DNA from: Alphaproteobacteria bacterium
GTDB lineage: Bacteria; Pseudomonadota; Alphaproteobacteria; JANQMY01
Direction: 5' to 3'
Assembly (NCBI GenBank): GCA_965227095.1
Contig: CBDDFL010000002.1
Location: 3,107-67,106 of the forward strand
DNA: 64,000 nt
The notes under the pieces are model-generated. The model did no database searches. It was not told the origin of the DNA and worked only from the letters and a program-made list of their open reading frames with translations. Below, piece after piece: positions 1 through 64,000 of this stretch. The position numbers were made by a program, and so were the translations under genes. Positions within the stretch are counted from its first letter, which is position 1. Every line of letters starts with the position of its first letter.

Positions 1-1
1 G

Positions 2-1414
2 CAGATTCCGACAGTAGACATCCCGGGGCATCAAAAGAGGCCTGTCGTGACTGGTTCTGAGGGGAATGCCGGAGCACGAGCATTGGGCCTAAGAGCCTTA
101 GAGCTCCCCGGGAAGCTCCCCGGCGCGTTAGCAAGTACAGCAGCTACCATTCCGGCTCTAGCGTCCGCAGCGGCTCAGGAAGTGATCGACCCGCTGGTGG
201 GTAAAGAATCGAGCTTTTTGGAGAATGCGCGGCGCGGGCATCAGCATATTATGAACACAGCGCCGTTTCGGCAGGCAGGACAGTTCAGCGACGCGGCGCC
301 AAGCGGAGGCGACATCGTTGCGGGCGGGATGACATTAGCCGATCAGTTTAAGACTATGTCTGCGGGCTTTCGGCCCCCTGCATTCGGGGAGCGCTTCAAG
401 AAGAATAGAGAAGCGGTTCTTGAGAAGACGCTCGACGATGAAAGAAACCACCCATTCGCTACAATGGTAGGGAGGGGGGTTGCTGACGTTGCTGCTTTGT
501 TGGCTTTGAGAGCTCCTCGAGCGAAAGCGAATGTTAGAGCAAACGCAGCCATTCGCTCGGCAAGAGGGGATTCAGTGACGGCGAACGCTCAGCGACTTTC
601 GGACAAGGGCGTTGATCCCACAAGTTTTATGGCGTTTCCCCCTAGTGCAATGAATGCGGTTAAGCGAGAACTCCCCATTGGTTTAAAGCGGGCAGCGGAA
701 ACGGGATCTGAAGCTGCTTTCCTTGCGGCGCTACAAAAGGAAGCGGGTGGGGACCCGGTCGCAGGGCTTATGTTTGGCGCAGGCGGACAGGCTCTAGGTA
801 GCGGTTCGTTGTTCATTGCCTCTTCTATTGGGCGGACAGCGGGTGCATCGATTACTTCTTGGGGGCTCGCGCTAGCCGGAACGATTGCAGCAGCAACGAG
901 TTTCAACACAGAGAGTCCAATCCAAATATTAGAAGGCCAGAACGCCAAGTATGGAACGTTCCTACAGTTAGGTGTTCTTTCTGCCTTAGCCGGCGCGGGG
1001 CGGGTAGGGCAGCCGGGAAGCAAGATGACGAACTCCCATACCCTGTCAATTCTCGGGGAGACAGTTTGGAATGCAGGGCGCAGGGCAACAATCATTGAGA
1101 CGGGTGTGTATGTTTCAAACCAGCTGAAACAAGGAAACCGGCGGCCTGCTGAGGTGTTGAGTGTGCTAGAGCGTAACCCAGACGCTCTAGGGGACACTAT
1201 TAAAAACAGACTAGATCGGGCGTTCAAATCCGGCAAGGGCGAATTCGTTCGGGAAATGAACCGGCTAATGAAAAACGAGACGTTTAACAAAAGGTTGGAC
1301 AAAGCGCTGGAGACTTTGCCCCCATTGCCAAGTGCCTTTGATCCGCCAGCTGAAGTTAATCCTGAGGACGTTCCTGTGAGTCAACAAGACACCCCTCTAT
1401 TACAGGCTGGATGA
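2..1414 (+). CDS. Phage virion protein, possibly a DNA-ejection protein (5' end outside the window)
   Basis: Frame is open from the window edge; Ala/Gly-rich; lies just upstream of the tail fibre, where podoviruses encode ejection proteins. Confidence 0.55.
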   Translation, partial: QIPTVDIPGHQKRPVVTGSEGNAGARALGLRALELPGKLPGALASTAATIPALASAAAQEVIDPLVGKESSFLENARRGHQHIMNTAPFRQAGQFSDAAPSGGDIVAGGMTLADQFKTMSAGFRPPAFGERFKKNREAVLEKTLDDERNHPFATMVGRGVADVAALLALRAPRAKANVRANAAIRSARGDSVTANAQRLSDKGVDPTSFMAFPPSAMNAVKRELPIGLKRAAETGSEAAFLAALQKEAGGDPVAGLMFGAGGQALGSGSLFIASSIGRTAGASITSWGLALAGTIAAATSFNTESPIQILEGQNAKYGTFLQLGVLSALAGAGRVGQPGSKMTNSHTLSILGETVWNAGRRATIIETGVYVSNQLKQGNRRPAEVLSVLERNPDALGDTIKNRLDRAFKSGKGEFVREMNRLMKNETFNKRLDKALETLPPLPSAFDPPAEVNPEDVPVSQQDTPLLQAG

Positions 1415-1568
1415 GAATCCCTGTCCCACATCGTTCTTGAATAACATCTACAACTGGAGACAGCGTTAGCCAAATAAAACCAACTGTTCCCCCGGCGGCG
1501 GCAACAACAATGGCTGCATCTTTGGCCATCTCGAACCAGGTGTACTTTTTAGGCTCGGCGTTGCTCAT
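1356..1568 (-). CDS. Small single-TM protein, antisense moron
   Basis: AAGGAG Shine-Dalgarno 5 nt before the ATG; hydrophobic AAIVVAAAGGTVGFIWLTL segment. Confidence 0.6.
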   Translation of the reverse strand: MSNAEPKKYTWFEMAKDAAIVVAAAGGTVGFIWLTLSPVVDVIQERCGTGILIQPVIEGCLVDSQERPQD

Positions 1569-1613
1569 GGCCGCTCCTTATTGGCATCTCCAAAACAACG
1601 ACACGGTAACTAA

Positions 1614-3215
1614 ATGTCTAACATTGCACAATGGTCGACCACAGCGTCGGGCAATAGCGCTCCTGCGCCCGACGGCTTCCCAGAGGATATGCCCGCCTCT
1701 GGCGTGAATGACGCTGCTCGCGAGGCCATGGCCGCAATAGCGCGGGATTATGAAGACAGACAGGGAAACCTTGTCACCGCTGGGACGGCCACCGCTTATA
1801 CGCTGACGACGAATAACCTGCATGCGGCCCTTGCAGACATAGGCATGCTGGCTTTTCGGGCGCATGTGGCGAACACAGGTTCAGCACCGACCCTCGCAGT
1901 AGACAGCTTAGCGGCAAAAACCATTGTTAAATCTGATGGTTCCGCAATAGGTGCTGGTGATATTGCTCTCAATGGCGTCTATCTCCTCACCTACAATGAG
2001 ACCAACGACGTGTTTCACATTGTCCTTGGGGGCGGTAGTTCCAGCGTTATAACAACGCGCGGGGATATTATTTATGGCAATTCCAGCGGGGAAGCGGCTA
2101 GGCTCGCTATAGGGGCGGCTGATACATACCTTAAGTCAGATGGAACAGACGTTTCCTGGGCTGCTGTAAGTGGAGGCGGTGGCGGCGGTAGTGCCGTGCC
2201 CAACGTCCTGTTCAACGGCGGCTTCATGATAGCCCAGCGCGGGACGTCGTTCGACAGTACCACAAACATTGCGAACAATGACGACACATATCTCTTGGAT
2301 AGGTGGTTGTTGCTATCCGATGGAAATGATGCGGTAGACGTTTCTCAGGAAACCACCACAGTCCCTGTTGGTTCTTTCTCAGCTTGTAAATTAGATGTTG
2401 AAACTGCCAGTAAGAAAGCAGGCCTTCTCCAAATTATCGAGGCTAACAATGCCGAAGCCATTATTGGGGGGTCGTGCTCGCTTTCATTTAAGGCTCGTGC
2501 AGGGGGCTCTAATGCGACAGTGGACAAGCTGCGCGCGGCGGTTCTGTCCTGGGACGGTACAGCGGACACGGTTACCAGTGACGTTGTGAGCGCCTGGAAC
2601 GGGGAGGGCGCAGACCCCACCCTCGTTGCGAATTGGACATACGAAAACACACCAAGTGATTTAACGCTTACCTCCAGCTATCAGACTTTCAGTATTGAGA
2701 ATATTTCCATTGATACGGCGTCCACAACCAATGTGGCAGTGTTTATTTGGATCGATAATTCAGACGGGACGGTTGGGGATCTTGTGTACATTACAGACGT
2801 GAACCTGGTGAGCGGCGAAAGCGCCCAAACCTATTACCCCCGGCCATTTGCTCAAGACTTAGCTCTTTGCCAGCGGTACTTTTCCAAAAACTTCCCCTAC
2901 GACGACGCCCCCGCCTCGGAAGTCGCCGATAGCTTCGATTTGGGCTACGCACAGTCCGCCTCAGAAATTCGATACTTCCTCTTTTGGCCGCAAGAAATGG
3001 TGGCGGCACCTTCGGTGACGCTTTACGCGCCGGTTTCGGGGACGCCGACGGGTTCTCAGTGGGTCTACACCCGTTCTGGCACGGCTTACAACGGCGCGGC
3101 CACGGTTGTTTCAACCAACGCATCCGGCGCTCAATTTAACATCGCGGCGTCAAGTCTTGGAGTCGACAACGCCTCGAAACTCAACGGTATGTGGATCGCA
3201 GACGCGGAGCTTTAG
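1614..3215 (+). CDS. Phage tail fibre / receptor-binding protein
   Basis: N-terminal QWSTTASGN...FPE..PASGVNDAARE head typical of alphaproteobacterial podophage fibres; TTRGDIIY..ARLAIGA repeat; Gly linker; NGGFMIAQRG..DRW and DLALCQRYF motifs. Confidence 0.85.
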   Translation: MSNIAQWSTTASGNSAPAPDGFPEDMPASGVNDAAREAMAAIARDYEDRQGNLVTAGTATAYTLTTNNLHAALADIGMLAFRAHVANTGSAPTLAVDSLAAKTIVKSDGSAIGAGDIALNGVYLLTYNETNDVFHIVLGGGSSSVITTRGDIIYGNSSGEAARLAIGAADTYLKSDGTDVSWAAVSGGGGGGSAVPNVLFNGGFMIAQRGTSFDSTTNIANNDDTYLLDRWLLLSDGNDAVDVSQETTTVPVGSFSACKLDVETASKKAGLLQIIEANNAEAIIGGSCSLSFKARAGGSNATVDKLRAAVLSWDGTADTVTSDVVSAWNGEGADPTLVANWTYENTPSDLTLTSSYQTFSIENISIDTASTTNVAVFIWIDNSDGTVGDLVYITDVNLVSGESAQTYYPRPFAQDLALCQRYFSKNFPYDDAPASEVADSFDLGYAQSASEIRYFLFWPQEMVAAPSVTLYAPVSGTPTGSQWVYTRSGTAYNGAATVVSTNASGAQFNIAASSLGVDNASKLNGMWIADAEL

Positions 3216-3728
3216 ATGGCACAATACACAGACGAGACAAAGACAGTCATTGAGGCAGGTGGCCGGTTTATCCCCGTAGATCCGAGAAACAAGGACTATC
3301 GCCGGCTGATTGCGAGCGGCGTTGTCGTTAGCGATGCACCTGTGAACCTTCCCGAAGAGAAAGCGGCGCTTAAGGCGCTGGTTGACGAAAACGCTGAGCA
3401 GGTACGTCTTCAATTCATCACGCCGGGGTTCGGGCAGAACATGGTGTATCTGCAGAAGTGGGAGCAAGCGAAAGTGGCGGTTCAAGAGACCGGAGACATT
3501 CCTGTTGGTAAGTATCCTTTTCTAGATGCTGAAGTTTCCATTACCGCGGACACGATAAAAGAGGTCGCCCAAATTATTGTCGATACGGCGGATCAGTGGA
3601 TTGATATCGCCGCCACTATTGAGAACAAGCGCCAGACGGCGAAGAAAAACATTGACGCAGCTACGACAGTAAAAGACGCCAAGACGGCGTCCAAAGTGGA
3701 CTGGCGCGCGGTGCTACCAAGACGGTAA
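3216..3728 (+). CDS. Phage tail-fibre assembly/chaperone-like protein
   Basis: Directly follows the fibre; FIPVDPRNKDY and VYLQKWEQA..YPFLDAE..W..IE..R pattern. Confidence 0.7.
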   Translation: MAQYTDETKTVIEAGGRFIPVDPRNKDYRRLIASGVVVSDAPVNLPEEKAALKALVDENAEQVRLQFITPGFGQNMVYLQKWEQAKVAVQETGDIPVGKYPFLDAEVSITADTIKEVAQIIVDTADQWIDIAATIENKRQTAKKNIDAATTVKDAKTASKVDWRAVLPRR

Positions 3729-3730
3729 GT

Positions 3731-4429
3731 GTGAGACACATCAACGAAGCCGGCCTTCGAATTCTAAAAGAGTTTGAGGGTTTAGAGCTTGAAGCCTATC
3801 GAGACATTGTCGGTGTTCTAACCATTGGATACGGCCACACCAAGAATGTTGTCGAAGGACAGATTATCTCTGAGGAGCAGGCGGACGAACTTCTTCGGGA
3901 AGACCTTCACTGGGCGCAGGAAGCGGTAGAGAAGCTTGTTACCGTAGAACTGTCCGAGAACGAGTACTCCGCTCTTGTGTCTCTCATGTTCAACATCGGT
4001 GAGACACAGTTCGCCAAGTCCACCATGCTCAAGCGGTTGAACCGCGGAGAGTTCGCCTCCGCTGGTGAAGCTCTTGAATGGTTCCGAAAGGGAAAGGTTG
4101 ACGGGAAGCTTGTCGAAATCCCGGGCCTTATCAGGCGCAGGGCCGCCGAACGCAAATTATTCATGCACGACAGAAAGCAGATGGGGCTGGATACCCCAAG
4201 AAAGGTTGAGCCAATGAAAGGCTGGCGCACCATTGGATACAACGTCTTGCTGTTTCTCCTCATGTTTGTGGTGGACCAGCTTCAAACCGTTGTCCCCGCA
4301 GAAAAAGCAAGCATGCACCAAATACTAACAGCCCTAGAGGCGCAGTTACAGGCGGCGTGGCTTGCCGGCAACGTGGCCTTGAGAGCCATGACAGACACCC
4401 CATTGGGTAAGAAATCAAACGGAGATTAA
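3731..4429 (+). CDS. Phage endolysin (GH24 lysozyme) with C-terminal hydrophobic extension
   Basis: FEGLELEAYRDIVGVLTIGYGHT (E-x8-D-x5-T triad); FNIG and GLIRRRAAE motifs. Confidence 0.93.
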   Translation: MRHINEAGLRILKEFEGLELEAYRDIVGVLTIGYGHTKNVVEGQIISEEQADELLREDLHWAQEAVEKLVTVELSENEYSALVSLMFNIGETQFAKSTMLKRLNRGEFASAGEALEWFRKGKVDGKLVEIPGLIRRRAAERKLFMHDRKQMGLDTPRKVEPMKGWRTIGYNVLLFLLMFVVDQLQTVVPAEKASMHQILTALEAQLQAAWLAGNVALRAMTDTPLGKKSNGD

Positions 4430-4431
4430 AC

Positions 4432-4764
4432 ATGCGAAAATTTGGACTGATGGCTGCCGTCATGGCGGCTTTTTTATTGGGCGGGTGTCAAACCATAACC
4501 GACACCCTAGAGCGGATTGACCCGTTTAAAGAGACGGACAGTGTACTGAAGTATTGCGAGGTCTATGAATTCGAATTGAACGTTCTCGCCACGCTGATCG
4601 AACAAGAAAAGCTGACGGTGGAACACATCGCCGTTGCCGACAAAGCGATCGAGGTGATCGGGCCTGTGTGCACACAGCCCTCGCCGCCGAACAACAAGGA
4701 AACCATTCTCATTGTGAAGAAGAACATCGAGGTTCTAACCGGCCTTAGAGAGGAAGTGGAATAA
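4432..4764 (+). CDS. Phage lipoprotein
   Basis: Signal peptide MRKFGLMAAVMAAFLLGG-C with lipobox; GGAGA RBS. Confidence 0.75.
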   Translation: MRKFGLMAAVMAAFLLGGCQTITDTLERIDPFKETDSVLKYCEVYEFELNVLATLIEQEKLTVEHIAVADKAIEVIGPVCTQPSPPNNKETILIVKKNIEVLTGLREEVE

Positions 4765-5012
4765 TGTGGCATAAACTTGTCATCGGCCTGCTGAGTGTAA
4801 TTGTTTCGCAGCGCGATAGCCTGGGCAAATCATTTGCGGGTTCAGTAACGCTGGACGGTCTAAAATTCATTCGGGACAGCCTGGAACTTCTTTACAAAGG
4901 CGAACTGTCCGAAGAAGAGCTCATTGAGTATTGGCGGTCGCAAGGGTTTCAGATTGAAGAGGCCCGCGCCCGTTACGAAAGGGCGAAGGCAGAGTTTCTC
5001 GCGGAACAATGA
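4764..5012 (+). CDS. Hypothetical phage protein
   Basis: Translationally coupled to both neighbours (TAATG and ATGA overlaps). Confidence 0.65.
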   Translation: MWHKLVIGLLSVIVSQRDSLGKSFAGSVTLDGLKFIRDSLELLYKGELSEEELIEYWRSQGFQIEEARARYERAKAEFLAEQ

Positions 5013-5251
5013 TCGCGGGAATCATACGAGGTGTTGCGTCGGCGGTCATCCTGTGGGTCTGGTCGCCGATCTCACATTGGCTGAAGGTTCGACGAGCGCT
5101 CAAAACTGCGGAGCTGAAACGTGAAAACAAAGACCTTAAGAAAAAACTCAAACGCATCACGGATGCAGCCCAGATTGAAGATGATATTGACGCTCTGTCT
5201 GATGACGAGCTTCGTGAGCGCATGCGGAACTCACCGTACAGACGAGATTGA
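5009..5251 (+). CDS. Putative i-spanin (Rz-like)
   Basis: N-terminal TM helix followed by a coiled-coil; overlapped by a lipoprotein gene in another frame. Confidence 0.6.
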   Translation: MIAGIIRGVASAVILWVWSPISHWLKVRRALKTAELKRENKDLKKKLKRITDAAQIEDDIDALSDDELRERMRNSPYRRD

Positions 5252-5360
5252 CGCCTGTGCAGGTTTTCGGCCATTGACGTTCTCTTCCAAGGATACTGAG
5301 GAAACACGCCGCGAGATCGAAAAGCACAACACCAAGTACGAGAAGTTTTGTAATGAGTAA
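5163..5360 (+). CDS. Putative o-spanin (Rz1-like lipoprotein)
   Basis: MQPRLKMILTLCLMTSFVSA-C lipobox; starts inside the i-spanin candidate; start could also be 5181. Confidence 0.6.
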   Translation: MQPRLKMILTLCLMTSFVSACGTHRTDEIDACAGFRPLTFSSKDTEETRREIEKHNTKYEKFCNE

Positions 5361-5670
5361 CGCCGATACGCAAACAGAGCCGCGTTTTGCGAATTTTGAA
5401 CGTCATTTCAACACGATAATTGGCATCATCATCGCGGCGCTGTTGGGCTGGTTTGGGCTGACAACTCAGAACATGTCCGTTCGCCTGGCTGTTGTGGAAA
5501 GCTCCATGAGCCAACTAACCATTCAGGTGTCTAGACTGCGTGAGGCGACAAACGACCGGTACACATCACGCGAGGCCGTGGAGGACAAGGCGGCGCTTCA
5601 ACGGGAAATCGACCGCCTGGAAATCAGGGTCAATGACCTTGAGCAACGGGTGCGTAAGACCGGTCAATAA
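5353..5670 (+). CDS. Single-TM coiled-coil phage protein (holin-like/lysis-associated)
   Basis: TIIGIIIAALLGWFGL TM segment and heptad C-terminus; last gene of the lysis block. Confidence 0.55.
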   Translation: MSNADTQTEPRFANFERHFNTIIGIIIAALLGWFGLTTQNMSVRLAVVESSMSQLTIQVSRLREATNDRYTSREAVEDKAALQREIDRLEIRVNDLEQRVRKTGQ

Positions 5671-6050
5671 TCTCCACACCAATCTGTCTGCTTACCGTCA
5701 TATGTGGTCGCGAGGCCTTCGGCAATCAACCGCTCGGCAACGTTCTCGTCACCAACATAGATTTCGGCCAAGGTGCGTCCATAGCGATCCTTGCCCCTCT
5801 CCAGCCCCTTCCTAACCACCTTCACCTCATCAATCCAGCGCTTAAGATAGAGCGTTGCGCGTTCGCCCAGCATCTGTTCGGCCAGGCATTCGGGATTGTT
5901 GGTCTCGGGCGTATCAAGCCCTAGGATTCGGATCTTTTCATCGCCGATCCAGATCGTATCGCCGTCCACGACTTTGATTTCAATATCTGCGGTGGCGGCT
6001 GATATTGAGAAGAACGTCAAACAACAAATCAGTGTTACAATCGGTTTCAT
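5664..6050 (-). CDS. Secreted thermonuclease (SNase family)
   Basis: Signal peptide; VVDGDTI, RILGLDTPE, DRYGRTLA and LIAEGLA motifs. Confidence 0.9.
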   Translation of the reverse strand: MKPIVTLICCLTFFSISAATADIEIKVVDGDTIWIGDEKIRILGLDTPETNNPECLAEQMLGERATLYLKRWIDEVKVVRKGLERGKDRYGRTLAEIYVGDENVAERLIAEGLATTYDGKQTDWCGDY

Positions 6051-6285
6051 GCCGACCCTCCGAGATTTCAGTGACTACCGTATCAACATCGAATGCCTCA
6101 ATAGAGGCTGCCACAAGATCGTGGACAATGCAGACCCTCACACCCTCCCGTTAGACATGGAGATATCGGAGCTGGAAAAGAGGCTCCGCTGTAAGGCCTG
6201 CGGCCATGTGGGCGCTAAGGTGTTTATGAATGTTCGGGCGGCAACGGCGAATAGGCCCAGTGGGTCATGTATCGGATCTGAATGA
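6049..6285 (+). CDS. Small putative zinc-binding protein
   Basis: CxxxxC...LRCKACG pattern in MPTLRDF...; ATG overlaps the divergent nuclease start. Confidence 0.55.
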   Translation: MPTLRDFSDYRINIECLNRGCHKIVDNADPHTLPLDMEISELEKRLRCKACGHVGAKVFMNVRAATANRPSGSCIGSE

Positions 6286-6448
6286 ATTCAGTCCCAGACC
6301 TTGAGATTAAAAGTGTATCGTTAGCAGGGTCTCTCATGCAATCGACAACGCGATATTGCCCTTGGACGGGGTGATCGATCCACACGTCACAAGTCCCATT
6401 TTCATCCCGATATTCAGCGTCAAATACTCTAGCAGGACGCCATTCCAT
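6224..6448 (-). CDS. Phage hypothetical protein (DUF551-like)
   Basis: MEWRP...THWAYSPLPP resembles the MEW...THWMPLPEPP family. Confidence 0.55.
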   Translation of the reverse strand: MEWRPARVFDAEYRDENGTCDVWIDHPVQGQYRVVDCMRDPANDTLLISRSGTEFIQIRYMTHWAYSPLPPEHS

Positions 6449-6492
6449 TCATCCACTCCTTTCAGGCGCGCGGGGGCGCCTCTTCTGTCCAC

Positions 6493-6768
6493 CTACTCAC
6501 CTCCAGCGGGGCTAGGGGCCGCCGCTTCTAAATGCGCCTTGAAAGCTAATTTCTTTCCGTCGTCAGTGGCGAAATAGATTTTGTGGGTTCCTGTTGGGAA
6601 CTTATTGATCTGCACGTCCATTAGACCCATCTTCACCAAGGCCTTCAGATCGTCGTCTCGCCTGTGCGCCTCGCCAGTCACGAAGCGATTCCGGTATGAT
6701 TGCCTGGCTTGATTCAGCCCCAATGTGTGAAACAAAACCTCCATTTGGCTGGCGCTAACTTCACTCAT
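6493..6768 (-). CDS. Phage hypothetical protein
   Basis: HTLGL..SYRNRFVTG..LVKMGLM..YFATDDG pattern; GGAGG RBS; ATGA overlap with the upstream gene. Confidence 0.65.
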   Translation of the reverse strand: MSEVSASQMEVLFHTLGLNQARQSYRNRFVTGEAHRRDDDLKALVKMGLMDVQINKFPTGTHKIYFATDDGKKLAFKAHLEAAAPSPAGGE

Positions 6769-7118
6769 CCCCCACCTCCACCGCGCTTGGGGGTGTCTAG
6801 TACCTTTGCATTGACGAAAATGCTTTCTAAGCGGCTCCATTCTTCCTTTGTGAACGGTTTCATAATGCCACCACGATAGTCGTCGCGGGGGTAAAGCTGA
6901 TCGTATCCAGCTACAGATCCGCCGTATCGAATAGAGTCAACGTAGTCGAACTCATTGCAGTCATTGAAGATGATCACTTCAAACTTACCGACGTCAAAGA
7001 CGCAGTTTCCAGCAAACACATCTTCCCAATTTGTTAGGGCTTTAACTTCCAGCTTGCCGTCCAGTACGTCACGGAAGCAGGATGCGGCCTTATCGATAGA
7101 GAGTGCTTTCCAGCTCAT
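6765..7118 (-). CDS. Phage hypothetical protein
   Basis: 117-aa ORF with GGAGG RBS, coupled to neighbours. Confidence 0.65.
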   Translation of the reverse strand: MSWKALSIDKAASCFRDVLDGKLEVKALTNWEDVFAGNCVFDVGKFEVIIFNDCNEFDYVDSIRYGGSVAGYDQLYPRDDYRGGIMKPFTKEEWSRLESIFVNAKVLDTPKRGGGGG

Positions 7119-7211
7119 CTCAAACCTCCCCAGAACGGTTAGCGAGCGTTCCCACTTTTCCTGTTTTGTTTACGTTCCATTCCGCCTTGAGAGTCGGAAC
7201 GGGGCGTTGTT

Positions 7212-8468
7212 TTAAAAGGGTTTGCGACTGGCCGTGCCTGAGGGAATCGGCGGCGCGACAGAGGCCATTGCGATGCTCTCGACGAGCGGCGTGGGATGTT
7301 CCTGCGCGCCTGCGATCTCGATCCGCTGCGGGCGGTAGCGCGCATAGATGTCCGAGACGGGCGTGTTGTCGCGCGGGATATCAAGGCTCTTGAAAGTGAG
7401 CGGGACAACGGCATTGGCCCGAGATTTGGAGGCGGCGACAGGCGCAGCGGCGGTCTTGCCCGGGGCAAATGATGCAACGGTCGGCCGAGCAGGAGTAACC
7501 GCTGCCGCCCGTTGTGCGGGGCGCGCCTTGGTCCGGGTTGCGGCCAGTTCGTCGCAAAAAGGAAGGGCTTCCTCCAGATCCTGCACAGGGACGCGGATCA
7601 GCTCGCCGTCCTCCTGCACCTTGTCGAAGACCATCAGCTGGGTTTCTACAGAGGTGCCGAGCTTGCGATAGACCTGTCCCGGCATCGTGAGTGCCAAGCG
7701 CGGCGTGAGGAGGCCGCAGACGCGTGACCAATGCGCGGCATCGCGCTCTGGGCTGAACCCCGGCGGCATGATCGCCACCAGCCGCCCCCCGGGCGCGAGG
7801 CGCTTCGCGGCAGCGATGAGATGCTTGGCCGCGATGTGCTTATCCCTAGACCGATCGATCGAAGAGGCGAAGGGCGGGTTCATCACCACGACGTCGGGAA
7901 GGACCGGTGTCTGCAGCAGATCGTCGATATGCTCACCATCGTGACCCGTCACCTCGCCCCCGAAGACCGCGCGCAGGAGACGCTTGCGAAAGGGGTCGAT
8001 CTCGTTGAGCAAAAGCTTGGCGCCGGCGCGGGAGGCGAAAACGGCCAGGGCACCGGTGCCAGCCGACGGCTCGAGCACGGTTTCCCCCTCGCGGATCGCA
8101 GCCGCCCGCACGGCCAAAGCCGCGAAGTGCAGCGGCGTGGAGAATTGCTGCAGCCTGATCTGCTGCTCGGAGCGGCGCGTCTCCGTAAGGAGCCGCGAGG
8201 CGAGCAGCTTTGCAGCGGCAATGCCACCCTCGGTGCCGTCTCGACGCAGCAGCACCTGAACAGCCGCAGCCTGCATCAGGTCATAGGCCATGCGCCAGTC
8301 CCACGCGCCACTGGCATCGCTGCCGCCGAACGCCTCCCGCATGATATGGGCAAGCGCCGAACTGCGCAGGGGCTGGTGATCAATCTCCGCTCCCATCTGC
8401 CTCATAGCGGTGGAAAGATCGGGATCGGAGACGGTAAGAACTGGGTTTGGTGGGGTTAGCTTGGCCAT
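7212..8468 (-). pseudogene. N-terminal methylase domain of a plasmid methylase/strawberry-notch helicase protein, truncated at ~7227
   Basis: QQFSTP, VLEPSAGTGAL and NPPF MTase motifs; HPTPLVESIAMASVAPP start of the notch domain, then an abrupt RKPF-stop in phage DNA. Confidence 0.85.
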
Positions 8469-8578
8469 GGGGTTTGTCCTTTGGATCAGGGTCTGAGTTC
8501 CAAAGGACAAAAAGCCCCCTCTACACTTTCGAGGCGCAGAGGGGGCGCATGTTCATTAGCGAGTGGCCAGCGTTCTGG

Positions 8579-8869
8579 TCATGGCCATAACTGCGCGGCA
8601 TGAAGAATGCGCAGAATGGTCACTATCTCCGGGCTTTCGGCATACACCACGATGTAGTTCGGACGGACGACCATTTCCCGGGTGCCTTCGACACGGCCTA
8701 TCCGGTACATTTGAGGATGCTCTGGCAGCCGAGACGTCTTTTGCTCGATCTCGTCTTTGAGAGACTGTGCGGCGTCGGGGTTGTCGTCGGAAATGTAGTC
8801 AATGATTGCCAACAGATCGGCGATGGCCGTGGCTTTCCATTCAAGATCGGGCCCATCAAGATTTGGCAA
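8579..8869 (-). CDS. Type II TA toxin, RelE/ParE family
   Basis: LEWKATAIADL..IIDYISDDNP..GRVEGTREMVVRPNYIVVY..ILRILH; TTG start overlaps the antitoxin end. Confidence 0.9.
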   Translation of the reverse strand: MPNLDGPDLEWKATAIADLLAIIDYISDDNPDAAQSLKDEIEQKTSRLPEHPQMYRIGRVEGTREMVVRPNYIVVYAESPEIVTILRILHAAQLWP

Positions 8870-9155
8870 GGCGCTTCCCGTCAATCAATGCTTGGGCGTC
8901 TTGCATCGCCTTGGCATGGGGCGTTGTGGGGCTTGGATCGTCCAGCGCTTCCTGTACCTTCGCCCGGAACCAGGCGTCATAGGCATCTGGATCAGCGGTC
9001 AATCCGGCAGGCAACCCGCCTTCCGCAGCCACACGGGTCAGAAGGATGCGCACCGCATCGGAGAGCGTCAGACCAACGCCGGCAAGTGCATCCGAGGCTT
9101 GCGCTTTCAGCTGATCGTCAACACGGACATGAAGCATGGATGTTTGGGCAGGCAT
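8856..9155 (-). CDS. Type II TA antitoxin, RelB/DinJ family
   Basis: MLHVRVDDQLK..LAGVGLTLSDAVRILLTRVAAEGGLP. Confidence 0.92.
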   Translation of the reverse strand: MPAQTSMLHVRVDDQLKAQASDALAGVGLTLSDAVRILLTRVAAEGGLPAGLTADPDAYDAWFRAKVQEALDDPSPTTPHAKAMQDAQALIDGKRLAKS

Positions 9156-9183
9156 GGATGGTCCTCCTATCGCTCGCATTGAT

Positions 9184-9201
9184 GTATCTCATTTGAGATA
9201 C
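9184..9201. promoter_or_regulatory. TA operon autoregulatory operator
   Basis: Inverted repeat GTATCTCA-TT-TGAGATAC about 30 bp upstream of the antitoxin. Confidence 0.7.
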
Positions 9202-9257
9202 GATTTCAAGTTGGCAGCATGTGCGCGCAGTCCTTTGTTACTGACTAAGCGCAAAAC

Positions 9258-9914
9258 TCAGCCACCCTGCCCCGCCAGAAACTCCGCCAGCACAGGACTG
9301 GCCGCGCCCTTTGCGGAGCTGAGCAGCTCCGAGCCCGCAAGCGAGGCCTTTGAGAGCCGTACGAGCCCGCCGGTTCCCTCGATGCGGTAGCAGCGGCGTT
9401 TTTGCCGCCCACGCCTGTAGTGGGTCGCAATGACGATCTGGCAGGTGCTGCCATCGGTGAGCGTCACCGGTGTTGCGAGCTTGATCTTGTCGCCTTCCTC
9501 GTAGTCCGGAATCGACGCCCAATCCCGGCAGCGCTGGCGCCAGGCATGCGCGTAGCTGTCCGGGTCTTTCAGGTCGGAGAGAAGCTCGATCAGCCCAAGG
9601 GGAGCACGAGACTCGTTCGGGCCAGCGCTTTCCTCCATGTCCTTGTAGCCCCAGCAGCCGTCGTCGTATCGGGTGAGGAATACGGCACCGAAGGTGACGG
9701 AGCCGTCAGGGTCTGTGACATAGGTCGCATCTTCAACCGGAGATCCGTGGAGGTTTGTGACCCTCGCTGCCGCATACCAGGTCGAACCCACCTTGCAGGC
9801 CTTGAGCAGTTCTGTCTTTCGGATGTCGGTCTCGAAGGTACAGAGCCGTGTAATTTCCGCCTTCTCATCCGCGTAGGATTTGATGCGGCGATCAGTGTAG
9901 AAGAGCCATCCCAC
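9258..9914 (-). CDS. Conserved plasmid protein (DUF6927-like)
   Basis: MGWLF..VGSTWYAA..WGYKDMEESAGP..YAHAWRQRC. Confidence 0.75.
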   Translation of the reverse strand: MGWLFYTDRRIKSYADEKAEITRLCTFETDIRKTELLKACKVGSTWYAAARVTNLHGSPVEDATYVTDPDGSVTFGAVFLTRYDDGCWGYKDMEESAGPNESRAPLGLIELLSDLKDPDSYAHAWRQRCRDWASIPDYEEGDKIKLATPVTLTDGSTCQIVIATHYRRGRQKRRCYRIEGTGGLVRLSKASLAGSELLSSAKGAASPVLAEFLAGQGG

Positions 9915-10507
9915 TATGCCGCCCTCCGATCGTCGATCTCCATGAGCGCATCGAGCGGCACGCGGTAGGGCTGCATGGCGTCGAAATCCTCACAATTGCC
10001 GCAGTTCTGGACGATCGCGAAGGTGTCGCAGGCATCCTTGAGGATCACCCGGAAAGTGCCGCCCAGGCCGGAGGGCACATCATACGTCCCGCCGATGAGA
10101 TAGTCCGAGGCCCGGCGCACGAAGACGCGGATGCTGTGGCCATCGGTGGCGAGCCGGATCGTGCCCTGCCCCCGGTCGATGAGCGCTTGCACATCGTCCA
10201 GGATGTCTGTGTAGAACTGACCGGTCAGGTCACGAAACGCCATACGGCGCTGCGCCATCCAGTCGTTGTCCCGAAACGGGTTCATGCCATCGGCGAAGGC
10301 GAAGGAGGGATCCGCCTGCTCGGTCGTGACGATGCGGGTTGTTGTGCCATCAATGCCGTTCGAGCGCAGATGCACGCCATTGCCGACGATCAGGATCAGG
10401 GCGGGCTTGTCCACCGGCCCGTTCCAGTTGGGCAAGAAGGTCTTGCAGGCGCGCGCAAGGGCGATCTGCGCCGCGACAGCGGACGCGGAGAACTTGAGAA
10501 TAGCCAT
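9914..10507 (-). CDS. Plasmid hypothetical protein (DUF3085-like N-terminus)
   Basis: LILIVGNGVHLRSNG..AFADGMNP..W pattern; coupled to the next gene. Confidence 0.6.
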   Translation of the reverse strand: MAILKFSASAVAAQIALARACKTFLPNWNGPVDKPALILIVGNGVHLRSNGIDGTTTRIVTTEQADPSFAFADGMNPFRDNDWMAQRRMAFRDLTGQFYTDILDDVQALIDRGQGTIRLATDGHSIRVFVRRASDYLIGGTYDVPSGLGGTFRVILKDACDTFAIVQNCGNCEDFDAMQPYRVPLDALMEIDDRRAA

Positions 10508-10584
10508 GGGGATGTCTTTCTGTTCGGTGTGGGAAAGGGTCGACCCGCGCAAGGCTCAAACACCGCGCGGGTCGAGAGGGTCGC

Positions 10585-12558
10585 TCAGGCCGCTTTCGCG
10601 ACGTCGCTGTCTGGCTCCGAGGTTTCCATCGTGGACGCGTCGTTCAGCTCGATCCCGGCGGTCTGCATCATCGGCGGGCACCAGGCGGCCACGGCAGCGC
10701 GCTGCGCGTCCGTGAGCGTGGCGAAGGGTTCGGCGAAGAGCTTGTCGCAAAAGGCGACGATCTCCTTCTTGCTCGACGAGGCCAGCGTCACCGCCTCCTG
10801 GGCAAGGCCCAGATCCTCGCCCAGAATTTTGAGGAGCCAGGCCTTCTTGAAGCGGTTGAACAGAGCCGCGTTCGGCGTCCAATGCGCGCGGATGTCGGGC
10901 ATGATCTCGATCTCGAAGTCATGCATAAGGCTGTCGCGCTGGCGATCCCGCGCAAAGCAGGACTGCGTGGTGCTTGCTGTGGCATAGGCGACAAGCTTGG
11001 CCTTCTCGCCTGCCTCCAGCGCGCGGAACGCCGCGAACTGATCGGCCGGGGACCGGGCCTCATCGAGCCACGAGAGGTCAAGCGCATCATGCGCCGCGGC
11101 CACCTGCTCGAGCGACGTGCCGTCGATGTCGTCCATCTTGGCATGGCTGCGGTATTCCTTGCGGGCATCGACCTTGATCGTCTGCGTGACATTCATGCCG
11201 CTGCCCAGAACGTCGCTCACCAGCTTGAAGAGGGTCAGATCGAGCGTGGCCTCGGGGTGCAACGCCATCGCGGCGCCAAGGGCCATCGCACGTTCGGTCT
11301 TGAGATCCTCTGCCAGCGAAGCCGGATAGGTGATCTCGCTTGGGTCGGGCTCGTCCTTGCCGGTCTGGTTCCCGGAAGGGCTGCGAGACGCCTCTTGCTT
11401 GTCCTCAGGGCGCACGAGGCCCACATGCAGCGTCACCTGTCCACTCGACCACGACGCAATCACGCCTGCGCGGGCGAGGTCCTCGGTGGTGTAGGCCTCC
11501 TGCAGGTCGCGGGCTTCCTCTTCCAAGACGTCCACACGCTCGTAGAGGGCATTGTATGCACCGTCCTCGAGCCCCTCATCCTCCATCTCGAGCTGCAGTT
11601 TGTCGAGCTCGGCAGTGATCTCATCGATGCGCTTCTGGGCGGCCTCATCGGGCTCGATCGGGCCGGGATAGACGCGGCCGTAGTCGGCCATGGTCGCGTA
11701 ATCATAGCGCACCATCGAGTCCGCCCAGGCAAAGCCCAGCCTCATACGGGCCTCCTCGGCGGCGGCAACGAGCTTCTCGAGCAGGATCGTCTCGACCAGC
11801 GCAGCATCCTCGAGCACCGAATGCTCCTCCAGCAGATCGGCCGCGATAGCGCCGCCGCGCGCTTGATATTCCTCGCGTACGAAGGCCCCGATATCGTCGC
11901 TGACCTGCACGCCGCGGGACTTGAGCGCCTGACGCACCGTATAAGCCTGCAGGTAGCTGTCTTCCTTGGTCAGCGCCTCGAAGACCTCACGTTGCACTTC
12001 CTGGCTTGGATGCTCGGCAAAGGCCTTCATCGTATCGAGCGTGATCACCTTGGCACGGGCCGCCGCGCGGATGTCGGGATGGATGAATCCGTAGCGCAAC
12101 CGGCCTTTCACGGCGGAAACAGTGGTGCCGAAGGTTTTGGCGATGGTCTCAGGCGTCTGGCCGTCGACCTCCATCATCCGCGCGAACGCCTCGAACTCGT
12201 CAATCGCGTTCATGGGGGCCTGGGTGATGTTCTCGGCGAGGGACAGCGCCGTCGTCACGTCGCAATCCTCTGGCACGAGGCGGCAGTCGATCTTGGTCTT
12301 GGCGGTGAAGCCCTTCGCGGCCTTGTCCGCGACCAGCTCCTTCAGCGCGGCATGGCGTCGGCCGCCGGCGAGAACAGCGTGTTTGCCGTCGATCTTCTGG
12401 ATCAGAAGCGGCTGAAGCAGGCCCAACACCGCGATGCTGGCCTTCAGATGGGCGATGTTCTCGGGATCATAGGTTTCCGGGGAGTTACTGCGCACGTTGG
12501 CGGGGTGGGCAGTCAGATCGGTGATGGCGACGGAAACGGGTTTGAAACTTGCGGTCAT
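10585..12558 (-). CDS. ParB/Spo0J-domain plasmid protein (leading-region type)
   Basis: NVR..LKASIAVLGLLQPLLI..AGGRRHAAL..SLAENI..DEFEAF; 657 aa. Confidence 0.9.
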   Translation of the reverse strand: MTASFKPVSVAITDLTAHPANVRSNSPETYDPENIAHLKASIAVLGLLQPLLIQKIDGKHAVLAGGRRHAALKELVADKAAKGFTAKTKIDCRLVPEDCDVTTALSLAENITQAPMNAIDEFEAFARMMEVDGQTPETIAKTFGTTVSAVKGRLRYGFIHPDIRAAARAKVITLDTMKAFAEHPSQEVQREVFEALTKEDSYLQAYTVRQALKSRGVQVSDDIGAFVREEYQARGGAIAADLLEEHSVLEDAALVETILLEKLVAAAEEARMRLGFAWADSMVRYDYATMADYGRVYPGPIEPDEAAQKRIDEITAELDKLQLEMEDEGLEDGAYNALYERVDVLEEEARDLQEAYTTEDLARAGVIASWSSGQVTLHVGLVRPEDKQEASRSPSGNQTGKDEPDPSEITYPASLAEDLKTERAMALGAAMALHPEATLDLTLFKLVSDVLGSGMNVTQTIKVDARKEYRSHAKMDDIDGTSLEQVAAAHDALDLSWLDEARSPADQFAAFRALEAGEKAKLVAYATASTTQSCFARDRQRDSLMHDFEIEIMPDIRAHWTPNAALFNRFKKAWLLKILGEDLGLAQEAVTLASSSKKEIVAFCDKLFAEPFATLTDAQRAAVAAWCPPMMQTAGIELNDASTMETSEPDSDVAKAA

Positions 12559-12715
12559 GAGATTTCCTTTTCGATGGGTAGGGTGCGGCCGGCGCGTTCA
12601 AACGCGTGACCAATCCCCGGGTTCGGGGATCAAAAGGACAAAAGGCCCGCTTTGCCTTTGAGGGGTCTGCGGGCCTTCCGTGTCGGTTGTGTGGGCATTG
12701 AGGCTGCCCCCTGCG

Positions 12716-13105
12716 CTACCAGTCGCGCGCCATCATGATGGTTAGCACGCGCATGGTGGTTTCGGGGTTATCCGGGGCCTCGGACCCGTAACGGAAGTCA
12801 GAATCCGCTTCATAGAGATCGATTTTCCAGAACACGGTTTCGCCCCGGATCTCGACCGCCCCGAAATCATGCCATCCCTCCGGATCGTTCTCTGGCTCAA
12901 ACGTCTCGAACGTACCGGTCGCTTTCACCGCCTCGGCCATGAAACCGTCCCCCGCCTCCATGAGCGAGCGGGTCACATGCATCCGGCCTTGGATGGGCGC
13001 CTCCGGTGCTATCCCGAGGCAGGCGAGCTTGCGGAAAGCGTCATTCTGAGCGGCGATTACGGCGGGGTCTGGGCGGTCTGTCAGAGGCTGTGCTGCGTTG
13101 GTCAT
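12716..13105 (-). CDS. DUF3768-domain protein
   Basis: IAAQNDAFR..ENDPEGWHDFG..VFWKID..TMRVLTIM. Confidence 0.85.
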   Translation of the reverse strand: MTNAAQPLTDRPDPAVIAAQNDAFRKLACLGIAPEAPIQGRMHVTRSLMEAGDGFMAEAVKATGTFETFEPENDPEGWHDFGAVEIRGETVFWKIDLYEADSDFRYGSEAPDNPETTMRVLTIMMARDW

Positions 13106-13175
13106 GGGTCTGTCCTTTGAGAAGTTTGAAACACCCTTCCCAAAGCCTGCTTTCCCTTTGCCGACACACATCCCC

Positions 13176-14114
13176 TCAAGCGGCCTGGTCGACCTCCCCA
13201 GCCCTGCCCGCCTCCGATCGCGCAATAAGGTAATCAAAGGCGCGCTGCGCATCGGCCGCGTGCTTGAAAATCGCCTGCTTGTCCGAGCGCAGCACCCGCA
13301 GCCAGTTGTAGAGGTAAGCGGCATTCATCTCGAGCGTATGCGACGTGAACCCAAGTTCCTGCCCCAGAAAGCAGGACGTGAGCTCGGCCACGATCTCCTC
13401 GCGCGCATAGGCTGTGTTGCCAAACTGCGAAAGACCGTAGTCGCGGTTCAAGCGATGGCGCACCTTTGTGGCATGGCCCAGTTCATGGGCCCAAACCCCA
13501 TAGAAATTTCTCGGGTTCTGGAACCGCGTAATCGGCGGCATGTAAACCTTGTCAACCGGCGGCAGATAGTAGGCGTCGCTACCCGTGAAGACGGTAGTGA
13601 TATCGATGGCATCAAAAAAAGCCTGCATATGCGGAATGGGCTCAGCGGGTGCATGCTCCGGTACCGGGTCCGATTCGGGATGGAAGCTGTCCGGCAACCC
13701 CTCGATCTGGCACGCGTTGAACACGCGATAGGATTTCTGGAAACGGAAGACGCGGGCCTCGTCACCATCTGCCTCACCATCGTCTCGCGCCTCGTCGCCC
13801 TCACCCTGCCTCCGGCTTTGGCCATAGTAGACCACCACGGAGGACTTCTCGCCCTTGCGCACTTTGGCGTCCAGGGCATTGGCCTGTGGAATGGTCATCC
13901 AGTAGGGCGAGCTGTAGCCCGCCATCACAGTCCGCATGGTCAGCAGGAAGTTGTTGACGCCTTGATATGCCTCGCCGTTGTGACGGAGCGGGCGGGAACT
14001 GCCACCGGCGGTCCAGGGCTTGCGCCACGGCAGGACACCGCGCTCGATGATACGGATGATTTCGTTTGTGATGACCTCGGAGGCATCGAATTTGGGCGTG
14101 CGGGAACGGGCCAT
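13176..14114 (-). CDS. ardC: ArdC-like antirestriction / ssDNA-binding protein
   Basis: LPWRKPW..YQGVN..VRKGEKS..YRVFNACQIEGLP..HELGHAT..YAREEIVAEL. Confidence 0.92.
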   Translation of the reverse strand: MARSRTPKFDASEVITNEIIRIIERGVLPWRKPWTAGGSSRPLRHNGEAYQGVNNFLLTMRTVMAGYSSPYWMTIPQANALDAKVRKGEKSSVVVYYGQSRRQGEGDEARDDGEADGDEARVFRFQKSYRVFNACQIEGLPDSFHPESDPVPEHAPAEPIPHMQAFFDAIDITTVFTGSDAYYLPPVDKVYMPPITRFQNPRNFYGVWAHELGHATKVRHRLNRDYGLSQFGNTAYAREEIVAELTSCFLGQELGFTSHTLEMNAAYLYNWLRVLRSDKQAIFKHAADAQRAFDYLIARSEAGRAGEVDQAA

Positions 14115-14154
14115 GGCTGGCCTCCTTTCGAGTGTTGGTGTGAGGGGATAGTGA

Positions 14155-14625
14155 TCAGGCTGGCCGACTGGCGCGTGGATCGTTGACGATCCTGGCACCA
14201 AGCTCTTCGACCATGTCGATGTACGTGGTTAGAGAGACGGCCCGGCCAGGACCCCAAGGTTCAGGGTCGACCGATCCTCCCCGTGTTACGCGGGGGAGGT
14301 TCGCGAAAGCGATGACATCGGTGACGGGTCGGATATCGATGAACGGCGTGCCTCGTGCGACCGCAAGAGCGGCCAAGGGAAAGCGCTCGATCGGCGCGAA
14401 GGTCGACACTGTGGTCCAACCCAAATGGATGAATGTCCCGCCATCGCCGCAGATCAAATGGGCGTTCGGCAATGTCGCCGCCTGCCTGAGATGGACGAGA
14501 TCGCGCAACACGGTCTCGCGTTCGAGCCGCCGTGCCAATTCCAGCTGGCCAGCTCGGCGCAGTTCCTTGTGCCGCCACCAGGAGGCGGCGGTCGCGCGCA
14601 GCACGCGCAAGACACCTGTTTGCAT
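14155..14625 (-). CDS. Hypothetical plasmid protein
   Basis: 156-aa ORF co-oriented with and upstream of ardC. Confidence 0.6.
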   Translation of the reverse strand: MQTGVLRVLRATAASWWRHKELRRAGQLELARRLERETVLRDLVHLRQAATLPNAHLICGDGGTFIHLGWTTVSTFAPIERFPLAALAVARGTPFIDIRPVTDVIAFANLPRVTRGGSVDPEPWGPGRAVSLTTYIDMVEELGARIVNDPRASRPA

Positions 14626-14971
14626 GGGAATGCCCTTAATCAGGAAAGACAGACCGGAACCCGGCCCGGACCCGTCCGAGGGACCCCAAAGGCCCTCATC
14701 CGTCAGTCACAAAACCCGAAGGACACTTTCACTTTTCCCGGCCCCACCAGCCCGGGAAAAGAACTTCAGGGGCCGGCACGGCCCCAGTTTTCTTCATTGC
14801 ACGCAGAAACTCAGGATCGGCAACGGACATCGGCAAGGCCACACCTAAGAGTTCTATTTTTACAATTCATATCAATGAATTATAGCAAGCCTCAGATCGG
14901 CAATCTTCTCTGGTGACTGTCTGACATATCCTAGCGGTGCTTGTCCTGAGCACCGGATGCGACAAGCCTCT

Positions 14972-16066
14972 TCACTTCGCTGACAGGGAATAGCTGGTAC
15001 TACGTCCACCAGCGTCATCTTTCTCAAGTGCTCCCAAGTCGATCAGGTCGAGGATGTCGCGATATGCGGTGTCCTGCGAACACTTCTCTATCTTCGCATA
15101 TTTCGACGTCGTGAGTTTTCCTTCGAACCCATCGAGGAGGCGGTTAAGCATGTCCCGCTGGCGGTCGTTGATGTTGGCCGTTGCGTATTTCTCCCAGAAC
15201 CGCGCCTTTTGAAACACAGCCTCCAAAATGATCTCTGCGCCATCAAATGCGCGGTCGAGGCAATTCAGGAACCAAATGAGCCAAGTCGTGACATCAAGCC
15301 CCCCCTTCTGCGTCGTCTCGAGCATATCGTAATAGGCGCTCCGCTCCTGACGGATTTGGGTCGACATGCTGTAAAACCGCTGTGAACTGCGTTCGGATCG
15401 CGCCAACGCCATATCCGCGATCGCACGCGCAATGCGCCCGTTGCCATCGTCGAAGGGGTGGATCGTGACGAACCACAGATGTGCAATTGCGGCATGAATA
15501 ACGGGATCCGTATCGGGGGCCTGATTGAACCAGGTCAGAAACCGCGCCATCTCTGTATCAAGCCGTGCTGCTCCCGGCGCCTCAAAATGCACGCGCTCGC
15601 GACCCATAGGTCCTGAAACAACCTCCATAGGGCCGATCCGCCACTGCCCTACGGTGATCCGGGTCATTCCGCTTCGCCCCGTCGGAAAAAGGGCGGCATG
15701 CCAGCCGAACAATCGCTCCGCGTCCAGCGGTTGGTCATACGCTTGCGTCGCGTCCAGCATCATCTCGACGACCCCATCGACATGGCGATCAGACGGGATC
15801 AGCCCGCCGATTTCGAGCCCCAGCCGTTTTGCGATAGACGACCGAACCTGATCTTTGTCGAGCGTCTCGCCTTCGATCTCGCTGCTCTTGACGACATCAC
15901 TGGTGAGAGTTCGCAACATCGCTTCGTTTTGAAGATCAAAGCCAAGGCCTTCCATGCGTCCCAAGAGCTTGCCTTGTCGGTGGCGGACAGCGGCAAGTTG
16001 TGAAGACAGCTTGGCCTTGTCCCAAGAAAACTGCGGCCAGTCAGTGATTTCGTGAATGTAGGTCAT
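14972..16066 (-). CDS. Fic family protein (DUF4172 + Fic + C-terminal HTH)
   Basis: HPFDDGNGRIAR Fic motif; MTYIHE..WPQFSWD N-terminus; GGRSTSY C-terminus. Confidence 0.93.
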   Translation of the reverse strand: MTYIHEITDWPQFSWDKAKLSSQLAAVRHRQGKLLGRMEGLGFDLQNEAMLRTLTSDVVKSSEIEGETLDKDQVRSSIAKRLGLEIGGLIPSDRHVDGVVEMMLDATQAYDQPLDAERLFGWHAALFPTGRSGMTRITVGQWRIGPMEVVSGPMGRERVHFEAPGAARLDTEMARFLTWFNQAPDTDPVIHAAIAHLWFVTIHPFDDGNGRIARAIADMALARSERSSQRFYSMSTQIRQERSAYYDMLETTQKGGLDVTTWLIWFLNCLDRAFDGAEIILEAVFQKARFWEKYATANINDRQRDMLNRLLDGFEGKLTTSKYAKIEKCSQDTAYRDILDLIDLGALEKDDAGGRSTSYSLSAK

Positions 16067-16081
16067 ATTTTGCGCATTCCT

Positions 16082-16164
16082 TGCGGAGATTATACCGCAT
16101 AATCTCGTCAAGACAACAATAACTGCCGCAAAATCTGCGGAGAATACAGGCGGCAATCTCCGCA
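16082..16164. promoter_or_regulatory. TGCGG/CCGCA inverted-repeat cluster upstream of fic (candidate autoregulatory operator)
   Basis: TGCGGAGATTATACCGCA, CCGCAAAATCTGCGG and TGCGGAGAAT..ATCTCCGCA. Confidence 0.5.
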
Positions 16165-16211
16165 TGCCCCACCTGGAACTCTGAACGTGGAAAAACTGCG
16201 TCCCCATCCCA

Positions 16212-17573
16212 TCATGCAGCCTGCCCGCTCAATCGACCATAGAAGCTGCGCTCGAGATGCAGCTCCCCTGCCCCGGCTTTCTCGACCATGCCACGCAGAT
16301 ATCCGCCCGGTGACGCCACTTCGCCGGCGCAGTGCTTGTCGAACGTGAGAACCAGCGCCGCAGTCGCGATTTGTGGCCCAAGTCGGTCCTGCGCGAGGTT
16401 CCAGGCGTGTTCAGAAACGCCGATCATCGGCCTCAACTGCCCCACAACACGGTGCAGATCGCCCCAATCCTTCAGGTATCCGCCCATATTGCGCGCCCAG
16501 GACGCAAATTCAGGACAGGCTTGCATGACTGTCGGCAGATCAAGAGCTGCCCCGCGCTTCTTACGCGTTTCAGCCACCCAATCTTCCAACTCCCTATCAA
16601 CCCGCTCTTCCGGTGGCGCATTTGGCACCACGCTCGCCGCTTCCTCTTTTTCTGAGGAATTACAGGTTACAGGATTAAGTTGGTTTGTAATTAGTATATG
16701 AGGTTCGGAAATGACCTCCCTGGGGTCCATTTCTTGAGTCTTCTGAAGTGCTTGCTCGGTGGTTTCGCCTGTGTTTTCCACAACCTCATCCGCCCGAACT
16801 GCCTTGAGATAGGCCACCTCGACACGCTCCTGAAGCTCCCGGAACCATTCCAAGAGCCGTGTGAGCGTCTCAGAGGCCGTGTCCCGTCGAGGAAGACGGT
16901 CCAGGAGATCCTCAAAGAGGCCTGTGAGCTGCGTCCAGGGGCCTCTCAGAGCGCTGCCGAGCGCCGCTTCGATCCTGGCGCGGATCATCCGGTGCGCAAC
17001 CGTGATCTGGCGCTTCAGGCGCTGACACAGCTCACGCTCAGCCTGCAATTCGGCGTGCAACTGCGCGAACTCTTCGACGCGGGCCGACAGCGGCGACAAA
17101 TCGAAGCCGTAGGCCTCGATGATGACGCCATCCGCGTCCCTGCGGCCCCACCGCTTGCCGTTGGGGCTGTCTTTGAAGGAGATCAGCCCGATCTCCGCCA
17201 GGCGCCGTGCGTGGCGTTTTAGCGCGGACAGCGAGAAGCCTGTCTGCTCCATCAGATAGGCATTGGATGCCCAGACGATCGGGCGGCGTCCCTCCTCCCA
17301 GTCCCGGGCCTGTGTGAATGCCCCGAGCGTGTCCAGGAGCATCATATCGCCCGCCTTGAGACCAATATGGGCACCCACGCGCTTTACGGCCACGAAGGCC
17401 TGTGCCTTGGGAACGGCTGCTTTCTCGCCGACCTGTGCATGTTGCTCAGCCACTGCGAGTCCTGCCGTTGCTTTGCGCCACCCGGACGGTTGGTTGATAT
17501 TGGACACACCTCCACCAATCTGAGGCATGCCTGTCCCAGTCGCTCCATGCGGAGCATCATTGAATTTTTTCAT
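16212..17573 (-). CDS. repC: Plasmid replication initiator RepC
   Basis: PIVWASNAYL..DSPNGKRWGRR..AYGFDLSPL..SPGGYLRGM. Confidence 0.95.
   Translation of the reverse strand: MKKFNDAPHGATGTGMPQIGGGVSNINQPSGWRKATAGLAVAEQHAQVGEKAAVPKAQAFVAVKRVGAHIGLKAGDMMLLDTLGAFTQARDWEEGRRPIVWASNAYLMEQTGFSLSALKRHARRLAEIGLISFKDSPNGKRWGRRDADGVIIEAYGFDLSPLSARVEEFAQLHAELQAERELCQRLKRQITVAHRMIRARIEAALGSALRGPWTQLTGLFEDLLDRLPRRDTASETLTRLLEWFRELQERVEVAYLKAVRADEVVENTGETTEQALQKTQEMDPREVISEPHILITNQLNPVTCNSSEKEEAASVVPNAPPEERVDRELEDWVAETRKKRGAALDLPTVMQACPEFASWARNMGGYLKDWGDLHRVVGQLRPMIGVSEHAWNLAQDRLGPQIATAALVLTFDKHCAGEVASPGGYLRGMVEKAGAGELHLERSFYGRLSGQAA
16645..16712. other. AT-rich segment inside repC (candidate oriV)
   Basis: AT-rich island with tandem TTACAGG in a GC-rich gene; repABC origins map inside repC. 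Confidence 0.5.
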
Positions 17574-17659
17574 TTTTTTTGCCAGCAGACAAAGAAATCC
17601 CGTTCGCTCAGGAGCGATTTCTCTTGTGTGGTGATTCGGTGGCTGCTAGATTCTAGGTG

Positions 17660-17723
17660 TCTAATCTAAGAATTGCGCTTTGCGCAGCAGCCCTCGAAGC
17701 TCCGGTTTCGGGGGTTTTTCTTT
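17660..17723 (+). ncRNA. Counter-transcribed RNA (ctRNA) of the repABC replicon
   Basis: repB-repC intergenic, antisense; GANTC-containing promoter ending TAGATTCT; hairpin CCCTCGAAGCTCCGGTTTCGGGGG followed by a T-run; 5' end approximate. Confidence 0.7.
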
Positions 17724-17750
17724 GCTCGCCTTCCTCCTTTCTGCTCGTCC

Positions 17751-18719
17751 TCAGTTTTCATCCGTCCGGTTTACAGTTGTAAACTCGGCGTAGGATCTCT
17801 TGATGATTTCAGCCAGGTTGTCGTCGAGCCATTCCGCAAACTGCGCATTGGCACCTGATTTCTTGACTGACATCGATACAGAACCGCGACCTGTCTTGAT
17901 CGTCACGCCCTCGACTGGTGTCACTTCAGAGGTGACGTTGCCTTGTCGCGCCCCTCGCTTGGAGGCTTCTTTCAACAGCACTTCCAATCGGTCGTCGGAA
18001 CTCACTTCCTGACCGCAGTTTTTTAGAACGGACAGAGCAACATTCTCAGTGAGCTTTTTGGAGATGAAGAGCTCCGCAAGAGCGGTCCATTTGGGTCTGC
18101 CAGATTTCGGCGCAGCCCCAACAAGATCACCTACCTTTACCGGCACGTTCTGGGTCACTTTCATCAAATGCGATAGACCTGAGGCGGACAGGCTCAAAAC
18201 CTGCCTCACCGTGGGAGTGGCATGACCGGCCTCCAGGATAGCTTCTGCAAAACGCGCCTTTTCGTAGAATGAAAGGTTGCGGCGGGCAGCGTTTTCCAAA
18301 CCTTTTGCAAGAAGAGCCGTTTGGTCATCGATGTCTTGGACATTGGAGCGAACCTTGATGCCAAGTTCCCGACAGGCTCTCAGTCGCCGCCGACCATAGA
18401 TTGCCTCATACCGCCCTTCGGACTTCGCCTTTCGAACAAGGATTGGGACTTGTTGTCCACCATCCCGGATGCTGTTCTTGAGAGCATCGAACCCTGCGCC
18501 GTCATCGTCGGAGTTTACAGCTGTAAACTCGTCGAGCCGGTCCGTTGGACCCCAGTCATCAATTAGGTCCGGATCTATTTCACGAATTGCAGCAAGAGAC
18601 CCCTGCAGCGCTCCGAAAGCAGGTGCACTTGTCTTCGCGACCTTTTCCGCCGACTTTGCACCAGACCGCGCAATAGCGCTGGCAATACCGGACATTTCTT
18701 GGAGTGATTTCCTAGCCAT
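17751..18719 (-). CDS. repB: Plasmid partitioning protein RepB (ParB family)
   Basis: LKNSIRDGGQQVPILVR..YGRRRLRAC..ENAARRNLSFYEKARFA. Confidence 0.95.
   Translation of the reverse strand: MARKSLQEMSGIASAIARSGAKSAEKVAKTSAPAFGALQGSLAAIREIDPDLIDDWGPTDRLDEFTAVNSDDDGAGFDALKNSIRDGGQQVPILVRKAKSEGRYEAIYGRRRLRACRELGIKVRSNVQDIDDQTALLAKGLENAARRNLSFYEKARFAEAILEAGHATPTVRQVLSLSASGLSHLMKVTQNVPVKVGDLVGAAPKSGRPKWTALAELFISKKLTENVALSVLKNCGQEVSSDDRLEVLLKEASKRGARQGNVTSEVTPVEGVTIKTGRGSVSMSVKKSGANAQFAEWLDDNLAEIIKRSYAEFTTVNRTDEN
17769..17784. promoter_or_regulatory. parS-like palindrome 1 (one mismatch), inside the repB 3' end
   Basis: GTTTACAGTTGTAAAC. Confidence 0.7.
18511..18530. promoter_or_regulatory. parS palindrome 2, inside repB
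   Basis: Perfect GAGTTTACAGCTGTAAACTC; fits the repABC parS consensus GTTNNCNGCNGNNAAC. Confidence 0.8.
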
Positions 18720-19903
18720 TATGAACGTCCCCACGCTTGCTGGATCATCCGCTCGACTTCTTCTCCCACCGCATCCATGGAGCCCTTGGCGCGGTCATAG
18801 GTCGCTCGCGTCATCTCAGAACGAACAACTTCATAGATCGACTGCTTGAGCATCGTAGCGTCGCTGATTGCTGTGCTCTTCAGCGCAGTCGCCGACATGA
18901 CCCGATCTTGAAACAAGGCGCGCATGAACGAAGTGAGCTGCTGCGAAGGCACATCGGTTGGCTCGTCGCGGGTGACCAAAAACTTGAAATGATCGTATTG
19001 CAGCGTCGCGCCGGCGTCTTCAATCACCCCCATGTACGCACCTGCGAGTTCGAGAAACTGGGCCGTGGACGACACATCCAGCATGGACGGCGTGAGAGGC
19101 ACGAGCAGCGAACTCGCCGCTGCCATCCCTGCGATTGTCAGGAACCCGAGCTGCGGCGGACTATCCACAAGAACCAAGTCAAAATCATTTTCCACCTGGA
19201 CAAGCGCGTTCCGAATGCGTGTGAAAAACGGCTGATCCGGGTTCGAATGAACCGCGGATTCCGTTTCAAACTCGGAGAGGATCAACCGCGATGGAGCGAT
19301 TGACAGGCCGGGAAAATAGGTCGGCTGCACGACATCAGCCATCTCGACCGAATCATCGTACCGGATCGCGTCGTAAATCGTCAGCCCATCAAACTCGATC
19401 TCCGGGCTAATCCCACACATCGATGTAAGCGAGCCTTGCGGATCGAGGTCCACAGCGAGCACCCTGTAACCACGTAGCGCAAAATAGTGGGCAAGGTGAA
19501 TCGTCGTGGTACTTTTGCTGCTGCCACCTTTGAAGTTCATCAGCTGCCAAACCTGGAGCTTCTCCTCAGGTGAGCGGCGGGGCACATATCGGCCCTTTGT
19601 ACGAGACGAGCGCTCGAGGATCTCTCGTGCGTTCCAAATCTCTTGGGCGGAGTAATACCGGCGGCCACCACGGATGTCGCTTGGCTCAGGAACCGTTCCC
19701 TCGGCATGCACTTTTCGCATGAACTGGCCAGATACACCCAACAACTCGGCGACCTCCGGAGCAGCGAAGGCACGCAGCGACTTTGTGTTGTCTGGTGCGA
19801 AAGCCGCAAGAAGGTGCTCTCTGATCGCCGCGTTCAGCCGTTCGGAAATTTCGGTTGCGAGGGCTGATGGCCTTTCGGTACTAAGCGGTGTCACTGGAAT
19901 CAT
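18719..19903 (-). CDS. repA: Plasmid partitioning ATPase RepA (ParA family)
   Basis: N-terminal HTH; NFKGGSSKSTT deviant Walker A; VLAVDLDPQGSL; DSPPQLGFLT. Confidence 0.95.
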   Translation of the reverse strand: MIPVTPLSTERPSALATEISERLNAAIREHLLAAFAPDNTKSLRAFAAPEVAELLGVSGQFMRKVHAEGTVPEPSDIRGGRRYYSAQEIWNAREILERSSRTKGRYVPRRSPEEKLQVWQLMNFKGGSSKSTTTIHLAHYFALRGYRVLAVDLDPQGSLTSMCGISPEIEFDGLTIYDAIRYDDSVEMADVVQPTYFPGLSIAPSRLILSEFETESAVHSNPDQPFFTRIRNALVQVENDFDLVLVDSPPQLGFLTIAGMAAASSLLVPLTPSMLDVSSTAQFLELAGAYMGVIEDAGATLQYDHFKFLVTRDEPTDVPSQQLTSFMRALFQDRVMSATALKSTAISDATMLKQSIYEVVRSEMTRATYDRAKGSMDAVGEEVERMIQQAWGRS

Positions 19904-20049
19904 GTGGTTGCCCCAAATTCAAACATGTGGCTTTTTTCGCGCCACTTGGGGATAAAAGGTGTGATTCACCCAGTTAAGTCAAGATTTTTCGCATATATAG
20001 TGTCTAATTAGGCAGAACTAGACTACATGCGCCGTCCATTAAACCATTC

Positions 20050-20069
20050 GTGTTTACAGCTGTAAACAC
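20050..20069. promoter_or_regulatory. parS palindrome 3, upstream of repA
   Basis: Perfect GTGTTTACAGCTGTAAACAC. Confidence 0.8.
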
Positions 20070-20661
20070 TCCGGCAGGACAGGTTGCCCGCGGGAAACCC
20101 TACTCAGACTTCGGTCGAACCCCAGAGAATCACTCGCTGAACCATGTCATCATCCTGGATTGCAGTCTTGCCAAGATTGGCGTTGAGAACAATATCCTGG
20201 ATCGCCAGGGTGAAGTAGGCGGCCCCGGCCACATACTTCTGCGTCTTCCAAGTGCCGTTGCGTTCAACCAGGAGACCACGGGATGAGCAGACGACAACTC
20301 AGTGCGTGGGGCAACGCGATTCCCGCTGGCAACCGGCTCAACAGCGACCTCATTGTAGGAGCTCAAGGTCGAGACCAAACCGGCGCTCTTGGCAGACTCG
20401 GTTTTGGCGCTTTCGCACTCAAACAAATGGAGGTCAATGCTGTGCGCCTTTATTTTGGTGATGCAATGGTAACCAGAGCGTAGGAGTCCAAGGTTGTGAA
20501 ATCCTAAAAGCGAAGCGGGGAAGGGTAGGGGGACGGGAGATTTCAATGCGAGAAATGACCGGCAGGGTTTGAGAAGGCTCCAAAAGGATAACCAACTTAA
20601 CCGGGGCGTTTCGCACGAGCATAAAATCCGCCGACGCCAACGTGAAGCACAACGTCACGGC

Positions 20662-21007
20662 GATGGTCCCAAGGCGGATCGCGCCGAGGAAGTACTAGGG
20701 CAGGGGCCTAGGATCAGCGTTCAAGTTGAACGAAGCGCTGGCCAATTGCCGCAGGAAGGCAGGGCTCAGTTGGGAGGACACCGGGGTTTTTCTTGCCGGC
20801 ATCCAGTCTTTGTGCTCGGTCGAGGACCTGACGGTGCAAACCCATCAGGTGGGCCGTGCATTGGCGGAGAAATACCAGCTATCGGTCAATGACGCGATGG
20901 TCGTGTCGGCCGAGTTGATCTCTGGGTGCACGACGTTGAGGGGTGAGGACATGCACGACGGATTGCTCATCGAGGGTCAGTTGCGCGTCGTCAATCCGTT
21001 TGTCTAA
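20662..21007 (+). pseudogene. VapC/PIN toxin remnant (N-terminus missing, frameshift at ~20726)
   Basis: DGPKADRAEEVLGQGPRISVQV in one frame continues as LNEALANCRRK..DAMVV..EDMHDG..VVNPF in another. Confidence 0.8.
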
Positions 21008-21887
21008 CCAGCAAACCAAGACGCTCGGCCCGTTCCAACAGCATTTTCACCGAAGATGGCTGCCAACTTGTCCGTCCGCGTGGTGTGCGCTCACGCATCG
21101 ATTCCAGCCGATCGCAGATCGCCACTAGCGTGATGTCCGGGTCCGCGCCCTTGATGGCAGCGACGATCGCGGGCAGGCGGTCGTCGGTTTCGCGACGTCC
21201 GGCGCGGCCCAGAACCTCGGCGGGCAGGAACCCGTCGCGCACATAGGCTTTCACGGCGCGCAGCAGGCGGCTTTGCGTCCAGCGGCGATCATGGGGCAGG
21301 GGGCCGTTGATAATCCGCAACATGTCTTCCCAAGCCATATCGGGCCGCAGGCGGCGCACATGGGGCACCCAATCCTGCGCGGTCTCGTTCAGCCGCTCCA
21401 TGTAGCCGTCTTGCCGCGCCAGTCGCACCTTGCGTAGCGCCGCTGGATCGCGGGCGCGCAGGCCCGGGTTGCCGCCGACTCGGCCCTTAGTACGGGCGCT
21501 CGCCAGCCCCGCCTTGGTGCGTTCCCGGATCAGCGCGCGTTCGAACTCGGCCGCGGCGCCCAGAACCTGCAGCGTGAACTTGCCTTGTGGCGATGCCGTG
21601 TCGATGGGGTCCTGGAGAGAACGGAAGAAAGCCCCCTTGGCCTCCAGACGTTCGATCACCTCCAGCAAGTGCGACAGAGACCGTGCAAGCCGGTCGATCC
21701 GAACGACAACCAGCGTGTCGCCGCTCTGGACGCGTTCGAGCACGCGGGCAAGTACTGGCCGCGCACGATTGCCGCCTGAGGCGTGTTCTTCAAAGATCTC
21801 TACGCAACCCGCAGATTGAAGGGCCTCAGACTGGGGCAGGGGGGTCTGATCCTCTGTGGAAACTCGCGCGTAGCCTATCAGGGGCAT
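20991..21887 (-). CDS. Serine recombinase (resolvase family) with C-terminal extension
   Basis: IGYARVST, RIDRLARS and AEFERALIRERTKAGL motifs. Confidence 0.93.
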   Translation of the reverse strand: MPLIGYARVSTEDQTPLPQSEALQSAGCVEIFEEHASGGNRARPVLARVLERVQSGDTLVVVRIDRLARSLSHLLEVIERLEAKGAFFRSLQDPIDTASPQGKFTLQVLGAAAEFERALIRERTKAGLASARTKGRVGGNPGLRARDPAALRKVRLARQDGYMERLNETAQDWVPHVRRLRPDMAWEDMLRIINGPLPHDRRWTQSRLLRAVKAYVRDGFLPAEVLGRAGRRETDDRLPAIVAAIKGADPDITLVAICDRLESMRERTPRGRTSWQPSSVKMLLERAERLGLLVRQTD

Positions 21888-21932
21888 AAAACGGGCCCTT
21901 TGCAATTTAAGATATTACCAATAAACGACCAT

Positions 21933-23012
21933 TTAGTCGAGAAGCTCGCTCGCCGGGTTCTCAGCGACGTCGACATCGTCGTAATACTTCTGCGCCTGTG
22001 CCGGCGAGCGATGTAGAGAAAGCCGCATCGCGGCGGGCAGGGGAGTACCGGCAAGGGCTGCCTGGGTCAGGAAGCCAGAGCGGAGCCCGTGTGGGGATGC
22101 AAAATCCCTGTCGATTCCGGCGGTCTCCAACAACCGTTTGACGATCTGATTTACCGATGCGTCCGACAACCGCTTCTGCCCCAGGGCTCCAGTCCGGGTG
22201 ATCCGTCGAAACAATGGTCCTTTTTCGATCTCGGCCGCATCAATCCAGGCGACGAGCGCCCGGGCAGCGCGGCCCTTGAGCACGAGTTTCGGGGTGCTTC
22301 CTGCATCTGTCGTCTTGGTCCCGGGCAGCTGGATCCAGACGACACCCGTGGCGTCAAAGGTTTCCAGATCAATGTCGCGGCGATTGAGACTGACGATCTC
22401 AGAACGGCGGCGGCCGCCCGACGCCCAACCCAGCAACAGAATTGCGCGATCACGAATGCCGCGAAGTCCGGGACCTGCTGCCTCGGCGAGTTGCAACAAC
22501 AAATCTCTCGTGATCGGATGAGCCGATTTCGGGGCAGGGGGCCTTGCCGCGGCTTTGCGCGCCTTCGCGCGAGCCTGTCGCACCAGCGGCGCTTCAAAGG
22601 GTGATGCGAGATTTCGCATCCGGTGAAACGCCCGCCAAGACGCGATGCGTCTATCCAGCGTCGAGGGAGCGGGGCAGGCGAGGCTCTTGCGCAGTCCTAT
22701 GGCAATCAGCGCTCGCGCAACCTCACCGGCCTTCCGTGCATCGTTGCTCAGATCGCGACTGTGATCGAGGATGAAGCGCAGCGCGACATCTTCGCTTTCG
22801 GGCCATGCCAACGCCGGTTCATCAGCAAAGCGCATTTTCTTCCAGGCCGAGAGATAGATCAGATCCCGCTCATAGGCCCTCCTTGTGTTTTCGGGTGTGC
22901 CGCGCGCGTAAAGATCGTTGAGCGCCTCGCGGTCCTCGGCATCGAGACGCGGAGCCCGATAGGGCAGGGGGCTCTCCCTCGTCGCGCTGAGTAATTTTGA
23001 CCGTGGTTTCAT
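21933..23012 (-). CDS. Tyrosine recombinase/integrase
   Basis: RDRAILLLG..GGRRRSE, HGLRSGF, HRS and KYY catalytic motifs. Confidence 0.93.
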   Translation of the reverse strand: MKPRSKLLSATRESPLPYRAPRLDAEDREALNDLYARGTPENTRRAYERDLIYLSAWKKMRFADEPALAWPESEDVALRFILDHSRDLSNDARKAGEVARALIAIGLRKSLACPAPSTLDRRIASWRAFHRMRNLASPFEAPLVRQARAKARKAAARPPAPKSAHPITRDLLLQLAEAAGPGLRGIRDRAILLLGWASGGRRRSEIVSLNRRDIDLETFDATGVVWIQLPGTKTTDAGSTPKLVLKGRAARALVAWIDAAEIEKGPLFRRITRTGALGQKRLSDASVNQIVKRLLETAGIDRDFASPHGLRSGFLTQAALAGTPLPAAMRLSLHRSPAQAQKYYDDVDVAENPASELLD

Positions 23013-23048
23013 GCGCTGAGGGTGACGAGAATGGTCGTTTCTGTCAAC

Positions 23049-23073
23049 ATACGATAATTGTATCTTATCGTAT
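23049..23073. promoter_or_regulatory. Candidate tyrosine-recombinase crossover site
   Basis: ATACGATAA-N7-TTATCGTAT between the divergent integrase and HTH genes. Confidence 0.65.
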
Positions 23074-23133
23074 CTTACATTGCATTCTGCAAAACTCTTG
23101 AGTAGATATCAATATGTCCCTATTTTGCTCATT

Positions 23134-24237
23134 ATGCAGCGTCATCCCTATATTTTAGAAGCCGGTAGCGAAGAGTCCGAGCGCGGAATCTACGATCCGG
23201 AGCCAATTCAAGATGACGACCTCTGGTTCATGCCTGCCAGTTTTAGTGGGGAAGCTGACGACCTCGCGCCTCCGCTCCCCCGGGCAGATCACTCCAGGCT
23301 CATTGATGTTGACGCATGGCGTGAGGCGGAGGCCAGTCTTGCCGTATCATTGGCTAAGGTCGCGGCGAAGCTTGGGGCCCTCGACGAAAGATTGCGCCGG
23401 GCCCCAGAGGGCTGGCGGCACCGGCTCGCGCTGATCGAAGCATCTGGCGTGAGCTGGCTCGGGACCGAACGGATCTCGGCGGAGCGCCTGTCACTTTGGC
23501 GGGCCGTGCGGCTCAGTGGCGTCCAGGAAGACAACCAGGCACTCGCGCGGGCCGATTGGGCCTGCCGCCGACTGACGGCCGGGCCAATGCCCGACGTGAC
23601 GTCGGCTGAGAGTGTCATGGACTTCCTGGGTCGCCAGGAACCCGCTGAGGTGGATCATATTCTTCATCCTTCCGGTGAGCCGATCAGCGACCAGTTGGCC
23701 GCATGGTGCGAAGAAATGAACCGGGCCGGGGACCTGCATCCGATCAGTCGTGCCGCATTTGGGCAATACCTGTGGGGGCCAACCGGCCTGCTGGCTCATG
23801 TGCCAGGCGCAGAGATGGAGGCAGCAGTACTTTCTGCGAGGATCGCCACCGACGGGTTGACGGGCGGGGCGGTGTTCCTGCCGCTGGCGGGTGGCGGGCT
23901 GTCTGGGCTCCGTCGCGTCGGAAATCCGGCGGAGCGGCTTCGGCGGTTTTTGAAGGGGGCAGAGGCGGCGATACTGGCTACGCTGCGACATCTCGATCAG
24001 CTTGAGGCGTGGCAAGGCAGGGCGTCGCACGCGCTGAAAGGCCGATCGGGACGCACGCCGAAGCGAATGGTTGAAGTTCTCTCCGAATGGCCGCTGGTTT
24101 CCGCGCCGATGGCAGAAGAAATAACCGGGGCCAGCCGGGCGGCCCTTCAACGCAATCTCAATGATATGGCTCAGATGGGACTCATCCGCGAAATCACCGG
24201 GCAGGGCCGATACAGAGTGTGGTGCGCACTTGTATAA
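23134..24237 (+). CDS. DUF1612/HTH (RHE_PE00001-like) protein
   Basis: LGALDERL..GWRHRLAL; C-terminal PLVSAPM..LIREITGQGRYRVW HTH. Confidence 0.75.
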   Translation: MQRHPYILEAGSEESERGIYDPEPIQDDDLWFMPASFSGEADDLAPPLPRADHSRLIDVDAWREAEASLAVSLAKVAAKLGALDERLRRAPEGWRHRLALIEASGVSWLGTERISAERLSLWRAVRLSGVQEDNQALARADWACRRLTAGPMPDVTSAESVMDFLGRQEPAEVDHILHPSGEPISDQLAAWCEEMNRAGDLHPISRAAFGQYLWGPTGLLAHVPGAEMEAAVLSARIATDGLTGGAVFLPLAGGGLSGLRRVGNPAERLRRFLKGAEAAILATLRHLDQLEAWQGRASHALKGRSGRTPKRMVEVLSEWPLVSAPMAEEITGASRAALQRNLNDMAQMGLIREITGQGRYRVWCALV

Positions 24238-24287
24238 AAAGGTGTTCCCTGGAACGAACCCCGGGCCTGACTGCCAAATCCGAAGGC

Positions 24288-25337
24288 CTAACCGGCCGCC
24301 TTCGCGAGCCCCCGGCGTATTTCTGGAATGACGTTTGCGCCGAGAATCTCGATGGCCTCCAGCATGGATCGGTGATCGATAACGCCCACCCCGAATTGCA
24401 GCAGGATCCGATCAAAACGCAAAACCTCATGGGCGGCGAGAATCTTTTCGGCCAATTGCGAGGGGCCACCGGCAAAATAGCCGCCATTGGGACCGGAAAA
24501 CTTCTCGAACATCTCGCGGCTCTGCATGGGCATGCCGCGTTCGCGGCCGAGTTTGCCCATCTTCGCCGAATGCGCTGGATAGTAGATGTCCAGCGCGGAT
24601 TTCATGCTGTTATGCACAAAACCATGGGCTGTCAGCGATGTCATCAGGCGCAGTGCCCTATGGCCCGCCTCATGCCCGGCCTGGTGATAAAGCTGGAACA
24701 TCGGCGCGACACGCTTCCATTCGCCGCCCAGAATCAATGCCATCGCCATCGGCAGTCCCATGGTGCCGGCCCGCATGGCCGATTGCGGCGTGCCGCCAAC
24801 CCCCAGCCAGATCGGCAGTTGCAGCTGAACCGGCCGCGGATAAACACCGAGCCCATCGAGAGGCTGGGTGTGGGCGCTCCCCGGCCAGTTTGCGTGCTCG
24901 GCCTTGTTGATCTCCAACAGCATGTGCAGCTTTTCGATGAACAGATCATCGTAGTCGTACATGTCATAGCCAAAGAGTGGGAAGGATTCAGAGAACGCCC
25001 CCCGCCCGGCGATGATTTCGGCGCGACCATCGCTCAGACCATCCAGCGTGGCGAATTGCTGAAACACCCGCACCGGGTCATCGGAACTGAGCACCGAGAC
25101 CGTGCTGGTAAAGCGGATGCGCTTTGTCTGTGTCGCCGCGGCGGCGAGGGCAACCGCGATAGAGGAGACGGCGTAATCGTCCCGGTGATGTTCGCCGAGT
25201 CCGTAGACATCAACCCCGACCTGATCGGCCAGAGTGATCTCTTCGACGATGTTGCGCAGGCGTTCGGGCGCGCCAACGACCTGCCCGGTAACCGGGTTGG
25301 GACCTATATCGCCAAAGGTAAAAAGCCCGATTTCCAT
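24288..25337 (-). CDS. Luciferase-like (LLM) flavin-dependent oxidoreductase
   Basis: GEHHRDDYAVSS..LSSDDPVRVFQQFATLD..GRG..ESFPLFG. Confidence 0.92.
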   Translation of the reverse strand: MEIGLFTFGDIGPNPVTGQVVGAPERLRNIVEEITLADQVGVDVYGLGEHHRDDYAVSSIAVALAAAATQTKRIRFTSTVSVLSSDDPVRVFQQFATLDGLSDGRAEIIAGRGAFSESFPLFGYDMYDYDDLFIEKLHMLLEINKAEHANWPGSAHTQPLDGLGVYPRPVQLQLPIWLGVGGTPQSAMRAGTMGLPMAMALILGGEWKRVAPMFQLYHQAGHEAGHRALRLMTSLTAHGFVHNSMKSALDIYYPAHSAKMGKLGRERGMPMQSREMFEKFSGPNGGYFAGGPSQLAEKILAAHEVLRFDRILLQFGVGVIDHRSMLEAIEILGANVIPEIRRGLAKAAG

Positions 25338-25368
25338 TGCGGTTCGCTCGATTGTTCCAGGGTCCGGC

Positions 25369-26274
25369 TCAGCTTATCGCAATAATGAGCTTGCCGGTTA
25401 CACGGCCCTCAGCGCTGAGTTCATGGGCTGGGCCGACCTGATCCAGGGAGAAGGTTCTTTCGATGCGTAGATCCAACGCGCCCTCGGAGTAGAGCCGCGC
25501 TGCCTCCTGTAGCGCCTGTTCCGGCTGTGCCTGCGGGGTGGGCGAGAATTGGGCACCATATTCGGGGGCGGAGAAATCGACGATTGAGATAACCCGCGAC
25601 GCCTCGCCGGTGATTTGGATCAGTTCGGGAATGTTGCCCGCGCCGACCAGGTCGAGGGTCGCGTCGATCCCTTCTGGCGCAAGGGTCTTCAACCGGTCGG
25701 CGAGCCCGGGTTCGTAGGTGGTCGGCGTTGCTCCGAGACCGCTCAGATAGTCATGCTTGGCTGCGCTGGCTGTGCCGATGACGGTGATCCCGCGCGCCTT
25801 AGCGACCTGGACCGCGACCGAACCGACGCCGCCAGCCGCGCCGGAAATCAGGATCGTCTCGCCCGCCTTGGCTCCGACATAGTCGAGGCTGCGAATGGCG
25901 GTCTCCGAAGCGACTGTCATCCCTCCAGCCACGTCAAAGGGCATCGCATCAGGTTTGGCCGTCCAGTAGTTCAGCACTGCATAGTCCGCGAATGTGCCGA
26001 TACCTGCACCAAAAACGGCATCGCCCACGGCCACGCCGCTCACGCCTTCACCAACCTCATCGACCATTCCGGAGGCTTCGAACCCCACGCCAGCGGGAAA
26101 CTCAACGGGCATGAAATCCTTGAAATACCCGGCCCGGATCTTCCACTCCGCCGGATTTACCCCGGCTGCGCGGACCGCAATCCGCACCTGGCCGGGCCCG
26201 GCATGGGGTTCGTCAACTTCGACCAGTTCAAGGACTTCAGGTCCGCCGAACTCATTGAATTTGATTGCTTTCAT
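25369..26274 (-). CDS. NADP-dependent (MDR/quinone) oxidoreductase
   Basis: FGGPEVL..AAGVNP..GAAGGVG..GKLII. Confidence 0.9.
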   Translation of the reverse strand: MKAIKFNEFGGPEVLELVEVDEPHAGPGQVRIAVRAAGVNPAEWKIRAGYFKDFMPVEFPAGVGFEASGMVDEVGEGVSGVAVGDAVFGAGIGTFADYAVLNYWTAKPDAMPFDVAGGMTVASETAIRSLDYVGAKAGETILISGAAGGVGSVAVQVAKARGITVIGTASAAKHDYLSGLGATPTTYEPGLADRLKTLAPEGIDATLDLVGAGNIPELIQITGEASRVISIVDFSAPEYGAQFSPTPQAQPEQALQEAARLYSEGALDLRIERTFSLDQVGPAHELSAEGRVTGKLIIAIS

Positions 26275-26366
26275 TGCCGTCTTCCTTAATTTACTCGCGA
26301 GCGGGACTATCAATTTCTATGTGGTTTGCCAGGTCGGCATTTTGTCAACTTTGATCCGTAGGCCTT

Positions 26367-27134
26367 TCACCCGGGGTAGACTTTCAGCGCGACCAGGGTC
26401 TCCAACATCTGGCTCTTGTCGTAGGAAACGAAATCGACGCCGGTCACTGCCGGATCGGCAGCGATTGCGGCGGAAACCAGCCCAACTTCCCCATTCGCAA
26501 CCCAGTTCGGATCAACGTGTTCGCGTGCACGTGTAACCACTGGGCCAAGGACCTGCGACGCGACGCGAAGCCGGTCACCAAGTTCAGCGGTCAGCACCTT
26601 GCGCATCATTAAAAGCGCCGCCTGCTGCATGTTGATAATCGACGCGCCGGGCACCGGCATCTGGGCGCTTCCCCCGAGGATCAACTGGTAGGTTCCAGAT
26701 TGCGGCAGATGGGGAACCCAAGCGCGAACCGTCGCGACATGGGCGCTACTTACGCTGACAAAGAAGCTCTGCCAGTCTTCGTCCGAGATTTCCCACAGGG
26801 GGTTTTTCTGCCACCATCCGCCGATCGAAGCAACGATATCCGTAACCGGGCCGAATTCGCTAATGACGCGCTTGGCCATCTCCTCAGCGTCTTCGAAGCT
26901 GGCGGAGTCGCCGGATACAAAATCCACCCTTCCCGGACCTTCGAGATCCGAAAGGATTCCTCGCAGCTCATCGATCTTGCGATCGGTTCTGGACGGAACG
27001 ACGACATGTGCACCAGATTTCACCCATGCGCGAATAATCCCCTCGCCAACATCTCCGGTTCCTCCGGCAATGACCACACGGCGGTGACCTAAATCTGGAT
27101 AACGGGCTTTTGCCAAATCAATAATCTCAGCCAA
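26367..27134 (-). CDS. Atypical SDR oxidoreductase
   Basis: GGTGDVGEGI Rossmann motif; VASIGGWW. Confidence 0.8.
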   Translation of the reverse strand: MAEIIDLAKARYPDLGHRRVVIAGGTGDVGEGIIRAWVKSGAHVVVPSRTDRKIDELRGILSDLEGPGRVDFVSGDSASFEDAEEMAKRVISEFGPVTDIVASIGGWWQKNPLWEISDEDWQSFFVSVSSAHVATVRAWVPHLPQSGTYQLILGGSAQMPVPGASIINMQQAALLMMRKVLTAELGDRLRVASQVLGPVVTRAREHVDPNWVANGEVGLVSAAIAADPAVTGVDFVSYDKSQMLETLVALKVYPG

Positions 27135-27196
27135 ATTGAGCGCTCCTGTTGTTTGTAGCAGTCAGGCAAGGCCCGATGCTTGTTCGAGTTATTCGT

Positions 27197-28075
27197 TCAA
27201 AGTGCCTTCTCAGTGGCGCGGACCGTTTCGGCCCAGGGGGTTGTCGGGCGCCCGATCAACTTTTGAAGCGTGTGGCTTTCATCCATCAGCGCACCCTTGG
27301 CTGCATTGGCGTCGCTGTCGGCAAGCAGCGCGGCAATCGGGGCGGGCAGGCCGGCGCCTTCCAAAGCGCCAGCAAATTCCGCCTCGCTCATGTTGACATA
27401 GGCGACGGGCTTTCCGGCCGCCGCAGAGATCACCTCGACAAACTCGGCCATCGTGTAGCTTTCGTCCCCGGCCAACTCGTAGATCGCCCCGGACTGAATG
27501 GTATCGGCGGCCAAAACGGCAACGTCGCCTTCTGCATAGTCCTGACGGGTCGCGCTAGAGAACAGCCCGTCGCCAGCCGCGCCGAGATAGGCCCCATGTT
27601 CGAGCGCGGGCGGGATCGAAGCCGTCTGGTTCTCGGTATACCAGCCATGGCGCAGGAAGGCGTGAGGCAGGCCGGAGGCCCTGATCGCCGCTTCGGTTTC
27701 GCGATGGTCGGCGGCAAGTCCGATGCTGTTCGTCTCGGCCCTGAGAACCGAGGTATAGGCAAGAAAGCCAACACCGGCCGCCACAGCGGCATCAACCGCA
27801 TTCTTGTGTTGCTCGGCACGTCTGCCCATTTCGGAAGCAGAGATCAGGAGCAGCCGGTCGATGCCCTGAAAGGCCTGCTCGAGCGATGCGCGGTCGTCGT
27901 AGTCGCCGATGCGCACTTCAACGCCGTGCCCTTCCAGAGCGGCAGCCGCGTCGGGTCTACGCACAAGGGCCACGACGTTCTTGGCCGGAACCTTGCCGAC
28001 CAGTTCGGCAACGACAAGCGCGCCGAGTTGGCCCGATGCACCTGTGACGAGGTATTTTGCCGTCTGATCCGCCAT
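27197..28075 (-). CDS. NmrA/SDR NAD(P)H:quinone oxidoreductase (YtfG/QorB-like)
   Basis: VTGASGQLG..LLLISAS..QHKNAVDAA..HRETE..GWYTEN. Confidence 0.88.
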   Translation of the reverse strand: MADQTAKYLVTGASGQLGALVVAELVGKVPAKNVVALVRRPDAAAALEGHGVEVRIGDYDDRASLEQAFQGIDRLLLISASEMGRRAEQHKNAVDAAVAAGVGFLAYTSVLRAETNSIGLAADHRETEAAIRASGLPHAFLRHGWYTENQTASIPPALEHGAYLGAAGDGLFSSATRQDYAEGDVAVLAADTIQSGAIYELAGDESYTMAEFVEVISAAAGKPVAYVNMSEAEFAGALEGAGLPAPIAALLADSDANAAKGALMDESHTLQKLIGRPTTPWAETVRATEKAL

Positions 28076-28169
28076 GAACATGTCCTTTACTTTGATTCTG
28101 GTATACATATGAGGTATGGTCTCTTTCAGTTACCTACTATTGCTCAGCATTGGAAGAAGGCAGTTGCAA

Positions 28170-28616
28170 ATGACCAGGGAACACCAAAGTAACCCTGCTG
28201 ATGTGCTCGGTGACCTCATCAAGCATTTCGAGACCAGTCCGGAAGGCGGCATTGATACGGCAAGTTGTCCGGTCCGCGATGTGCTGGACCGTATCGGAGA
28301 CAAATGGTCGGTTCTGATCCTGACGCTGCTCGCTCGTGAGCCAAAGAGGTTCAGCGCATTGAACAGGGTTGTCGGTGACATCTCCAAGAGGATGCTGACC
28401 CAGACGCTGCGCTCGCTGCAGCGCGATGGGCTGGTTGAGCGGACCGTCTACCCGACGACACCGCCGATGGTCGATTATCGTCTGACGGATCTTGGCCGGT
28501 CCGCGCTCGAACCTCTGGCCGGGCTGATTGTCTGGGCCGACCGAAGCCATGACCAGATCCGCCAGGCGCGTGAGGCGTTTGACCATAAGGGAGAGGATAT
28601 GCCCCTGGTTTCCTAG
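28170..28616 (+). CDS. HxlR/DUF24 family regulator
   Basis: [35 protein letters not shown]; divergent from the quinone reductase. Confidence 0.92.
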
Positions 28617-28744
28617 GGTCCGGGCCCCTGCCTTCAATGACCTGTCAGGTTTGTCACGGTCGACACGCCGGATGAGCCAGTCCTCGGGTCAACACATATG
28701 TCGATCGGCCCAAACGAATGGGCAGCCTTGGAAAGGTTCCTTTC

Positions 28745-29941
28745 ATGCGCAGTTTCTATCTCACAGCCCTCGTCCTGGGCCTGCTGACTGCGGTCGGCCC
28801 GCTGGCGATCAACATGTATCTGCCCGCGCTTCCAGTCATCGAGGATGTCTTTGACACCGACACGGTGACCGTTCAGCTAAGCCTTCTTTCGTTCTTTGTC
28901 TCCATGTCACTGGCTCAGCTCATCTATGGCCCGCTTTCGGACATGTTCGGCCGCAGGCTGCCGCTATTCATCGGTCTGACACTCTATCTGCTGGGGGCGG
29001 TCGGTTCCGCGCTGGCCCCGGACATTCAATGGCTGATCGCCGCGCGTGCGCTTCAGGGGCTGGGCGCAGCAGCGGGAATGGTGATCGCGCGTGCCGTCAT
29101 TCGAGATCTCTATACCGGCCCTCAGGCCGCGCAGCTCATGGCCACGCTAATGCTGGTGGTCAGTATTGCGCCGGTCCTCGCTCCGCTGGCGGGAAGCGCT
29201 GCGCTCGCCGCAGGTGGTTGGCGCACGATCTTCTGGTCGATGGCGGCGGCGGCCATCGCGGCGCTTGTGCTTCTGACCACCGCGCTCAAGGAAACCCGCC
29301 CCCCCGAACAGCGCGGCGACAGCAGCCTTGCACGCTCGCTCCGGGACTACGCAAGCCTTCTGCGCGAACCGAGGTTTCTCGGCATCGTCTTTGTTGGTGC
29401 ATTCGGGTTGGCCAGCTTCATGGCCTATGTGGCGAACTCGTCCTTCATCCTGATCGAGTACTATGGACTGAGCCCGACGCAATACAGCCTCGCCTTTTCG
29501 ATCAACGCCGCAGGGTTTATCGGCGTCGCCCAACTCAACGGGTATCTGAGCCGACGCTTCGGGCTAGGGCCGATGATCCGGTTTGCGACGGCGGCGAATG
29601 TGGCTGTCATGCTGCTGCTGCTGATCACGGAACTGGTCGGGATCGCAACGCTGCCGGTGATGATTGTTCTGCTTCTATGCGGCTATGCGTTTCTGGGTCT
29701 CGTCGTGCCGGGCACGGCGGTGCTCGCTCTGGAAGATCATGGAGAAAAAGCCGGAACGGCGTCAGCGCTGATGGGTGCACTGCAATTCATGACGGCGACG
29801 GTCATGATCGGGATTGCGGGCGCATTCTTTGACGGCACGCCCATTCCGATGATCGTGGCCATCGCAGCCTGTTCCGTGATCGCTTTTGCTCTGGCGATGC
29901 TTTCTGTACCTCGAAAGGAGGCGCAGATCCCCGCTGAATAG
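28745..29941 (+). CDS. Bcr/CflA family MFS efflux transporter
   Basis: GPLAINMYLPALP..GPLSDMFGRR..ARAVIRDLY. Confidence 0.92.
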   Translation: MRSFYLTALVLGLLTAVGPLAINMYLPALPVIEDVFDTDTVTVQLSLLSFFVSMSLAQLIYGPLSDMFGRRLPLFIGLTLYLLGAVGSALAPDIQWLIAARALQGLGAAAGMVIARAVIRDLYTGPQAAQLMATLMLVVSIAPVLAPLAGSAALAAGGWRTIFWSMAAAAIAALVLLTTALKETRPPEQRGDSSLARSLRDYASLLREPRFLGIVFVGAFGLASFMAYVANSSFILIEYYGLSPTQYSLAFSINAAGFIGVAQLNGYLSRRFGLGPMIRFATAANVAVMLLLLITELVGIATLPVMIVLLLCGYAFLGLVVPGTAVLALEDHGEKAGTASALMGALQFMTATVMIGIAGAFFDGTPIPMIVAIAACSVIAFALAMLSVPRKEAQIPAE

Positions 29942-29955
29942 GGTGTCGGCGCCGG

Positions 29956-30630
29956 TCAGGCTGCGCCTGCGGCCACCTTCCCGATCCGGTAGGTGCAACG
30001 GCGGCCACCTCTCACAATATGCTCGACCCTCTCGATGGCGGTACCAGGGCCCAGAACCTGCTCAAAAACCGCCTGTTCGGACCGGCAGAAACCTTGACAG
30101 AAACGCGCGGCAGCGCAGATCGGGCAGTGGTTTTCGACAAATAGGAACGTCCCGTCACCGGCATCCTCGAAACTCGCCATATAGCCTTCGTCAGAGCGCA
30201 GTTCAGCCAGTCTGGCGACGCGCTCCTTCAGGCTGCCGCATCCCACCATCGCGGCTTCGTATTGTGCCCGTGTCCTAGTCTCTCTGGCCGAGATAACCCG
30301 ATCCAGGGCCTCCGCACCCAACTCATCCTGAATGCTGCTCAGGATTTCAACGGTTAGCCCGGCGTGGGTATTCGGAAACCGTGCCTGCCCCTTTTCGGAC
30401 AGGTGCCAGTAGGTCGATGGACGGCCTCGGCTCGCACTGCGCCGCTCTTCGCGGACCAGCCCGTCATTCGAGAGCTTCATGAGCTGCTGGCGCGCGCCCT
30501 CACCGGTGATCCCAAGCCGTTCGCCGATCTGCGACGAGGTCAACGCGCCCTGCATCTTCAGGGTCATCAGGATGCGATCCGACGGCGCACGTGGTGCATC
30601 CGGGTATTTTTCCAAGTGATCGCTTGACAT
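29956..30630 (-). CDS. SufR-like HTH metalloregulator
   Basis: HTH with RGRP..W.LSEKG..FP; ENHCPICAAARFCQGFCRSE..RRCTYRI Cys motif. Confidence 0.8.
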   Translation of the reverse strand: MSSDHLEKYPDAPRAPSDRILMTLKMQGALTSSQIGERLGITGEGARQQLMKLSNDGLVREERRSASRGRPSTYWHLSEKGQARFPNTHAGLTVEILSSIQDELGAEALDRVISARETRTRAQYEAAMVGCGSLKERVARLAELRSDEGYMASFEDAGDGTFLFVENHCPICAAARFCQGFCRSEQAVFEQVLGPGTAIERVEHIVRGGRRCTYRIGKVAAGAA

Positions 30631-30716
30631 ATTGGCCGGATTGTTTTTCAAAGTCTTCACTTGTTTAATTACCCGCTCACGTACCATGACGCAAGCCGGA
30701 CCCGATAAGGAGAGAC

Positions 30717-31322
30717 ATGATGGCCTTTGAATTGCCCGCCCTAACCTACGACCACGCAGCCCTTGCCGCGCGGGGGATGAGCCAGGAAACGTTGGAATTG
30801 CATCACGACAAGCACCATCAGGCCTACGTAACCGCGCTCAACGGCTTTGTGGACGCGAACGCCGACCTGCAAGGCAAGACACTGGAAGAAATCATCGCGC
30901 TCACCTATGGCGATGCCGATCGTGCGCCCGTGTTCAACAATGCGGGCCAACACTGGAACCACATTCATTTCTGGAACGCACTTTCGCCTGCGGGTGGCGG
31001 CATCCCGGGTAAACTCGAAGGCAAGATTGTCGATGCCTTCGGTTCGGTCGAGCAATTCAAGGCCGATTTCAAGACCGCAGCCAACGGTCAGTTCGGCTCC
31101 GGCTGGGCGTGGCTGATCCAGAAATCTGATGGCACATTGGCCGTCACCAAAACACCGAACGGCGTGAACCCGCTGGCTACAGGAGAGGGCACGACGCTGC
31201 TGGGCCTCGATGTCTGGGAACACAGCTACTACGTCGACTTCCGCAACCGGCGGCCCGACTATGTGACCAACTTCCTCGACAACCTGGCGAATTACGAATT
31301 TGCCGAAGCCAACCTCGCCTGA
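30717..31322 (+). CDS. sodB: Fe/Mn superoxide dismutase
   Basis: HHDKHHQAYV, NNAGQHWNH, QFGSGWAW and DVWEHSYY motifs. Confidence 0.93.
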   Translation: MMAFELPALTYDHAALAARGMSQETLELHHDKHHQAYVTALNGFVDANADLQGKTLEEIIALTYGDADRAPVFNNAGQHWNHIHFWNALSPAGGGIPGKLEGKIVDAFGSVEQFKADFKTAANGQFGSGWAWLIQKSDGTLAVTKTPNGVNPLATGEGTTLLGLDVWEHSYYVDFRNRRPDYVTNFLDNLANYEFAEANLA

Positions 31323-31680
31323 ACGCGAGTCGGTCTCGGCGTCGGGGCCCAGTTTGAAACAGGCTTTCTGCGTTCCGAGTCGGCTCGACAATTCGATGCG
31401 TATCGGCCATTTCTTGATCTCAAACTCAAGAGAAGACCAAGTGAATACTCTTCTCGGATCTCACGTCAGACTTATGTAGGGCCTCCTTCAGTTGCCTTCC
31501 TCAAAAAAAGGCCTGGGGACAGCCGGCTCAAGCGAAGGAGAGTCACCAATTAGTGACCTAGCGACGGCGCATGGCAGAACGTTTGGAGGTGGGTGACACC
31601 GGGTGTAGCGCGGCTTATAGCATGAAATCGTCCAAGCAGTTTGGGCGATTATTCTCAAACAAGGAGGACGGGAACTGGAT

Positions 31681-32340
31681 TTGCCAATTTCGCGACGCGC
31701 ACCGAAACTCGTGATTTTTGACTGTGACGGTGTGCTCGTAGACTCCGAGCCGACCTTCAATCGCGTGCTGCACGCTTATTTGCTTTCGACTGGCGCAAGC
31801 TTGTCACTCGTTGAATGCCACGGCTTGTTCGTCGGCAAGAGCAGACATGATGTCGAACGTTATGTGAGCGAAAGGGGATTGCGCCTTCCTGCGAAATGGC
31901 CACACGACTTCTACGACAGAGTTCTCGAAGCCCTCGGAAAAGAGGTCGAGCCGATCCCGGGCGCCCGTGAGGCGGTGACGTTGATTTCGTCGGCTGGCAT
32001 TCCGCTCTGCGTAGCCTCAAATGGGCTTCTGGCAAAGATGCGTGTCACACTGGAACGGTCGGGGCTGCTTCCCTGGTTCGAAGGAAATATGTTTTCGGCT
32101 TATGATGTCGGCGCCAGCAAACCCGCGCCCGATGTGTTTTTGCATGCGGCCGAAATGAATGGCGTTGCGCCAGAGGATTGCGTGGTAGTCGAAGATAGCA
32201 TGAGCGGATTCGAGGCGGCCTCCAACGCTGCGATGACCTGTTTTGCCTACCTCCCGAAGACAGCTTTGAATCCAGAGAACGTCTTCGGTGCGCGACGGCT
32301 AACCGATATGGCTGACCTGCCGAAACTGTTGGGGCTTTGA
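31681..32340 (+). CDS. HAD-superfamily phosphatase (IA)
   Basis: FDCDGVLVDSE, KPAPDVF and VVEDS motifs. Confidence 0.9.
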   Translation: MPISRRAPKLVIFDCDGVLVDSEPTFNRVLHAYLLSTGASLSLVECHGLFVGKSRHDVERYVSERGLRLPAKWPHDFYDRVLEALGKEVEPIPGAREAVTLISSAGIPLCVASNGLLAKMRVTLERSGLLPWFEGNMFSAYDVGASKPAPDVFLHAAEMNGVAPEDCVVVEDSMSGFEAASNAAMTCFAYLPKTALNPENVFGARRLTDMADLPKLLGL

Positions 32341-32467
32341 GTGGTCAATCCATAGACGGCAACCAGCTTCGCATGGACCGGACGACGTATACCCGGCTGC
32401 AAATCTCCATCGGAACAAACAAAGTTTGTGACCTGCGAAGGAACACGGCCATCAAACAAGATAGTTG

Positions 32468-33532
32468 TTAAATTTTTGTATCCGCTTCACCAATTCTTGT
32501 TATTGATTGACTGAGCGAGCAGCATGCACCCAACCCCCTCGCGGTTGCCATCAGCATTTGGGGGAGGACCATCCACTCCAAAGCCCAGGCTGCACCCGAC
32601 CGTTCCTGTTCATGGATCAAGGCATGATGCATAGCCGAGACCTGTACCGAATTGAACCGTGCCAACGTCACCAAGAGCTCGGCAGCAATCGGGTTGTTCT
32701 TGTGAGGCATGGCGGACGAGGTACCACCTCCTGAAATCGCGATCACACCGATGCCTTGCTGCGCCATGAGGGCGATGTCCTGCCCAATCTTGCCTAGAGT
32801 GCCAGAAATCATTGAAAGCAGAGACGCATATTCCACAATCCCGTCACGCATCGTGTGCCAGGCCTTTTTAGTCGGCGCAAGATCGAGCTGGTTGGCGACA
32901 TCGGCGACAACTTCATCCGCCTTATTTCGGAGAGCCTTGCGGTCGCCGGAGGCCCCGCCAATCTGTACCCGCTCGATACGGGGACGGATTTGATCCAGCC
33001 GCACCCGATGCTCGGCCAAAGGCAGGCGCCAGGGTAGAACCCGATCACGTACCTTGATCACCGTGGCGGCCTGCATTCTTGTGCGCCCCATTAACGGTTC
33101 ATCCCCGAACCGCTCTTCTAGCTCCTTGAGGAATTTCTCCAATTCAATCAATCTGTTGGTGATGAGCAATGAAGCCTCTCGCAGAACCAGGACTGTCGTG
33201 GTGTCGACCACATCCTGAGAAGTAGCGCCCATGTGGACGGCTTCTTCAGGTGCGATAGCCTTAAGCTGTTTGACCAGACTCGGCACCGGCAGACCATCCT
33301 GCGCCGTACCTTTGGTAAGATCGGTTAGATCGGGTTTGGCAACTTCGATTGCTTGTGCAGCTGTCTCGGCCAGAGTTGCGTCAATCAGTCCTGCCCGGCC
33401 ACAGGCCCGCGACCATGCCGCCTCGAAGGCGAGCATGTGCTGAAGATGCCGTTCCGGAGAGAGGATCGCTGCCATAGCGTCATCGCCGAACAGACCGGAT
33501 AGCCACGGACTCTCAAACACTGAAGCGCTCAT
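32468..33532 (-). CDS. pcaB: 3-carboxy-cis,cis-muconate cycloisomerase
   Basis: HMGATSQD, GRTRMQ, SSAMPHKNNP and QERSGAAWALEW; pca context. Confidence 0.93.
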   Translation of the reverse strand: MSASVFESPWLSGLFGDDAMAAILSPERHLQHMLAFEAAWSRACGRAGLIDATLAETAAQAIEVAKPDLTDLTKGTAQDGLPVPSLVKQLKAIAPEEAVHMGATSQDVVDTTTVLVLREASLLITNRLIELEKFLKELEERFGDEPLMGRTRMQAATVIKVRDRVLPWRLPLAEHRVRLDQIRPRIERVQIGGASGDRKALRNKADEVVADVANQLDLAPTKKAWHTMRDGIVEYASLLSMISGTLGKIGQDIALMAQQGIGVIAISGGGTSSAMPHKNNPIAAELLVTLARFNSVQVSAMHHALIHEQERSGAAWALEWMVLPQMLMATARGLGACCSLSQSITRIGEADTKI

Positions 33533-33602
33533 AGCGAGCTCCTTATGGTGCGCCGAAAGCGCGGGATGACCAATCTATATGATGCCGCTTTCCCCGATCT
33601 GG

Positions 33603-34208
33603 TCAGATGTCGAGGAAAACCGTCTCGCCCTCGCCCTGTAGTCGAATGTCGAAGCGGTACTTGCCGTCGCCGGTTTTCTTGGCGATCAGGGTATTCACCC
33701 GTGGTCGCTGTTCGATTCGGATCAGCAACGGGTCATTGGCGTTGTCCTCGTCTTCGAAATAGATCCGGGTATTGAGACCTACGTTAATCCCACGTGCGAC
33801 GACCCAAAGGGAAATATGAGGCGCGCTCTCGACTCCACCGCGCCCCTGGTAAGAGCCAGGTTTGACTGTGCGCAAGGTAAACTCGCCGCTTTCCGCGTCG
33901 GCCGCAAAGCGGCAATGGCCTGTAAAGGCCGGATCGGCGCTTTTATCGCCCGGAAACACGCCCCCAGCATCGCATTGCCAGCTCTCGATCAACGCATCTC
34001 GCATCGCCCAGCCGGTGCCGTCAAATACGGAGCCAACGATCTCAACGATCTCACCCTTGGCCTTGCTTTCATCCAGAAAAGGCGTGGTGCCAATCTCTTC
34101 GTCATAGTATCCTGCGTTTCCCGCATAGGTAGGCATCAGGCCGATATGGACATAAGGACCCGCCGTTTGCGAGGCGCTTTCGATCAGTGTTTCAAGTTTC
34201 TGAACCAT
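33603..34208 (-). CDS. pcaG: Protocatechuate 3,4-dioxygenase alpha subunit
   Basis: SQTAGPYVHIGL..APHISLWVVARGIN..TRIYF..ETVFLDI. Confidence 0.96.
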   Translation of the reverse strand: MVQKLETLIESASQTAGPYVHIGLMPTYAGNAGYYDEEIGTTPFLDESKAKGEIVEIVGSVFDGTGWAMRDALIESWQCDAGGVFPGDKSADPAFTGHCRFAADAESGEFTLRTVKPGSYQGRGGVESAPHISLWVVARGINVGLNTRIYFEDEDNANDPLLIRIEQRPRVNTLIAKKTGDGKYRFDIRLQGEGETVFLDI

Positions 34209-34209
34209 T

Positions 34210-34938
34210 TCACATGCCCTCCAGCTTGTTTTCAAACATGGTCTGACGGCGACCCCGCAAAACAATGTCAAATTTATAGGCGAGAAAATCGAGTGGGCGC
34301 GATTTCGAGAAATCGAGCGGCGCGACCAGCCGGTCGAGCTGGCTGCGATCCTTGATGGTCGCGGCGATCGGGCAGTGATTGATGAGCGGATCGCCCTCGA
34401 AATACATCTGCGAGATTAACCTTTGGCCGAAGCTGTGGCCAAATATCGAAAAGTGGATGTGCATCGGACGCCAGTCATTGGCACGGTTAGGCCAGGGGTA
34501 AGCCCCTGGACGAATGGTCAAGAATTCGTAGTATCCGTTTTCATCCGTGATGGTCCGACCGCAGCCGCCGAAATTTGGGTCGAGCGGTGCGAAATAGGTG
34601 TCTTTCTTGTGCCGGTAGCGCCCACCCGCATTAGCCTGCCAGATCTCTATTAGCGCGTTCGGTATCGGGCGGTTCATCTCGTCCAGCAAGCGGCCATGCA
34701 CCAGGATGCGTTCGCCCACGGCGGGAGCAGCACCCTTTGTCCAGTTCAAGATCAGGTTGTTGTCGAGCGCGCCGAGCTTCGTGTGGCCGAATCTCGGACC
34801 AGTCTCTTCCGAGGGAGTGCTCTCCATCGAAAGCAACGGCAGGAAGGGCGAGCGCGCGACGCTCGTTTTGTAGCCAGGATCATAGGGCTCGGGGTGGATC
34901 GCGCGGTTGCGCGGAATCAGTGGTCCATGGTCAGTCAT
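34210..34938 (-). CDS. pcaH: Protocatechuate 3,4-dioxygenase beta subunit
   Basis: WQANAGGRYRH..DPNFGGCGR..YPW..WRPMHIHFS. Confidence 0.96.
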   Translation of the reverse strand: MTDHGPLIPRNRAIHPEPYDPGYKTSVARSPFLPLLSMESTPSEETGPRFGHTKLGALDNNLILNWTKGAAPAVGERILVHGRLLDEMNRPIPNALIEIWQANAGGRYRHKKDTYFAPLDPNFGGCGRTITDENGYYEFLTIRPGAYPWPNRANDWRPMHIHFSIFGHSFGQRLISQMYFEGDPLINHCPIAATIKDRSQLDRLVAPLDFSKSRPLDFLAYKFDIVLRGRRQTMFENKLEGM

Positions 34939-35318
34939 TAGATACTTTCCTCCATTTCCGCATAAGTCTGCTTGGCCAGCTTTAGCGCGTGGTTGGCTTT
35001 CGGCACGCCAGCATAGATCGCGACGTGTTGCAGCGCCTCGGCGACATCCGCTTTCGAGGCACCGGTATTGGCGGTAGCCCGGATATGCATTGGAATTTCC
35101 TCGAAATTTCCTGTCGCGGCCAGCAGTGCGAGGGTCAACATCGAGCGTTCGCGTCGGGTGATCCGCTCCGACGCCCAAACAGTTCCCCATGCGCTTTCGG
35201 TGATCAACGACTGAAACGGCAAGTCGAATTCGGTCTTGCCTGCCTCTGCCCGGTCCACATGGGCCTCGCCCAGCACCTCGCGGCGCACTTGCATGCCTTT
35301 GTCGAACGTCTCTGTCAT
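34938..35318 (-). CDS. pcaC: 4-carboxymuconolactone decarboxylase
   Basis: RREVLGEAHVDRA..AWGTVW..HIRATANTG..AIYAGVPKAN. Confidence 0.95.
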   Translation of the reverse strand: MTETFDKGMQVRREVLGEAHVDRAEAGKTEFDLPFQSLITESAWGTVWASERITRRERSMLTLALLAATGNFEEIPMHIRATANTGASKADVAEALQHVAIYAGVPKANHALKLAKQTYAEMEESI

Positions 35319-36097
35319 GGGATGATCCTTTCCACGAAATTCATCAGGGTGTGGGCAAATACCTTTGGCTGCTCTACCGCAGGAAGATGGCCGGAGCGGT
35401 CGAACATGACTAAATCGGAGCGGGGCAGGGCGGCGGCGAGCTTTTCGACCACGTCCGGCGGCGTCGCCTGATCGTGATAGCCGCCGATCACCAGCGCGGG
35501 CTGGGTGATTTCGCGAAGGCGGTCGGTGATGTCGGTGCCGGCGATCGCCGCGCAAGTGGCTATATAGCCTTCCGTATCTGTCCGGGTGAGCAGCGCCCGC
35601 CACAGATCGGTTTCAAGAGTCGCAAGCATATCGGGGCCGAACCACCGCTGTAGGATGCCGTCTGCCATTGCCGCCATGCCATTAGTGCGTACACCCTCGA
35701 TCCGACTCAGCCAGCTATCCGCATTTCCCAGCATTGGGGCGGTATTCGAAAGCACCAAGCCGATCACCCTATCCGGCGCCATGAGCGCGATGTGCTGCGC
35801 GATCAGGCCGCCGATGGAGCAACCGACGATCACCGCCTGAGCGAGACCGATATGGTCCATCGCGGCCAGCACGTCCTCGGCCAGCTCTGGAATGCCATAT
35901 CCCCGCGGCGCGGTACTGCTCAGCCCGTGACCGCGCTTGTCCATGCGCAAGTTCGACCAGCCCGCGGGTAGAAGCGCGACGACATCGTCCCACATCCGCA
36001 GGTCTGTGCCGAGCGAATTGATGAAGACAAGCGCGACACCTTCGCCGTCAGTGGCGCGCAGATGCGTGGTGCCCCAATCGCGTTTCAATGCCTGCAT
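35315..36097 (-). CDS. pcaD: 3-oxoadipate enol-lactonase
   Basis: NSLGTDLRMWD..DKRGHGLS..GCSIGG. Confidence 0.93.
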   Translation of the reverse strand: MQALKRDWGTTHLRATDGEGVALVFINSLGTDLRMWDDVVALLPAGWSNLRMDKRGHGLSSTAPRGYGIPELAEDVLAAMDHIGLAQAVIVGCSIGGLIAQHIALMAPDRVIGLVLSNTAPMLGNADSWLSRIEGVRTNGMAAMADGILQRWFGPDMLATLETDLWRALLTRTDTEGYIATCAAIAGTDITDRLREITQPALVIGGYHDQATPPDVVEKLAAALPRSDLVMFDRSGHLPAVEQPKVFAHTLMNFVERIIP

Positions 36098-36164
36098 GGT
36101 ATCCTCCTGCCGATAATTTGGCATAACTTTTCCCTTTACAAAAATATGATCTTGGCCAAAAGCT

Positions 36165-36180
36165 ATAACCAAATGGATAT
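36165..36180. promoter_or_regulatory. PcaQ-type LysR box
   Basis: ATAACC-AAAT-GGATAT, close to the rhizobial PcaQ site ATAACC-N4-GGTTAA, between divergent pcaD and pcaQ. Confidence 0.6.
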
Positions 36181-37090
36181 ACCTAATGGTCTGAAACTGC
36201 GCCATCTCGAAGCTTTCCTGACCGTTGCTCAAGCCGGAACAATCTCTGCTGCGGCGCGGCAACGGAACGTGTCGCAGCCGGCATTGTCAAAAACGATCTC
36301 GGAACTGGAGGGGCTGCTTGGCGCGCATCTCTTCGAGCGTACAGGGCGGCGGGCCGTCTTAACCCCGGCAGGTGAGAATTTTCGTGCTCATGCCCGCGCC
36401 GCGCTGCAAAGCCTCGAGGCAGGGGTGCGCGACCTGTCGGGGCAGGTGGCGGCGGGGCTGGTGAAGGTTGGGTTGCTGCCGACCGTGGCCGGTGGGTTCT
36501 TCCCCTCGGTCGCTCTTGCATTCTCGCAGGCGCGCCCGGATGCGCGGATCGGTATAATCACTGGGCCGAACCACTACCTGCTCGAACGACTGCGCGGCGG
36601 CAAGATTGACCTTATGGTCGGGCGCATGCCACGGGCAGCCGACATGGCAGGCCTGTCTTTCGAGTATCTCTATGACGAGCCGATCTTGCTGGTGGCGCGC
36701 GCCGGACATCCAGCGCTGGATCTGCCGGTGACCGACGCTCTGCTACGCTATCCCCTCATCCTGCCCAACCCCGGTGCGATCATTCGTCAGAGCGTGGATC
36801 AATACCTTGCCGCGATGGGGTTATCCGATCTCACACCGGTGTTCGAGACGGTGGCCCTGCCGGCGGCGCAAACGCTTCTCGAAGGTTCTGAGATGCTCTG
36901 GTTCATCTCGCGCGGCGTCGTGGCGCGGGAAATTGCGCGCGGCAGCCTTGCTGCGCTCGATCTAAAGTCGGATTACATGGCCGGGGCGGTTGGTCTGACA
37001 CGCAAGTTCACGTTCGACGAAGACAGCCATGCCGATCTGCTGGCGCGGCTTCTGCACCGGCGGGTTGAAGAGGATTGCGCCCGTCGTTGA
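36173..37090 (+). CDS. pcaQ: LysR regulator PcaQ
   Basis: LKLRHLEAF..SQPALSKTI..LPTVA..GPN..DLMVGRM; divergent from pcaDCHGB. Confidence 0.9.
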   Translation: MDIPNGLKLRHLEAFLTVAQAGTISAAARQRNVSQPALSKTISELEGLLGAHLFERTGRRAVLTPAGENFRAHARAALQSLEAGVRDLSGQVAAGLVKVGLLPTVAGGFFPSVALAFSQARPDARIGIITGPNHYLLERLRGGKIDLMVGRMPRAADMAGLSFEYLYDEPILLVARAGHPALDLPVTDALLRYPLILPNPGAIIRQSVDQYLAAMGLSDLTPVFETVALPAAQTLLEGSEMLWFISRGVVAREIARGSLAALDLKSDYMAGAVGLTRKFTFDEDSHADLLARLLHRRVEEDCARR

Positions 37091-37095
37091 GCCAG

Positions 37096-38295
37096 TCAGA
37101 CGGCTTCTAGCGCAATAGCAATACCCTGTCCTACACCGATACACATGGTGGATAGCGATTTCTCACCAGGCTTGAGGTCAAGCATCGCGGTGCCAGTAAT
37201 CCGCGCACCCGACATGCCCAGCGGATGACCCAACGCGATTGCCCCGCCATTGGGGTTCACACGCACGTCATCATCAGCAATCCCAAGATTACGCAACGTG
37301 GCGAGGCCCTGCGAGGCGAAAGCTTCGTTAAGCTCAATCACTGCGAACTCCTCTTGGCGCAGGCCAAGACGCGCCAGAAGCTTTCTCGAGGCCGGAGCCG
37401 GGCCGAAGCCCATGATGCGCGGCGCCACGCCGGCGGTTGCCCCGCCGAGCACTCTGGCGATCGGCTTAAGCCCATGCTTTTCGGCAGCTTCTTTCGTCGA
37501 AAGGATCAAAGCGGCAGACCCGTCATTCACGCCAGAGGCGTTGCCCGCTGTCACAGTGCCATCGGCTTTCACGAAGGGCCGAAGTTTTTTCAGGCCTTCG
37601 TATGTAGTCGTGGAACGCGGATGCTCGTCGGTGTCGATGACCAGAGGATCACCTTTGCGCTGCGGGATCGTAACCGGCACGATCTCCTGGGCCAAACGGC
37701 CATTGACTTGGGCTTTGGCCGCTTTCTGCTGCGAGCGCAAGGCGAAGGCATCCTGATCGGGGCGCGAGATGCCAAAATCTTCGGCCACATTCTCTGCCGT
37801 CTCGGGCATGCTGTCGACGCCATATTTTTCCTTCATCAGCTTGTTAACGAAACGCCAGCCGATAGTGGTGTCGTGGACCTCATTGGCCCGCGAGAAGGCG
37901 GAGGTGGCCTTGGGCATCACGAATGGCGCGCGCGACATGCTCTCTACCCCTCCGGCGACAAGCAGCTCGGCCTCGCCGGATTTGATCGCCCGAGCTGCAG
38001 TGATGACCGCATCCATACCCGAGCCGCAAAGTCGGTTCATCGTCGTACCCGGCACCGTCTCGGGATAGCCTGCGAGAAGCAGCGCCATGCGGGCGACGTT
38101 GCGGTTGTCTTCGCCAGCCTGATTGGCGCAGCCGAAGATCACCTCGTCGATCGCGGCAAGGTCGAGGCCCGGATTGCGCGCGGCAATGGCCCGAAGCGGA
38201 ATCGCGGCAAGGTCGTCAGCGCGGACGGAGGAAAGCGCACCGCCAAAGCGGCCGATTGGTGTGCGGATGTAGTCGCATATGTATACGTCAGTCAT
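37096..38295 (-). CDS. pcaF: 3-oxoadipyl-CoA thiolase
   Basis: NQAGEDNRNVARM, NRLCGSG, GHPLGMSG and MCIGVGQG motifs. Confidence 0.95.
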   Translation of the reverse strand: MTDVYICDYIRTPIGRFGGALSSVRADDLAAIPLRAIAARNPGLDLAAIDEVIFGCANQAGEDNRNVARMALLLAGYPETVPGTTMNRLCGSGMDAVITAARAIKSGEAELLVAGGVESMSRAPFVMPKATSAFSRANEVHDTTIGWRFVNKLMKEKYGVDSMPETAENVAEDFGISRPDQDAFALRSQQKAAKAQVNGRLAQEIVPVTIPQRKGDPLVIDTDEHPRSTTTYEGLKKLRPFVKADGTVTAGNASGVNDGSAALILSTKEAAEKHGLKPIARVLGGATAGVAPRIMGFGPAPASRKLLARLGLRQEEFAVIELNEAFASQGLATLRNLGIADDDVRVNPNGGAIALGHPLGMSGARITGTAMLDLKPGEKSLSTMCIGVGQGIAIALEAV

Positions 38296-38987
38296 GAGAT
38301 TCCCTCGGGAACATTGAGTTCGGCAACTTCGCCAACAATGTGCAACGTCGCGCCAGTCACCGCCTGCAAGGCGTCCAAAGTGATGCCCGGCAGTTTTTCA
38401 CGAAGCACGAATTTGCTATCTTCGATGTCAATCACGGCCAGAGAGGTGTAGACGCGGGTCACGCACCCGACGCCTGTCAGCGGGAAAGTACAGGCCTCGA
38501 CCAGTTTCGGGCCGCCATCCTTGGTTACATGGTCAGTTACAACCGCCACACGCTTGGCCCCATGCACAAGGTCCATTGCTCCACCCACGGCCGGCACGCC
38601 TTTGGTGCCTACGCGCCAGTTCGCCAGATCGCCGTTCTGGGCGACCTGATACGCGCCAAGAACGGCCAGATCGAGGTGGCCACCGCGCACCATCGAAAAG
38701 CTGTCGGCATGATGGAAAAAGGATGCACCGGGCTTCAATGTAATCGCCTTTTTGCCCGCATTAATAAGATCCCAGTCTTCCTGTCCCTCCGCAGGGGCTT
38801 TTCCGAATCCCAGCACGCCGTTCTCGGTATGATAGGTTACATCGCGGCCATCGGGCTGGAACTTGGCGATCATCTCGGGAAATCCGATACCGAGGTTCAC
38901 ATAGGAACCATCTTCGATATCCTGAGCGGCACGCCACGCGATCTGCGCGTTCGTCAGTTTGTCTTCCATTAAATTGAAACCGGACAT
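38292..38987 (-). CDS. pcaJ: 3-oxoadipate CoA-transferase subunit B
   Basis: VNLGIG, TENG, RGGHLD and GGAMDL motifs. Confidence 0.92.
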   Translation of the reverse strand: MSGFNLMEDKLTNAQIAWRAAQDIEDGSYVNLGIGFPEMIAKFQPDGRDVTYHTENGVLGFGKAPAEGQEDWDLINAGKKAITLKPGASFFHHADSFSMVRGGHLDLAVLGAYQVAQNGDLANWRVGTKGVPAVGGAMDLVHGAKRVAVVTDHVTKDGGPKLVEACTFPLTGVGCVTRVYTSLAVIDIEDSKFVLREKLPGITLDALQAVTGATLHIVGEVAELNVPEGIS

Positions 38988-39706
38988 CAGTAGACCACCC
39001 CCCTACGCACGAGTACTTCTTCTTGTTGAGGCGCGGGAACCTCGACAATCTTGTCGACGAAGATTCCGGGGGTAACTACCGCCTCAGGATCGATGGAGCC
39101 GGGTGCGCGGAGGTTGGAGACCTGCGCAATCGTGCGATCGGCAGCCATCGCCATCAACGGATTGAAGTTCCGGCCAGCCAAACGATAGGTAAGGTTGCCG
39201 GTCTCGTCACCATCATGGCCTTTGATCAGGGCGAAGTCGGCCTTCAACCACAACTCTTGCACGTACATCTTGCCGTCGAACGTCTCTGTCGGCTTGCCTT
39301 CGGCAAGCTCGGTACCAAAAGAAGTTGGCGTATAAAAAGCGGGAATGCCTGCTCCGCGCGCGCGAATGCGTTCGGCCAATGTACCCTGCGGGATCAACTC
39401 GAGCTCGATTTCGCTTGCCAGGTATTTTTCGTTGAATGCCTCGGCGTTGGAGCTGCGCGGGAAAGAGCAGATCATCTTCCTGACCATCCCCGCTTTGATC
39501 ATCGCGGCGATTCCGATCGCGCCGTTTCCCGCGTTATTGTTTATCACGGTAAGATTCTTGGGGCTGCCGGTGGCACGAAAGCGGTCGATTAAAGCGTGGA
39601 TCAGTTCGATCGGGGCTCCGGAGCCTCCAAAGCCACCGATCATAACCTGTACGCCATCGGGGATATCCGCAACCGCGTCAGCGAGGCTGGGCGATGTTTT
39701 GTTCAT
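38987..39706 (-). CDS. pcaI: 3-oxoadipate CoA-transferase subunit A
   Basis: MIGGFG, NNAGNG, CSFPR, PQGTLAERIRA and RNFNP motifs. Confidence 0.93.
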   Translation of the reverse strand: MNKTSPSLADAVADIPDGVQVMIGGFGGSGAPIELIHALIDRFRATGSPKNLTVINNNAGNGAIGIAAMIKAGMVRKMICSFPRSSNAEAFNEKYLASEIELELIPQGTLAERIRARGAGIPAFYTPTSFGTELAEGKPTETFDGKMYVQELWLKADFALIKGHDGDETGNLTYRLAGRNFNPLMAMAADRTIAQVSNLRAPGSIDPEAVVTPGIFVDKIVEVPAPQQEEVLVRRGVVY

Positions 39707-39811
39707 CAGGATCCTCCTTACATTCACTTCGAAATATCCCTAGATTACCGCCGTAGCGAGTAAAATGTTCATATATTGATCTTTTTTCAACATGTGTATA
39801 TCAACGTTCGC

Positions 39812-40570
39812 ATGTTGAACAATCCCACCGACTACATCGCCTCGCTCGCCAAGGGGCTGAAAGTGATCGAAGCCTTCGGACCCACATCCCCGCGTCTTTC
39901 GATATCCGAAGCTGCCGTCGCCAGTGGCTTGGATCGCGCTGCTACGCGACGCGTACTGTTGACGCTCCACCGCGAAGGTTACGCCGACTATGACGGTAAG
40001 TTTTTTACTCTTACCCCGCGCATCCTACGGCTCGGAGTGGCCGCACTTGCTTCCCTACCGCTCTCGCAGATTGTCCAACCTTGGCTTGACCAACTCTCCG
40101 AGCAAATTGGTCAAAGCTGTTCCGTGGCACTGCTCGATGAGACCGAGATCGTGTATATCGCGCGCGCGGCGCAGAAACGTGTGATGTCCATCGGGCTCAT
40201 GCCTGGGTCACGACTCCCCGCCCATTGCACCTCGATGGGAAGGGTTCTGTTGGCTGCGCTGCCTCGCGAAGAGGCTGACCTGCTTGTCAGACGCTCGGAC
40301 CTTACCCCGCGGACCAAGTTCTCAATACTCGACCCAGTTCAGACCTTGTGCCGGATCGATGCTGCGAGAGAGGACGGATATGCGTTTGTGGACCAGGAAG
40401 TGGAAACGGGTTTACGGTCAATCGCTGTTCCGCTGAATGATCGCAAGGGTTTGACCGTCGCTGCTCTCAATATCGGTTTGTCGTCTGCCGGCTGGACACC
40501 GAAGCAGACGATTGAAACATACTTGCCGCACTTGCTTGGCGTCCAATCGGCCCTCGGGCGGGTTCTCTGA
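39812..40570 (+). CDS. pcaR: IclR family regulator PcaR
   Basis: SLAKGLKVIEAF..RAATRR..GSRLPAHCTSMGRVLLA; divergent from pcaIJF. Confidence 0.88.
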   Translation: MLNNPTDYIASLAKGLKVIEAFGPTSPRLSISEAAVASGLDRAATRRVLLTLHREGYADYDGKFFTLTPRILRLGVAALASLPLSQIVQPWLDQLSEQIGQSCSVALLDETEIVYIARAAQKRVMSIGLMPGSRLPAHCTSMGRVLLAALPREEADLLVRRSDLTPRTKFSILDPVQTLCRIDAAREDGYAFVDQEVETGLRSIAVPLNDRKGLTVAALNIGLSSAGWTPKQTIETYLPHLLGVQSALGRVL

Positions 40571-40626
40571 TTGACATTATTTAGAAGTCTAAGTTATTAG
40601 GGCCTCAAGCCGGGAGGATACCTTAG

Positions 40627-42105
40627 ATGGAAAATCTGAAACTAGACGCGAAGCTCTCTCTTCAAGAACCAGCCCATCTCTACTACGGCGGCGCATGGGT
40701 GCCGCCACTAGAGGGAAAGTACGAAGACACTTTCAACCCAGGAACCGGCGAGCGGATCGGGTCGGTTGCGACGGCAAGTCGCGCCGATGTCGATGCGGCG
40801 GTTGCGGCAGCGAAAGAAGGGTTCGAGGTATGGCGGGATGTTGTGCCGCTGGAACGCGCACGTATCCTGAAGGAAATCGCAAATCTCTTGCGAAAGCATG
40901 GCGATGAACTGGCGATGATGGACGCTGCAAACTGTGGCAACCCCTATACTGAAATGCGCGGCGACGCCGCGATTGCGGCAGCGCAGATGGAGTTTTTCGC
41001 CGGTCTTGTGACCGAAATGAAGGGTGATACGATCCCTATGGGACCAGAGCGCATCAACATGACCCTACGCCAGCCGATGGGCGTGGTTGCAAGGATTCTT
41101 GCCTTTAATCATCCGTTCATGTTCTGCGGCGGAAAGATGGCAGCGCCTCTGGCCGCAGGCAATGCCGTCATCATCAAGCCGCCGGTTCAGGCTCCGTTGT
41201 CTTCGCTGCGGCTGGCGGAGCTCATCGATGGCCTGCTGCCTAAAGGCACGTTCAATGTTCTGCCGGGCGGCGTCGAGGCAGGAGCTGGGCTGGCCGAACA
41301 TCCCGACGTCGCCAAGGTCACACTCATCGGCTCCGTACCCGCGGGCCGGGCGGTGATGCGCAGCGCGAGCGACACCGTCAAACCAGTGCTGCTCGAACTC
41401 GGCGGCAAGAACGCGCTGATCGCCTATCCGGACAGCGATCCGAAGAAGATCGCCGATGCGATCGTCGGCGGCATGAATTTCGGCTGGTGCGGGCAATCTT
41501 GCGGATCGACGAGCCGCGCTTTCTTGCATGTAGACATCCACGATGCGGTCATCTCACATCTCAAAGCGGCTGTCGAACGGTACAAGCCAGGCATTCCGAC
41601 AGAGCCGGAGACCACGATGGGGGCGATCGTCAGCCGGACACAGTTCGATCGGATCATGGACTTCATCGAATCCGCCATGAGCGAAGGCGCGCGTGCCGTA
41701 ACCGGCGGCCATGCGGTGACCGAAGGTGCGCTGGCACAGGGAAGCTTCATCGCGCCGACGATTTTTGCGGATGTAACGCCGCAGATGCGTATCGCTCGCG
41801 AAGAGATTTTCGGGCCAGTTCTGGCGGTCCGCAAATGGTCGGACGAAGATTCCATGCTGAACGAGGTCAACGCACTTGAGCTGGGGCTGACCTGCGCAAT
41901 TTGGACTCGGGACTTGGTTACGGCTCATCGCACGGCTGCTCGTGTCGAGGCCGGGTTTGTTTGGGTTAACGAAGTTGGCCGGCATTTCCTTGGTGCCCCG
42001 TTCGGTGGGGTCAAACAATCGGGTATCGGGCGCGAAGAAGGTATTGGCGAGCTGATTTCCTTCACCCATGAAAAGAATGTGCATATCAATCTGTCGGGTC
42101 AGTAA
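40627..42105 (+). CDS. Aldehyde dehydrogenase, 2-carboxybenzaldehyde dehydrogenase (PhdK)-like
   Basis: LELGGKN and EEIFGPV; GVVARILAFNHPF and GMNFGWCGQSCGSTSR recall PhdK. Confidence 0.85.
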   Translation: MENLKLDAKLSLQEPAHLYYGGAWVPPLEGKYEDTFNPGTGERIGSVATASRADVDAAVAAAKEGFEVWRDVVPLERARILKEIANLLRKHGDELAMMDAANCGNPYTEMRGDAAIAAAQMEFFAGLVTEMKGDTIPMGPERINMTLRQPMGVVARILAFNHPFMFCGGKMAAPLAAGNAVIIKPPVQAPLSSLRLAELIDGLLPKGTFNVLPGGVEAGAGLAEHPDVAKVTLIGSVPAGRAVMRSASDTVKPVLLELGGKNALIAYPDSDPKKIADAIVGGMNFGWCGQSCGSTSRAFLHVDIHDAVISHLKAAVERYKPGIPTEPETTMGAIVSRTQFDRIMDFIESAMSEGARAVTGGHAVTEGALAQGSFIAPTIFADVTPQMRIAREEIFGPVLAVRKWSDEDSMLNEVNALELGLTCAIWTRDLVTAHRTAARVEAGFVWVNEVGRHFLGAPFGGVKQSGIGREEGIGELISFTHEKNVHINLSGQ

Positions 42106-42231
42106 CCCGGTGCAGAGGTAATGTGCGAACGGGGTCTGGGATCCAAAAGCTTTTTCTTTATTGATTGCTTTGGCCGGGATGAGACCATCCCTTCCTACCC
42201 TTTCTGCAAACCGACAAGGATCTGAAAAATA

Positions 42232-43083
42232 ATGAGCAATGTTGCGAACGTCCCCGATATCATCCTCGAACCTATGGTTCGGAACGCCATTGTGGAGGAC
42301 CTGGGTGCAGCAGGCGACGTGACAACCCGTTCCGTTCTGCCTGAAGGCACGCGCTACAAGGCGCAAATGCGTGCACGGCAGGACGCGGTTGTTTCTGGGA
42401 TGCAGGTGGCCTCTCTGGCGTTTCGGCTGATTGATCCCGATCTTATTGTCGAGACTGTTGTCGCGGATGGTACGGCCTGCAAAACGGGCGATACCTTGAT
42501 GCGTATAGAGGGATCGGCGGCGTCGATCCTTGCCGCAGAGCGTGTTGCCCTGAACTTTGCCGGGCGGTTGTCCGGGACGGCAACTTTGACAGCGTCCTAT
42601 GTGCAGGAACTTGCGGGTACCAAGACACGTATCACCTGTACACGCAAAACCACACCGGGGCTGAAGCTTGTCGAGAAACTCGCGATTTTGCATGGCGGCG
42701 GCCACAATCACCGGTTTTCCCTGTCCGATGCAATCCTGATCAAGGACAACCATATCGCAGCGGCTGGTGGCATCAAACAGGTGTTGGAAGCCGTTCAGCG
42801 AAATGTGGGTCACATGGTCGTGGTCGAGATCGAGATCGACGGTTTGCATCAGTTGGACGAGGTGCTTCAGACCGGGGGCGCAGATGTCATCATGTTTGAC
42901 AATATGTCGACCGAAGACATGGCCGAAGCCGTAAAGCGCATTGACGGGCGGGCGAAGACAGAAGCCAGCGGGAATGTGACCCTTGGCCGTTTGCGCGAAA
43001 TCGCATCGGCAAATGTGGATTATATTTCCTCCGGTGCTTTGACCCATTCGGCGGGGACCGTCGATTTCGGTTTGGATTTCTGA
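42232..43083 (+). CDS. nadC: Quinolinate phosphoribosyltransferase
   Basis: AERVALN, TRKTTPGL, HRFSLSDAILIKDNH, EASGN and GALTHSA motifs. Confidence 0.95.
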   Translation: MSNVANVPDIILEPMVRNAIVEDLGAAGDVTTRSVLPEGTRYKAQMRARQDAVVSGMQVASLAFRLIDPDLIVETVVADGTACKTGDTLMRIEGSAASILAAERVALNFAGRLSGTATLTASYVQELAGTKTRITCTRKTTPGLKLVEKLAILHGGGHNHRFSLSDAILIKDNHIAAAGGIKQVLEAVQRNVGHMVVVEIEIDGLHQLDEVLQTGGADVIMFDNMSTEDMAEAVKRIDGRAKTEASGNVTLGRLREIASANVDYISSGALTHSAGTVDFGLDF

Positions 43084-43118
43084 TCCTCTGAACCGCTCCA
43101 GACCGTCTGAAATGCAAA

Positions 43119-43142
43119 ATGCCCGCCCTTTCGGCGGGCAAT
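43119..43142 (+). terminator. Hairpin after nadC
   Basis: TGCCCGCC-CTTTC-GGCGGGCA. Confidence 0.55.
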
Positions 43143-43215
43143 AAATACCTATTGCGTACGCCTTTCAAAATGGGGCGCTGCTGCATCAACACTTCATAAG
43201 GAAAGGCCAAAACAC

Positions 43216-44985
43216 ATGACAGAGCACAGGCTGTATCAGGTTGAGCGCCCAGTATCGTCGGATAGTTTGGGAGTTTGGGGTAGCGATGTATTTGCGGATA
43301 TGTTGCGAGGTTTGGGGGTGAAGTATGTTGCGCTGAACCCTGGGTCGAGCTTTCGGGGTTTGCATGACAGCCTTGTGAACCACCTTGGTAATGAAGATCC
43401 GCAGATGCTGTTGTGTCTGCACGAAGAGCATGCGGTTGCGATTGCACATGGCTATGCGAAGGTGACGGGGGAGCCATTGGCGGTGATTCTGCACAGCAAC
43501 GTGGGTCTGATGCATGGGACGATGGCGATCTTCAACGCATGGTGTGATCGGGTTCCTGTGCTGATCTATGGTGCGACGGGGCCGGTTGATGCGGCGCTGC
43601 GGCGTCCTTGGATTGACTGGCTCCATACCTGCCGTGACCAGGCGTCGATGATCCGGAATTATGTGAAATGGGACGATCAGCCTGGCTCGATGGAGGCGGC
43701 GCTGGAATCGATGTTGCGTGCGGATGTGATCGCGCGGAGCGAGCCGAAAGGGCCGACCTATGTGAACTTTGATGTGTCGATCCAGGAAAAGCAGCACGCG
43801 CAGGCCCCGGCGCTGCCGGATTTTGCGCGTTACCAGCCGCCTTTGCCTGCGGCTCCTTCGGCCGAAGGCGTGGCACGTGCGGCGGACCTGCTGAAGAACG
43901 CCAAGGCGCCTGTGGTGCTGGCGGGGCGGGTGTCGCGCGATCCGGCGGATTGGGCGCGGCGTGTGGCCTTTGTCGAGGGGCTGGGGGCGAAGGTTCTGAC
44001 GGATATCCGGATCGGGGCGTCTTTCCCGACGGATCACCCGCGGCATCGGGGTAAACCAGCCTTCTTCATCGACGACGCGGCGGGCGCGGTGCTGCGCGAG
44101 GCCGATGTGATCCTGAGTCTGGACTGGCTGGATGTCGCGGGTACGCTGAAACTGGCGGGCGAAGTGACGGCGCAGGTGATCCAGGCGTCGCTGGATTATC
44201 AGCTGCACAATGGCTGGGGGATGGAGCATCAGGCGCTGCCTGCGCTGGATCTGCACCTGGCCTGTGGCCCGGATGTTGCGATGCATGCGATTGCCGATGC
44301 CCTGGGTGTAGGGGCGGGCGAGATGCCCGGTGATTTGCCGGTCAAACCCGCGCTGAACGCCCCCGATGCAGATGTTGAGCTTGATATCATGACGCTGGCC
44401 GGGGCGCTTGGCGAAGGTTTGGAAGGTGTCTGTGCCAGCTTTGTGCGTTGGCCGTTGGGTTGGGCGGGCGAGGCGTGGCACTTCCGTCATCCGCTGGACT
44501 TCCTGGGTTCGGATGGCGGCGCGGGGATCGGCTCGGGTCCTGGGATGCTGATCGGGGCGGCGCTGGCGCTGAAAGACAGCGACCGGCTGCCTGTTGCGGT
44601 TCTTGGGGACGGCGACTTCATGATGGCGGCCTCGGCATTTTGGACGGCGGCGCATTATGGCACTCCGTTCCTGGCGGTGGTGTCGAACAATCGCTCGTTC
44701 TACAATGACGAGGTGCACCAGGAACGCGTGGCAGTGGCCCGCAACCGCCCGGTCGAGAACAAGTGGATCGGCCAGCGTATCGGTGATCCGGATATCGACA
44801 TTGCCGGAGTTGCGCGGGCGCAGGGCTGCGAAGGGATCGGCCCGGTCTTTACCGCGGGCGAGCTGGTCGAGGCGATCAAACAGGGCGTCGAGATGGTGCG
44901 CGCGGGCAAGAGCGTAGTGATCGATGCACGTGTCCAGCCGGGGTATAACCCCAACATGGTCGCTGGCCTGACGCGGAGCGACTGA
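43216..44985 (+). CDS. Thiamine-diphosphate-dependent enzyme (decarboxylase-like)
   Basis: NPGSSFRGLHDS..HEEHAVAIAHGYAK; GDGD..NN ThDP motif. Confidence 0.9.
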   Translation: MTEHRLYQVERPVSSDSLGVWGSDVFADMLRGLGVKYVALNPGSSFRGLHDSLVNHLGNEDPQMLLCLHEEHAVAIAHGYAKVTGEPLAVILHSNVGLMHGTMAIFNAWCDRVPVLIYGATGPVDAALRRPWIDWLHTCRDQASMIRNYVKWDDQPGSMEAALESMLRADVIARSEPKGPTYVNFDVSIQEKQHAQAPALPDFARYQPPLPAAPSAEGVARAADLLKNAKAPVVLAGRVSRDPADWARRVAFVEGLGAKVLTDIRIGASFPTDHPRHRGKPAFFIDDAAGAVLREADVILSLDWLDVAGTLKLAGEVTAQVIQASLDYQLHNGWGMEHQALPALDLHLACGPDVAMHAIADALGVGAGEMPGDLPVKPALNAPDADVELDIMTLAGALGEGLEGVCASFVRWPLGWAGEAWHFRHPLDFLGSDGGAGIGSGPGMLIGAALALKDSDRLPVAVLGDGDFMMAASAFWTAAHYGTPFLAVVSNNRSFYNDEVHQERVAVARNRPVENKWIGQRIGDPDIDIAGVARAQGCEGIGPVFTAGELVEAIKQGVEMVRAGKSVVIDARVQPGYNPNMVAGLTRSD

Positions 44986-46019
44986 TGATGACCCCGAAGA
45001 TCTATATTGCGCAGGATCCTGTGCTGGAAGAGGTGTTGGACACCGCAACGGATCGGCTGCGGGCCGAAGGCTGGGAGGTCGTTCGCGGCCCCCAGATCAC
45101 CCCGGGTGTTCCGCTGCGGCTGACGGAAGAGCAACGGCAGGCGCTGCTGTCGGACGTTGATATCATCGTGGCCAGCTCGCGGTCGCGGCTGAGCGAGGCG
45201 GATCTGGATGCCTCACCACGGCTGCGGGCGCTGGTCTTTCCGACGATCGGGGTGGATGCGGTCGATCTGGAGGCCTGTGCCGCGCGTGGTCTGATCGTGG
45301 CCAATGGTGCAACGCCCGAGAACTTTCTGGCGATGTCAGAGGCGACAGTGATGCTGATGCTGGTGCTGCTGTACCGGCTGCATGAATCCGAACGCCTGCT
45401 ACGCGAAAATGCGGGCCGGCCGCAGCAGATGTATGCGCGGATGGTGCGGGGCCGGACGATCGGCCTGATCGGGTCTGGCCGGATTGGGGCCGGGGTGATC
45501 GAGCGACTGCTGGCGTTCGAGCCGGCACAGATCCTGGTGCACGATCCGTTCCTGACACCTGACACCGCACCCGCGGGCGTACGGTTGGTGGAGCGCGACG
45601 CGCTGCTGACCACGTCCGATGTGGTCAGCCTGCATGTGCCGCTCAACGCGCAGACGCGAGGCATGATTGCCGAGGCGGAACTGCGCGCGATGAAGACAAA
45701 TGCGGTTCTGATCAACACCTCGCGCGGGGGTCTCATTGACGAGGATGCGCTGGTGCGGGTGATGACAGCAGGACACCTGGCCGGTGCGGGGCTGGACGTG
45801 ACGGAAACCGAACCGCTGCCCGCCGACCACCCGCTGCGCGGCCTCGACCGGGTGATCCTCACCCCGCATATCCTGGGCCACACCATTGATCTCTACACGG
45901 TCATGCCCGACGTCCTCGTCGAAAACGCAACACGCATCATGAAAGGTGATCTGCCGACATATGTCAGGAACCCCGATGTGGTGGAACGCTGGCGACAAAA
46001 GTTGAACGATCTGAACTGA
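44985..46019 (+). CDS. D-2-hydroxyacid dehydrogenase family protein
   Basis: GSGRIG, SLHVPL, INTSRG, LDV..EP and TPHI motifs. Confidence 0.9.
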   Translation: MMTPKIYIAQDPVLEEVLDTATDRLRAEGWEVVRGPQITPGVPLRLTEEQRQALLSDVDIIVASSRSRLSEADLDASPRLRALVFPTIGVDAVDLEACAARGLIVANGATPENFLAMSEATVMLMLVLLYRLHESERLLRENAGRPQQMYARMVRGRTIGLIGSGRIGAGVIERLLAFEPAQILVHDPFLTPDTAPAGVRLVERDALLTTSDVVSLHVPLNAQTRGMIAEAELRAMKTNAVLINTSRGGLIDEDALVRVMTAGHLAGAGLDVTETEPLPADHPLRGLDRVILTPHILGHTIDLYTVMPDVLVENATRIMKGDLPTYVRNPDVVERWRQKLNDLN

Positions 46020-46405
46020 CCAACCCCTCCGCGCGAACGGTGTGCACAGCCGAACTGCAGAGCCTATGTTCCTTGCACCTATTGAATGGCCGTGAACCGC
46101 GCCGGGTTTGCCGGAGGCGTTACACAACGGTTGCCCGGCGCTGTGCGGCACAGTGGTGCAAGGCAGGTGTCGGCGCATGATGGTCGCGTACTGGAAAGCA
46201 ACCGGCGCACAATCCCGACACAGGGGCAAAACCACCCCGGAAGAAAGTCCATACTCGGGCCCAACGATAGGCACCCCGGCTTCCATGTCTTGACTTTGTA
46301 CCAAGGCTCGGCACCTATGTTGCGCGCGCCACAACTCTGGAGTTCTTAGCTATCAAGTCCGGGCGGGCGCGCTGTTTGGATAAAAACCATGTGTGGAGAC
46401 AGGCC

Positions 46406-46933
46406 GTGAGCGATGCGATGAAAGAAAAGCAATCAAGCCACGTACCTGTCCAACCCGACGAGCGCATGGCCCGGCTGGTACGACTGGCGGCCCGCGGGTT
46501 CAACCGGGCGCTTCAACTTCGACTGCAAACGGAAAATGTTACGTTCGGTCAGTGGATTTTCCTGCGCATCCTCTGGCAGGAAGACGGGTTGTCGCAACGC
46601 GAACTGAGCGACCGGGCGCATCTCACCGAACCCACCGCCCACACCGCGCTCATCAAAATGGAAGAATTGGGTTTCATAGAGCGACGCAACGTCGAGGGCA
46701 ACAAACGGCGCCAGCACGCGTTTCTGACGCGGAAGGGCTTGGAGCTGCGCGACGTTCTCGAACCTCTGGCGCTCGAAGTGAACGATGCAGCGATGGCGGG
46801 ACTGTCCAAGAAAGCTCAGGAAGACTTGCGACACGCACTTGCCGTGATGATCCGGAACCTCGAAAATGACGAACAGGATGCGGCCGCCAGAGGGGTCCGT
46901 GTTCCCCCGACCAAGGGCAACACAGCAAACTGA
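46406..46933 (+). CDS. MarR family regulator
   Basis: QWIFLRILWQEDGLSQREL..EPT..GFIERR..FLT; start approximate. Confidence 0.88.
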   Translation: MSDAMKEKQSSHVPVQPDERMARLVRLAARGFNRALQLRLQTENVTFGQWIFLRILWQEDGLSQRELSDRAHLTEPTAHTALIKMEELGFIERRNVEGNKRRQHAFLTRKGLELRDVLEPLALEVNDAAMAGLSKKAQEDLRHALAVMIRNLENDEQDAAARGVRVPPTKGNTAN

Positions 46934-47243
46934 ATCGCGAGCCATGCGTGCCGAGGGTCCGGCGCGGGCCATTCAATGGCGGTGGCGGACATAGAGAGCC
47001 TATGGGGGCGGGGGTTTGAGGCCTGCTGCTCCGGGGCTCCACGGGTTGATAGTGCGTCACGACAAAGCACCTACGCCGGACACACGGCTTCGGCGTGTTC
47101 CGCGTCAGGAACTATGACCTGAGTGGCTTTCGCTGAACAATAATCTCGACTTCAATCAGGGTTGACGGGTGCGAGTGGATAGACTATTGGCATTAAAGAT
47201 AGATATCTAATATTAGATGTCTACTGAAAACAGGGAGGAAGAC

Positions 47244-48233
47244 ATGAAATTTCCAATCAAAGCCGTTGCCGCATCGATCGGCCTTGCGGTTCTTGCGAGC
47301 GCTGCTTCCGCAGAAAGCGTTAATGTGACCCTTTCAGGCGGCAATCCCTCGGGGCTTTGGTCGCTTCTGGGCGCTGGTATTGACCGTGCCGTCAAGGCGG
47401 ATGACCCGAGCGGCGTGGTGACCTATCAGGCCACCGGGGGTGGCTTTGCGAACATCGGCCTTCTGGGCCGTGAACGGACCGACCTGGGGATGGCACATGA
47501 TGCCGAGATCAAGCTGGCCCTCGCAGGGGACGAACCGTTTGACGCGCCGATCGAGAACCTTCAAGCCATCGGCTACATGTACAACTGGGCGCCGATGCAC
47601 TTCTTCATCAAGAAGTCTCTTGCCGAAGAATATGGCATCGACAGCATTGACGACCTCGCGACGTCCGGCGCGGCGATCCGTGTTGCGAACAACAATGCCG
47701 GGAACATCGTCGCCAACATCACGACCTTCATGCTCGAAGAGGCGGGCTACGACGAAGCCACGATCGAGTCCAATGGCGGCGTGCTTGTCCGCGGTGGTTC
47801 GTCACAGCAAGCAGATCTGATTGCAGACGGCCGCACCGATATGGTGATCAACGGCATTTTCATCGGACATTCGTCGTTCCGTAAAGTTGACGAGGGCAAT
47901 GACGTCGTGTTGCTCAGCGTTCCCGAAAACATCATCGCTGCGACCAACGAGCGTTTCGGAACCGGCACGTTCACAATTCCAGCCGACAGCTACAAGAACC
48001 AGACCGAAGATGTCGTCACGCTCGCACTGGGTGCGATGGTAATCACTTCCGATGTACTGCCGGAAGAAACTGGCTACATGCTCGCAAAGAGCATCGCGTC
48101 CAATATCGACGAGATCCGCGGCGTGCATAAGGCGATGCAGGCGCTCACACCGGAACTTCTGACGTCGCAGACCACGCTGCCGTTCCATCCTGGTGCGGAG
48201 CGTGCCTACAAGGAACTGGGTCTGCTCAAGTAA
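47244..48233 (+). CDS. TAXI-family TRAP solute-binding protein
   Basis: Signal peptide; GGNPSG; TGGG..N; PFHPGAERAYKELG C-terminus. Confidence 0.9.
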   Translation: MKFPIKAVAASIGLAVLASAASAESVNVTLSGGNPSGLWSLLGAGIDRAVKADDPSGVVTYQATGGGFANIGLLGRERTDLGMAHDAEIKLALAGDEPFDAPIENLQAIGYMYNWAPMHFFIKKSLAEEYGIDSIDDLATSGAAIRVANNNAGNIVANITTFMLEEAGYDEATIESNGGVLVRGGSSQQADLIADGRTDMVINGIFIGHSSFRKVDEGNDVVLLSVPENIIAATNERFGTGTFTIPADSYKNQTEDVVTLALGAMVITSDVLPEETGYMLAKSIASNIDEIRGVHKAMQALTPELLTSQTTLPFHPGAERAYKELGLLK

Positions 48234-48250
48234 GGTCGATCCCGCGATCC

Positions 48251-48283
48251 GGCCGGCGCGCGCTGCAACGACACGCGCCGGCC
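48251..48283 (+). other. Intercistronic stem-loop
   Basis: GGCCGGCGCG..CGCGCCGGCC between the binding-protein and permease genes. Confidence 0.5.
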
Positions 48284-48399
48284 CACTCATGGACTGCACA
48301 GAGCAATGCCCCGCGGTGGCTACGTGAGATGTCACGTCATGTCATCGCGCGGCCCATACATCGCGGTTCTTTCTCTTCTCTGCCTTATACGGGGTCTAC

Positions 48400-50304
48400 A
48401 TGAATTTTCCTTCGCTTACAGAAACCGGTCGTCGTAGAAATTTAGGCTCGCCGATGAGAACCATCGTCATGGTTCTGGCGGCGGCATTCGCGGTTTGGGT
48501 AATCCACTCGAACCTCTTCATCATCTCCGATCCGCTCATTCAGGGCATTCTGTTCGTATCGGGCATTTTCACGATTCTCTTCCTCGCGATCGGCGCGACC
48601 TCGCGCGCGCCGGACAGCATTCCGATCTATGATTGGGTTCTCTCTGCGCTGAGCCTGGCCACAGGGGTGTATTTCTACGTGACCTCGGGAGCGATTGCGG
48701 ACCGGATCAGTCTACTCGACGAATTCACAACCGATCAGTTTTTCTTTGGCTCAGCCTTGTTGTTTCTGACCATCGAAGCGACCCGCCGGACCACCGGCCT
48801 AGGCCTGACCGGCGTTGTCGCCCTCTTCCTGATTTATAATCTGTTTGGCTCTCTTCTGCCGCCGCCATTCGGGCATCGCGTCAGCGAGTTCAGCTATCTC
48901 TTGGATATTCTGGTTTTCACCACCGATGGACTTTTTGGCGTGCCGCTTCAGGTCGTTGCCAGCTATGTTTTCCTGTTCGTGATGTTTGGAACATTCCTGG
49001 CCAAGGCCGGGGGAGGGGACTTCTTTTTCAACCTTGCAGCGCTTGTGACCGGCAATGCGCGCGGCGGCCCCGCCAAAATCGCGATCATTTCGTCGGGCCT
49101 GTACGGCACGATGTCCGGGAGCCCAACATCCGATGTTGTTGCAACGGGGTCGATCACGATCCCTGTCATGAAGCGACTCGGCTATCGGGCACGGTTCGCG
49201 GGGGCGGTGGAAGTCGCGGCGTCGTCTGGCGGAAGCGCGATGCCTCCGATCATGGGGTCAGCAGCCTTCATCATGGCCGAGTATTCCGGCATTTCCTACA
49301 ACGCCATCGTGCTCGCCGCTCTGGTGCCGGCGCTTCTATACTACACGGGTGTCTTCGCTCAGGTTCACTTCCGGTCAGTCAAGCACAACCTTCGACCCTC
49401 TGCAGACGAAATACCTTCAGCAAAGGAAACATTCAGGACCGGATGGGTTTTCCTGCTGCCGATCATCGGCATCATCGTCGCCCTCATTCTGGGGTATTCC
49501 CCGACCTTCACAGCCGGTGTCGGAGTTCTAGTAACCATCCTGTCCGCGATGATGCTGAAAGACACACGGCTGTCACTGTGGCAGTTGGTGGAAGGGCTGG
49601 GGGCGACTACGCTCCAGATTCTGCCAGTCGCCGGCGCTTGTGCCGCGGCCGGTCTTGTGATTGGCGGCTTGTCGATGACCGGCCTTGGAATGAAATCCGC
49701 GAACGTCATTTTGACTGTCAGCAACATGCAACCACTGCTGACACTCGTTATCGCCGCGGTCGTCACGATTGTTCTCGGTCTCGGGATGCCAACGCCCAGT
49801 GCGTATATCCTGGCAGCCGTGCTGGTCGGACCGGCGCTGGCAAAGCTCGGTTTCCCGACGTTGCCGAGCCAGATGTTTCTGCTCTACTATGCGATTCTCT
49901 CGGCACTTACGCCACCGATCGCCGTGGCAGCAATCGCGGCCTCAGCGATCGCCGACGAAGACCCCTTCAAGATCGCTTTCTCCGCAGTCCGGCTGGCCAT
50001 CGTCGGCTTCCTTCTGCCCTTCGCCTTCGTGTGGAACCCAGGCATCCTCCTAGAGCTCGGTCCTCTGGCAAACACTTTGGCCGTAGTGGGCGCCTTTGCC
50101 GGAGCACTCGCGGTCGCAGCCTCTCTGGAAGGCTTGGTCAAGACGCAACTCAGTGCAGTCGAACGGGGCGTACTGCCAATCGCTGCGATTGGCGCCGTAA
50201 GCCCTTACTTGGCGGTATCCGCGATCTGTATTTTAGTGATTGTCGCAATGCTATTCCGGCAGATCGCATTCACGACAGAAAACGCCCGCGTGGACAGTGC
50301 CTAG
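48400..50304 (+). CDS. TRAP transporter fused permease (DctQM-type)
   Basis: GGPAKIA, TGSITIPVMK, EVAASSGG..MPPIMGSAAFIMAE and LGLGMPT motifs. Confidence 0.92.
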   Translation: MNFPSLTETGRRRNLGSPMRTIVMVLAAAFAVWVIHSNLFIISDPLIQGILFVSGIFTILFLAIGATSRAPDSIPIYDWVLSALSLATGVYFYVTSGAIADRISLLDEFTTDQFFFGSALLFLTIEATRRTTGLGLTGVVALFLIYNLFGSLLPPPFGHRVSEFSYLLDILVFTTDGLFGVPLQVVASYVFLFVMFGTFLAKAGGGDFFFNLAALVTGNARGGPAKIAIISSGLYGTMSGSPTSDVVATGSITIPVMKRLGYRARFAGAVEVAASSGGSAMPPIMGSAAFIMAEYSGISYNAIVLAALVPALLYYTGVFAQVHFRSVKHNLRPSADEIPSAKETFRTGWVFLLPIIGIIVALILGYSPTFTAGVGVLVTILSAMMLKDTRLSLWQLVEGLGATTLQILPVAGACAAAGLVIGGLSMTGLGMKSANVILTVSNMQPLLTLVIAAVVTIVLGLGMPTPSAYILAAVLVGPALAKLGFPTLPSQMFLLYYAILSALTPPIAVAAIAASAIADEDPFKIAFSAVRLAIVGFLLPFAFVWNPGILLELGPLANTLAVVGAFAGALAVAASLEGLVKTQLSAVERGVLPIAAIGAVSPYLAVSAICILVIVAMLFRQIAFTTENARVDSA

Positions 50305-50504
50305 CTGTGGCGCCTCAGCAGGTTGACCCGATTGAAGCGCAGTCTGGTCATCGAGGGATTCAACCCAGAGACGGCATGTGGCCTGGGCCAATTTTTAAGG
50401 TTGGTCCGGGCCGGTCGGCCTATGACGCGGAACACAGGCGGCTACTTCCATAGGTGGGAGCTGATCACTTCGCAACCGGCGCAAAGTATTTCGAGGTTCA
50501 GGAA

Positions 50505-51080
50505 ATGAATGAAACACCGGGGCCGGAAGAACTTGGGCCAAAACAGCTTAGTATTGGCACCGACGCGATCCCCGAGCTGTCGGTTTCCATCAGAGCACCC
50601 CTTGCACAGGCCGCGGTCGTCGCGAAGGCGATAAACGATGCCGCTCTGTATCACCTAGATTGGAACCGATTTGACGCTCGCATGTCCCTACAGAATCAGA
50701 CTGGCATTGACCAGATCATCTTTTCGGTGACCTTGCTTGGGGAAGAAGCATCCGTTTCGCTCCGAGACGGAATGGCCGCCTTGGCCCATGATCTCGAAGA
50801 GAGGCTGAGCTTCGCTTCGGTGACTGTAGGGCACCAGGTGCCGGCCAACGGTACTGACCCGAAACCGCCAGCCGCGCCGCGCTATTGGAAGGCCTGGGTC
50901 ACCAGCATGCTGGGTGTCTATCCCCTGCTGATCCTTATCTACTACGCGCTGCAACCGCTCACGCAAAACCTTCCAGGTCCCGTGTCTCTGTTTCTTGTTG
51001 CGCTGGTGCTCACCGGAGTGAACGGTGTCTACGTTGCGCCGTTTCTGGGCAAGAGATTGCGTCCATGGCTCACACGGTGA
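50505..51080 (+). CDS. Membrane protein with a COG3224/ABM-associated C-terminus
   Basis: PPAAPRYWKAWVTSMLGVYPL..APFLGKRLRPWL two-TM tail. Confidence 0.6.
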   Translation: MNETPGPEELGPKQLSIGTDAIPELSVSIRAPLAQAAVVAKAINDAALYHLDWNRFDARMSLQNQTGIDQIIFSVTLLGEEASVSLRDGMAALAHDLEERLSFASVTVGHQVPANGTDPKPPAAPRYWKAWVTSMLGVYPLLILIYYALQPLTQNLPGPVSLFLVALVLTGVNGVYVAPFLGKRLRPWLTR

Positions 51081-51391
51081 AGCGAGATGGTTCGCTTGCC
51101 GCGACTTATGCACAGGCTGGCTGCCATGACACCTCAGAGACGGGCCCGGCAAGCCGCTGTCGGGGAGGTTCCGGACCACAATTGCGCGAAAGTATCTCGG
51201 TTTTGCGATCTCGTCAGCTTGATCTAGTTCAGAACCCGCTATTTCGGACAACAAGTTAGGTCGATACCTACAACGCGGGAAAAAAAAGTGGCAGGTTACG
51301 TTGACAGATAAAACTTAGAGAGCTAAGAATAGTTGAGAGGTCGAAAACCACTCATCCACTGAAAGAGTCGGATGCCATTGGAGGAGCCCAG

Positions 51392-52672
51392 ATGCTTACA
51401 CCCGAAGAGAATGAACTGCTTACACGCGTAACGGGGGATGCCCCGATGGCGCGACTTATGCGTCAGCATTGGACGCCTGTATGCCTGATCGAAGAGGTTG
51501 AAGAGTCGGACGGCAAACCGCTTCGAGTCGAAGTTCTCGGCGAAAGCTATGTCGCGTTCCGGGATACCAAGGGTCGTCTGGGAATGCTGGATGAGCTTTG
51601 CCCGCACAGAAAGGCCTCTCTGGTCTATGGCCGTAACGAGGAATGTGGGCTGCGCTGCCTCTATCACGGCTGGAAGATGGATGTTGAAGGCAATGTCGTC
51701 GCAATGTCTTCAGAGCCGGAAGGCAGTCCATTGATGGACAAGGTCAAACATCGTTCCTACCCCGTGCGGGAGTGGGGCGGCTTCGTCTGGGCTTGGCTCG
51801 GCGAGAAAGATGATATGCCCGAGTTCCAGCCGCCGGCCTTTGCGCCAACCGAAGACACCCCAGTTTCGATCCTGAAGATTCGCGTGCCCGCCAACTGGGC
51901 GCAGATTCACGAGGGCCAGATCGATAGCGCGCATTCATCATCGCTCCATTCCTCGAATATGGTTCCGGCACGGGTCGAGGGCGCCGCGGCGGACGACAAA
52001 TCATGGTACCGCCCATCGACAGACAAATCTCCGCGTATGCAGACTGAAACCACGAGCTACGGTTTCCATTACGCGGCGATCCGTAAGCCGATCAAAAACG
52101 CTCAGACGCACAACTATCTCCGGATCACCGAATTTATCGCGCCCTATTATTCGCTGATTCCGCCGAACAACAACTACCGGGTCGCCAGCGTCATCGTGCC
52201 GATCAATGACGATGAGACAGCGTTTCACTTCATAGCCTTCGACGGACCGAACGTTCCCTCCACTGAAGAGTGGCGCAAGTTTGCCCATGCCGTACCGGGT
52301 GAGGACGTGGACCACAAATGGCGCTCTCTCCGGACGTTGGAGAACGACTTCAAGCAGGACCGAGAAAGGATGAAAGAGGGCCACTTTACCGGCGTGGACG
52401 GCATTCCGAACGAAGATATTGTGATGTGGGTTTCGATGGGTAGCCGCGTACAGCGTCACACGGACATTCTTGGGGCCTCCGACCTGGCGATTGTCGAGTT
52501 CCGCCGCCTCATGGCCGATGCGGCAAAGAAAGTCGCCGAAGGTGGCCAGGCAATCGGCACCGAGTCGAAGATTCCGCAAAGGGTAATCGCCTCTCACGAG
52601 GGAGTGTATCCTAAGGACGTCGATTGGCGAACACTGGTGGACACGTCGAGCAAGACGGAAGCGGCGGAATAA
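51392..52672 (+). CDS. ophA2: Phthalate 4,5-dioxygenase oxygenase subunit (Rieske)
   Basis: MLTPEENELLTRV; CPHR..CLYHGW Rieske site; NWAQIHEGQIDSAHSSSLH; context. Confidence 0.88.
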   Translation: MLTPEENELLTRVTGDAPMARLMRQHWTPVCLIEEVEESDGKPLRVEVLGESYVAFRDTKGRLGMLDELCPHRKASLVYGRNEECGLRCLYHGWKMDVEGNVVAMSSEPEGSPLMDKVKHRSYPVREWGGFVWAWLGEKDDMPEFQPPAFAPTEDTPVSILKIRVPANWAQIHEGQIDSAHSSSLHSSNMVPARVEGAAADDKSWYRPSTDKSPRMQTETTSYGFHYAAIRKPIKNAQTHNYLRITEFIAPYYSLIPPNNNYRVASVIVPINDDETAFHFIAFDGPNVPSTEEWRKFAHAVPGEDVDHKWRSLRTLENDFKQDRERMKEGHFTGVDGIPNEDIVMWVSMGSRVQRHTDILGASDLAIVEFRRLMADAAKKVAEGGQAIGTESKIPQRVIASHEGVYPKDVDWRTLVDTSSKTEAAE

Positions 52673-52694
52673 CTTGCGCACATGTTTCCTCCCT

Positions 52695-52736
52695 GAACCG
52701 TCCAAGGCCTCAAGGGGTTTTGGGCGGCTCTTTTTT
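52695..52736 (+). terminator. Rho-independent terminator
   Basis: CCGTCCAAGGCC..GGTTTTGGGCGG followed by a T-run. Confidence 0.6.
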
Positions 52737-52799
52737 CGTGGTGCCGTCGGACTTTCATAGCTTCCCTCGACGGATTCTGCTCGGCGGGCGACAGGCGTT

Positions 52800-53942
52800 A
52801 TGACGACAGCAATCAATATCGAAGACTTGCGGGCGCAGGCACGGCGTCGCCTGCCACGGGTGGTGTTCGATTATTTGGATGGGGGCGCGGAATCGGAGGT
52901 GACGCTGCGGCACAATCGCAGTTCCTTCACGAATATCGTTCTCACGCCGCGAATCCTCAAAGGGGGGAGCGTCGATCTCACCTTGGAGCTGTTCGGGGAA
53001 ACATACTCGAAGCCGTTTTTCATAGGGCCGACAGGGCTGAACGGCCTCTACTGGCCCCAGGGAGATCTGCACCTCGCCGCTGCGGCCGAACGAGCCGGGG
53101 TCGGGTTCACGGTTTCGACCGCCTCGAACACGACGCTGGAAGAGATCGCGCGGAGGAGCAAGGGTCCCCTCTGGTTCCAGCTTTATCCGTGGGGGAAGGG
53201 CGCATTCGCTGATGCGCTGATCGACCGGGCACAGGCGGCCGGTTACTCGGCTCTGGTACTGACTGTCGATTCACTCGTGGGCGGCAAGCGCGAACGTGAT
53301 CTGCGGCACGGCTTCGCCCACGAAATCCGCATTGGCCCTCGGACTGTTCTCGATGGGCTTCTGCATCCTGCTTGGCTGACCTCCGTATGGCTCGGGCCGC
53401 ACCGTCCCAGACTTGAGAACCTCTTGGACTTTGTCGGAAACAGCGCGAGCGACAGAGAACTGGCCGAGTTTACCCGATCTCAGCGGAACCCGGAGTTTTC
53501 TTGGGGAGATGTTCGCCGCATTCGGGAGAAATGGAAAGGCCCGCTGCTGATCAAGGGTATCATGTGCCCAGAAGATGCGATTGACGCGCAACGCGCCGGT
53601 GTGGATGGAATCGTCGTCTCGAACCATGGTGGCCGTCAGCTTGATGGCGCTCCTGCCACCATCGACGTACTCGCAGATATCATCGCGGCTCTTGATCGGA
53701 AGTTTCCGGTTCTGCTGGACGGCGGCATTCGTCGCGGCAGTGACATCGTGAAAGCCCTCGCCTTGGGTGCGAAGGGCATTCTGCTGGGTCGCGCGCCGCT
53801 CTATGGCTTGGCGGCGCAAGGCGAGGCGGGCGTGTCACGGGCGCTTTCGATCCTTGAAGAGGAGATGACGAGGACCATGACCTTTGTGGGCGCAAGATCC
53901 GTGTCTGCGGTCTCTGATTTCAACGTCGAAATTCGACGGTAA
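52800..53942 (+). CDS. FMN-dependent alpha-hydroxy-acid oxidase/dehydrogenase (MdlB/LldD family)
   Basis: FDYLDGGAE, WFQLY, SNHGGRQLD and DGGIRRGSDIVKALALGA motifs. Confidence 0.92.
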   Translation: MTTAINIEDLRAQARRRLPRVVFDYLDGGAESEVTLRHNRSSFTNIVLTPRILKGGSVDLTLELFGETYSKPFFIGPTGLNGLYWPQGDLHLAAAAERAGVGFTVSTASNTTLEEIARRSKGPLWFQLYPWGKGAFADALIDRAQAAGYSALVLTVDSLVGGKRERDLRHGFAHEIRIGPRTVLDGLLHPAWLTSVWLGPHRPRLENLLDFVGNSASDRELAEFTRSQRNPEFSWGDVRRIREKWKGPLLIKGIMCPEDAIDAQRAGVDGIVVSNHGGRQLDGAPATIDVLADIIAALDRKFPVLLDGGIRRGSDIVKALALGAKGILLGRAPLYGLAAQGEAGVSRALSILEEEMTRTMTFVGARSVSAVSDFNVEIRR

Positions 53943-54071
53943 TAAATGGTTCCTCCGCCAGTAGCGCTTGCACGATCAACGTTTTGGATGACTGCGTAGT
54001 TCAAGGTCGGTTGACACACATAACTTAGCTATCTAAACAAATTCACAATCACGACCATATGGGAGGACCTC

Positions 54072-55010
54072 ATGGAGAATATCAAGATGCGCGTCGAGAA
54101 ACGGCGTGACTTGACCCCGAGCATCGCCGAATTCACCCTGGTGCCGGTTGGGGCCGATGTGCTCCCTAGTTTCGATCCTGGTGCTCACATCACCTTGGAA
54201 ACTCCGTCCGGAGCGATGCGTCGCTATTCACTGATCAACGATGGCAGCGACCCAAAGGAATTTGTTGTCGCGATCAAAAGAGAACCGAATTCGCGTGGGG
54301 GCTCCGCGTCGATGCACGAACAGGCGACCGTCGGGTCCGAGTTGACAGTCGAATTCCCGGAAAACGATTTCCCGCTAACCGATGTTCAGAAGTACCTGCT
54401 CATCGCCGGCGGTATCGGGATCACGCCGATTCTGTCGATGGCACGGTATCTCGACAAGAAGGGCAAGATGCTCAGAATCATCTACGTCAGCCGCAGTCCG
54501 GAGGAATCGGCCTATCTGGATGAACTGATGAGAGATTTCGATGGCCGGATCATTGTGCACCATGACGGCGGCGCTCCGGATGCAGTCTACGATTTCTGGG
54601 ACGATCTCGTCACGCCCCGTGCCACTCACGTCTTCTGTTGTGGTCCGAAACCGCTGATGGATGAAATCAAGGCCGTTTCCGGGCACTGGCCGGAGGGGCG
54701 AGTTCACTTCGAGGATTTCAAGCCCGTCGATGTGGTGCGCCAAGACGATGTCTCTTTCGAAGTGGAGCTGAAAAAAAGTAGCGAAACCGTCACGGTGCCC
54801 GAAGATCGTTCGATCTTGGAGGCATTGCGTGACGCCGGATTCGCAACGTCCAGCTCCTGTGAAAGTGGCACATGCGGCACCTGCAAGATCCGCCTCCTCG
54901 AAGGGGAAGCTGACCATCGCGACATGGTGCTTATGGAAGAGGAAAAAAGCGACCATATAATGATTTGTGTATCGCGCGCGCTATCGGGGAGGCTGGTTCT
55001 TGACCTCTGA
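54072..55010 (+). CDS. ophA1: Phthalate dioxygenase reductase (PDR/VanB family)
   Basis: RRYSL, AGGIGITP, CGP and CESGTCGTC..ICVSRA motifs. Confidence 0.9.
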   Translation: MENIKMRVEKRRDLTPSIAEFTLVPVGADVLPSFDPGAHITLETPSGAMRRYSLINDGSDPKEFVVAIKREPNSRGGSASMHEQATVGSELTVEFPENDFPLTDVQKYLLIAGGIGITPILSMARYLDKKGKMLRIIYVSRSPEESAYLDELMRDFDGRIIVHHDGGAPDAVYDFWDDLVTPRATHVFCCGPKPLMDEIKAVSGHWPEGRVHFEDFKPVDVVRQDDVSFEVELKKSSETVTVPEDRSILEALRDAGFATSSSCESGTCGTCKIRLLEGEADHRDMVLMEEEKSDHIMICVSRALSGRLVLDL

Positions 55011-56187
55011 TCCCGTCCGCCTCGGAGTTGCGGGATTGGGGCGGGCTTTCATGCTGATGGTCCCCACCTTTGATGCCGACGCACGCGTCAAGCTCACGGC
55101 CGCGGCCGCGCCGAGGGCGGAAAGCCGGGCCGCATTCGAAGAGCAATACGGCGGTGTCGCCTATCCGACTGTCGAGGAACTATGCGCCGATCCATCTGTG
55201 GAAGCGATCTACATCGCCACCCCGCACCAAATGCATGTAGATCACGTTCTGGCCGCGGCGCGCGCTGGAAAGCACATTCTCGTGGAAAAGCCGCTCGCGA
55301 TCTCGATGGAAGACGCCGAGACCATGGTCGCCGCCGCGAACGAGGCGGGGGTTCACCTGATCGTTGGGCCCAGCCACAGTTTCGATCCGCCGGTCGAGCT
55401 GGCCGCGCAGTTGATCGCGAGCGGCAAGTTCGGCCAGCTGAGAATGATCCAGGCCCTTAACTACACTGACTTCCTGTATCGTCCCCGACGCCCGGAGGAG
55501 CTGCGCACCGAAGAAGGAGGAGGGGTGCTGTTCAGCCAGGCCATCCACCAGATCGACGTGGTCCGACGGCTTGCGGGCGGCATGGGAGAGAAGATTTATG
55601 CCATGACCGGGGCATGGGATCCAAAGCGTCCAACAGAAGGCGCCTTTACGGCGCTGATGAACTTTGAGGGTGGATGCGTCGCCAATCTCACCTATTCGGG
55701 CTATGCCCATTTCGATAGCGACATTTGGATGAACGACGTCGGAGAGCTGGGGCAGCGAAAACTCGCCGGCGCCTATGGCGATGCAAGGCGGGCGCTGATG
55801 GACCTCGATCCCGATGACGAGGCGCGCCTCAAGACGACGCGCACATTCGGCAGCGGTAAGACGGTCGACGCAAAGCACAACGAGCATTTTGGCCCAGTCA
55901 TCGCGCTTTGCGACCGTGCCGACCTAAAGCTGACTCCGGACGGAGTTGAAGTATTTGGTGACACCGAGCGTGGCTTCATCGAAGTGACATTCGGGCCCGC
56001 GCCACGTAGAACCGTGAACGATGCACTGGTAGCCGCTGTCCGCCAGAACAAGGCCCCCGTCCAGACGGGCGCGTGGGGTCTGGCAAGCCTGGAGGTTTGC
56101 CATGCGATCCTGCAGTCCGCCTCGACCGGCCAACCTGTCGACCTGCGGCAACAATGCAAAACAAATGAGGAGGAACAAACTGGATGA
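55000..56187 (+). CDS. ophB: cis-phthalate dihydrodiol dehydrogenase (Gfo/Idh/MocA)
   Basis: GLGRAF, EKP, GPSHSFD and NYTDFLYRPRRPEEL motifs. Confidence 0.88.
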   Translation: MTSDPVRLGVAGLGRAFMLMVPTFDADARVKLTAAAAPRAESRAAFEEQYGGVAYPTVEELCADPSVEAIYIATPHQMHVDHVLAAARAGKHILVEKPLAISMEDAETMVAAANEAGVHLIVGPSHSFDPPVELAAQLIASGKFGQLRMIQALNYTDFLYRPRRPEELRTEEGGGVLFSQAIHQIDVVRRLAGGMGEKIYAMTGAWDPKRPTEGAFTALMNFEGGCVANLTYSGYAHFDSDIWMNDVGELGQRKLAGAYGDARRALMDLDPDDEARLKTTRTFGSGKTVDAKHNEHFGPVIALCDRADLKLTPDGVEVFGDTERGFIEVTFGPAPRRTVNDALVAAVRQNKAPVQTGAWGLASLEVCHAILQSASTGQPVDLRQQCKTNEEEQTG

Positions 56188-57176
56188 GCAATCTCAAACT
56201 ATCCCTTGCCATGGGAAATTATGACCGGACGCGTGCCATTGTGGATGGAAGAGTGCAGATAGACGGTGTCGATCCCGTGCCCATGCTACTGTCCCCAGAG
56301 GAAATGTTCTTCCGGGCATTCCGCCACGAAGCTTTCGATATCAGCGAAATTTCGTTGTCCTCCTATTCGATCTCGGTCGCCCGCGGAAATCCGCACTATG
56401 TCGCGATCCCGGTCTTTCTGAGCCGGGCATTCCGTCACACTTCAGTCTACATTCGAACCGACAAAGGGATCGACACGCCGCAGGATCTAAAGGGCAAGCG
56501 CATTGGCATCGCCGAATACCAGCTGTCCGCCAATGTCTGGGTGCGCGGCATTCTCGAAGAGGAATACGGTGTCAAACCCTCCGACATCATCTGGGTGCGC
56601 GGCGGTATGGATACGCCGGGCCGGCCCGAAAAGATCAAGGTTCAGTTACCCGACAATATCCGCATGGAAGAGGCGCCAGTTGGCAGCACGCTGAATGGCA
56701 TGCTCGAGGCCGGTGAGATCGACGGCTTCGTCGGCCCGCGTTGGCCGCGTTGTTTCGCCGAGCGGCATCCGCACGTAGGTCGGCTCTTTGCAGACAGCAT
56801 CGCTACGGCCGAAGCCTATTTCGAAAAGACACGGATCTTTCCGATCATGCATGTCCTTGGGGTGCGCCGCAGCCTCGCAGAAGAATACCCGTTCCTACCC
56901 GCCGCCCTGCTCAAGGCGTTCACGCAATCGAAGCTGTTGGCAGAAGAAGCTCTGTCTGACACCTCGGCAACGAAAGTAACGATGCCCTTCGTCGAGGATA
57001 ATCTCAACCGCGTGCATGCGCTAATGGGTGACGACCCATGGAGCTATGGCGTCGGCGGCAACGCCCATGTCCTGAACAAGTTTTTGGATTACCACGCGAG
57101 TCAGGGTCTGTCCCCGCGCCGAGTGGAGATCGAAGAACTGTTCCATCCCTCGACCCTAGAAGCCTACAGCCTTTAA
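56184..57176 (+). CDS. ophC: 4,5-dihydroxyphthalate decarboxylase
   Basis: LSLAMGNYDRT, PEEMFFRAF, PVFLSRAFRH and FPIMH motifs. Confidence 0.9.
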   Translation: MSNLKLSLAMGNYDRTRAIVDGRVQIDGVDPVPMLLSPEEMFFRAFRHEAFDISEISLSSYSISVARGNPHYVAIPVFLSRAFRHTSVYIRTDKGIDTPQDLKGKRIGIAEYQLSANVWVRGILEEEYGVKPSDIIWVRGGMDTPGRPEKIKVQLPDNIRMEEAPVGSTLNGMLEAGEIDGFVGPRWPRCFAERHPHVGRLFADSIATAEAYFEKTRIFPIMHVLGVRRSLAEEYPFLPAALLKAFTQSKLLAEEALSDTSATKVTMPFVEDNLNRVHALMGDDPWSYGVGGNAHVLNKFLDYHASQGLSPRRVEIEELFHPSTLEAYSL

Positions 57177-57189
57177 GAGGAGCGCCACA

Positions 57190-57633
57190 ATGGAAGAGTA
57201 CGCACCCGGAGATATCGTCGAGGTCGAAACACCGAAGGGGTTGGCTTACGTGCAGCTCACCCATACCCACCCGAGCTATCCTCCCGTGGTCAAGTTCCTC
57301 CCGGGGCCTTACGAGCACCGGCCCGACAATGTGACTGTATTGGCCGAAAAACCCGCACCGATGGCCATGGTACCCTTAACAGGGGCATTGAATCGGTTAG
57401 GGTTGAAGCACGCGCTTGCCGGAAGGTCGGACATTCCGCATTCGGAAAGAAGTTTCCCGATTTTCCGGATGCCGATTCGCGACAAGCAAGGCGAGATCAT
57501 CTATTGGTGGTTCTGGGACGGCCAAGGGTTGACCTATTCTACCGAGCTGATGGAGCAGCAGGAGACGCTGCCAATGCGCGAGGTTATATCCTCAGACCAC
57601 TTCCTGGATCAGTTGCTGGCCCATGACAAGTAG
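57190..57633 (+). CDS. Hypothetical protein (Imm26-like N-terminus)
   Basis: GGAG RBS; PGDIVEVETPKGLAYVQ..YWWFWDG. Confidence 0.65.
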   Translation: MEEYAPGDIVEVETPKGLAYVQLTHTHPSYPPVVKFLPGPYEHRPDNVTVLAEKPAPMAMVPLTGALNRLGLKHALAGRSDIPHSERSFPIFRMPIRDKQGEIIYWWFWDGQGLTYSTELMEQQETLPMREVISSDHFLDQLLAHDK

Positions 57634-57660
57634 CAGGTACAATCCGCGCCGACACGCGCG

Positions 57661-58596
57661 ATGACTGCGGGGTTCGGCGGCCTCTTGGCCGCGTTCGGAG
57701 CGTTCTGCTACGCCTTGAGTTCGGTTTCCATTGCCAAGAGTTCCCAATCGGTTCAAGGCCGCGGCAACGACGTTCTTATCTCTGTGCTGATGACCGCCTT
57801 TGTCTCAGGGGCGCTTTGGCTGCTCCTGGGTCCAACGATGCCGGAACTTGGACTCGGTGTGCTCATTGGTGTGGCCTATTTCGTTGCAGCAGGGGTGCTT
57901 GGTAACGTTCTCGGCCGTCTCACGCTGTTTCGCTCCGTAGAGCTTGCCGGAGCCATCGAAACCGGATTCATCCGACGCCTGATACCTGTGTTTGCGGCGC
58001 TGTTGGCGTTTTTTTTTCTGGGTGAGGTCATTACGATACCAGTGGTCATCGCCTTCTTCCTGGTTACCAGCGGCGTGGTAATCATGATGTCACGCGCTTC
58101 GGTCAAATCGGCTTCTGACTTGGCGGTCGGAGATCCCGACCCTCAAGAGAGGAACAAGGGCCGCGCGATGGCCGTAGCGTCCGCCGCCGGGTATGGCGGC
58201 TCTTTTGTCTCCCGAAAGCTCGCCATGCAGACTTTGCCTGACCCTCTGGCCGGCGTGTTCATCGGTGCGATGACGGGCCTAATGTGGTTCGCGGTCTCCT
58301 GGGTGTTCCGGTTCAAATCGCGCAACGCGTTGTCCTGGCGAATTCAGCGGCCGAGCGGGTGGCAACTGCTGGCTGGCAGTTCGATGACCGTTGGGCAAGT
58401 GGCGCTGTTCTTTTCGCTTATGTTCACTGATGTGACCGTCGTCGCGATCATGTCTTCGATCGAGATGTTCTTTGCCGCCTGGCTCGCAGGCCACATCTTC
58501 AAAACCGAACGGCGCCCGGGTCCCAGATTCTACCTGTCGTCTGCACTAGCCGCGACCGGTGTGACACTTCTCGCCCTTGCGCCAAGGTTTGGTTAG
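57661..58596 (+). CDS. DMT/EamA family transporter
   Basis: Two 5-TM repeats; LAFFFLGEVIT. Confidence 0.85.
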   Translation: MTAGFGGLLAAFGAFCYALSSVSIAKSSQSVQGRGNDVLISVLMTAFVSGALWLLLGPTMPELGLGVLIGVAYFVAAGVLGNVLGRLTLFRSVELAGAIETGFIRRLIPVFAALLAFFFLGEVITIPVVIAFFLVTSGVVIMMSRASVKSASDLAVGDPDPQERNKGRAMAVASAAGYGGSFVSRKLAMQTLPDPLAGVFIGAMTGLMWFAVSWVFRFKSRNALSWRIQRPSGWQLLAGSSMTVGQVALFFSLMFTDVTVVAIMSSIEMFFAAWLAGHIFKTERRPGPRFYLSSALAATGVTLLALAPRFG

Positions 58597-59045
58597 TGGG
58601 ACTGGCAACACGCAATTGCGAGATTGTCCAGCAGCTTGTCCATCGCAGCGAAAAGGTGACCCAACTCGTCGGGTTCAAATCCCGCCGAGGCGTGATCTGC
58701 CGCGAGACGCGCAGATTTCATTGCGCCATCTATCGTTCGAAGGCCTGCGTCAGTCAGGTCGACATGAACCACGCGCCGGTCGGACTGGCTGCGGTTACGC
58801 GTGATAAGATCTCGCTTTTCGAGCTCGTCCAGGACGCGTGTGGACGACGCCTTTTCGATGCCCAACAACCCGGAAAGCTCGGATTGTTTTAGCTTGCCTT
58901 CCTCTCTCAGGCACCGGAGATGAATGTACTGCGCCATGCTGAGCCCGGTTTCGCGCAACTGCTCCTGCAGCAGCTTACCATAAAGATGATGCGCCAGGCG
59001 GAGCGACGCCCCAAGACCACGTTTCTTGGAAGGTGATTGCGGCAC
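58593..59045 (-). CDS. MarR family regulator
   Basis: LKQSELS..IEKASSTRVLDELE..DRRVVHVDLT. Confidence 0.9.
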   Translation of the reverse strand: MPQSPSKKRGLGASLRLAHHLYGKLLQEQLRETGLSMAQYIHLRCLREEGKLKQSELSGLLGIEKASSTRVLDELEKRDLITRNRSQSDRRVVHVDLTDAGLRTIDGAMKSARLAADHASAGFEPDELGHLFAAMDKLLDNLAIACCQSH

Positions 59046-59159
59046 GACTTGCGCCCCCTAATTTAGATGTCTTATTTCTTGACAATTCTAAAGCTGTTCT
59101 TATAGTAAGGCAATCTTACTAACTTGAAGCAAGACTGGGCAACAGACGGAGGAGCTAAG

Positions 59160-59525
59160 ATGCCAGAAAGATTGCTATGCGCGGTGTCGGACTTGAGCGA
59201 CAAGACGGCAAAAATTTGCGAGGTCGACGGGATCGAGATCGGGGTCATTCGGCACAAAGGAGACATCGTTGCATATAAGAACGTGTGTCCGCACCAGGGC
59301 GGGCCGGTATGCGAAGGCCTAAAGATGCCGCAGGTCTGCGTCGAACTCGACGACCAGCAGCGCACGCTCCGGCAGACCTTCAACGAAGACGAACTGCATT
59401 TCGTTTGCCCGTGGCATGGCTGGGAATTCAAGATTGCGACGGGCGAAGCGGTCGGCGATCCGAAATACAAAATGAAACGCTACAACGTGGTGGAGAGAGG
59501 GGGTGAGGTCTATGTCGAAATTTGA
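59160..59525 (+). CDS. Rieske [2Fe-2S] ferredoxin
   Basis: CPHQGGPVC...CPWHGWEF. Confidence 0.9.
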   Translation: MPERLLCAVSDLSDKTAKICEVDGIEIGVIRHKGDIVAYKNVCPHQGGPVCEGLKMPQVCVELDDQQRTLRQTFNEDELHFVCPWHGWEFKIATGEAVGDPKYKMKRYNVVERGGEVYVEI

Positions 59526-59811
59526 TCAAATAGCCACTGAAGCTCCTGCTCTGGACGCATCGCTCGATGCTGTCCTGAATGCACTTCGCAACCCCGAAAG
59601 CAGTGGCCTGCGCGCCGAGCAACTTCAGGCGCTGCTTTCACACGCTGTGACTGCATATGCAAAACTTCGCGAAACCAATGACGGCTTGCCCGCATTCCCA
59701 CGAGACAACGATGTCTCGGCGACAGCTGTCGCCATCGCCGCGACCGGCATTCTCGATGCCGCCGATATGGCGGTGTTCGAGTTGGGCATGTGGCAGACAC
59801 TAAATCCGTAA
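59512..59811 (+). CDS. Hypothetical protein
   Basis: Overlaps the ferredoxin stop; C-terminal FELGMWQ. Confidence 0.7.
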   Translation: MSKFDQIATEAPALDASLDAVLNALRNPESSGLRAEQLQALLSHAVTAYAKLRETNDGLPAFPRDNDVSATAVAIAATGILDAADMAVFELGMWQTLNP

Positions 59812-59831
59812 CACGAGGGGAGAGAGATAAA

Positions 59832-60371
59832 ATGTCATTAACGGGCAACACGATGAACTACAGTTCGGATAACGATCCGGCGATCCAGGAATTTAATACC
59901 AGCAAGCTGCTGAAGAACGCACGTAAGCAAGCGGAAGATCGCAACTACAAAGACTTCTTCATTTGCGATGTGGACAGCCACCACTATGAGACTGAGGCCT
60001 TGCCGGAAATCCTGCAGTACATGGACGACCCAGTGATGCGCCATCTTGGCTTGTCAGCCGGTAACGTTGGTCGAGCCGGCCTTATTCCGCAGGCGATCGG
60101 TTCGCAGGACATGGCTGGGCGCGTGACGCGCTATGCGGGTCGGGACAAAGAAATTGTCCCCGAAGAGCCGCACCGCGACATCACTTTGGCCCGGCGCTGG
60201 ATGGACGCGATGGGTACGGATATGGCGTGCCTTTTCCCAACCCCAATGCTGCTGTTGGCGACGCACCCCCAAGTCGAGGTCGAGGTGGCAATGGCCCGCG
60301 CCTATAACCGTTGGCTGAGCGAGCGCATTCTTGAAGAAGACAATCGCCTCGTATCCATGGTTGTCGCGTAG
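59832..60371 (+). pseudogene. Amidohydrolase_2 family protein, interrupted by a transposon at 60362
   Basis: CDVDSHHYE, MDAMGTD..LFPT and ARAYNRWL, then sequence switches to the transposon end. Confidence 0.85.
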
Positions 60372-60476
60372 CCCTTAATTGTGAGATGAGAAATCCAACG
60401 AAATCAACGGCCTTGCTTTGCCCTTAAATATGATATTTTGCCTTTAAATCCGATATTTTTGCCCTTAAACCTGAGA
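60362..60476 (+). repeat. Left end with four ~18-bp transposase-binding repeats
   Basis: T[A/T]GCC[C/T]TTAA..GA[G/T]A at 60369, 60418, 60438 and 60459. Confidence 0.85.
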
Positions 60477-60492
60477 CAGGGTTCGCAGCTTC

Positions 60493-62142
60493 GTGTGGCA
60501 AATATTGATGGATGATGATCGCGAAGACTTCGTTGCCGCTGGTGCTGAGGAGGCGCGCAGGGCGGCCGTTCTGCGTCCGCTTGTTCAGGCATATCTCAAA
60601 GGAACTGGCAGTCTGGAAAGTGGCATCAATGACGCCGTTTGGGAGCTTGGTGTCAGCAGGGCGACTGTCTGGCGCTGGATAAAGCGTCTGGCCGAAGAGG
60701 GTGGGCGCACCAGCGCGCTGGCTTCTCGGAAACGGGGCCGCCCGACTGGTACAACCTTGATATCCGGCAAGGTGGAAGCGGTGATCGAAGAACATCTTCG
60801 CCGTTATTTCTTACGGCGGGAACGCCCAAGCCTGTCGCGCATCGTGACAGAAATCCGAAGCGCGTGCTGGCAGCAGGGCTTGCAACCGCCGACACGTCGG
60901 ACGGTTCAGCGCAGGCTGGATGCAATGGATGCCCGTGAAATTGCCAAGGCACGCGAAGGCGCAAAGGCGGCCCGCCAGAAATTTGCGCCGGTCGTAGGCG
61001 ACAACAAGGCAAACCGGCCACTGGAGGTCGTGCAAATCGACCATACGCCTGCGGACATCATTCTCGTCGACAGTTTTGAACGCAAACCAATTGGGCGGCC
61101 TTGGGTCACGCTGGCGATCGACGTCGCAACGCGGATGGTGACCGGATATTACACCTCTCTCGAGGCACCTTCGCGTCTGTCGGTGGCGCTTTGCCTGACA
61201 CAGGCTGTGGCCCCCAAGGCGGAACTTCTGGCGGAATTGGTGCGCAATGTTCCTTGGCCCGCGCAGGGTAAACCGCATAGCATCCACGTCGATAACGGGC
61301 GCGATTTCCGGTCGCATGCCTTTCGGTCGGCATGTGCGGAATGGGGGATCGATCTGGTCTATCGGCCGCCAGGCAGTCCTCATTTCGGAGGGCACATCGA
61401 ACGATTGATCGGCACGATGATGGGGGCCGTGCACCTGTTGCCTGGAACAACGCAATCCTCGGTCGTGGCCAAGGGCGACTATGACGCCGAGGGCATGGCC
61501 ACGATGACCTTAAGCGACTTCGATCGCTGGTTTGCTCTGGAAATCTGCCGCTACAACAACAGCATTCATTCAAGTCTTGGCTGCACGCCCGTTGCCAAAT
61601 GGGAGGCGCTCTCAGAGCAAATGATGGGCGATATCCCCTTCGAGATTGAAGCCTTTCGGGTGAGCTTTCTGCCAAGTGAACTGCGCAAGGTCAGGCGTGA
61701 CGGCATCCATCTGTTCCAGATACGGTACTGGTCCGATGCGCTTGCAGGCCACATCGGGCGCGGGGATGGAAAGGTGGTCGTCCGCTACGACCCTCGCGAC
61801 CTCTCGGTGATCTGGGTCGAACTGGATAATGACCGATACGTCGAAGCTCGGTACCGAAACCTGGAAATTCCGCCTGTGTCGCTCTGGGAATATCGCGAAG
61901 CCATGAGGAATGCCCGTGCCCTTGGCAAGTCCGGGTCCAATGAGCTGGTCCTGGCTGAGCTGATCCGACAGCAACGCCAAATCGAGTCTGAAAGCCGGAG
62001 CCTGACGAGGGCCGAACGCCGATCCCGTGAAAGAAAAGGGACATTGGAGGGCGCCAACTCGGCCGTCTCAACAACCGAAGGGCTGCGCGCGATCGATACG
62101 GGTGATACATCGCGCCCATTGTTCAAGGTGGAGAGATGGTGA
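60493..62142 (+). CDS. tniA: DDE transposase, TniA/TnsB-like
   Basis: QIDHT, AIDVATR, HVDNGRDF and GGHIER motifs; Mu-transposase-like C-terminal RYDPRDLS. Confidence 0.93.
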   Translation: MWQILMDDDREDFVAAGAEEARRAAVLRPLVQAYLKGTGSLESGINDAVWELGVSRATVWRWIKRLAEEGGRTSALASRKRGRPTGTTLISGKVEAVIEEHLRRYFLRRERPSLSRIVTEIRSACWQQGLQPPTRRTVQRRLDAMDAREIAKAREGAKAARQKFAPVVGDNKANRPLEVVQIDHTPADIILVDSFERKPIGRPWVTLAIDVATRMVTGYYTSLEAPSRLSVALCLTQAVAPKAELLAELVRNVPWPAQGKPHSIHVDNGRDFRSHAFRSACAEWGIDLVYRPPGSPHFGGHIERLIGTMMGAVHLLPGTTQSSVVAKGDYDAEGMATMTLSDFDRWFALEICRYNNSIHSSLGCTPVAKWEALSEQMMGDIPFEIEAFRVSFLPSELRKVRRDGIHLFQIRYWSDALAGHIGRGDGKVVVRYDPRDLSVIWVELDNDRYVEARYRNLEIPPVSLWEYREAMRNARALGKSGSNELVLAELIRQQRQIESESRSLTRAERRSRERKGTLEGANSAVSTTEGLRAIDTGDTSRPLFKVERW

Positions 62143-62143
62143 A

Positions 62144-63025
62144 TTGAGGGCAGGAAAAACAGAGGAAGACGGTCGGATCACCCTCATTCAATCGGATATC
62201 TGGATTGGCTTTCCGCGGGCCGAACAAGTTCTGGACCGTTTGCAGTGTATGATCGAAGCGCCAAGGCAAACCCGTATGCCTGGCCTTCTTGTGCATGGCG
62301 CGTCCGGGATCGGAAAGACGATGATCGCCCGCAATCTTTCGCGCAGATATGCACCGGAATATGACCCAGCATCGGGAATTACGCGAACGCCGCTGTTACT
62401 GTTACAAGCACCACCAGCTCCCGACGAACGACGGTTCTATCTGCACATCCTGGCGACCGTCGGGGCACCGGCCACGGCACTGAGCGCGCGCGCTCAAAAT
62501 GTGGCCTCCCTCGAAGTCCGTGTCGTCGCGCTCTTGCGCGACCTTGGCCTGCGGATGATCATGATCGACGAAGTCCACAACCTCTTGGCCGGGACCCACC
62601 GCGAACAGCGCCGCTTTCTCAATGTTCTGCGGTATCTCAGCAATGAACTCGAAGTGTCGCTGGTCTGCCTGGGGGTCAGCGAGGCCGTCGATGCCATCCG
62701 TGGTGATATCCAGCTTGCCAGGCGGCTGGACGAACATCACCTTCCAAACTGGCGCGACGACGCCGAGTTCTCGGACATGATCCAGACACTCATCGCGGCA
62801 ATGCCCCTCGAGAAGAAATCCAATCTGAAGGTCAAGTCACTAAAGCAGATACTTGCGCTGACCGGCGGGGTGACCTCGCGCATCTTCGCCCTGATCAAGG
62901 ATCTTTCCATCGACGCCATTGTCACAGGTGATGAATGCATCACCGATGACGCAATCGCAAAATGGACGCCGGTTTGGTCGCGCCATGCGAACCCCCATCG
63001 GCGGCTCGAGAAGTCCGGGGTGTGA
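62144..63025 (+). CDS. tniB: TniB AAA+ NTPase
   Basis: GASGIGKT Walker A; MIDEVHNLL Walker B; QLARR; TTG start inferred. Confidence 0.92.
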   Translation: MRAGKTEEDGRITLIQSDIWIGFPRAEQVLDRLQCMIEAPRQTRMPGLLVHGASGIGKTMIARNLSRRYAPEYDPASGITRTPLLLLQAPPAPDERRFYLHILATVGAPATALSARAQNVASLEVRVVALLRDLGLRMIMIDEVHNLLAGTHREQRRFLNVLRYLSNELEVSLVCLGVSEAVDAIRGDIQLARRLDEHHLPNWRDDAEFSDMIQTLIAAMPLEKKSNLKVKSLKQILALTGGVTSRIFALIKDLSIDAIVTGDECITDDAIAKWTPVWSRHANPHRRLEKSGV

Positions 63026-63813
63026 AGCCGCACCCGCTGCCCAAGACTGTCGCGCCGCTGCCCGACGAGTTGTTGTCAGGTTGGTTGTCTAGGCTGGCGG
63101 CGGCCAACTACTGTGATGATGCGGAACTACTGGCTCATCTCAGAATCGATACCGCGCATGGCACCGCCTTGAACTTCAACGTCGACGCGGCTGCGGCGGC
63201 GAAGATTGCCAACGCCGCACGGATTGACCCAGATGTTGTGCGATCTTTGACCTTCCCAGCAATGACGACACGAGAAGCCTCGCTGACGGCCCAGATACCA
63301 TTCCAGCATTGCCTGCAATGTTCCAGAGAGGGCCTTTCGCTCAAGCATTGGAGGCGAGCCTGGGCATTCGACTGCCAGGTTTGTGGGACGAGACTTGTGC
63401 CGACGCTCGGCAAGGCCAGTGGCGAACAGATGCCCGAAAAGCTGATAAATCGTGCGCGCAACGGCGCCGCGCGGCTTGAATACGCCGCGCGATTACGCAG
63501 CTCCAAGCAATTTCGGCGCGCAATGCGCGCGGTCACCTTTGCCATATCATTAAAGGCCTTCCGCGGAGATCCGTTATACGCTCTTCAGGGCCACAGGCTG
63601 GAAGTAAGGCTGTTTGGCCTTGCTGCAATTGATGCAGCCCAATCCCGTCCACTGGTCAAAGCGGCCATCTCAAGCTCCGGCATCGACGACTATGCAAGGG
63701 TTGCTCTATTGCGCGCCTTCGATAAGGAGCCACGTCTGCTTGCCGCGGTTGTTTACATCGCCCGGCAGCGCGCGAAAAGCATAGGCGCGATGGCAGTGGA
63801 ATCTCATAATTAA
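63022..63813 (+). CDS. tniQ: TniQ family protein
   Basis: PLPDELLSGWLSRLAAAN; CLQC..W..CQVC zinc finger. Confidence 0.88.
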   Translation: MKPHPLPKTVAPLPDELLSGWLSRLAAANYCDDAELLAHLRIDTAHGTALNFNVDAAAAAKIANAARIDPDVVRSLTFPAMTTREASLTAQIPFQHCLQCSREGLSLKHWRRAWAFDCQVCGTRLVPTLGKASGEQMPEKLINRARNGAARLEYAARLRSSKQFRRAMRAVTFAISLKAFRGDPLYALQGHRLEVRLFGLAAIDAAQSRPLVKAAISSSGIDDYARVALLRAFDKEPRLLAAVVYIARQRAKSIGAMAVESHN

Positions 63814-63867
63814 GGGCAAAAAATATCCCCGAACGCGTCGTGTCTCAGATTTAAGGGCAACGCGACA
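63802..63867 (-). repeat. Right end with two transposase-binding repeats
   Basis: TCTCATAATTAAGGGCAA (63802) and TCTCAGATTTAAGGGCAA (63843), ending CGCGACA. Confidence 0.85.
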
Positions 63868-64000
63868 CTTGGTCAAGGATCTGTCCATCGACGCGATCAT
63901 CAGCGGTGACGAGTGCGTCACTGATGATGCCATCGCAAAATGGACACCGGTCTGGTCGCGCCATGCAAACGCTCAGCGACGGCTCGAGAAATCTGGGGCG
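63868..64000 (+). pseudogene. tniB: 3' fragment of a second, diverged tniB
   Basis: Reads LVKDLSIDAIISGDECVTDDAIAKWTPVWSRHANAQRRLEKSGA, versus LIKDLSIDAIVTGDECITDDAIAKWTPVWSRHANPHRRLEKSGV at 62891-63022. Confidence 0.85.

Follow-up and report, generated by a model that had tools for sequence, protein, structure and literature searches.

The phthalate-degradation island of this marine bacterium is mobile, and it carries, under a control site common to its phthalate genes, four additional enzymes that probably convert an ortho-carboxylated hydroxy or keto acid to phthalate. We propose, with confidence evenly divided, that the operon of aldehyde dehydrogenase (ALDH), nadC, ThDP enzyme and D-2-hydroxyacid dehydrogenase (D2HADH) genes, together with an FMN dehydrogenase gene lying inside the oph genes, constitutes a funnel resembling the mandelate pathway within the phthalate regulon. 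Established here are the gene identities, the synteny, the common operator and the kept residues.

Genes of the island

An earlier note had placed the four enzymes among ophA2, ophA1, ophB and ophC in the window, by which we mean the whole 64-kb stretch analysed; all four reading frames start where it claimed, and Pfam and NCBIfam assignments agree with it. The adjoining pca pathway is complete by NCBIfam, with pcaB, G, H, C, D, F, I and J all above equivalog cut-offs and pcaQ and pcaR also assigned. The features are:

32468..39727, reverse: beta-ketoadipate (pca) pathway genes pcaB, G, H, C, D and pcaF, J, I (NCBIfam)
within the 32468..39727 pca block, forward: pcaQ
39776..40570, forward: PcaR/PcaU/PobR-type IclR regulator, directly 5' of the ALDH operon (TIGR02431, 314 bits, cut-off 285)
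40571..40592, forward: promoter-like TTGACA, then the palindromic operator, TTAGAAGTCTAA, 35 nt 5' of the ALDH start codon
40627..42105, forward: ALDH, candidate 2-formylbenzoate (2-carboxybenzaldehyde) dehydrogenase (Pfam Aldedh, 478 bits)
42232..43083, forward: extra nadC (quinolinate phosphoribosyltransferase), OphE/PhtD-like helper (TIGR00078, 308 bits, cut-off 198)
43120..43140: hairpin rich in G+C, separating the nadC and ThDP genes
43216..44985, forward: BFDC-like ThDP enzyme, candidate phthalonate (2-oxalobenzoate) decarboxylase (Pfam TPP_enzyme_N/M/C)
44985..46019, forward: D-isomer-specific 2-hydroxyacid dehydrogenase, D2HADH (Pfam 2-Hacid_dh and 2-Hacid_dh_C)
46376..46933, forward: MarR-family regulator, candidate repressor binding the palindrome (Pfam)
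47217..50304, forward: TAXI solute-binding protein and fused TRAP permease (TIGR02122, TIGR02123, above cut-off)
50454..51080, forward: hypothetical protein, its C-terminal hydrophobic stretches read as two membrane helices
51301..51326, forward: TTGACA and operator, TTAGAGAGCTAA, 66 nt before ophA2
51392..52672, forward: ophA2, phthalate 4,5-dioxygenase oxygenase component (Rieske and LigXa_C)
52698..52727, forward: terminator-like hairpin with T-run, 3' of ophA2
52800..53942, forward: FMN-dependent L-2-hydroxyacid dehydrogenase, membrane-associated MdlB/LldD type (Pfam FMN_dh, 446 bits)
54011..54036, forward: TTGACA and operator, TTAGCTATCTAA, 36 nt before ophA1
54072..57176, forward: ophA1 (reductase), ophB (dihydrodiol dehydrogenase), ophC (4,5-dihydroxyphthalate decarboxylase) (Pfam)
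57190..58596, forward: conserved hypothetical protein (147 aa) and EamA/DMT permease
58593..59045, reverse: second MarR regulator, divergent from the small Rieske gene (Pfam)
59124..60371, forward: small Rieske protein, hypothetical protein, truncated Amidohydro_2 gene

The products of ophA1 (54072-55010), ophB (54967-56187) and ophC (56184-57176) are 69-86% identical to those of genes annotated ophA1, pht4 and pht5 in locus L083. OphA2 aligns over its full length with the phthalate dioxygenase PDO-KF1 (PDB 7FJL/7V25/7V28; 581 bits) and conserves Arg207 and Arg244, so that phthalate is its likely substrate. The nadC gene, absent from the earlier inventory, sits inside the ALDH-ThDP operon; a second copy, 51% identical, is found on contig C1, and an extra nadC is a helper gene known from phthalate clusters (PMC6051330). 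Relatives carry an 8-kb insert where the window has the 43120..43140 hairpin. The island is a mosaic flanked by transposons: the Amidohydro_2 gene, whose counterpart on plasmid pTPRO7 encodes 412 aa, is cut short at 60371 by a deletion of 3.7 kb (compared with pTPRO7) that borders a TniA/B/Q transposon.

The shared operator

The palindrome TTAG-N4-CTAA occurs three times in the 64-kb window, always in a promoter (ALDH operon, ophA2 and ophA1), where chance would supply 0.13 sites and none of 100 shuffles reaches three. The site before ALDH is kept in ten related loci (L001-L004, L007, L009, L011, L013-L015). Across 1.58 Mb of loci there are 43 exact sites, 39 of which stand immediately 5' of ALDH, ophA2, ophA1, ophB or TAXI homologs, and distant relatives, too, have the palindrome at ALDH, ophA2 and ophA1. 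Sites with one mismatch stand before the ThDP and ALDH genes of Thalassospira and before the dctP-phdK operon of Marinibacterium; the Marinibacterium ThDP gene is the last of a co-oriented ophA1 gene run.

What protein reads the palindrome? Orthologs of the 46376-46933 MarR regulator, 59-60% identical, are present in the Thalassospira and Marinibacterium clusters, and it is probable that both the funnel and the oph genes are controlled by a repressor of MarR type through TTAG-N4-CTAA, a pairing of regulator and operator that we infer. Whether the ALDH-nadC-ThDP-D2HADH operon and the FMN gene all belong to the phthalate regulon is a question on which, taken jointly with the whole funnel, we stand midway between belief and doubt: counting against it, the FMN gene has no operator of its own, and a terminator-like hairpin separates it from ophA2.

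Recurrence in relatives

The earlier proposal implied that these genes accompany oph clusters elsewhere, and they do. Among the 13 close loci (ThDP identity at least 74%), D2HADH is found in 12, ALDH in 10, and FMN_dh and ophA2 in 8 each; in 4 further genomes ophA2 lies outside the locus, for a total of 12 of the 13 genomes. The 59 more distant loci include 18 with ALDH (12 of these with an identity of 55% or above), 11 with FMN_dh and 9 with D2HADH, at least one of these being present in 34, where naive expectations from copy numbers in genome G000 are 4.5%, 0.45% and 2.7%, respectively; the loci are related by descent and transfer, and such counts overstate the independent events. ThDP relatives with ophA2 also occur in four distant lineages (L021, L023, L034 and L039) and on Thalassospira and Marinibacterium plasmids. 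Recurrently, then, they adjoin this ALDH clade, 2-hydroxyacid dehydrogenases of both unrelated classes, and oph genes, though L021 and L023, with ophA2-ophC-ThDP, have no ALDH or 2-hydroxyacid dehydrogenase within 10 kb. pCAR3 has an ALDH-ThDP pair, and so does an Acidovorax plasmid, where an FMN_dh (53% identical) accompanies it.

The ThDP family is wider than phthalate, since three genomes with ThDP (49-53%) and ALDH (59-64%) pairs have no ophA2 homolog at E<=1e-20, and the L012 genome (ThDP 74%) has only a 34% homolog. Might the same enzyme logic serve another aryl or ring-substituted 2-hydroxy or 2-oxo acid, such as hydroxylated phthalonates or other ortho-substituted phenylglyoxylates, with a product that joins at protocatechuate from the side or passes only in part through phthalate? 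We think this unlikely, if worth keeping in mind. Besides the distant pairs in genomes without ophA2, a Jiella locus (L025) speaks for it, with ThDP, ALDH and an OphC homolog (58% identity) in a genome where no ophA2 homolog was found. So do the class II aldolase-family (PhtC-like), Amidohydro_2 and UbiD genes, of families that include aromatic-acid decarboxylases, and the TctC receptors that adjoin relatives. PMC7587531 adds a source of substituted phthalonates, a sea-urchin naphthoquinone pigment. In the window's own clade, however, the module travels with ophA2 in those 12 of 13 genomes, shares the oph operator and includes nadC, the phthalate-cluster helper.

The enzymes

Matched against solved structures, the family profile of the ThDP enzyme scores best with BFDCs (139-134 bits), followed by acetolactate synthase (114) and benzaldehyde lyase (94). 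Positions equivalent to BFDC Glu47 and His70 do not vary in the family, and Ser26 has its equivalent in the window's clade; in place of His281 stands Thr, which counts against our preferred explanation. All NCBIfam scores fall well below cut-offs, far from any housekeeping ThDP enzyme model, and the score of 129 bits with the BFDC model (cut-off 493) rules out an MdlC ortholog.

Is the ThDP enzyme a 2-oxoacid decarboxylase at all? A 2-hydroxyketone or 1,2-diketone lyase or hydrolase (compare benzaldehyde lyase and cyclohexane-1,2-dione hydrolase) would free an aldehyde from an oxidised bicyclic compound, with D2HADH making the diketone. The missing His281 equivalent, the detectable kinship with benzaldehyde lyase, and ThDP-ALDH pairs beside PAH or ring-hydroxylating dioxygenase clusters suit such an enzyme, which we nonetheless judge improbable: BFDC scores clearly above benzaldehyde lyase, and recurrent pairing with 2-hydroxyacid dehydrogenases of two unrelated families better fits a 2-oxo acid substrate.

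The window ALDH groups with that of Massilia WG5 (FastTree support 0.87) and, more loosely, with the ALDH of the published Thalassospira phdK-pht cluster (0.68), which its clade includes. The Massilia gene lies in a PAH cluster, 3' of a dihydrodipicolinate-synthase-family gene and a cupin gene that we read as phdJ/phdI-like. Automatic phdK and mdlC labels already stand on relatives in one GenBank record, phdK on an ALDH 77% identical to that of the window.

The FMN enzyme is about equally close to NCBIfam LldD models and to the solved (S)-mandelate dehydrogenase. It could be a plain L-lactate dehydrogenase, since 52800-53942 is the sole FMN_dh gene of the genome and its score with the NCBI LldD subfamily model, 345, is just under the cut-off of 376. 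D2HADH best matches PGDH and glyoxylate reductases. One might think that the extra genes form no pathway and are passengers or helpers on a mosaic, transposon-flanked island: an L-lactate dehydrogenase, a glyoxylate/hydroxypyruvate-type reductase and an acetolactate-synthase-like enzyme, or else spare copies that offset inhibition by phthalate, for which nadC is a precedent. There is little likelihood of this in our view, as the ALDH operon promoter has the operator, the ThDP stop codon overlaps the D2HADH start (TGATG), distant lineages repeatedly have the ThDP gene together with those for ALDH and hydroxyacid dehydrogenases, and the ThDP enzyme is remote from every housekeeping model.

A proposed route to phthalate

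The most likely reading, to which we give an even chance, is a route from 2-carboxymandelate through phthalonate and 2-formylbenzoate to phthalate. Both enantiomers of an ortho-carboxylated 2-hydroxy acid, 2-carboxymandelate being the best candidate, would be oxidised to the 2-oxo acid phthalonate (2-oxalobenzoate), one by the D-specific NAD enzyme and the other by its L-specific FMN counterpart; the BFDC-like enzyme would decarboxylate this to 2-formylbenzoate, and ALDH would oxidise the aldehyde to phthalate. Chemically, phthalonate is the only 2-oxo acid that gives 2-formylbenzoate by simple decarboxylation. PMC7587531 describes autoxidation of a marine hydroxynaphthoquinone pigment to a phthalonic acid derivative and on to a 2-formylbenzoic acid derivative. 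OphA2A1, OphB and OphC would then yield protocatechuate for the adjacent pca genes, and the extra NadC may protect NAD synthesis.

Of the mandelate-type route in the earlier note, the logic of hydroxy acid to keto acid to aldehyde to acid stands, as does the tie to phthalate through co-occurrence and operator; the substrates 2-carboxymandelate and phthalonate we infer from enzyme families and context. Homophthalate as starting compound finds no support, no candidate alpha-hydroxylase being present. Nor does its import by the TAXI-TRAP transporter, which travels with oph genes and the same operator in L081 and L083, where no 2-hydroxyacid dehydrogenase was detected; its ligand is therefore more simply of phthalate or 2-formylbenzoate type. 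Literature searches fit the claim that the route had not been genetically described, and turned up no experimental demonstration of a four-enzyme route to phthalate, yet PMC9604089, of 2022, had already described a putative phdK-pht cluster.

Comparison with known systems

The Pseudomonas putida mandelate pathway (MdlB, MdlC, MdlD) likewise has an FMN 2-hydroxyacid dehydrogenase, a ThDP 2-oxoacid decarboxylase and an aldehyde dehydrogenase in that order. MdlB aligns end to end with the window's FMN enzyme, including the Gly81 position and a stretch that we take to be the membrane segment. Among solved structures BFDC stands nearest to the window's ThDP enzyme, which, without a His281 equivalent and with a score far under the cut-off of the family, is no MdlC ortholog. 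In place of the racemase of the mandelate pathway, the window has a D-2-hydroxyacid dehydrogenase, and its genes, unlike those of the mandelate pathway, are part of the phthalate operator regulon and have nadC as a companion.

The Burkholderia cepacia DBO1 oph genes with ophE/nadC share with the window the phthalate 4,5-dioxygenase route and the accessory quinolinate phosphoribosyltransferase, and PDO-KF1, matched by OphA2 as described above, is the Comamonas testosteroni enzyme. We know of no ThDP enzyme, ALDH or 2-hydroxyacid dehydrogenase in either cluster.

PhdK of Nocardioides sp. KP7 is a 2-carboxybenzaldehyde dehydrogenase, which is the activity we propose for the ALDH of the window. 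According to PMC9604089, the Thalassospira relative is only 40.6% similar to KP7 PhdK, and KP7 phdK adjoins phdI and phdJ, not pht genes. The same paper reports growth of Thalassospira GO-4 on 2-carboxybenzaldehyde with formation of 4,5-dihydroxyphthalate, and a phdK-pht cluster in which, as in the window, ALDH, ophA2/A1/B/C, TAXI-TRAP and MarR genes are grouped; it makes no mention of a ThDP gene, the word 'thiamine' having no occurrences in it. That cluster differs from the window in having no D2HADH or FMN dehydrogenase and in an ALDH only 51% identical to the window's, and its version on a Thalassospira lucentensis plasmid also carries a ThDP gene (59% identical) and nadC.

Gene content of the island

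Four genes had been singled out in the earlier note, encoding an aldehyde dehydrogenase (ALDH), a ThDP enzyme, a D-2-hydroxyacid dehydrogenase (D2HADH) and an FMN 2-hydroxyacid dehydrogenase (FMN_dh). ORF listing and family scans place all four at the positions it had assigned; a nadC gene had been overlooked, and the last ORF had not been recognised as a remnant. By the same listing and scans, the catabolic island is continuous from the pca genes (beta-ketoadipate pathway) through an Amidohydro_2 remnant:

32468-39727, pcaB, G, H, C, D, pcaQ, pcaF, J and I
39776-40570, PcaR-type regulator
40627-42105, ALDH
42232-43083, nadC
43216-44985, ThDP enzyme
44985-46019, D2HADH, its ATG overlapping the ThDP stop codon as TGATG
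46376-46933, MarR regulator
47217-50304, TAXI binding protein and fused TRAP permease
51392-52672, ophA2
52800-53942, FMN_dh
54072-57176, ophA1, ophB and ophC
downstream of ophC, in order: 147-aa hypothetical protein, EamA permease, second MarR regulator, small Rieske protein, hypothetical protein, truncated Amidohydro_2 protein (end 60371)
thereafter, TniA/B/Q transposition genes

Two small proteins of the island deserve mention. Between the TRAP permease and ophA2 lies a 208-aa protein (50454-51080) with no family match, whose hydrophobic C-terminal stretches look like two membrane helices; its conservation, at 82-93% identity, is confined to close relatives. The 147-aa protein directly after ophC (57190-57633) has no Pfam family and drew only a weak Imm26-like lead from the protein atlas; it keeps its place behind ophC in Marinibacterium (57%), Thalassospira (43%) and the relative locus L034 (43%). 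In the ORF listing of positions 1-32000, part of the sequence carries, by the annotation of plasmid pTPRO7, LLM oxidoreductase, SDR, MFS and SOD genes among others.

The phthalate core

The phthalate core of the island is sound. OphA2 matches the phthalate dioxygenase PDO-KF1 (7FJL/7V25/7V28) over its full length at 581 bits and conserves both Arg207 and Arg244, which are named as substrate-positioning residues in the PDO-KF1 work. With ophA1, ophB and ophC alongside this PDO-type oxygenase, the phthalate 4,5-dioxygenase pathway (Oph/Pht) is represented in full.

The nadC gene of the cluster is a true nadC (TIGR00078, 308 bits versus a cut-off of 198), and a second copy, 51% identical, lies on another contig of the same genome, so that the cluster copy has the setting of an OphE/PhtD-type accessory NadC, inside a phthalate cluster and besides a housekeeping copy. 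The NadC enzyme is inhibited by phthalate. In strain DBO1 a nadC-type gene boosts growth on phthalate and is dispensable for phthalate metabolism (PMC6051330, citing Chang and Zylstra 1999).

A shared operator

What ties the four genes to the phthalate core? In the intergenic regions before ALDH, ophA2 and ophA1 there is a TTGACA followed by the palindrome TTAG-N4-CTAA, hereafter the operator. The window holds exactly three copies versus 0.13 expected, a number reached in 0 of 100 shuffles. Across 1.58 Mb of fetched relative loci there are 43 exact sites, 39 of them 14-113 nt upstream of an ALDH, ophA2, ophA1, ophB or TAXI homolog, and the well-placed sites include those of the distant loci L021, L023, L034 and L039 and of plasmid loci from Thalassospira (L081) and Marinibacterium (L083). 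When one mismatch is allowed, the Thalassospira locus has sites before the ThDP gene (TTGACA-N5-TTAGATATCGAA) and before the ALDH gene, and all five sites in the 25 kb of Marinibacterium sequence precede cluster promoters, namely those of an 'o-phthalyl amidase' gene, TAXI (two sites), dctP-phdK and pht3/ophA1. The Marinibacterium ThDP gene, auto-annotated as mdlC, is the last gene of a co-oriented ophA1-pht4-pht5-hyp-DMT run. Taken together, the operator sites of the window, Thalassospira and Marinibacterium argue that the ALDH operon and the ThDP gene are members of the phthalate regulon in three lineages. We infer that a MarR protein is the binder of the palindrome. A search with a fixed-spacing promoter pattern returned an unrelated site only.

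The annotated o-phthalyl amidase gene (L083 1257-2767, Marinibacterium anthonyi pLA6_006) has its one-mismatch operator 71 nt upstream, suggesting one more feeder for this regulon.

Twenty sequencing runs from seven studies in all contain 40500-46100, and 11 of these are recorded as RNA. Contigs in the four runs examined bridge pcaR-ALDH-nadC-ThDP-D2HADH (X1, 39767-46440) and ophA2-FMN_dh-ophA1 (X1, X2, X10); being contigs, they speak to presence in RNA libraries, not to single transcripts, expression levels, gene ranking or starts. The sole pure-culture run, from a single study, has contig starts at 40617 and 54044 and one contig end at 52679, and was left out of the evidence.

Gene neighbourhoods of the ThDP relatives

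Do relatives of the ThDP enzyme keep the same company? A scan of one genome per species gave 77 loci with ThDP relatives, and we used tblastn and Pfam to score their neighbours. ThDP identity is at least 74% in 13 loci (the window clade); D2HADH is present in 12 of them, ALDH in 10, and FMN_dh and ophA2 in eight each. Four more of the 13 have an ophA2 ortholog (86-93% identity) elsewhere in the genome, the exception being L012, where the best ophA2 homolog is only 34% identical. In 59 more distant loci ALDH occurs in 18 (12 at 55% identity or above), FMN_dh in 11, D2HADH in nine and ophA2 in four, so that co-occurrence of the ThDP group with oph clusters elsewhere, which the earlier note's reading called for, was borne out. 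At least one of ALDH, FMN_dh and D2HADH is present in 34 of the 59. The window's own genome has 10 ALDH, 1 FMN_dh and 6 D2HADH matches in 4.84 Mb, from which the chance per random 21.7-kb stretch is about 4.5%, 0.45% and 2.7%, respectively, the loci being kin and the neighbour counts therefore no independent trials. D2HADH and FMN_dh have unrelated folds and are found in different ThDP subclades. In L021 and L023, ophA2-ophC-ThDP lie on one strand, and plasmid-borne ALDH-ThDP pairs are seen on pCAR3 and on Acidovorax pACP3.2, the latter with an FMN_dh 53% identical to that of the window. Matches at 35-45% identity that looked 'OphC-like' were dropped as evidence, since they turned out to be binding proteins of the NMT1 family with ABC permeases as neighbours.

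An ophA2 homolog was not found in three genomes holding ThDP-ALDH pairs at about 50-60% identity, and other ThDP subclades adjoin class II aldolase-family (PhtC-like), Amidohydro_2, UbiD and Mo-hydroxylase genes. These pairs and varied neighbours suggest that the family handles more than one carboxylated aromatic acid.

Several features of individual loci may be noted. In L005 (1986-9966 region), L006, L010 (1909-9966) and L008 (660-9004), about 8 kb that are absent from the window separate the ThDP gene from nadC or from an IclR gene. They hold a caprolactamase-like HyuA/HyuB pair (CapA model 519 bits, under cut-off), TRAP genes (DctQM and DctP) and a racemase/isomerase-like protein with two cysteines, and look like an extra upstream module. 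In L008 and L010 a reading of the gene upstream of ThDP as an arylmalonate decarboxylase was rejected in view of its two Cys residues and of maleate isomerase as its best solved match. A link to isoquinoline stays speculative: a Mo-hydroxylase adjoins ThDP only in L053, L069 and L070, the window's genome is without a close HyuAB or racemase-like homolog, and a literature search on isoquinoline degradation yielded nothing further. The small Rieske and Amidohydro_2 genes (59124-60371; Amidohydro_2 is 412 aa in pTPRO7) recur beside ThDP relatives in the Defluviicoccus-like MAGs L066, L068, L071, L072, L075 and L078, most of which also have FMN_dh and UbiD genes; L030 has the Amidohydro_2 homolog only. 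On Acidovorax carolinensis pACP3.2 (L079 7116-8923) the ThDP gene has a TctC receptor gene on one side and the ALDH gene on the other; the annotation splits it into two adjacent ORFs, perhaps because of a frameshift.

Origin and mobility

The window's host replicon is 1.49 Mb long. Positions 40627-46019 recur at 100% identity on Salipiger profundus plasmid pTPRO7 and at 98.6-98.7% on eight Phaeobacter plasmids; over 21927-60361 the match to pTPRO7 is 98.0%, followed by a 3.7-kb deletion before the transposon. No ThDP match was present in the three congeners at E<=1e-100; genome searches across the GTDB family and order told little, as each holds only four genomes. The plasmid near-identity and this absence mark the island as a recent horizontal acquisition, and transfer between marine genera at 98-100% identity indicates that the trait spreads. 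The module of TniA (a Mu-type transposase), TniB and TniQ (60358-63813) directly abuts the 3.7-kb deletion, in which USP, LysR and 3-hydroxyacyl-CoA dehydrogenase genes of pTPRO7 are lost.

The aldehyde dehydrogenase and the two hydroxyacid dehydrogenases

The closest solved relatives of the ALDH, betaine aldehyde dehydrogenases, say little. The window ALDH groups with that of Massilia WG5 (support 0.87) in a tree built from 39 ALDHs of the loci and the window's genome. Within a PAH cluster, the Massilia gene comes after one of the dihydrodipicolinate-synthase family and one for a cupin, an order that we read as phdJ-phdI-phdK. A looser grouping takes in the Thalassospira and L034 ALDHs (0.68), and there is no support (0.08) for adding that of Acidovorax. 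Strain GO-4 of Thalassospira is reported to grow on 2-carboxybenzaldehyde with formation of phthalate dihydrodiol and 4,5-dihydroxyphthalate, and to have a 'phdK-pht' cluster that includes TRAP and MarR genes (PMC9604089). The Thalassospira lucentensis plasmid version of this cluster also has a ThDP gene (59% identical) and nadC; the GO-4 paper mentions neither, and the word 'thiamine' occurs in it 0 times.

The FMN enzyme (Pfam FMN_dh, 446 bits) is the only FMN_dh of its genome. Over its whole length it can be aligned with (S)-mandelate dehydrogenase MdlB (6bfg), the motif GPTGLNG being identical; it has the FMN_dh fold, and the alignment takes in the inserted, membrane-binding segment of MdlB and the Gly at MdlB position 81. 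Its scores to the LldD models are about as high as to MdlB, with 321 bits to 6bfg by phmmer, 345 to an LldD subfamily model (just under the cut-off of 376) and 318 to the LldD model (cut-off 550), though the differing methods do not allow a direct comparison. Between ophA2 and the FMN gene lies a terminator-like hairpin, and the region before this gene has no operator. The D2HADH (2-Hacid_dh_C, 181 bits) has the catalytic and NAD-binding domains and reaches no specific NCBIfam equivalog model.

A proposed route into phthalate

Phthalate is a hub in the breakdown of plasticisers and PAHs, and the feeders known for it are esters and, from phenanthrene, 2-formylbenzoate. Should the ALDH oxidise 2-formylbenzoate to phthalate, and should the ThDP enzyme supply the ALDH, the substrate of the ThDP enzyme would be phthalonate, which the two dehydrogenases would supply from 2-carboxymandelate and the ThDP enzyme would convert to 2-formylbenzoate. 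The earlier note had arrived at this route from gene content; shared operator and synteny now back it, and every substrate is one that we still infer. Its further idea, that the route starts from homophthalate imported by the TAXI-TRAP transporter, is without support, as a hydroxylase candidate is absent and TAXI-TRAP goes with the oph genes under the same operator where a 2-hydroxyacid dehydrogenase is undetected.

Where might a phthalonate-type substrate come from? A natural source is plausible because echinochrome A, a sea-urchin naphthoquinone, is described as autoxidising first to a derivative of phthalonic acid and then to one of 2-formylbenzoic acid (PMC7587531). Tentatively, and with somewhat more doubt than confidence, we propose that a phthalonate (2-oxalobenzoate) decarboxylase belongs to a widespread, never characterised family of BFDC-like ThDP enzymes related to NF006203. 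Joined by an ALDH of PhdK-like type and by 2-hydroxyacid dehydrogenases of D or L specificity, used interchangeably, it would form a regulated, mobile entry into phthalate catabolism in Alpha- and Betaproteobacteria. The compounds admitted would be C2 acids of the ortho-carboxyaryl type, derived from oxidised naphthoquinones, PAHs or N-heterocycles; relatives would add to the route a lactamase-like pair that depends on ATP, a racemase-like protein with two cysteines and a TRAP transporter of their own.

Already known are the phthalate pathway, nadC and the idea of a phdK-pht cluster; neither the funnel of a ThDP enzyme and two dehydrogenases nor the operator joining its parts turned up in print. 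Searches found no biological paper on phthalonate, 2-carboxymandelate, homophthalate or their synonyms, and none joining benzoylformate decarboxylase with 2-carboxybenzaldehyde and phthalate. A co-regulated decarboxylase-and-dehydrogenase funnel, if real, adds a new class of phthalate feeder compounds, gives a large uncharacterised ThDP family its first function, and explains genes overlooked in the published description of the Thalassospira cluster. The regulon, with a putative MarR-type operator at three promoters, is ready for biosensors or pathway engineering.

Comparison with benzoylformate decarboxylase

How close is the ThDP enzyme to benzoylformate decarboxylase (BFDC, MdlC), whose catalytic residues are His70, Ser26 and His281? 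It has the three-domain fold (TPP_enzyme_N/M/C), the GDG...NN cofactor motif and the activating Glu: G464, D465, G466, N491, N492 and E70, the last aligned with BFDC Glu47, are invariant in 16 family members. When the profile of these 16 is run against solved structures, BFDCs rank first (139-134 bits), with acetolactate synthase (114) and benzaldehyde lyase (94) behind them. The residue aligned with His70 is H93, a His in all 73 sequences; the one aligned with Ser26 is S44, which is Ser in 28 of the 73, the whole window clade included, and Ala in 45. At BFDC position 281, by contrast, the profile alignment places a Thr (T310), in a column that is T in 47 of 73 sequences and in which His is not among the five commonest residues listed. 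The NCBIfam BFDC equivalog NF005485 scores 128.7 bits versus a cut-off of 493, and the best NCBIfam model, NF006203, scores 225.7 versus 456, so that the enzyme reaches the cut-off of no NCBIfam model. BFDC is thus the best solved relative, and the equivalents of Glu47, His70 and Ser26 are kept, yet the enzyme has Thr at 281 and lies far under the BFDC cut-off. To judge from its residues and profile scores, it plausibly works in the manner of BFDC and is not itself an MdlC ortholog.
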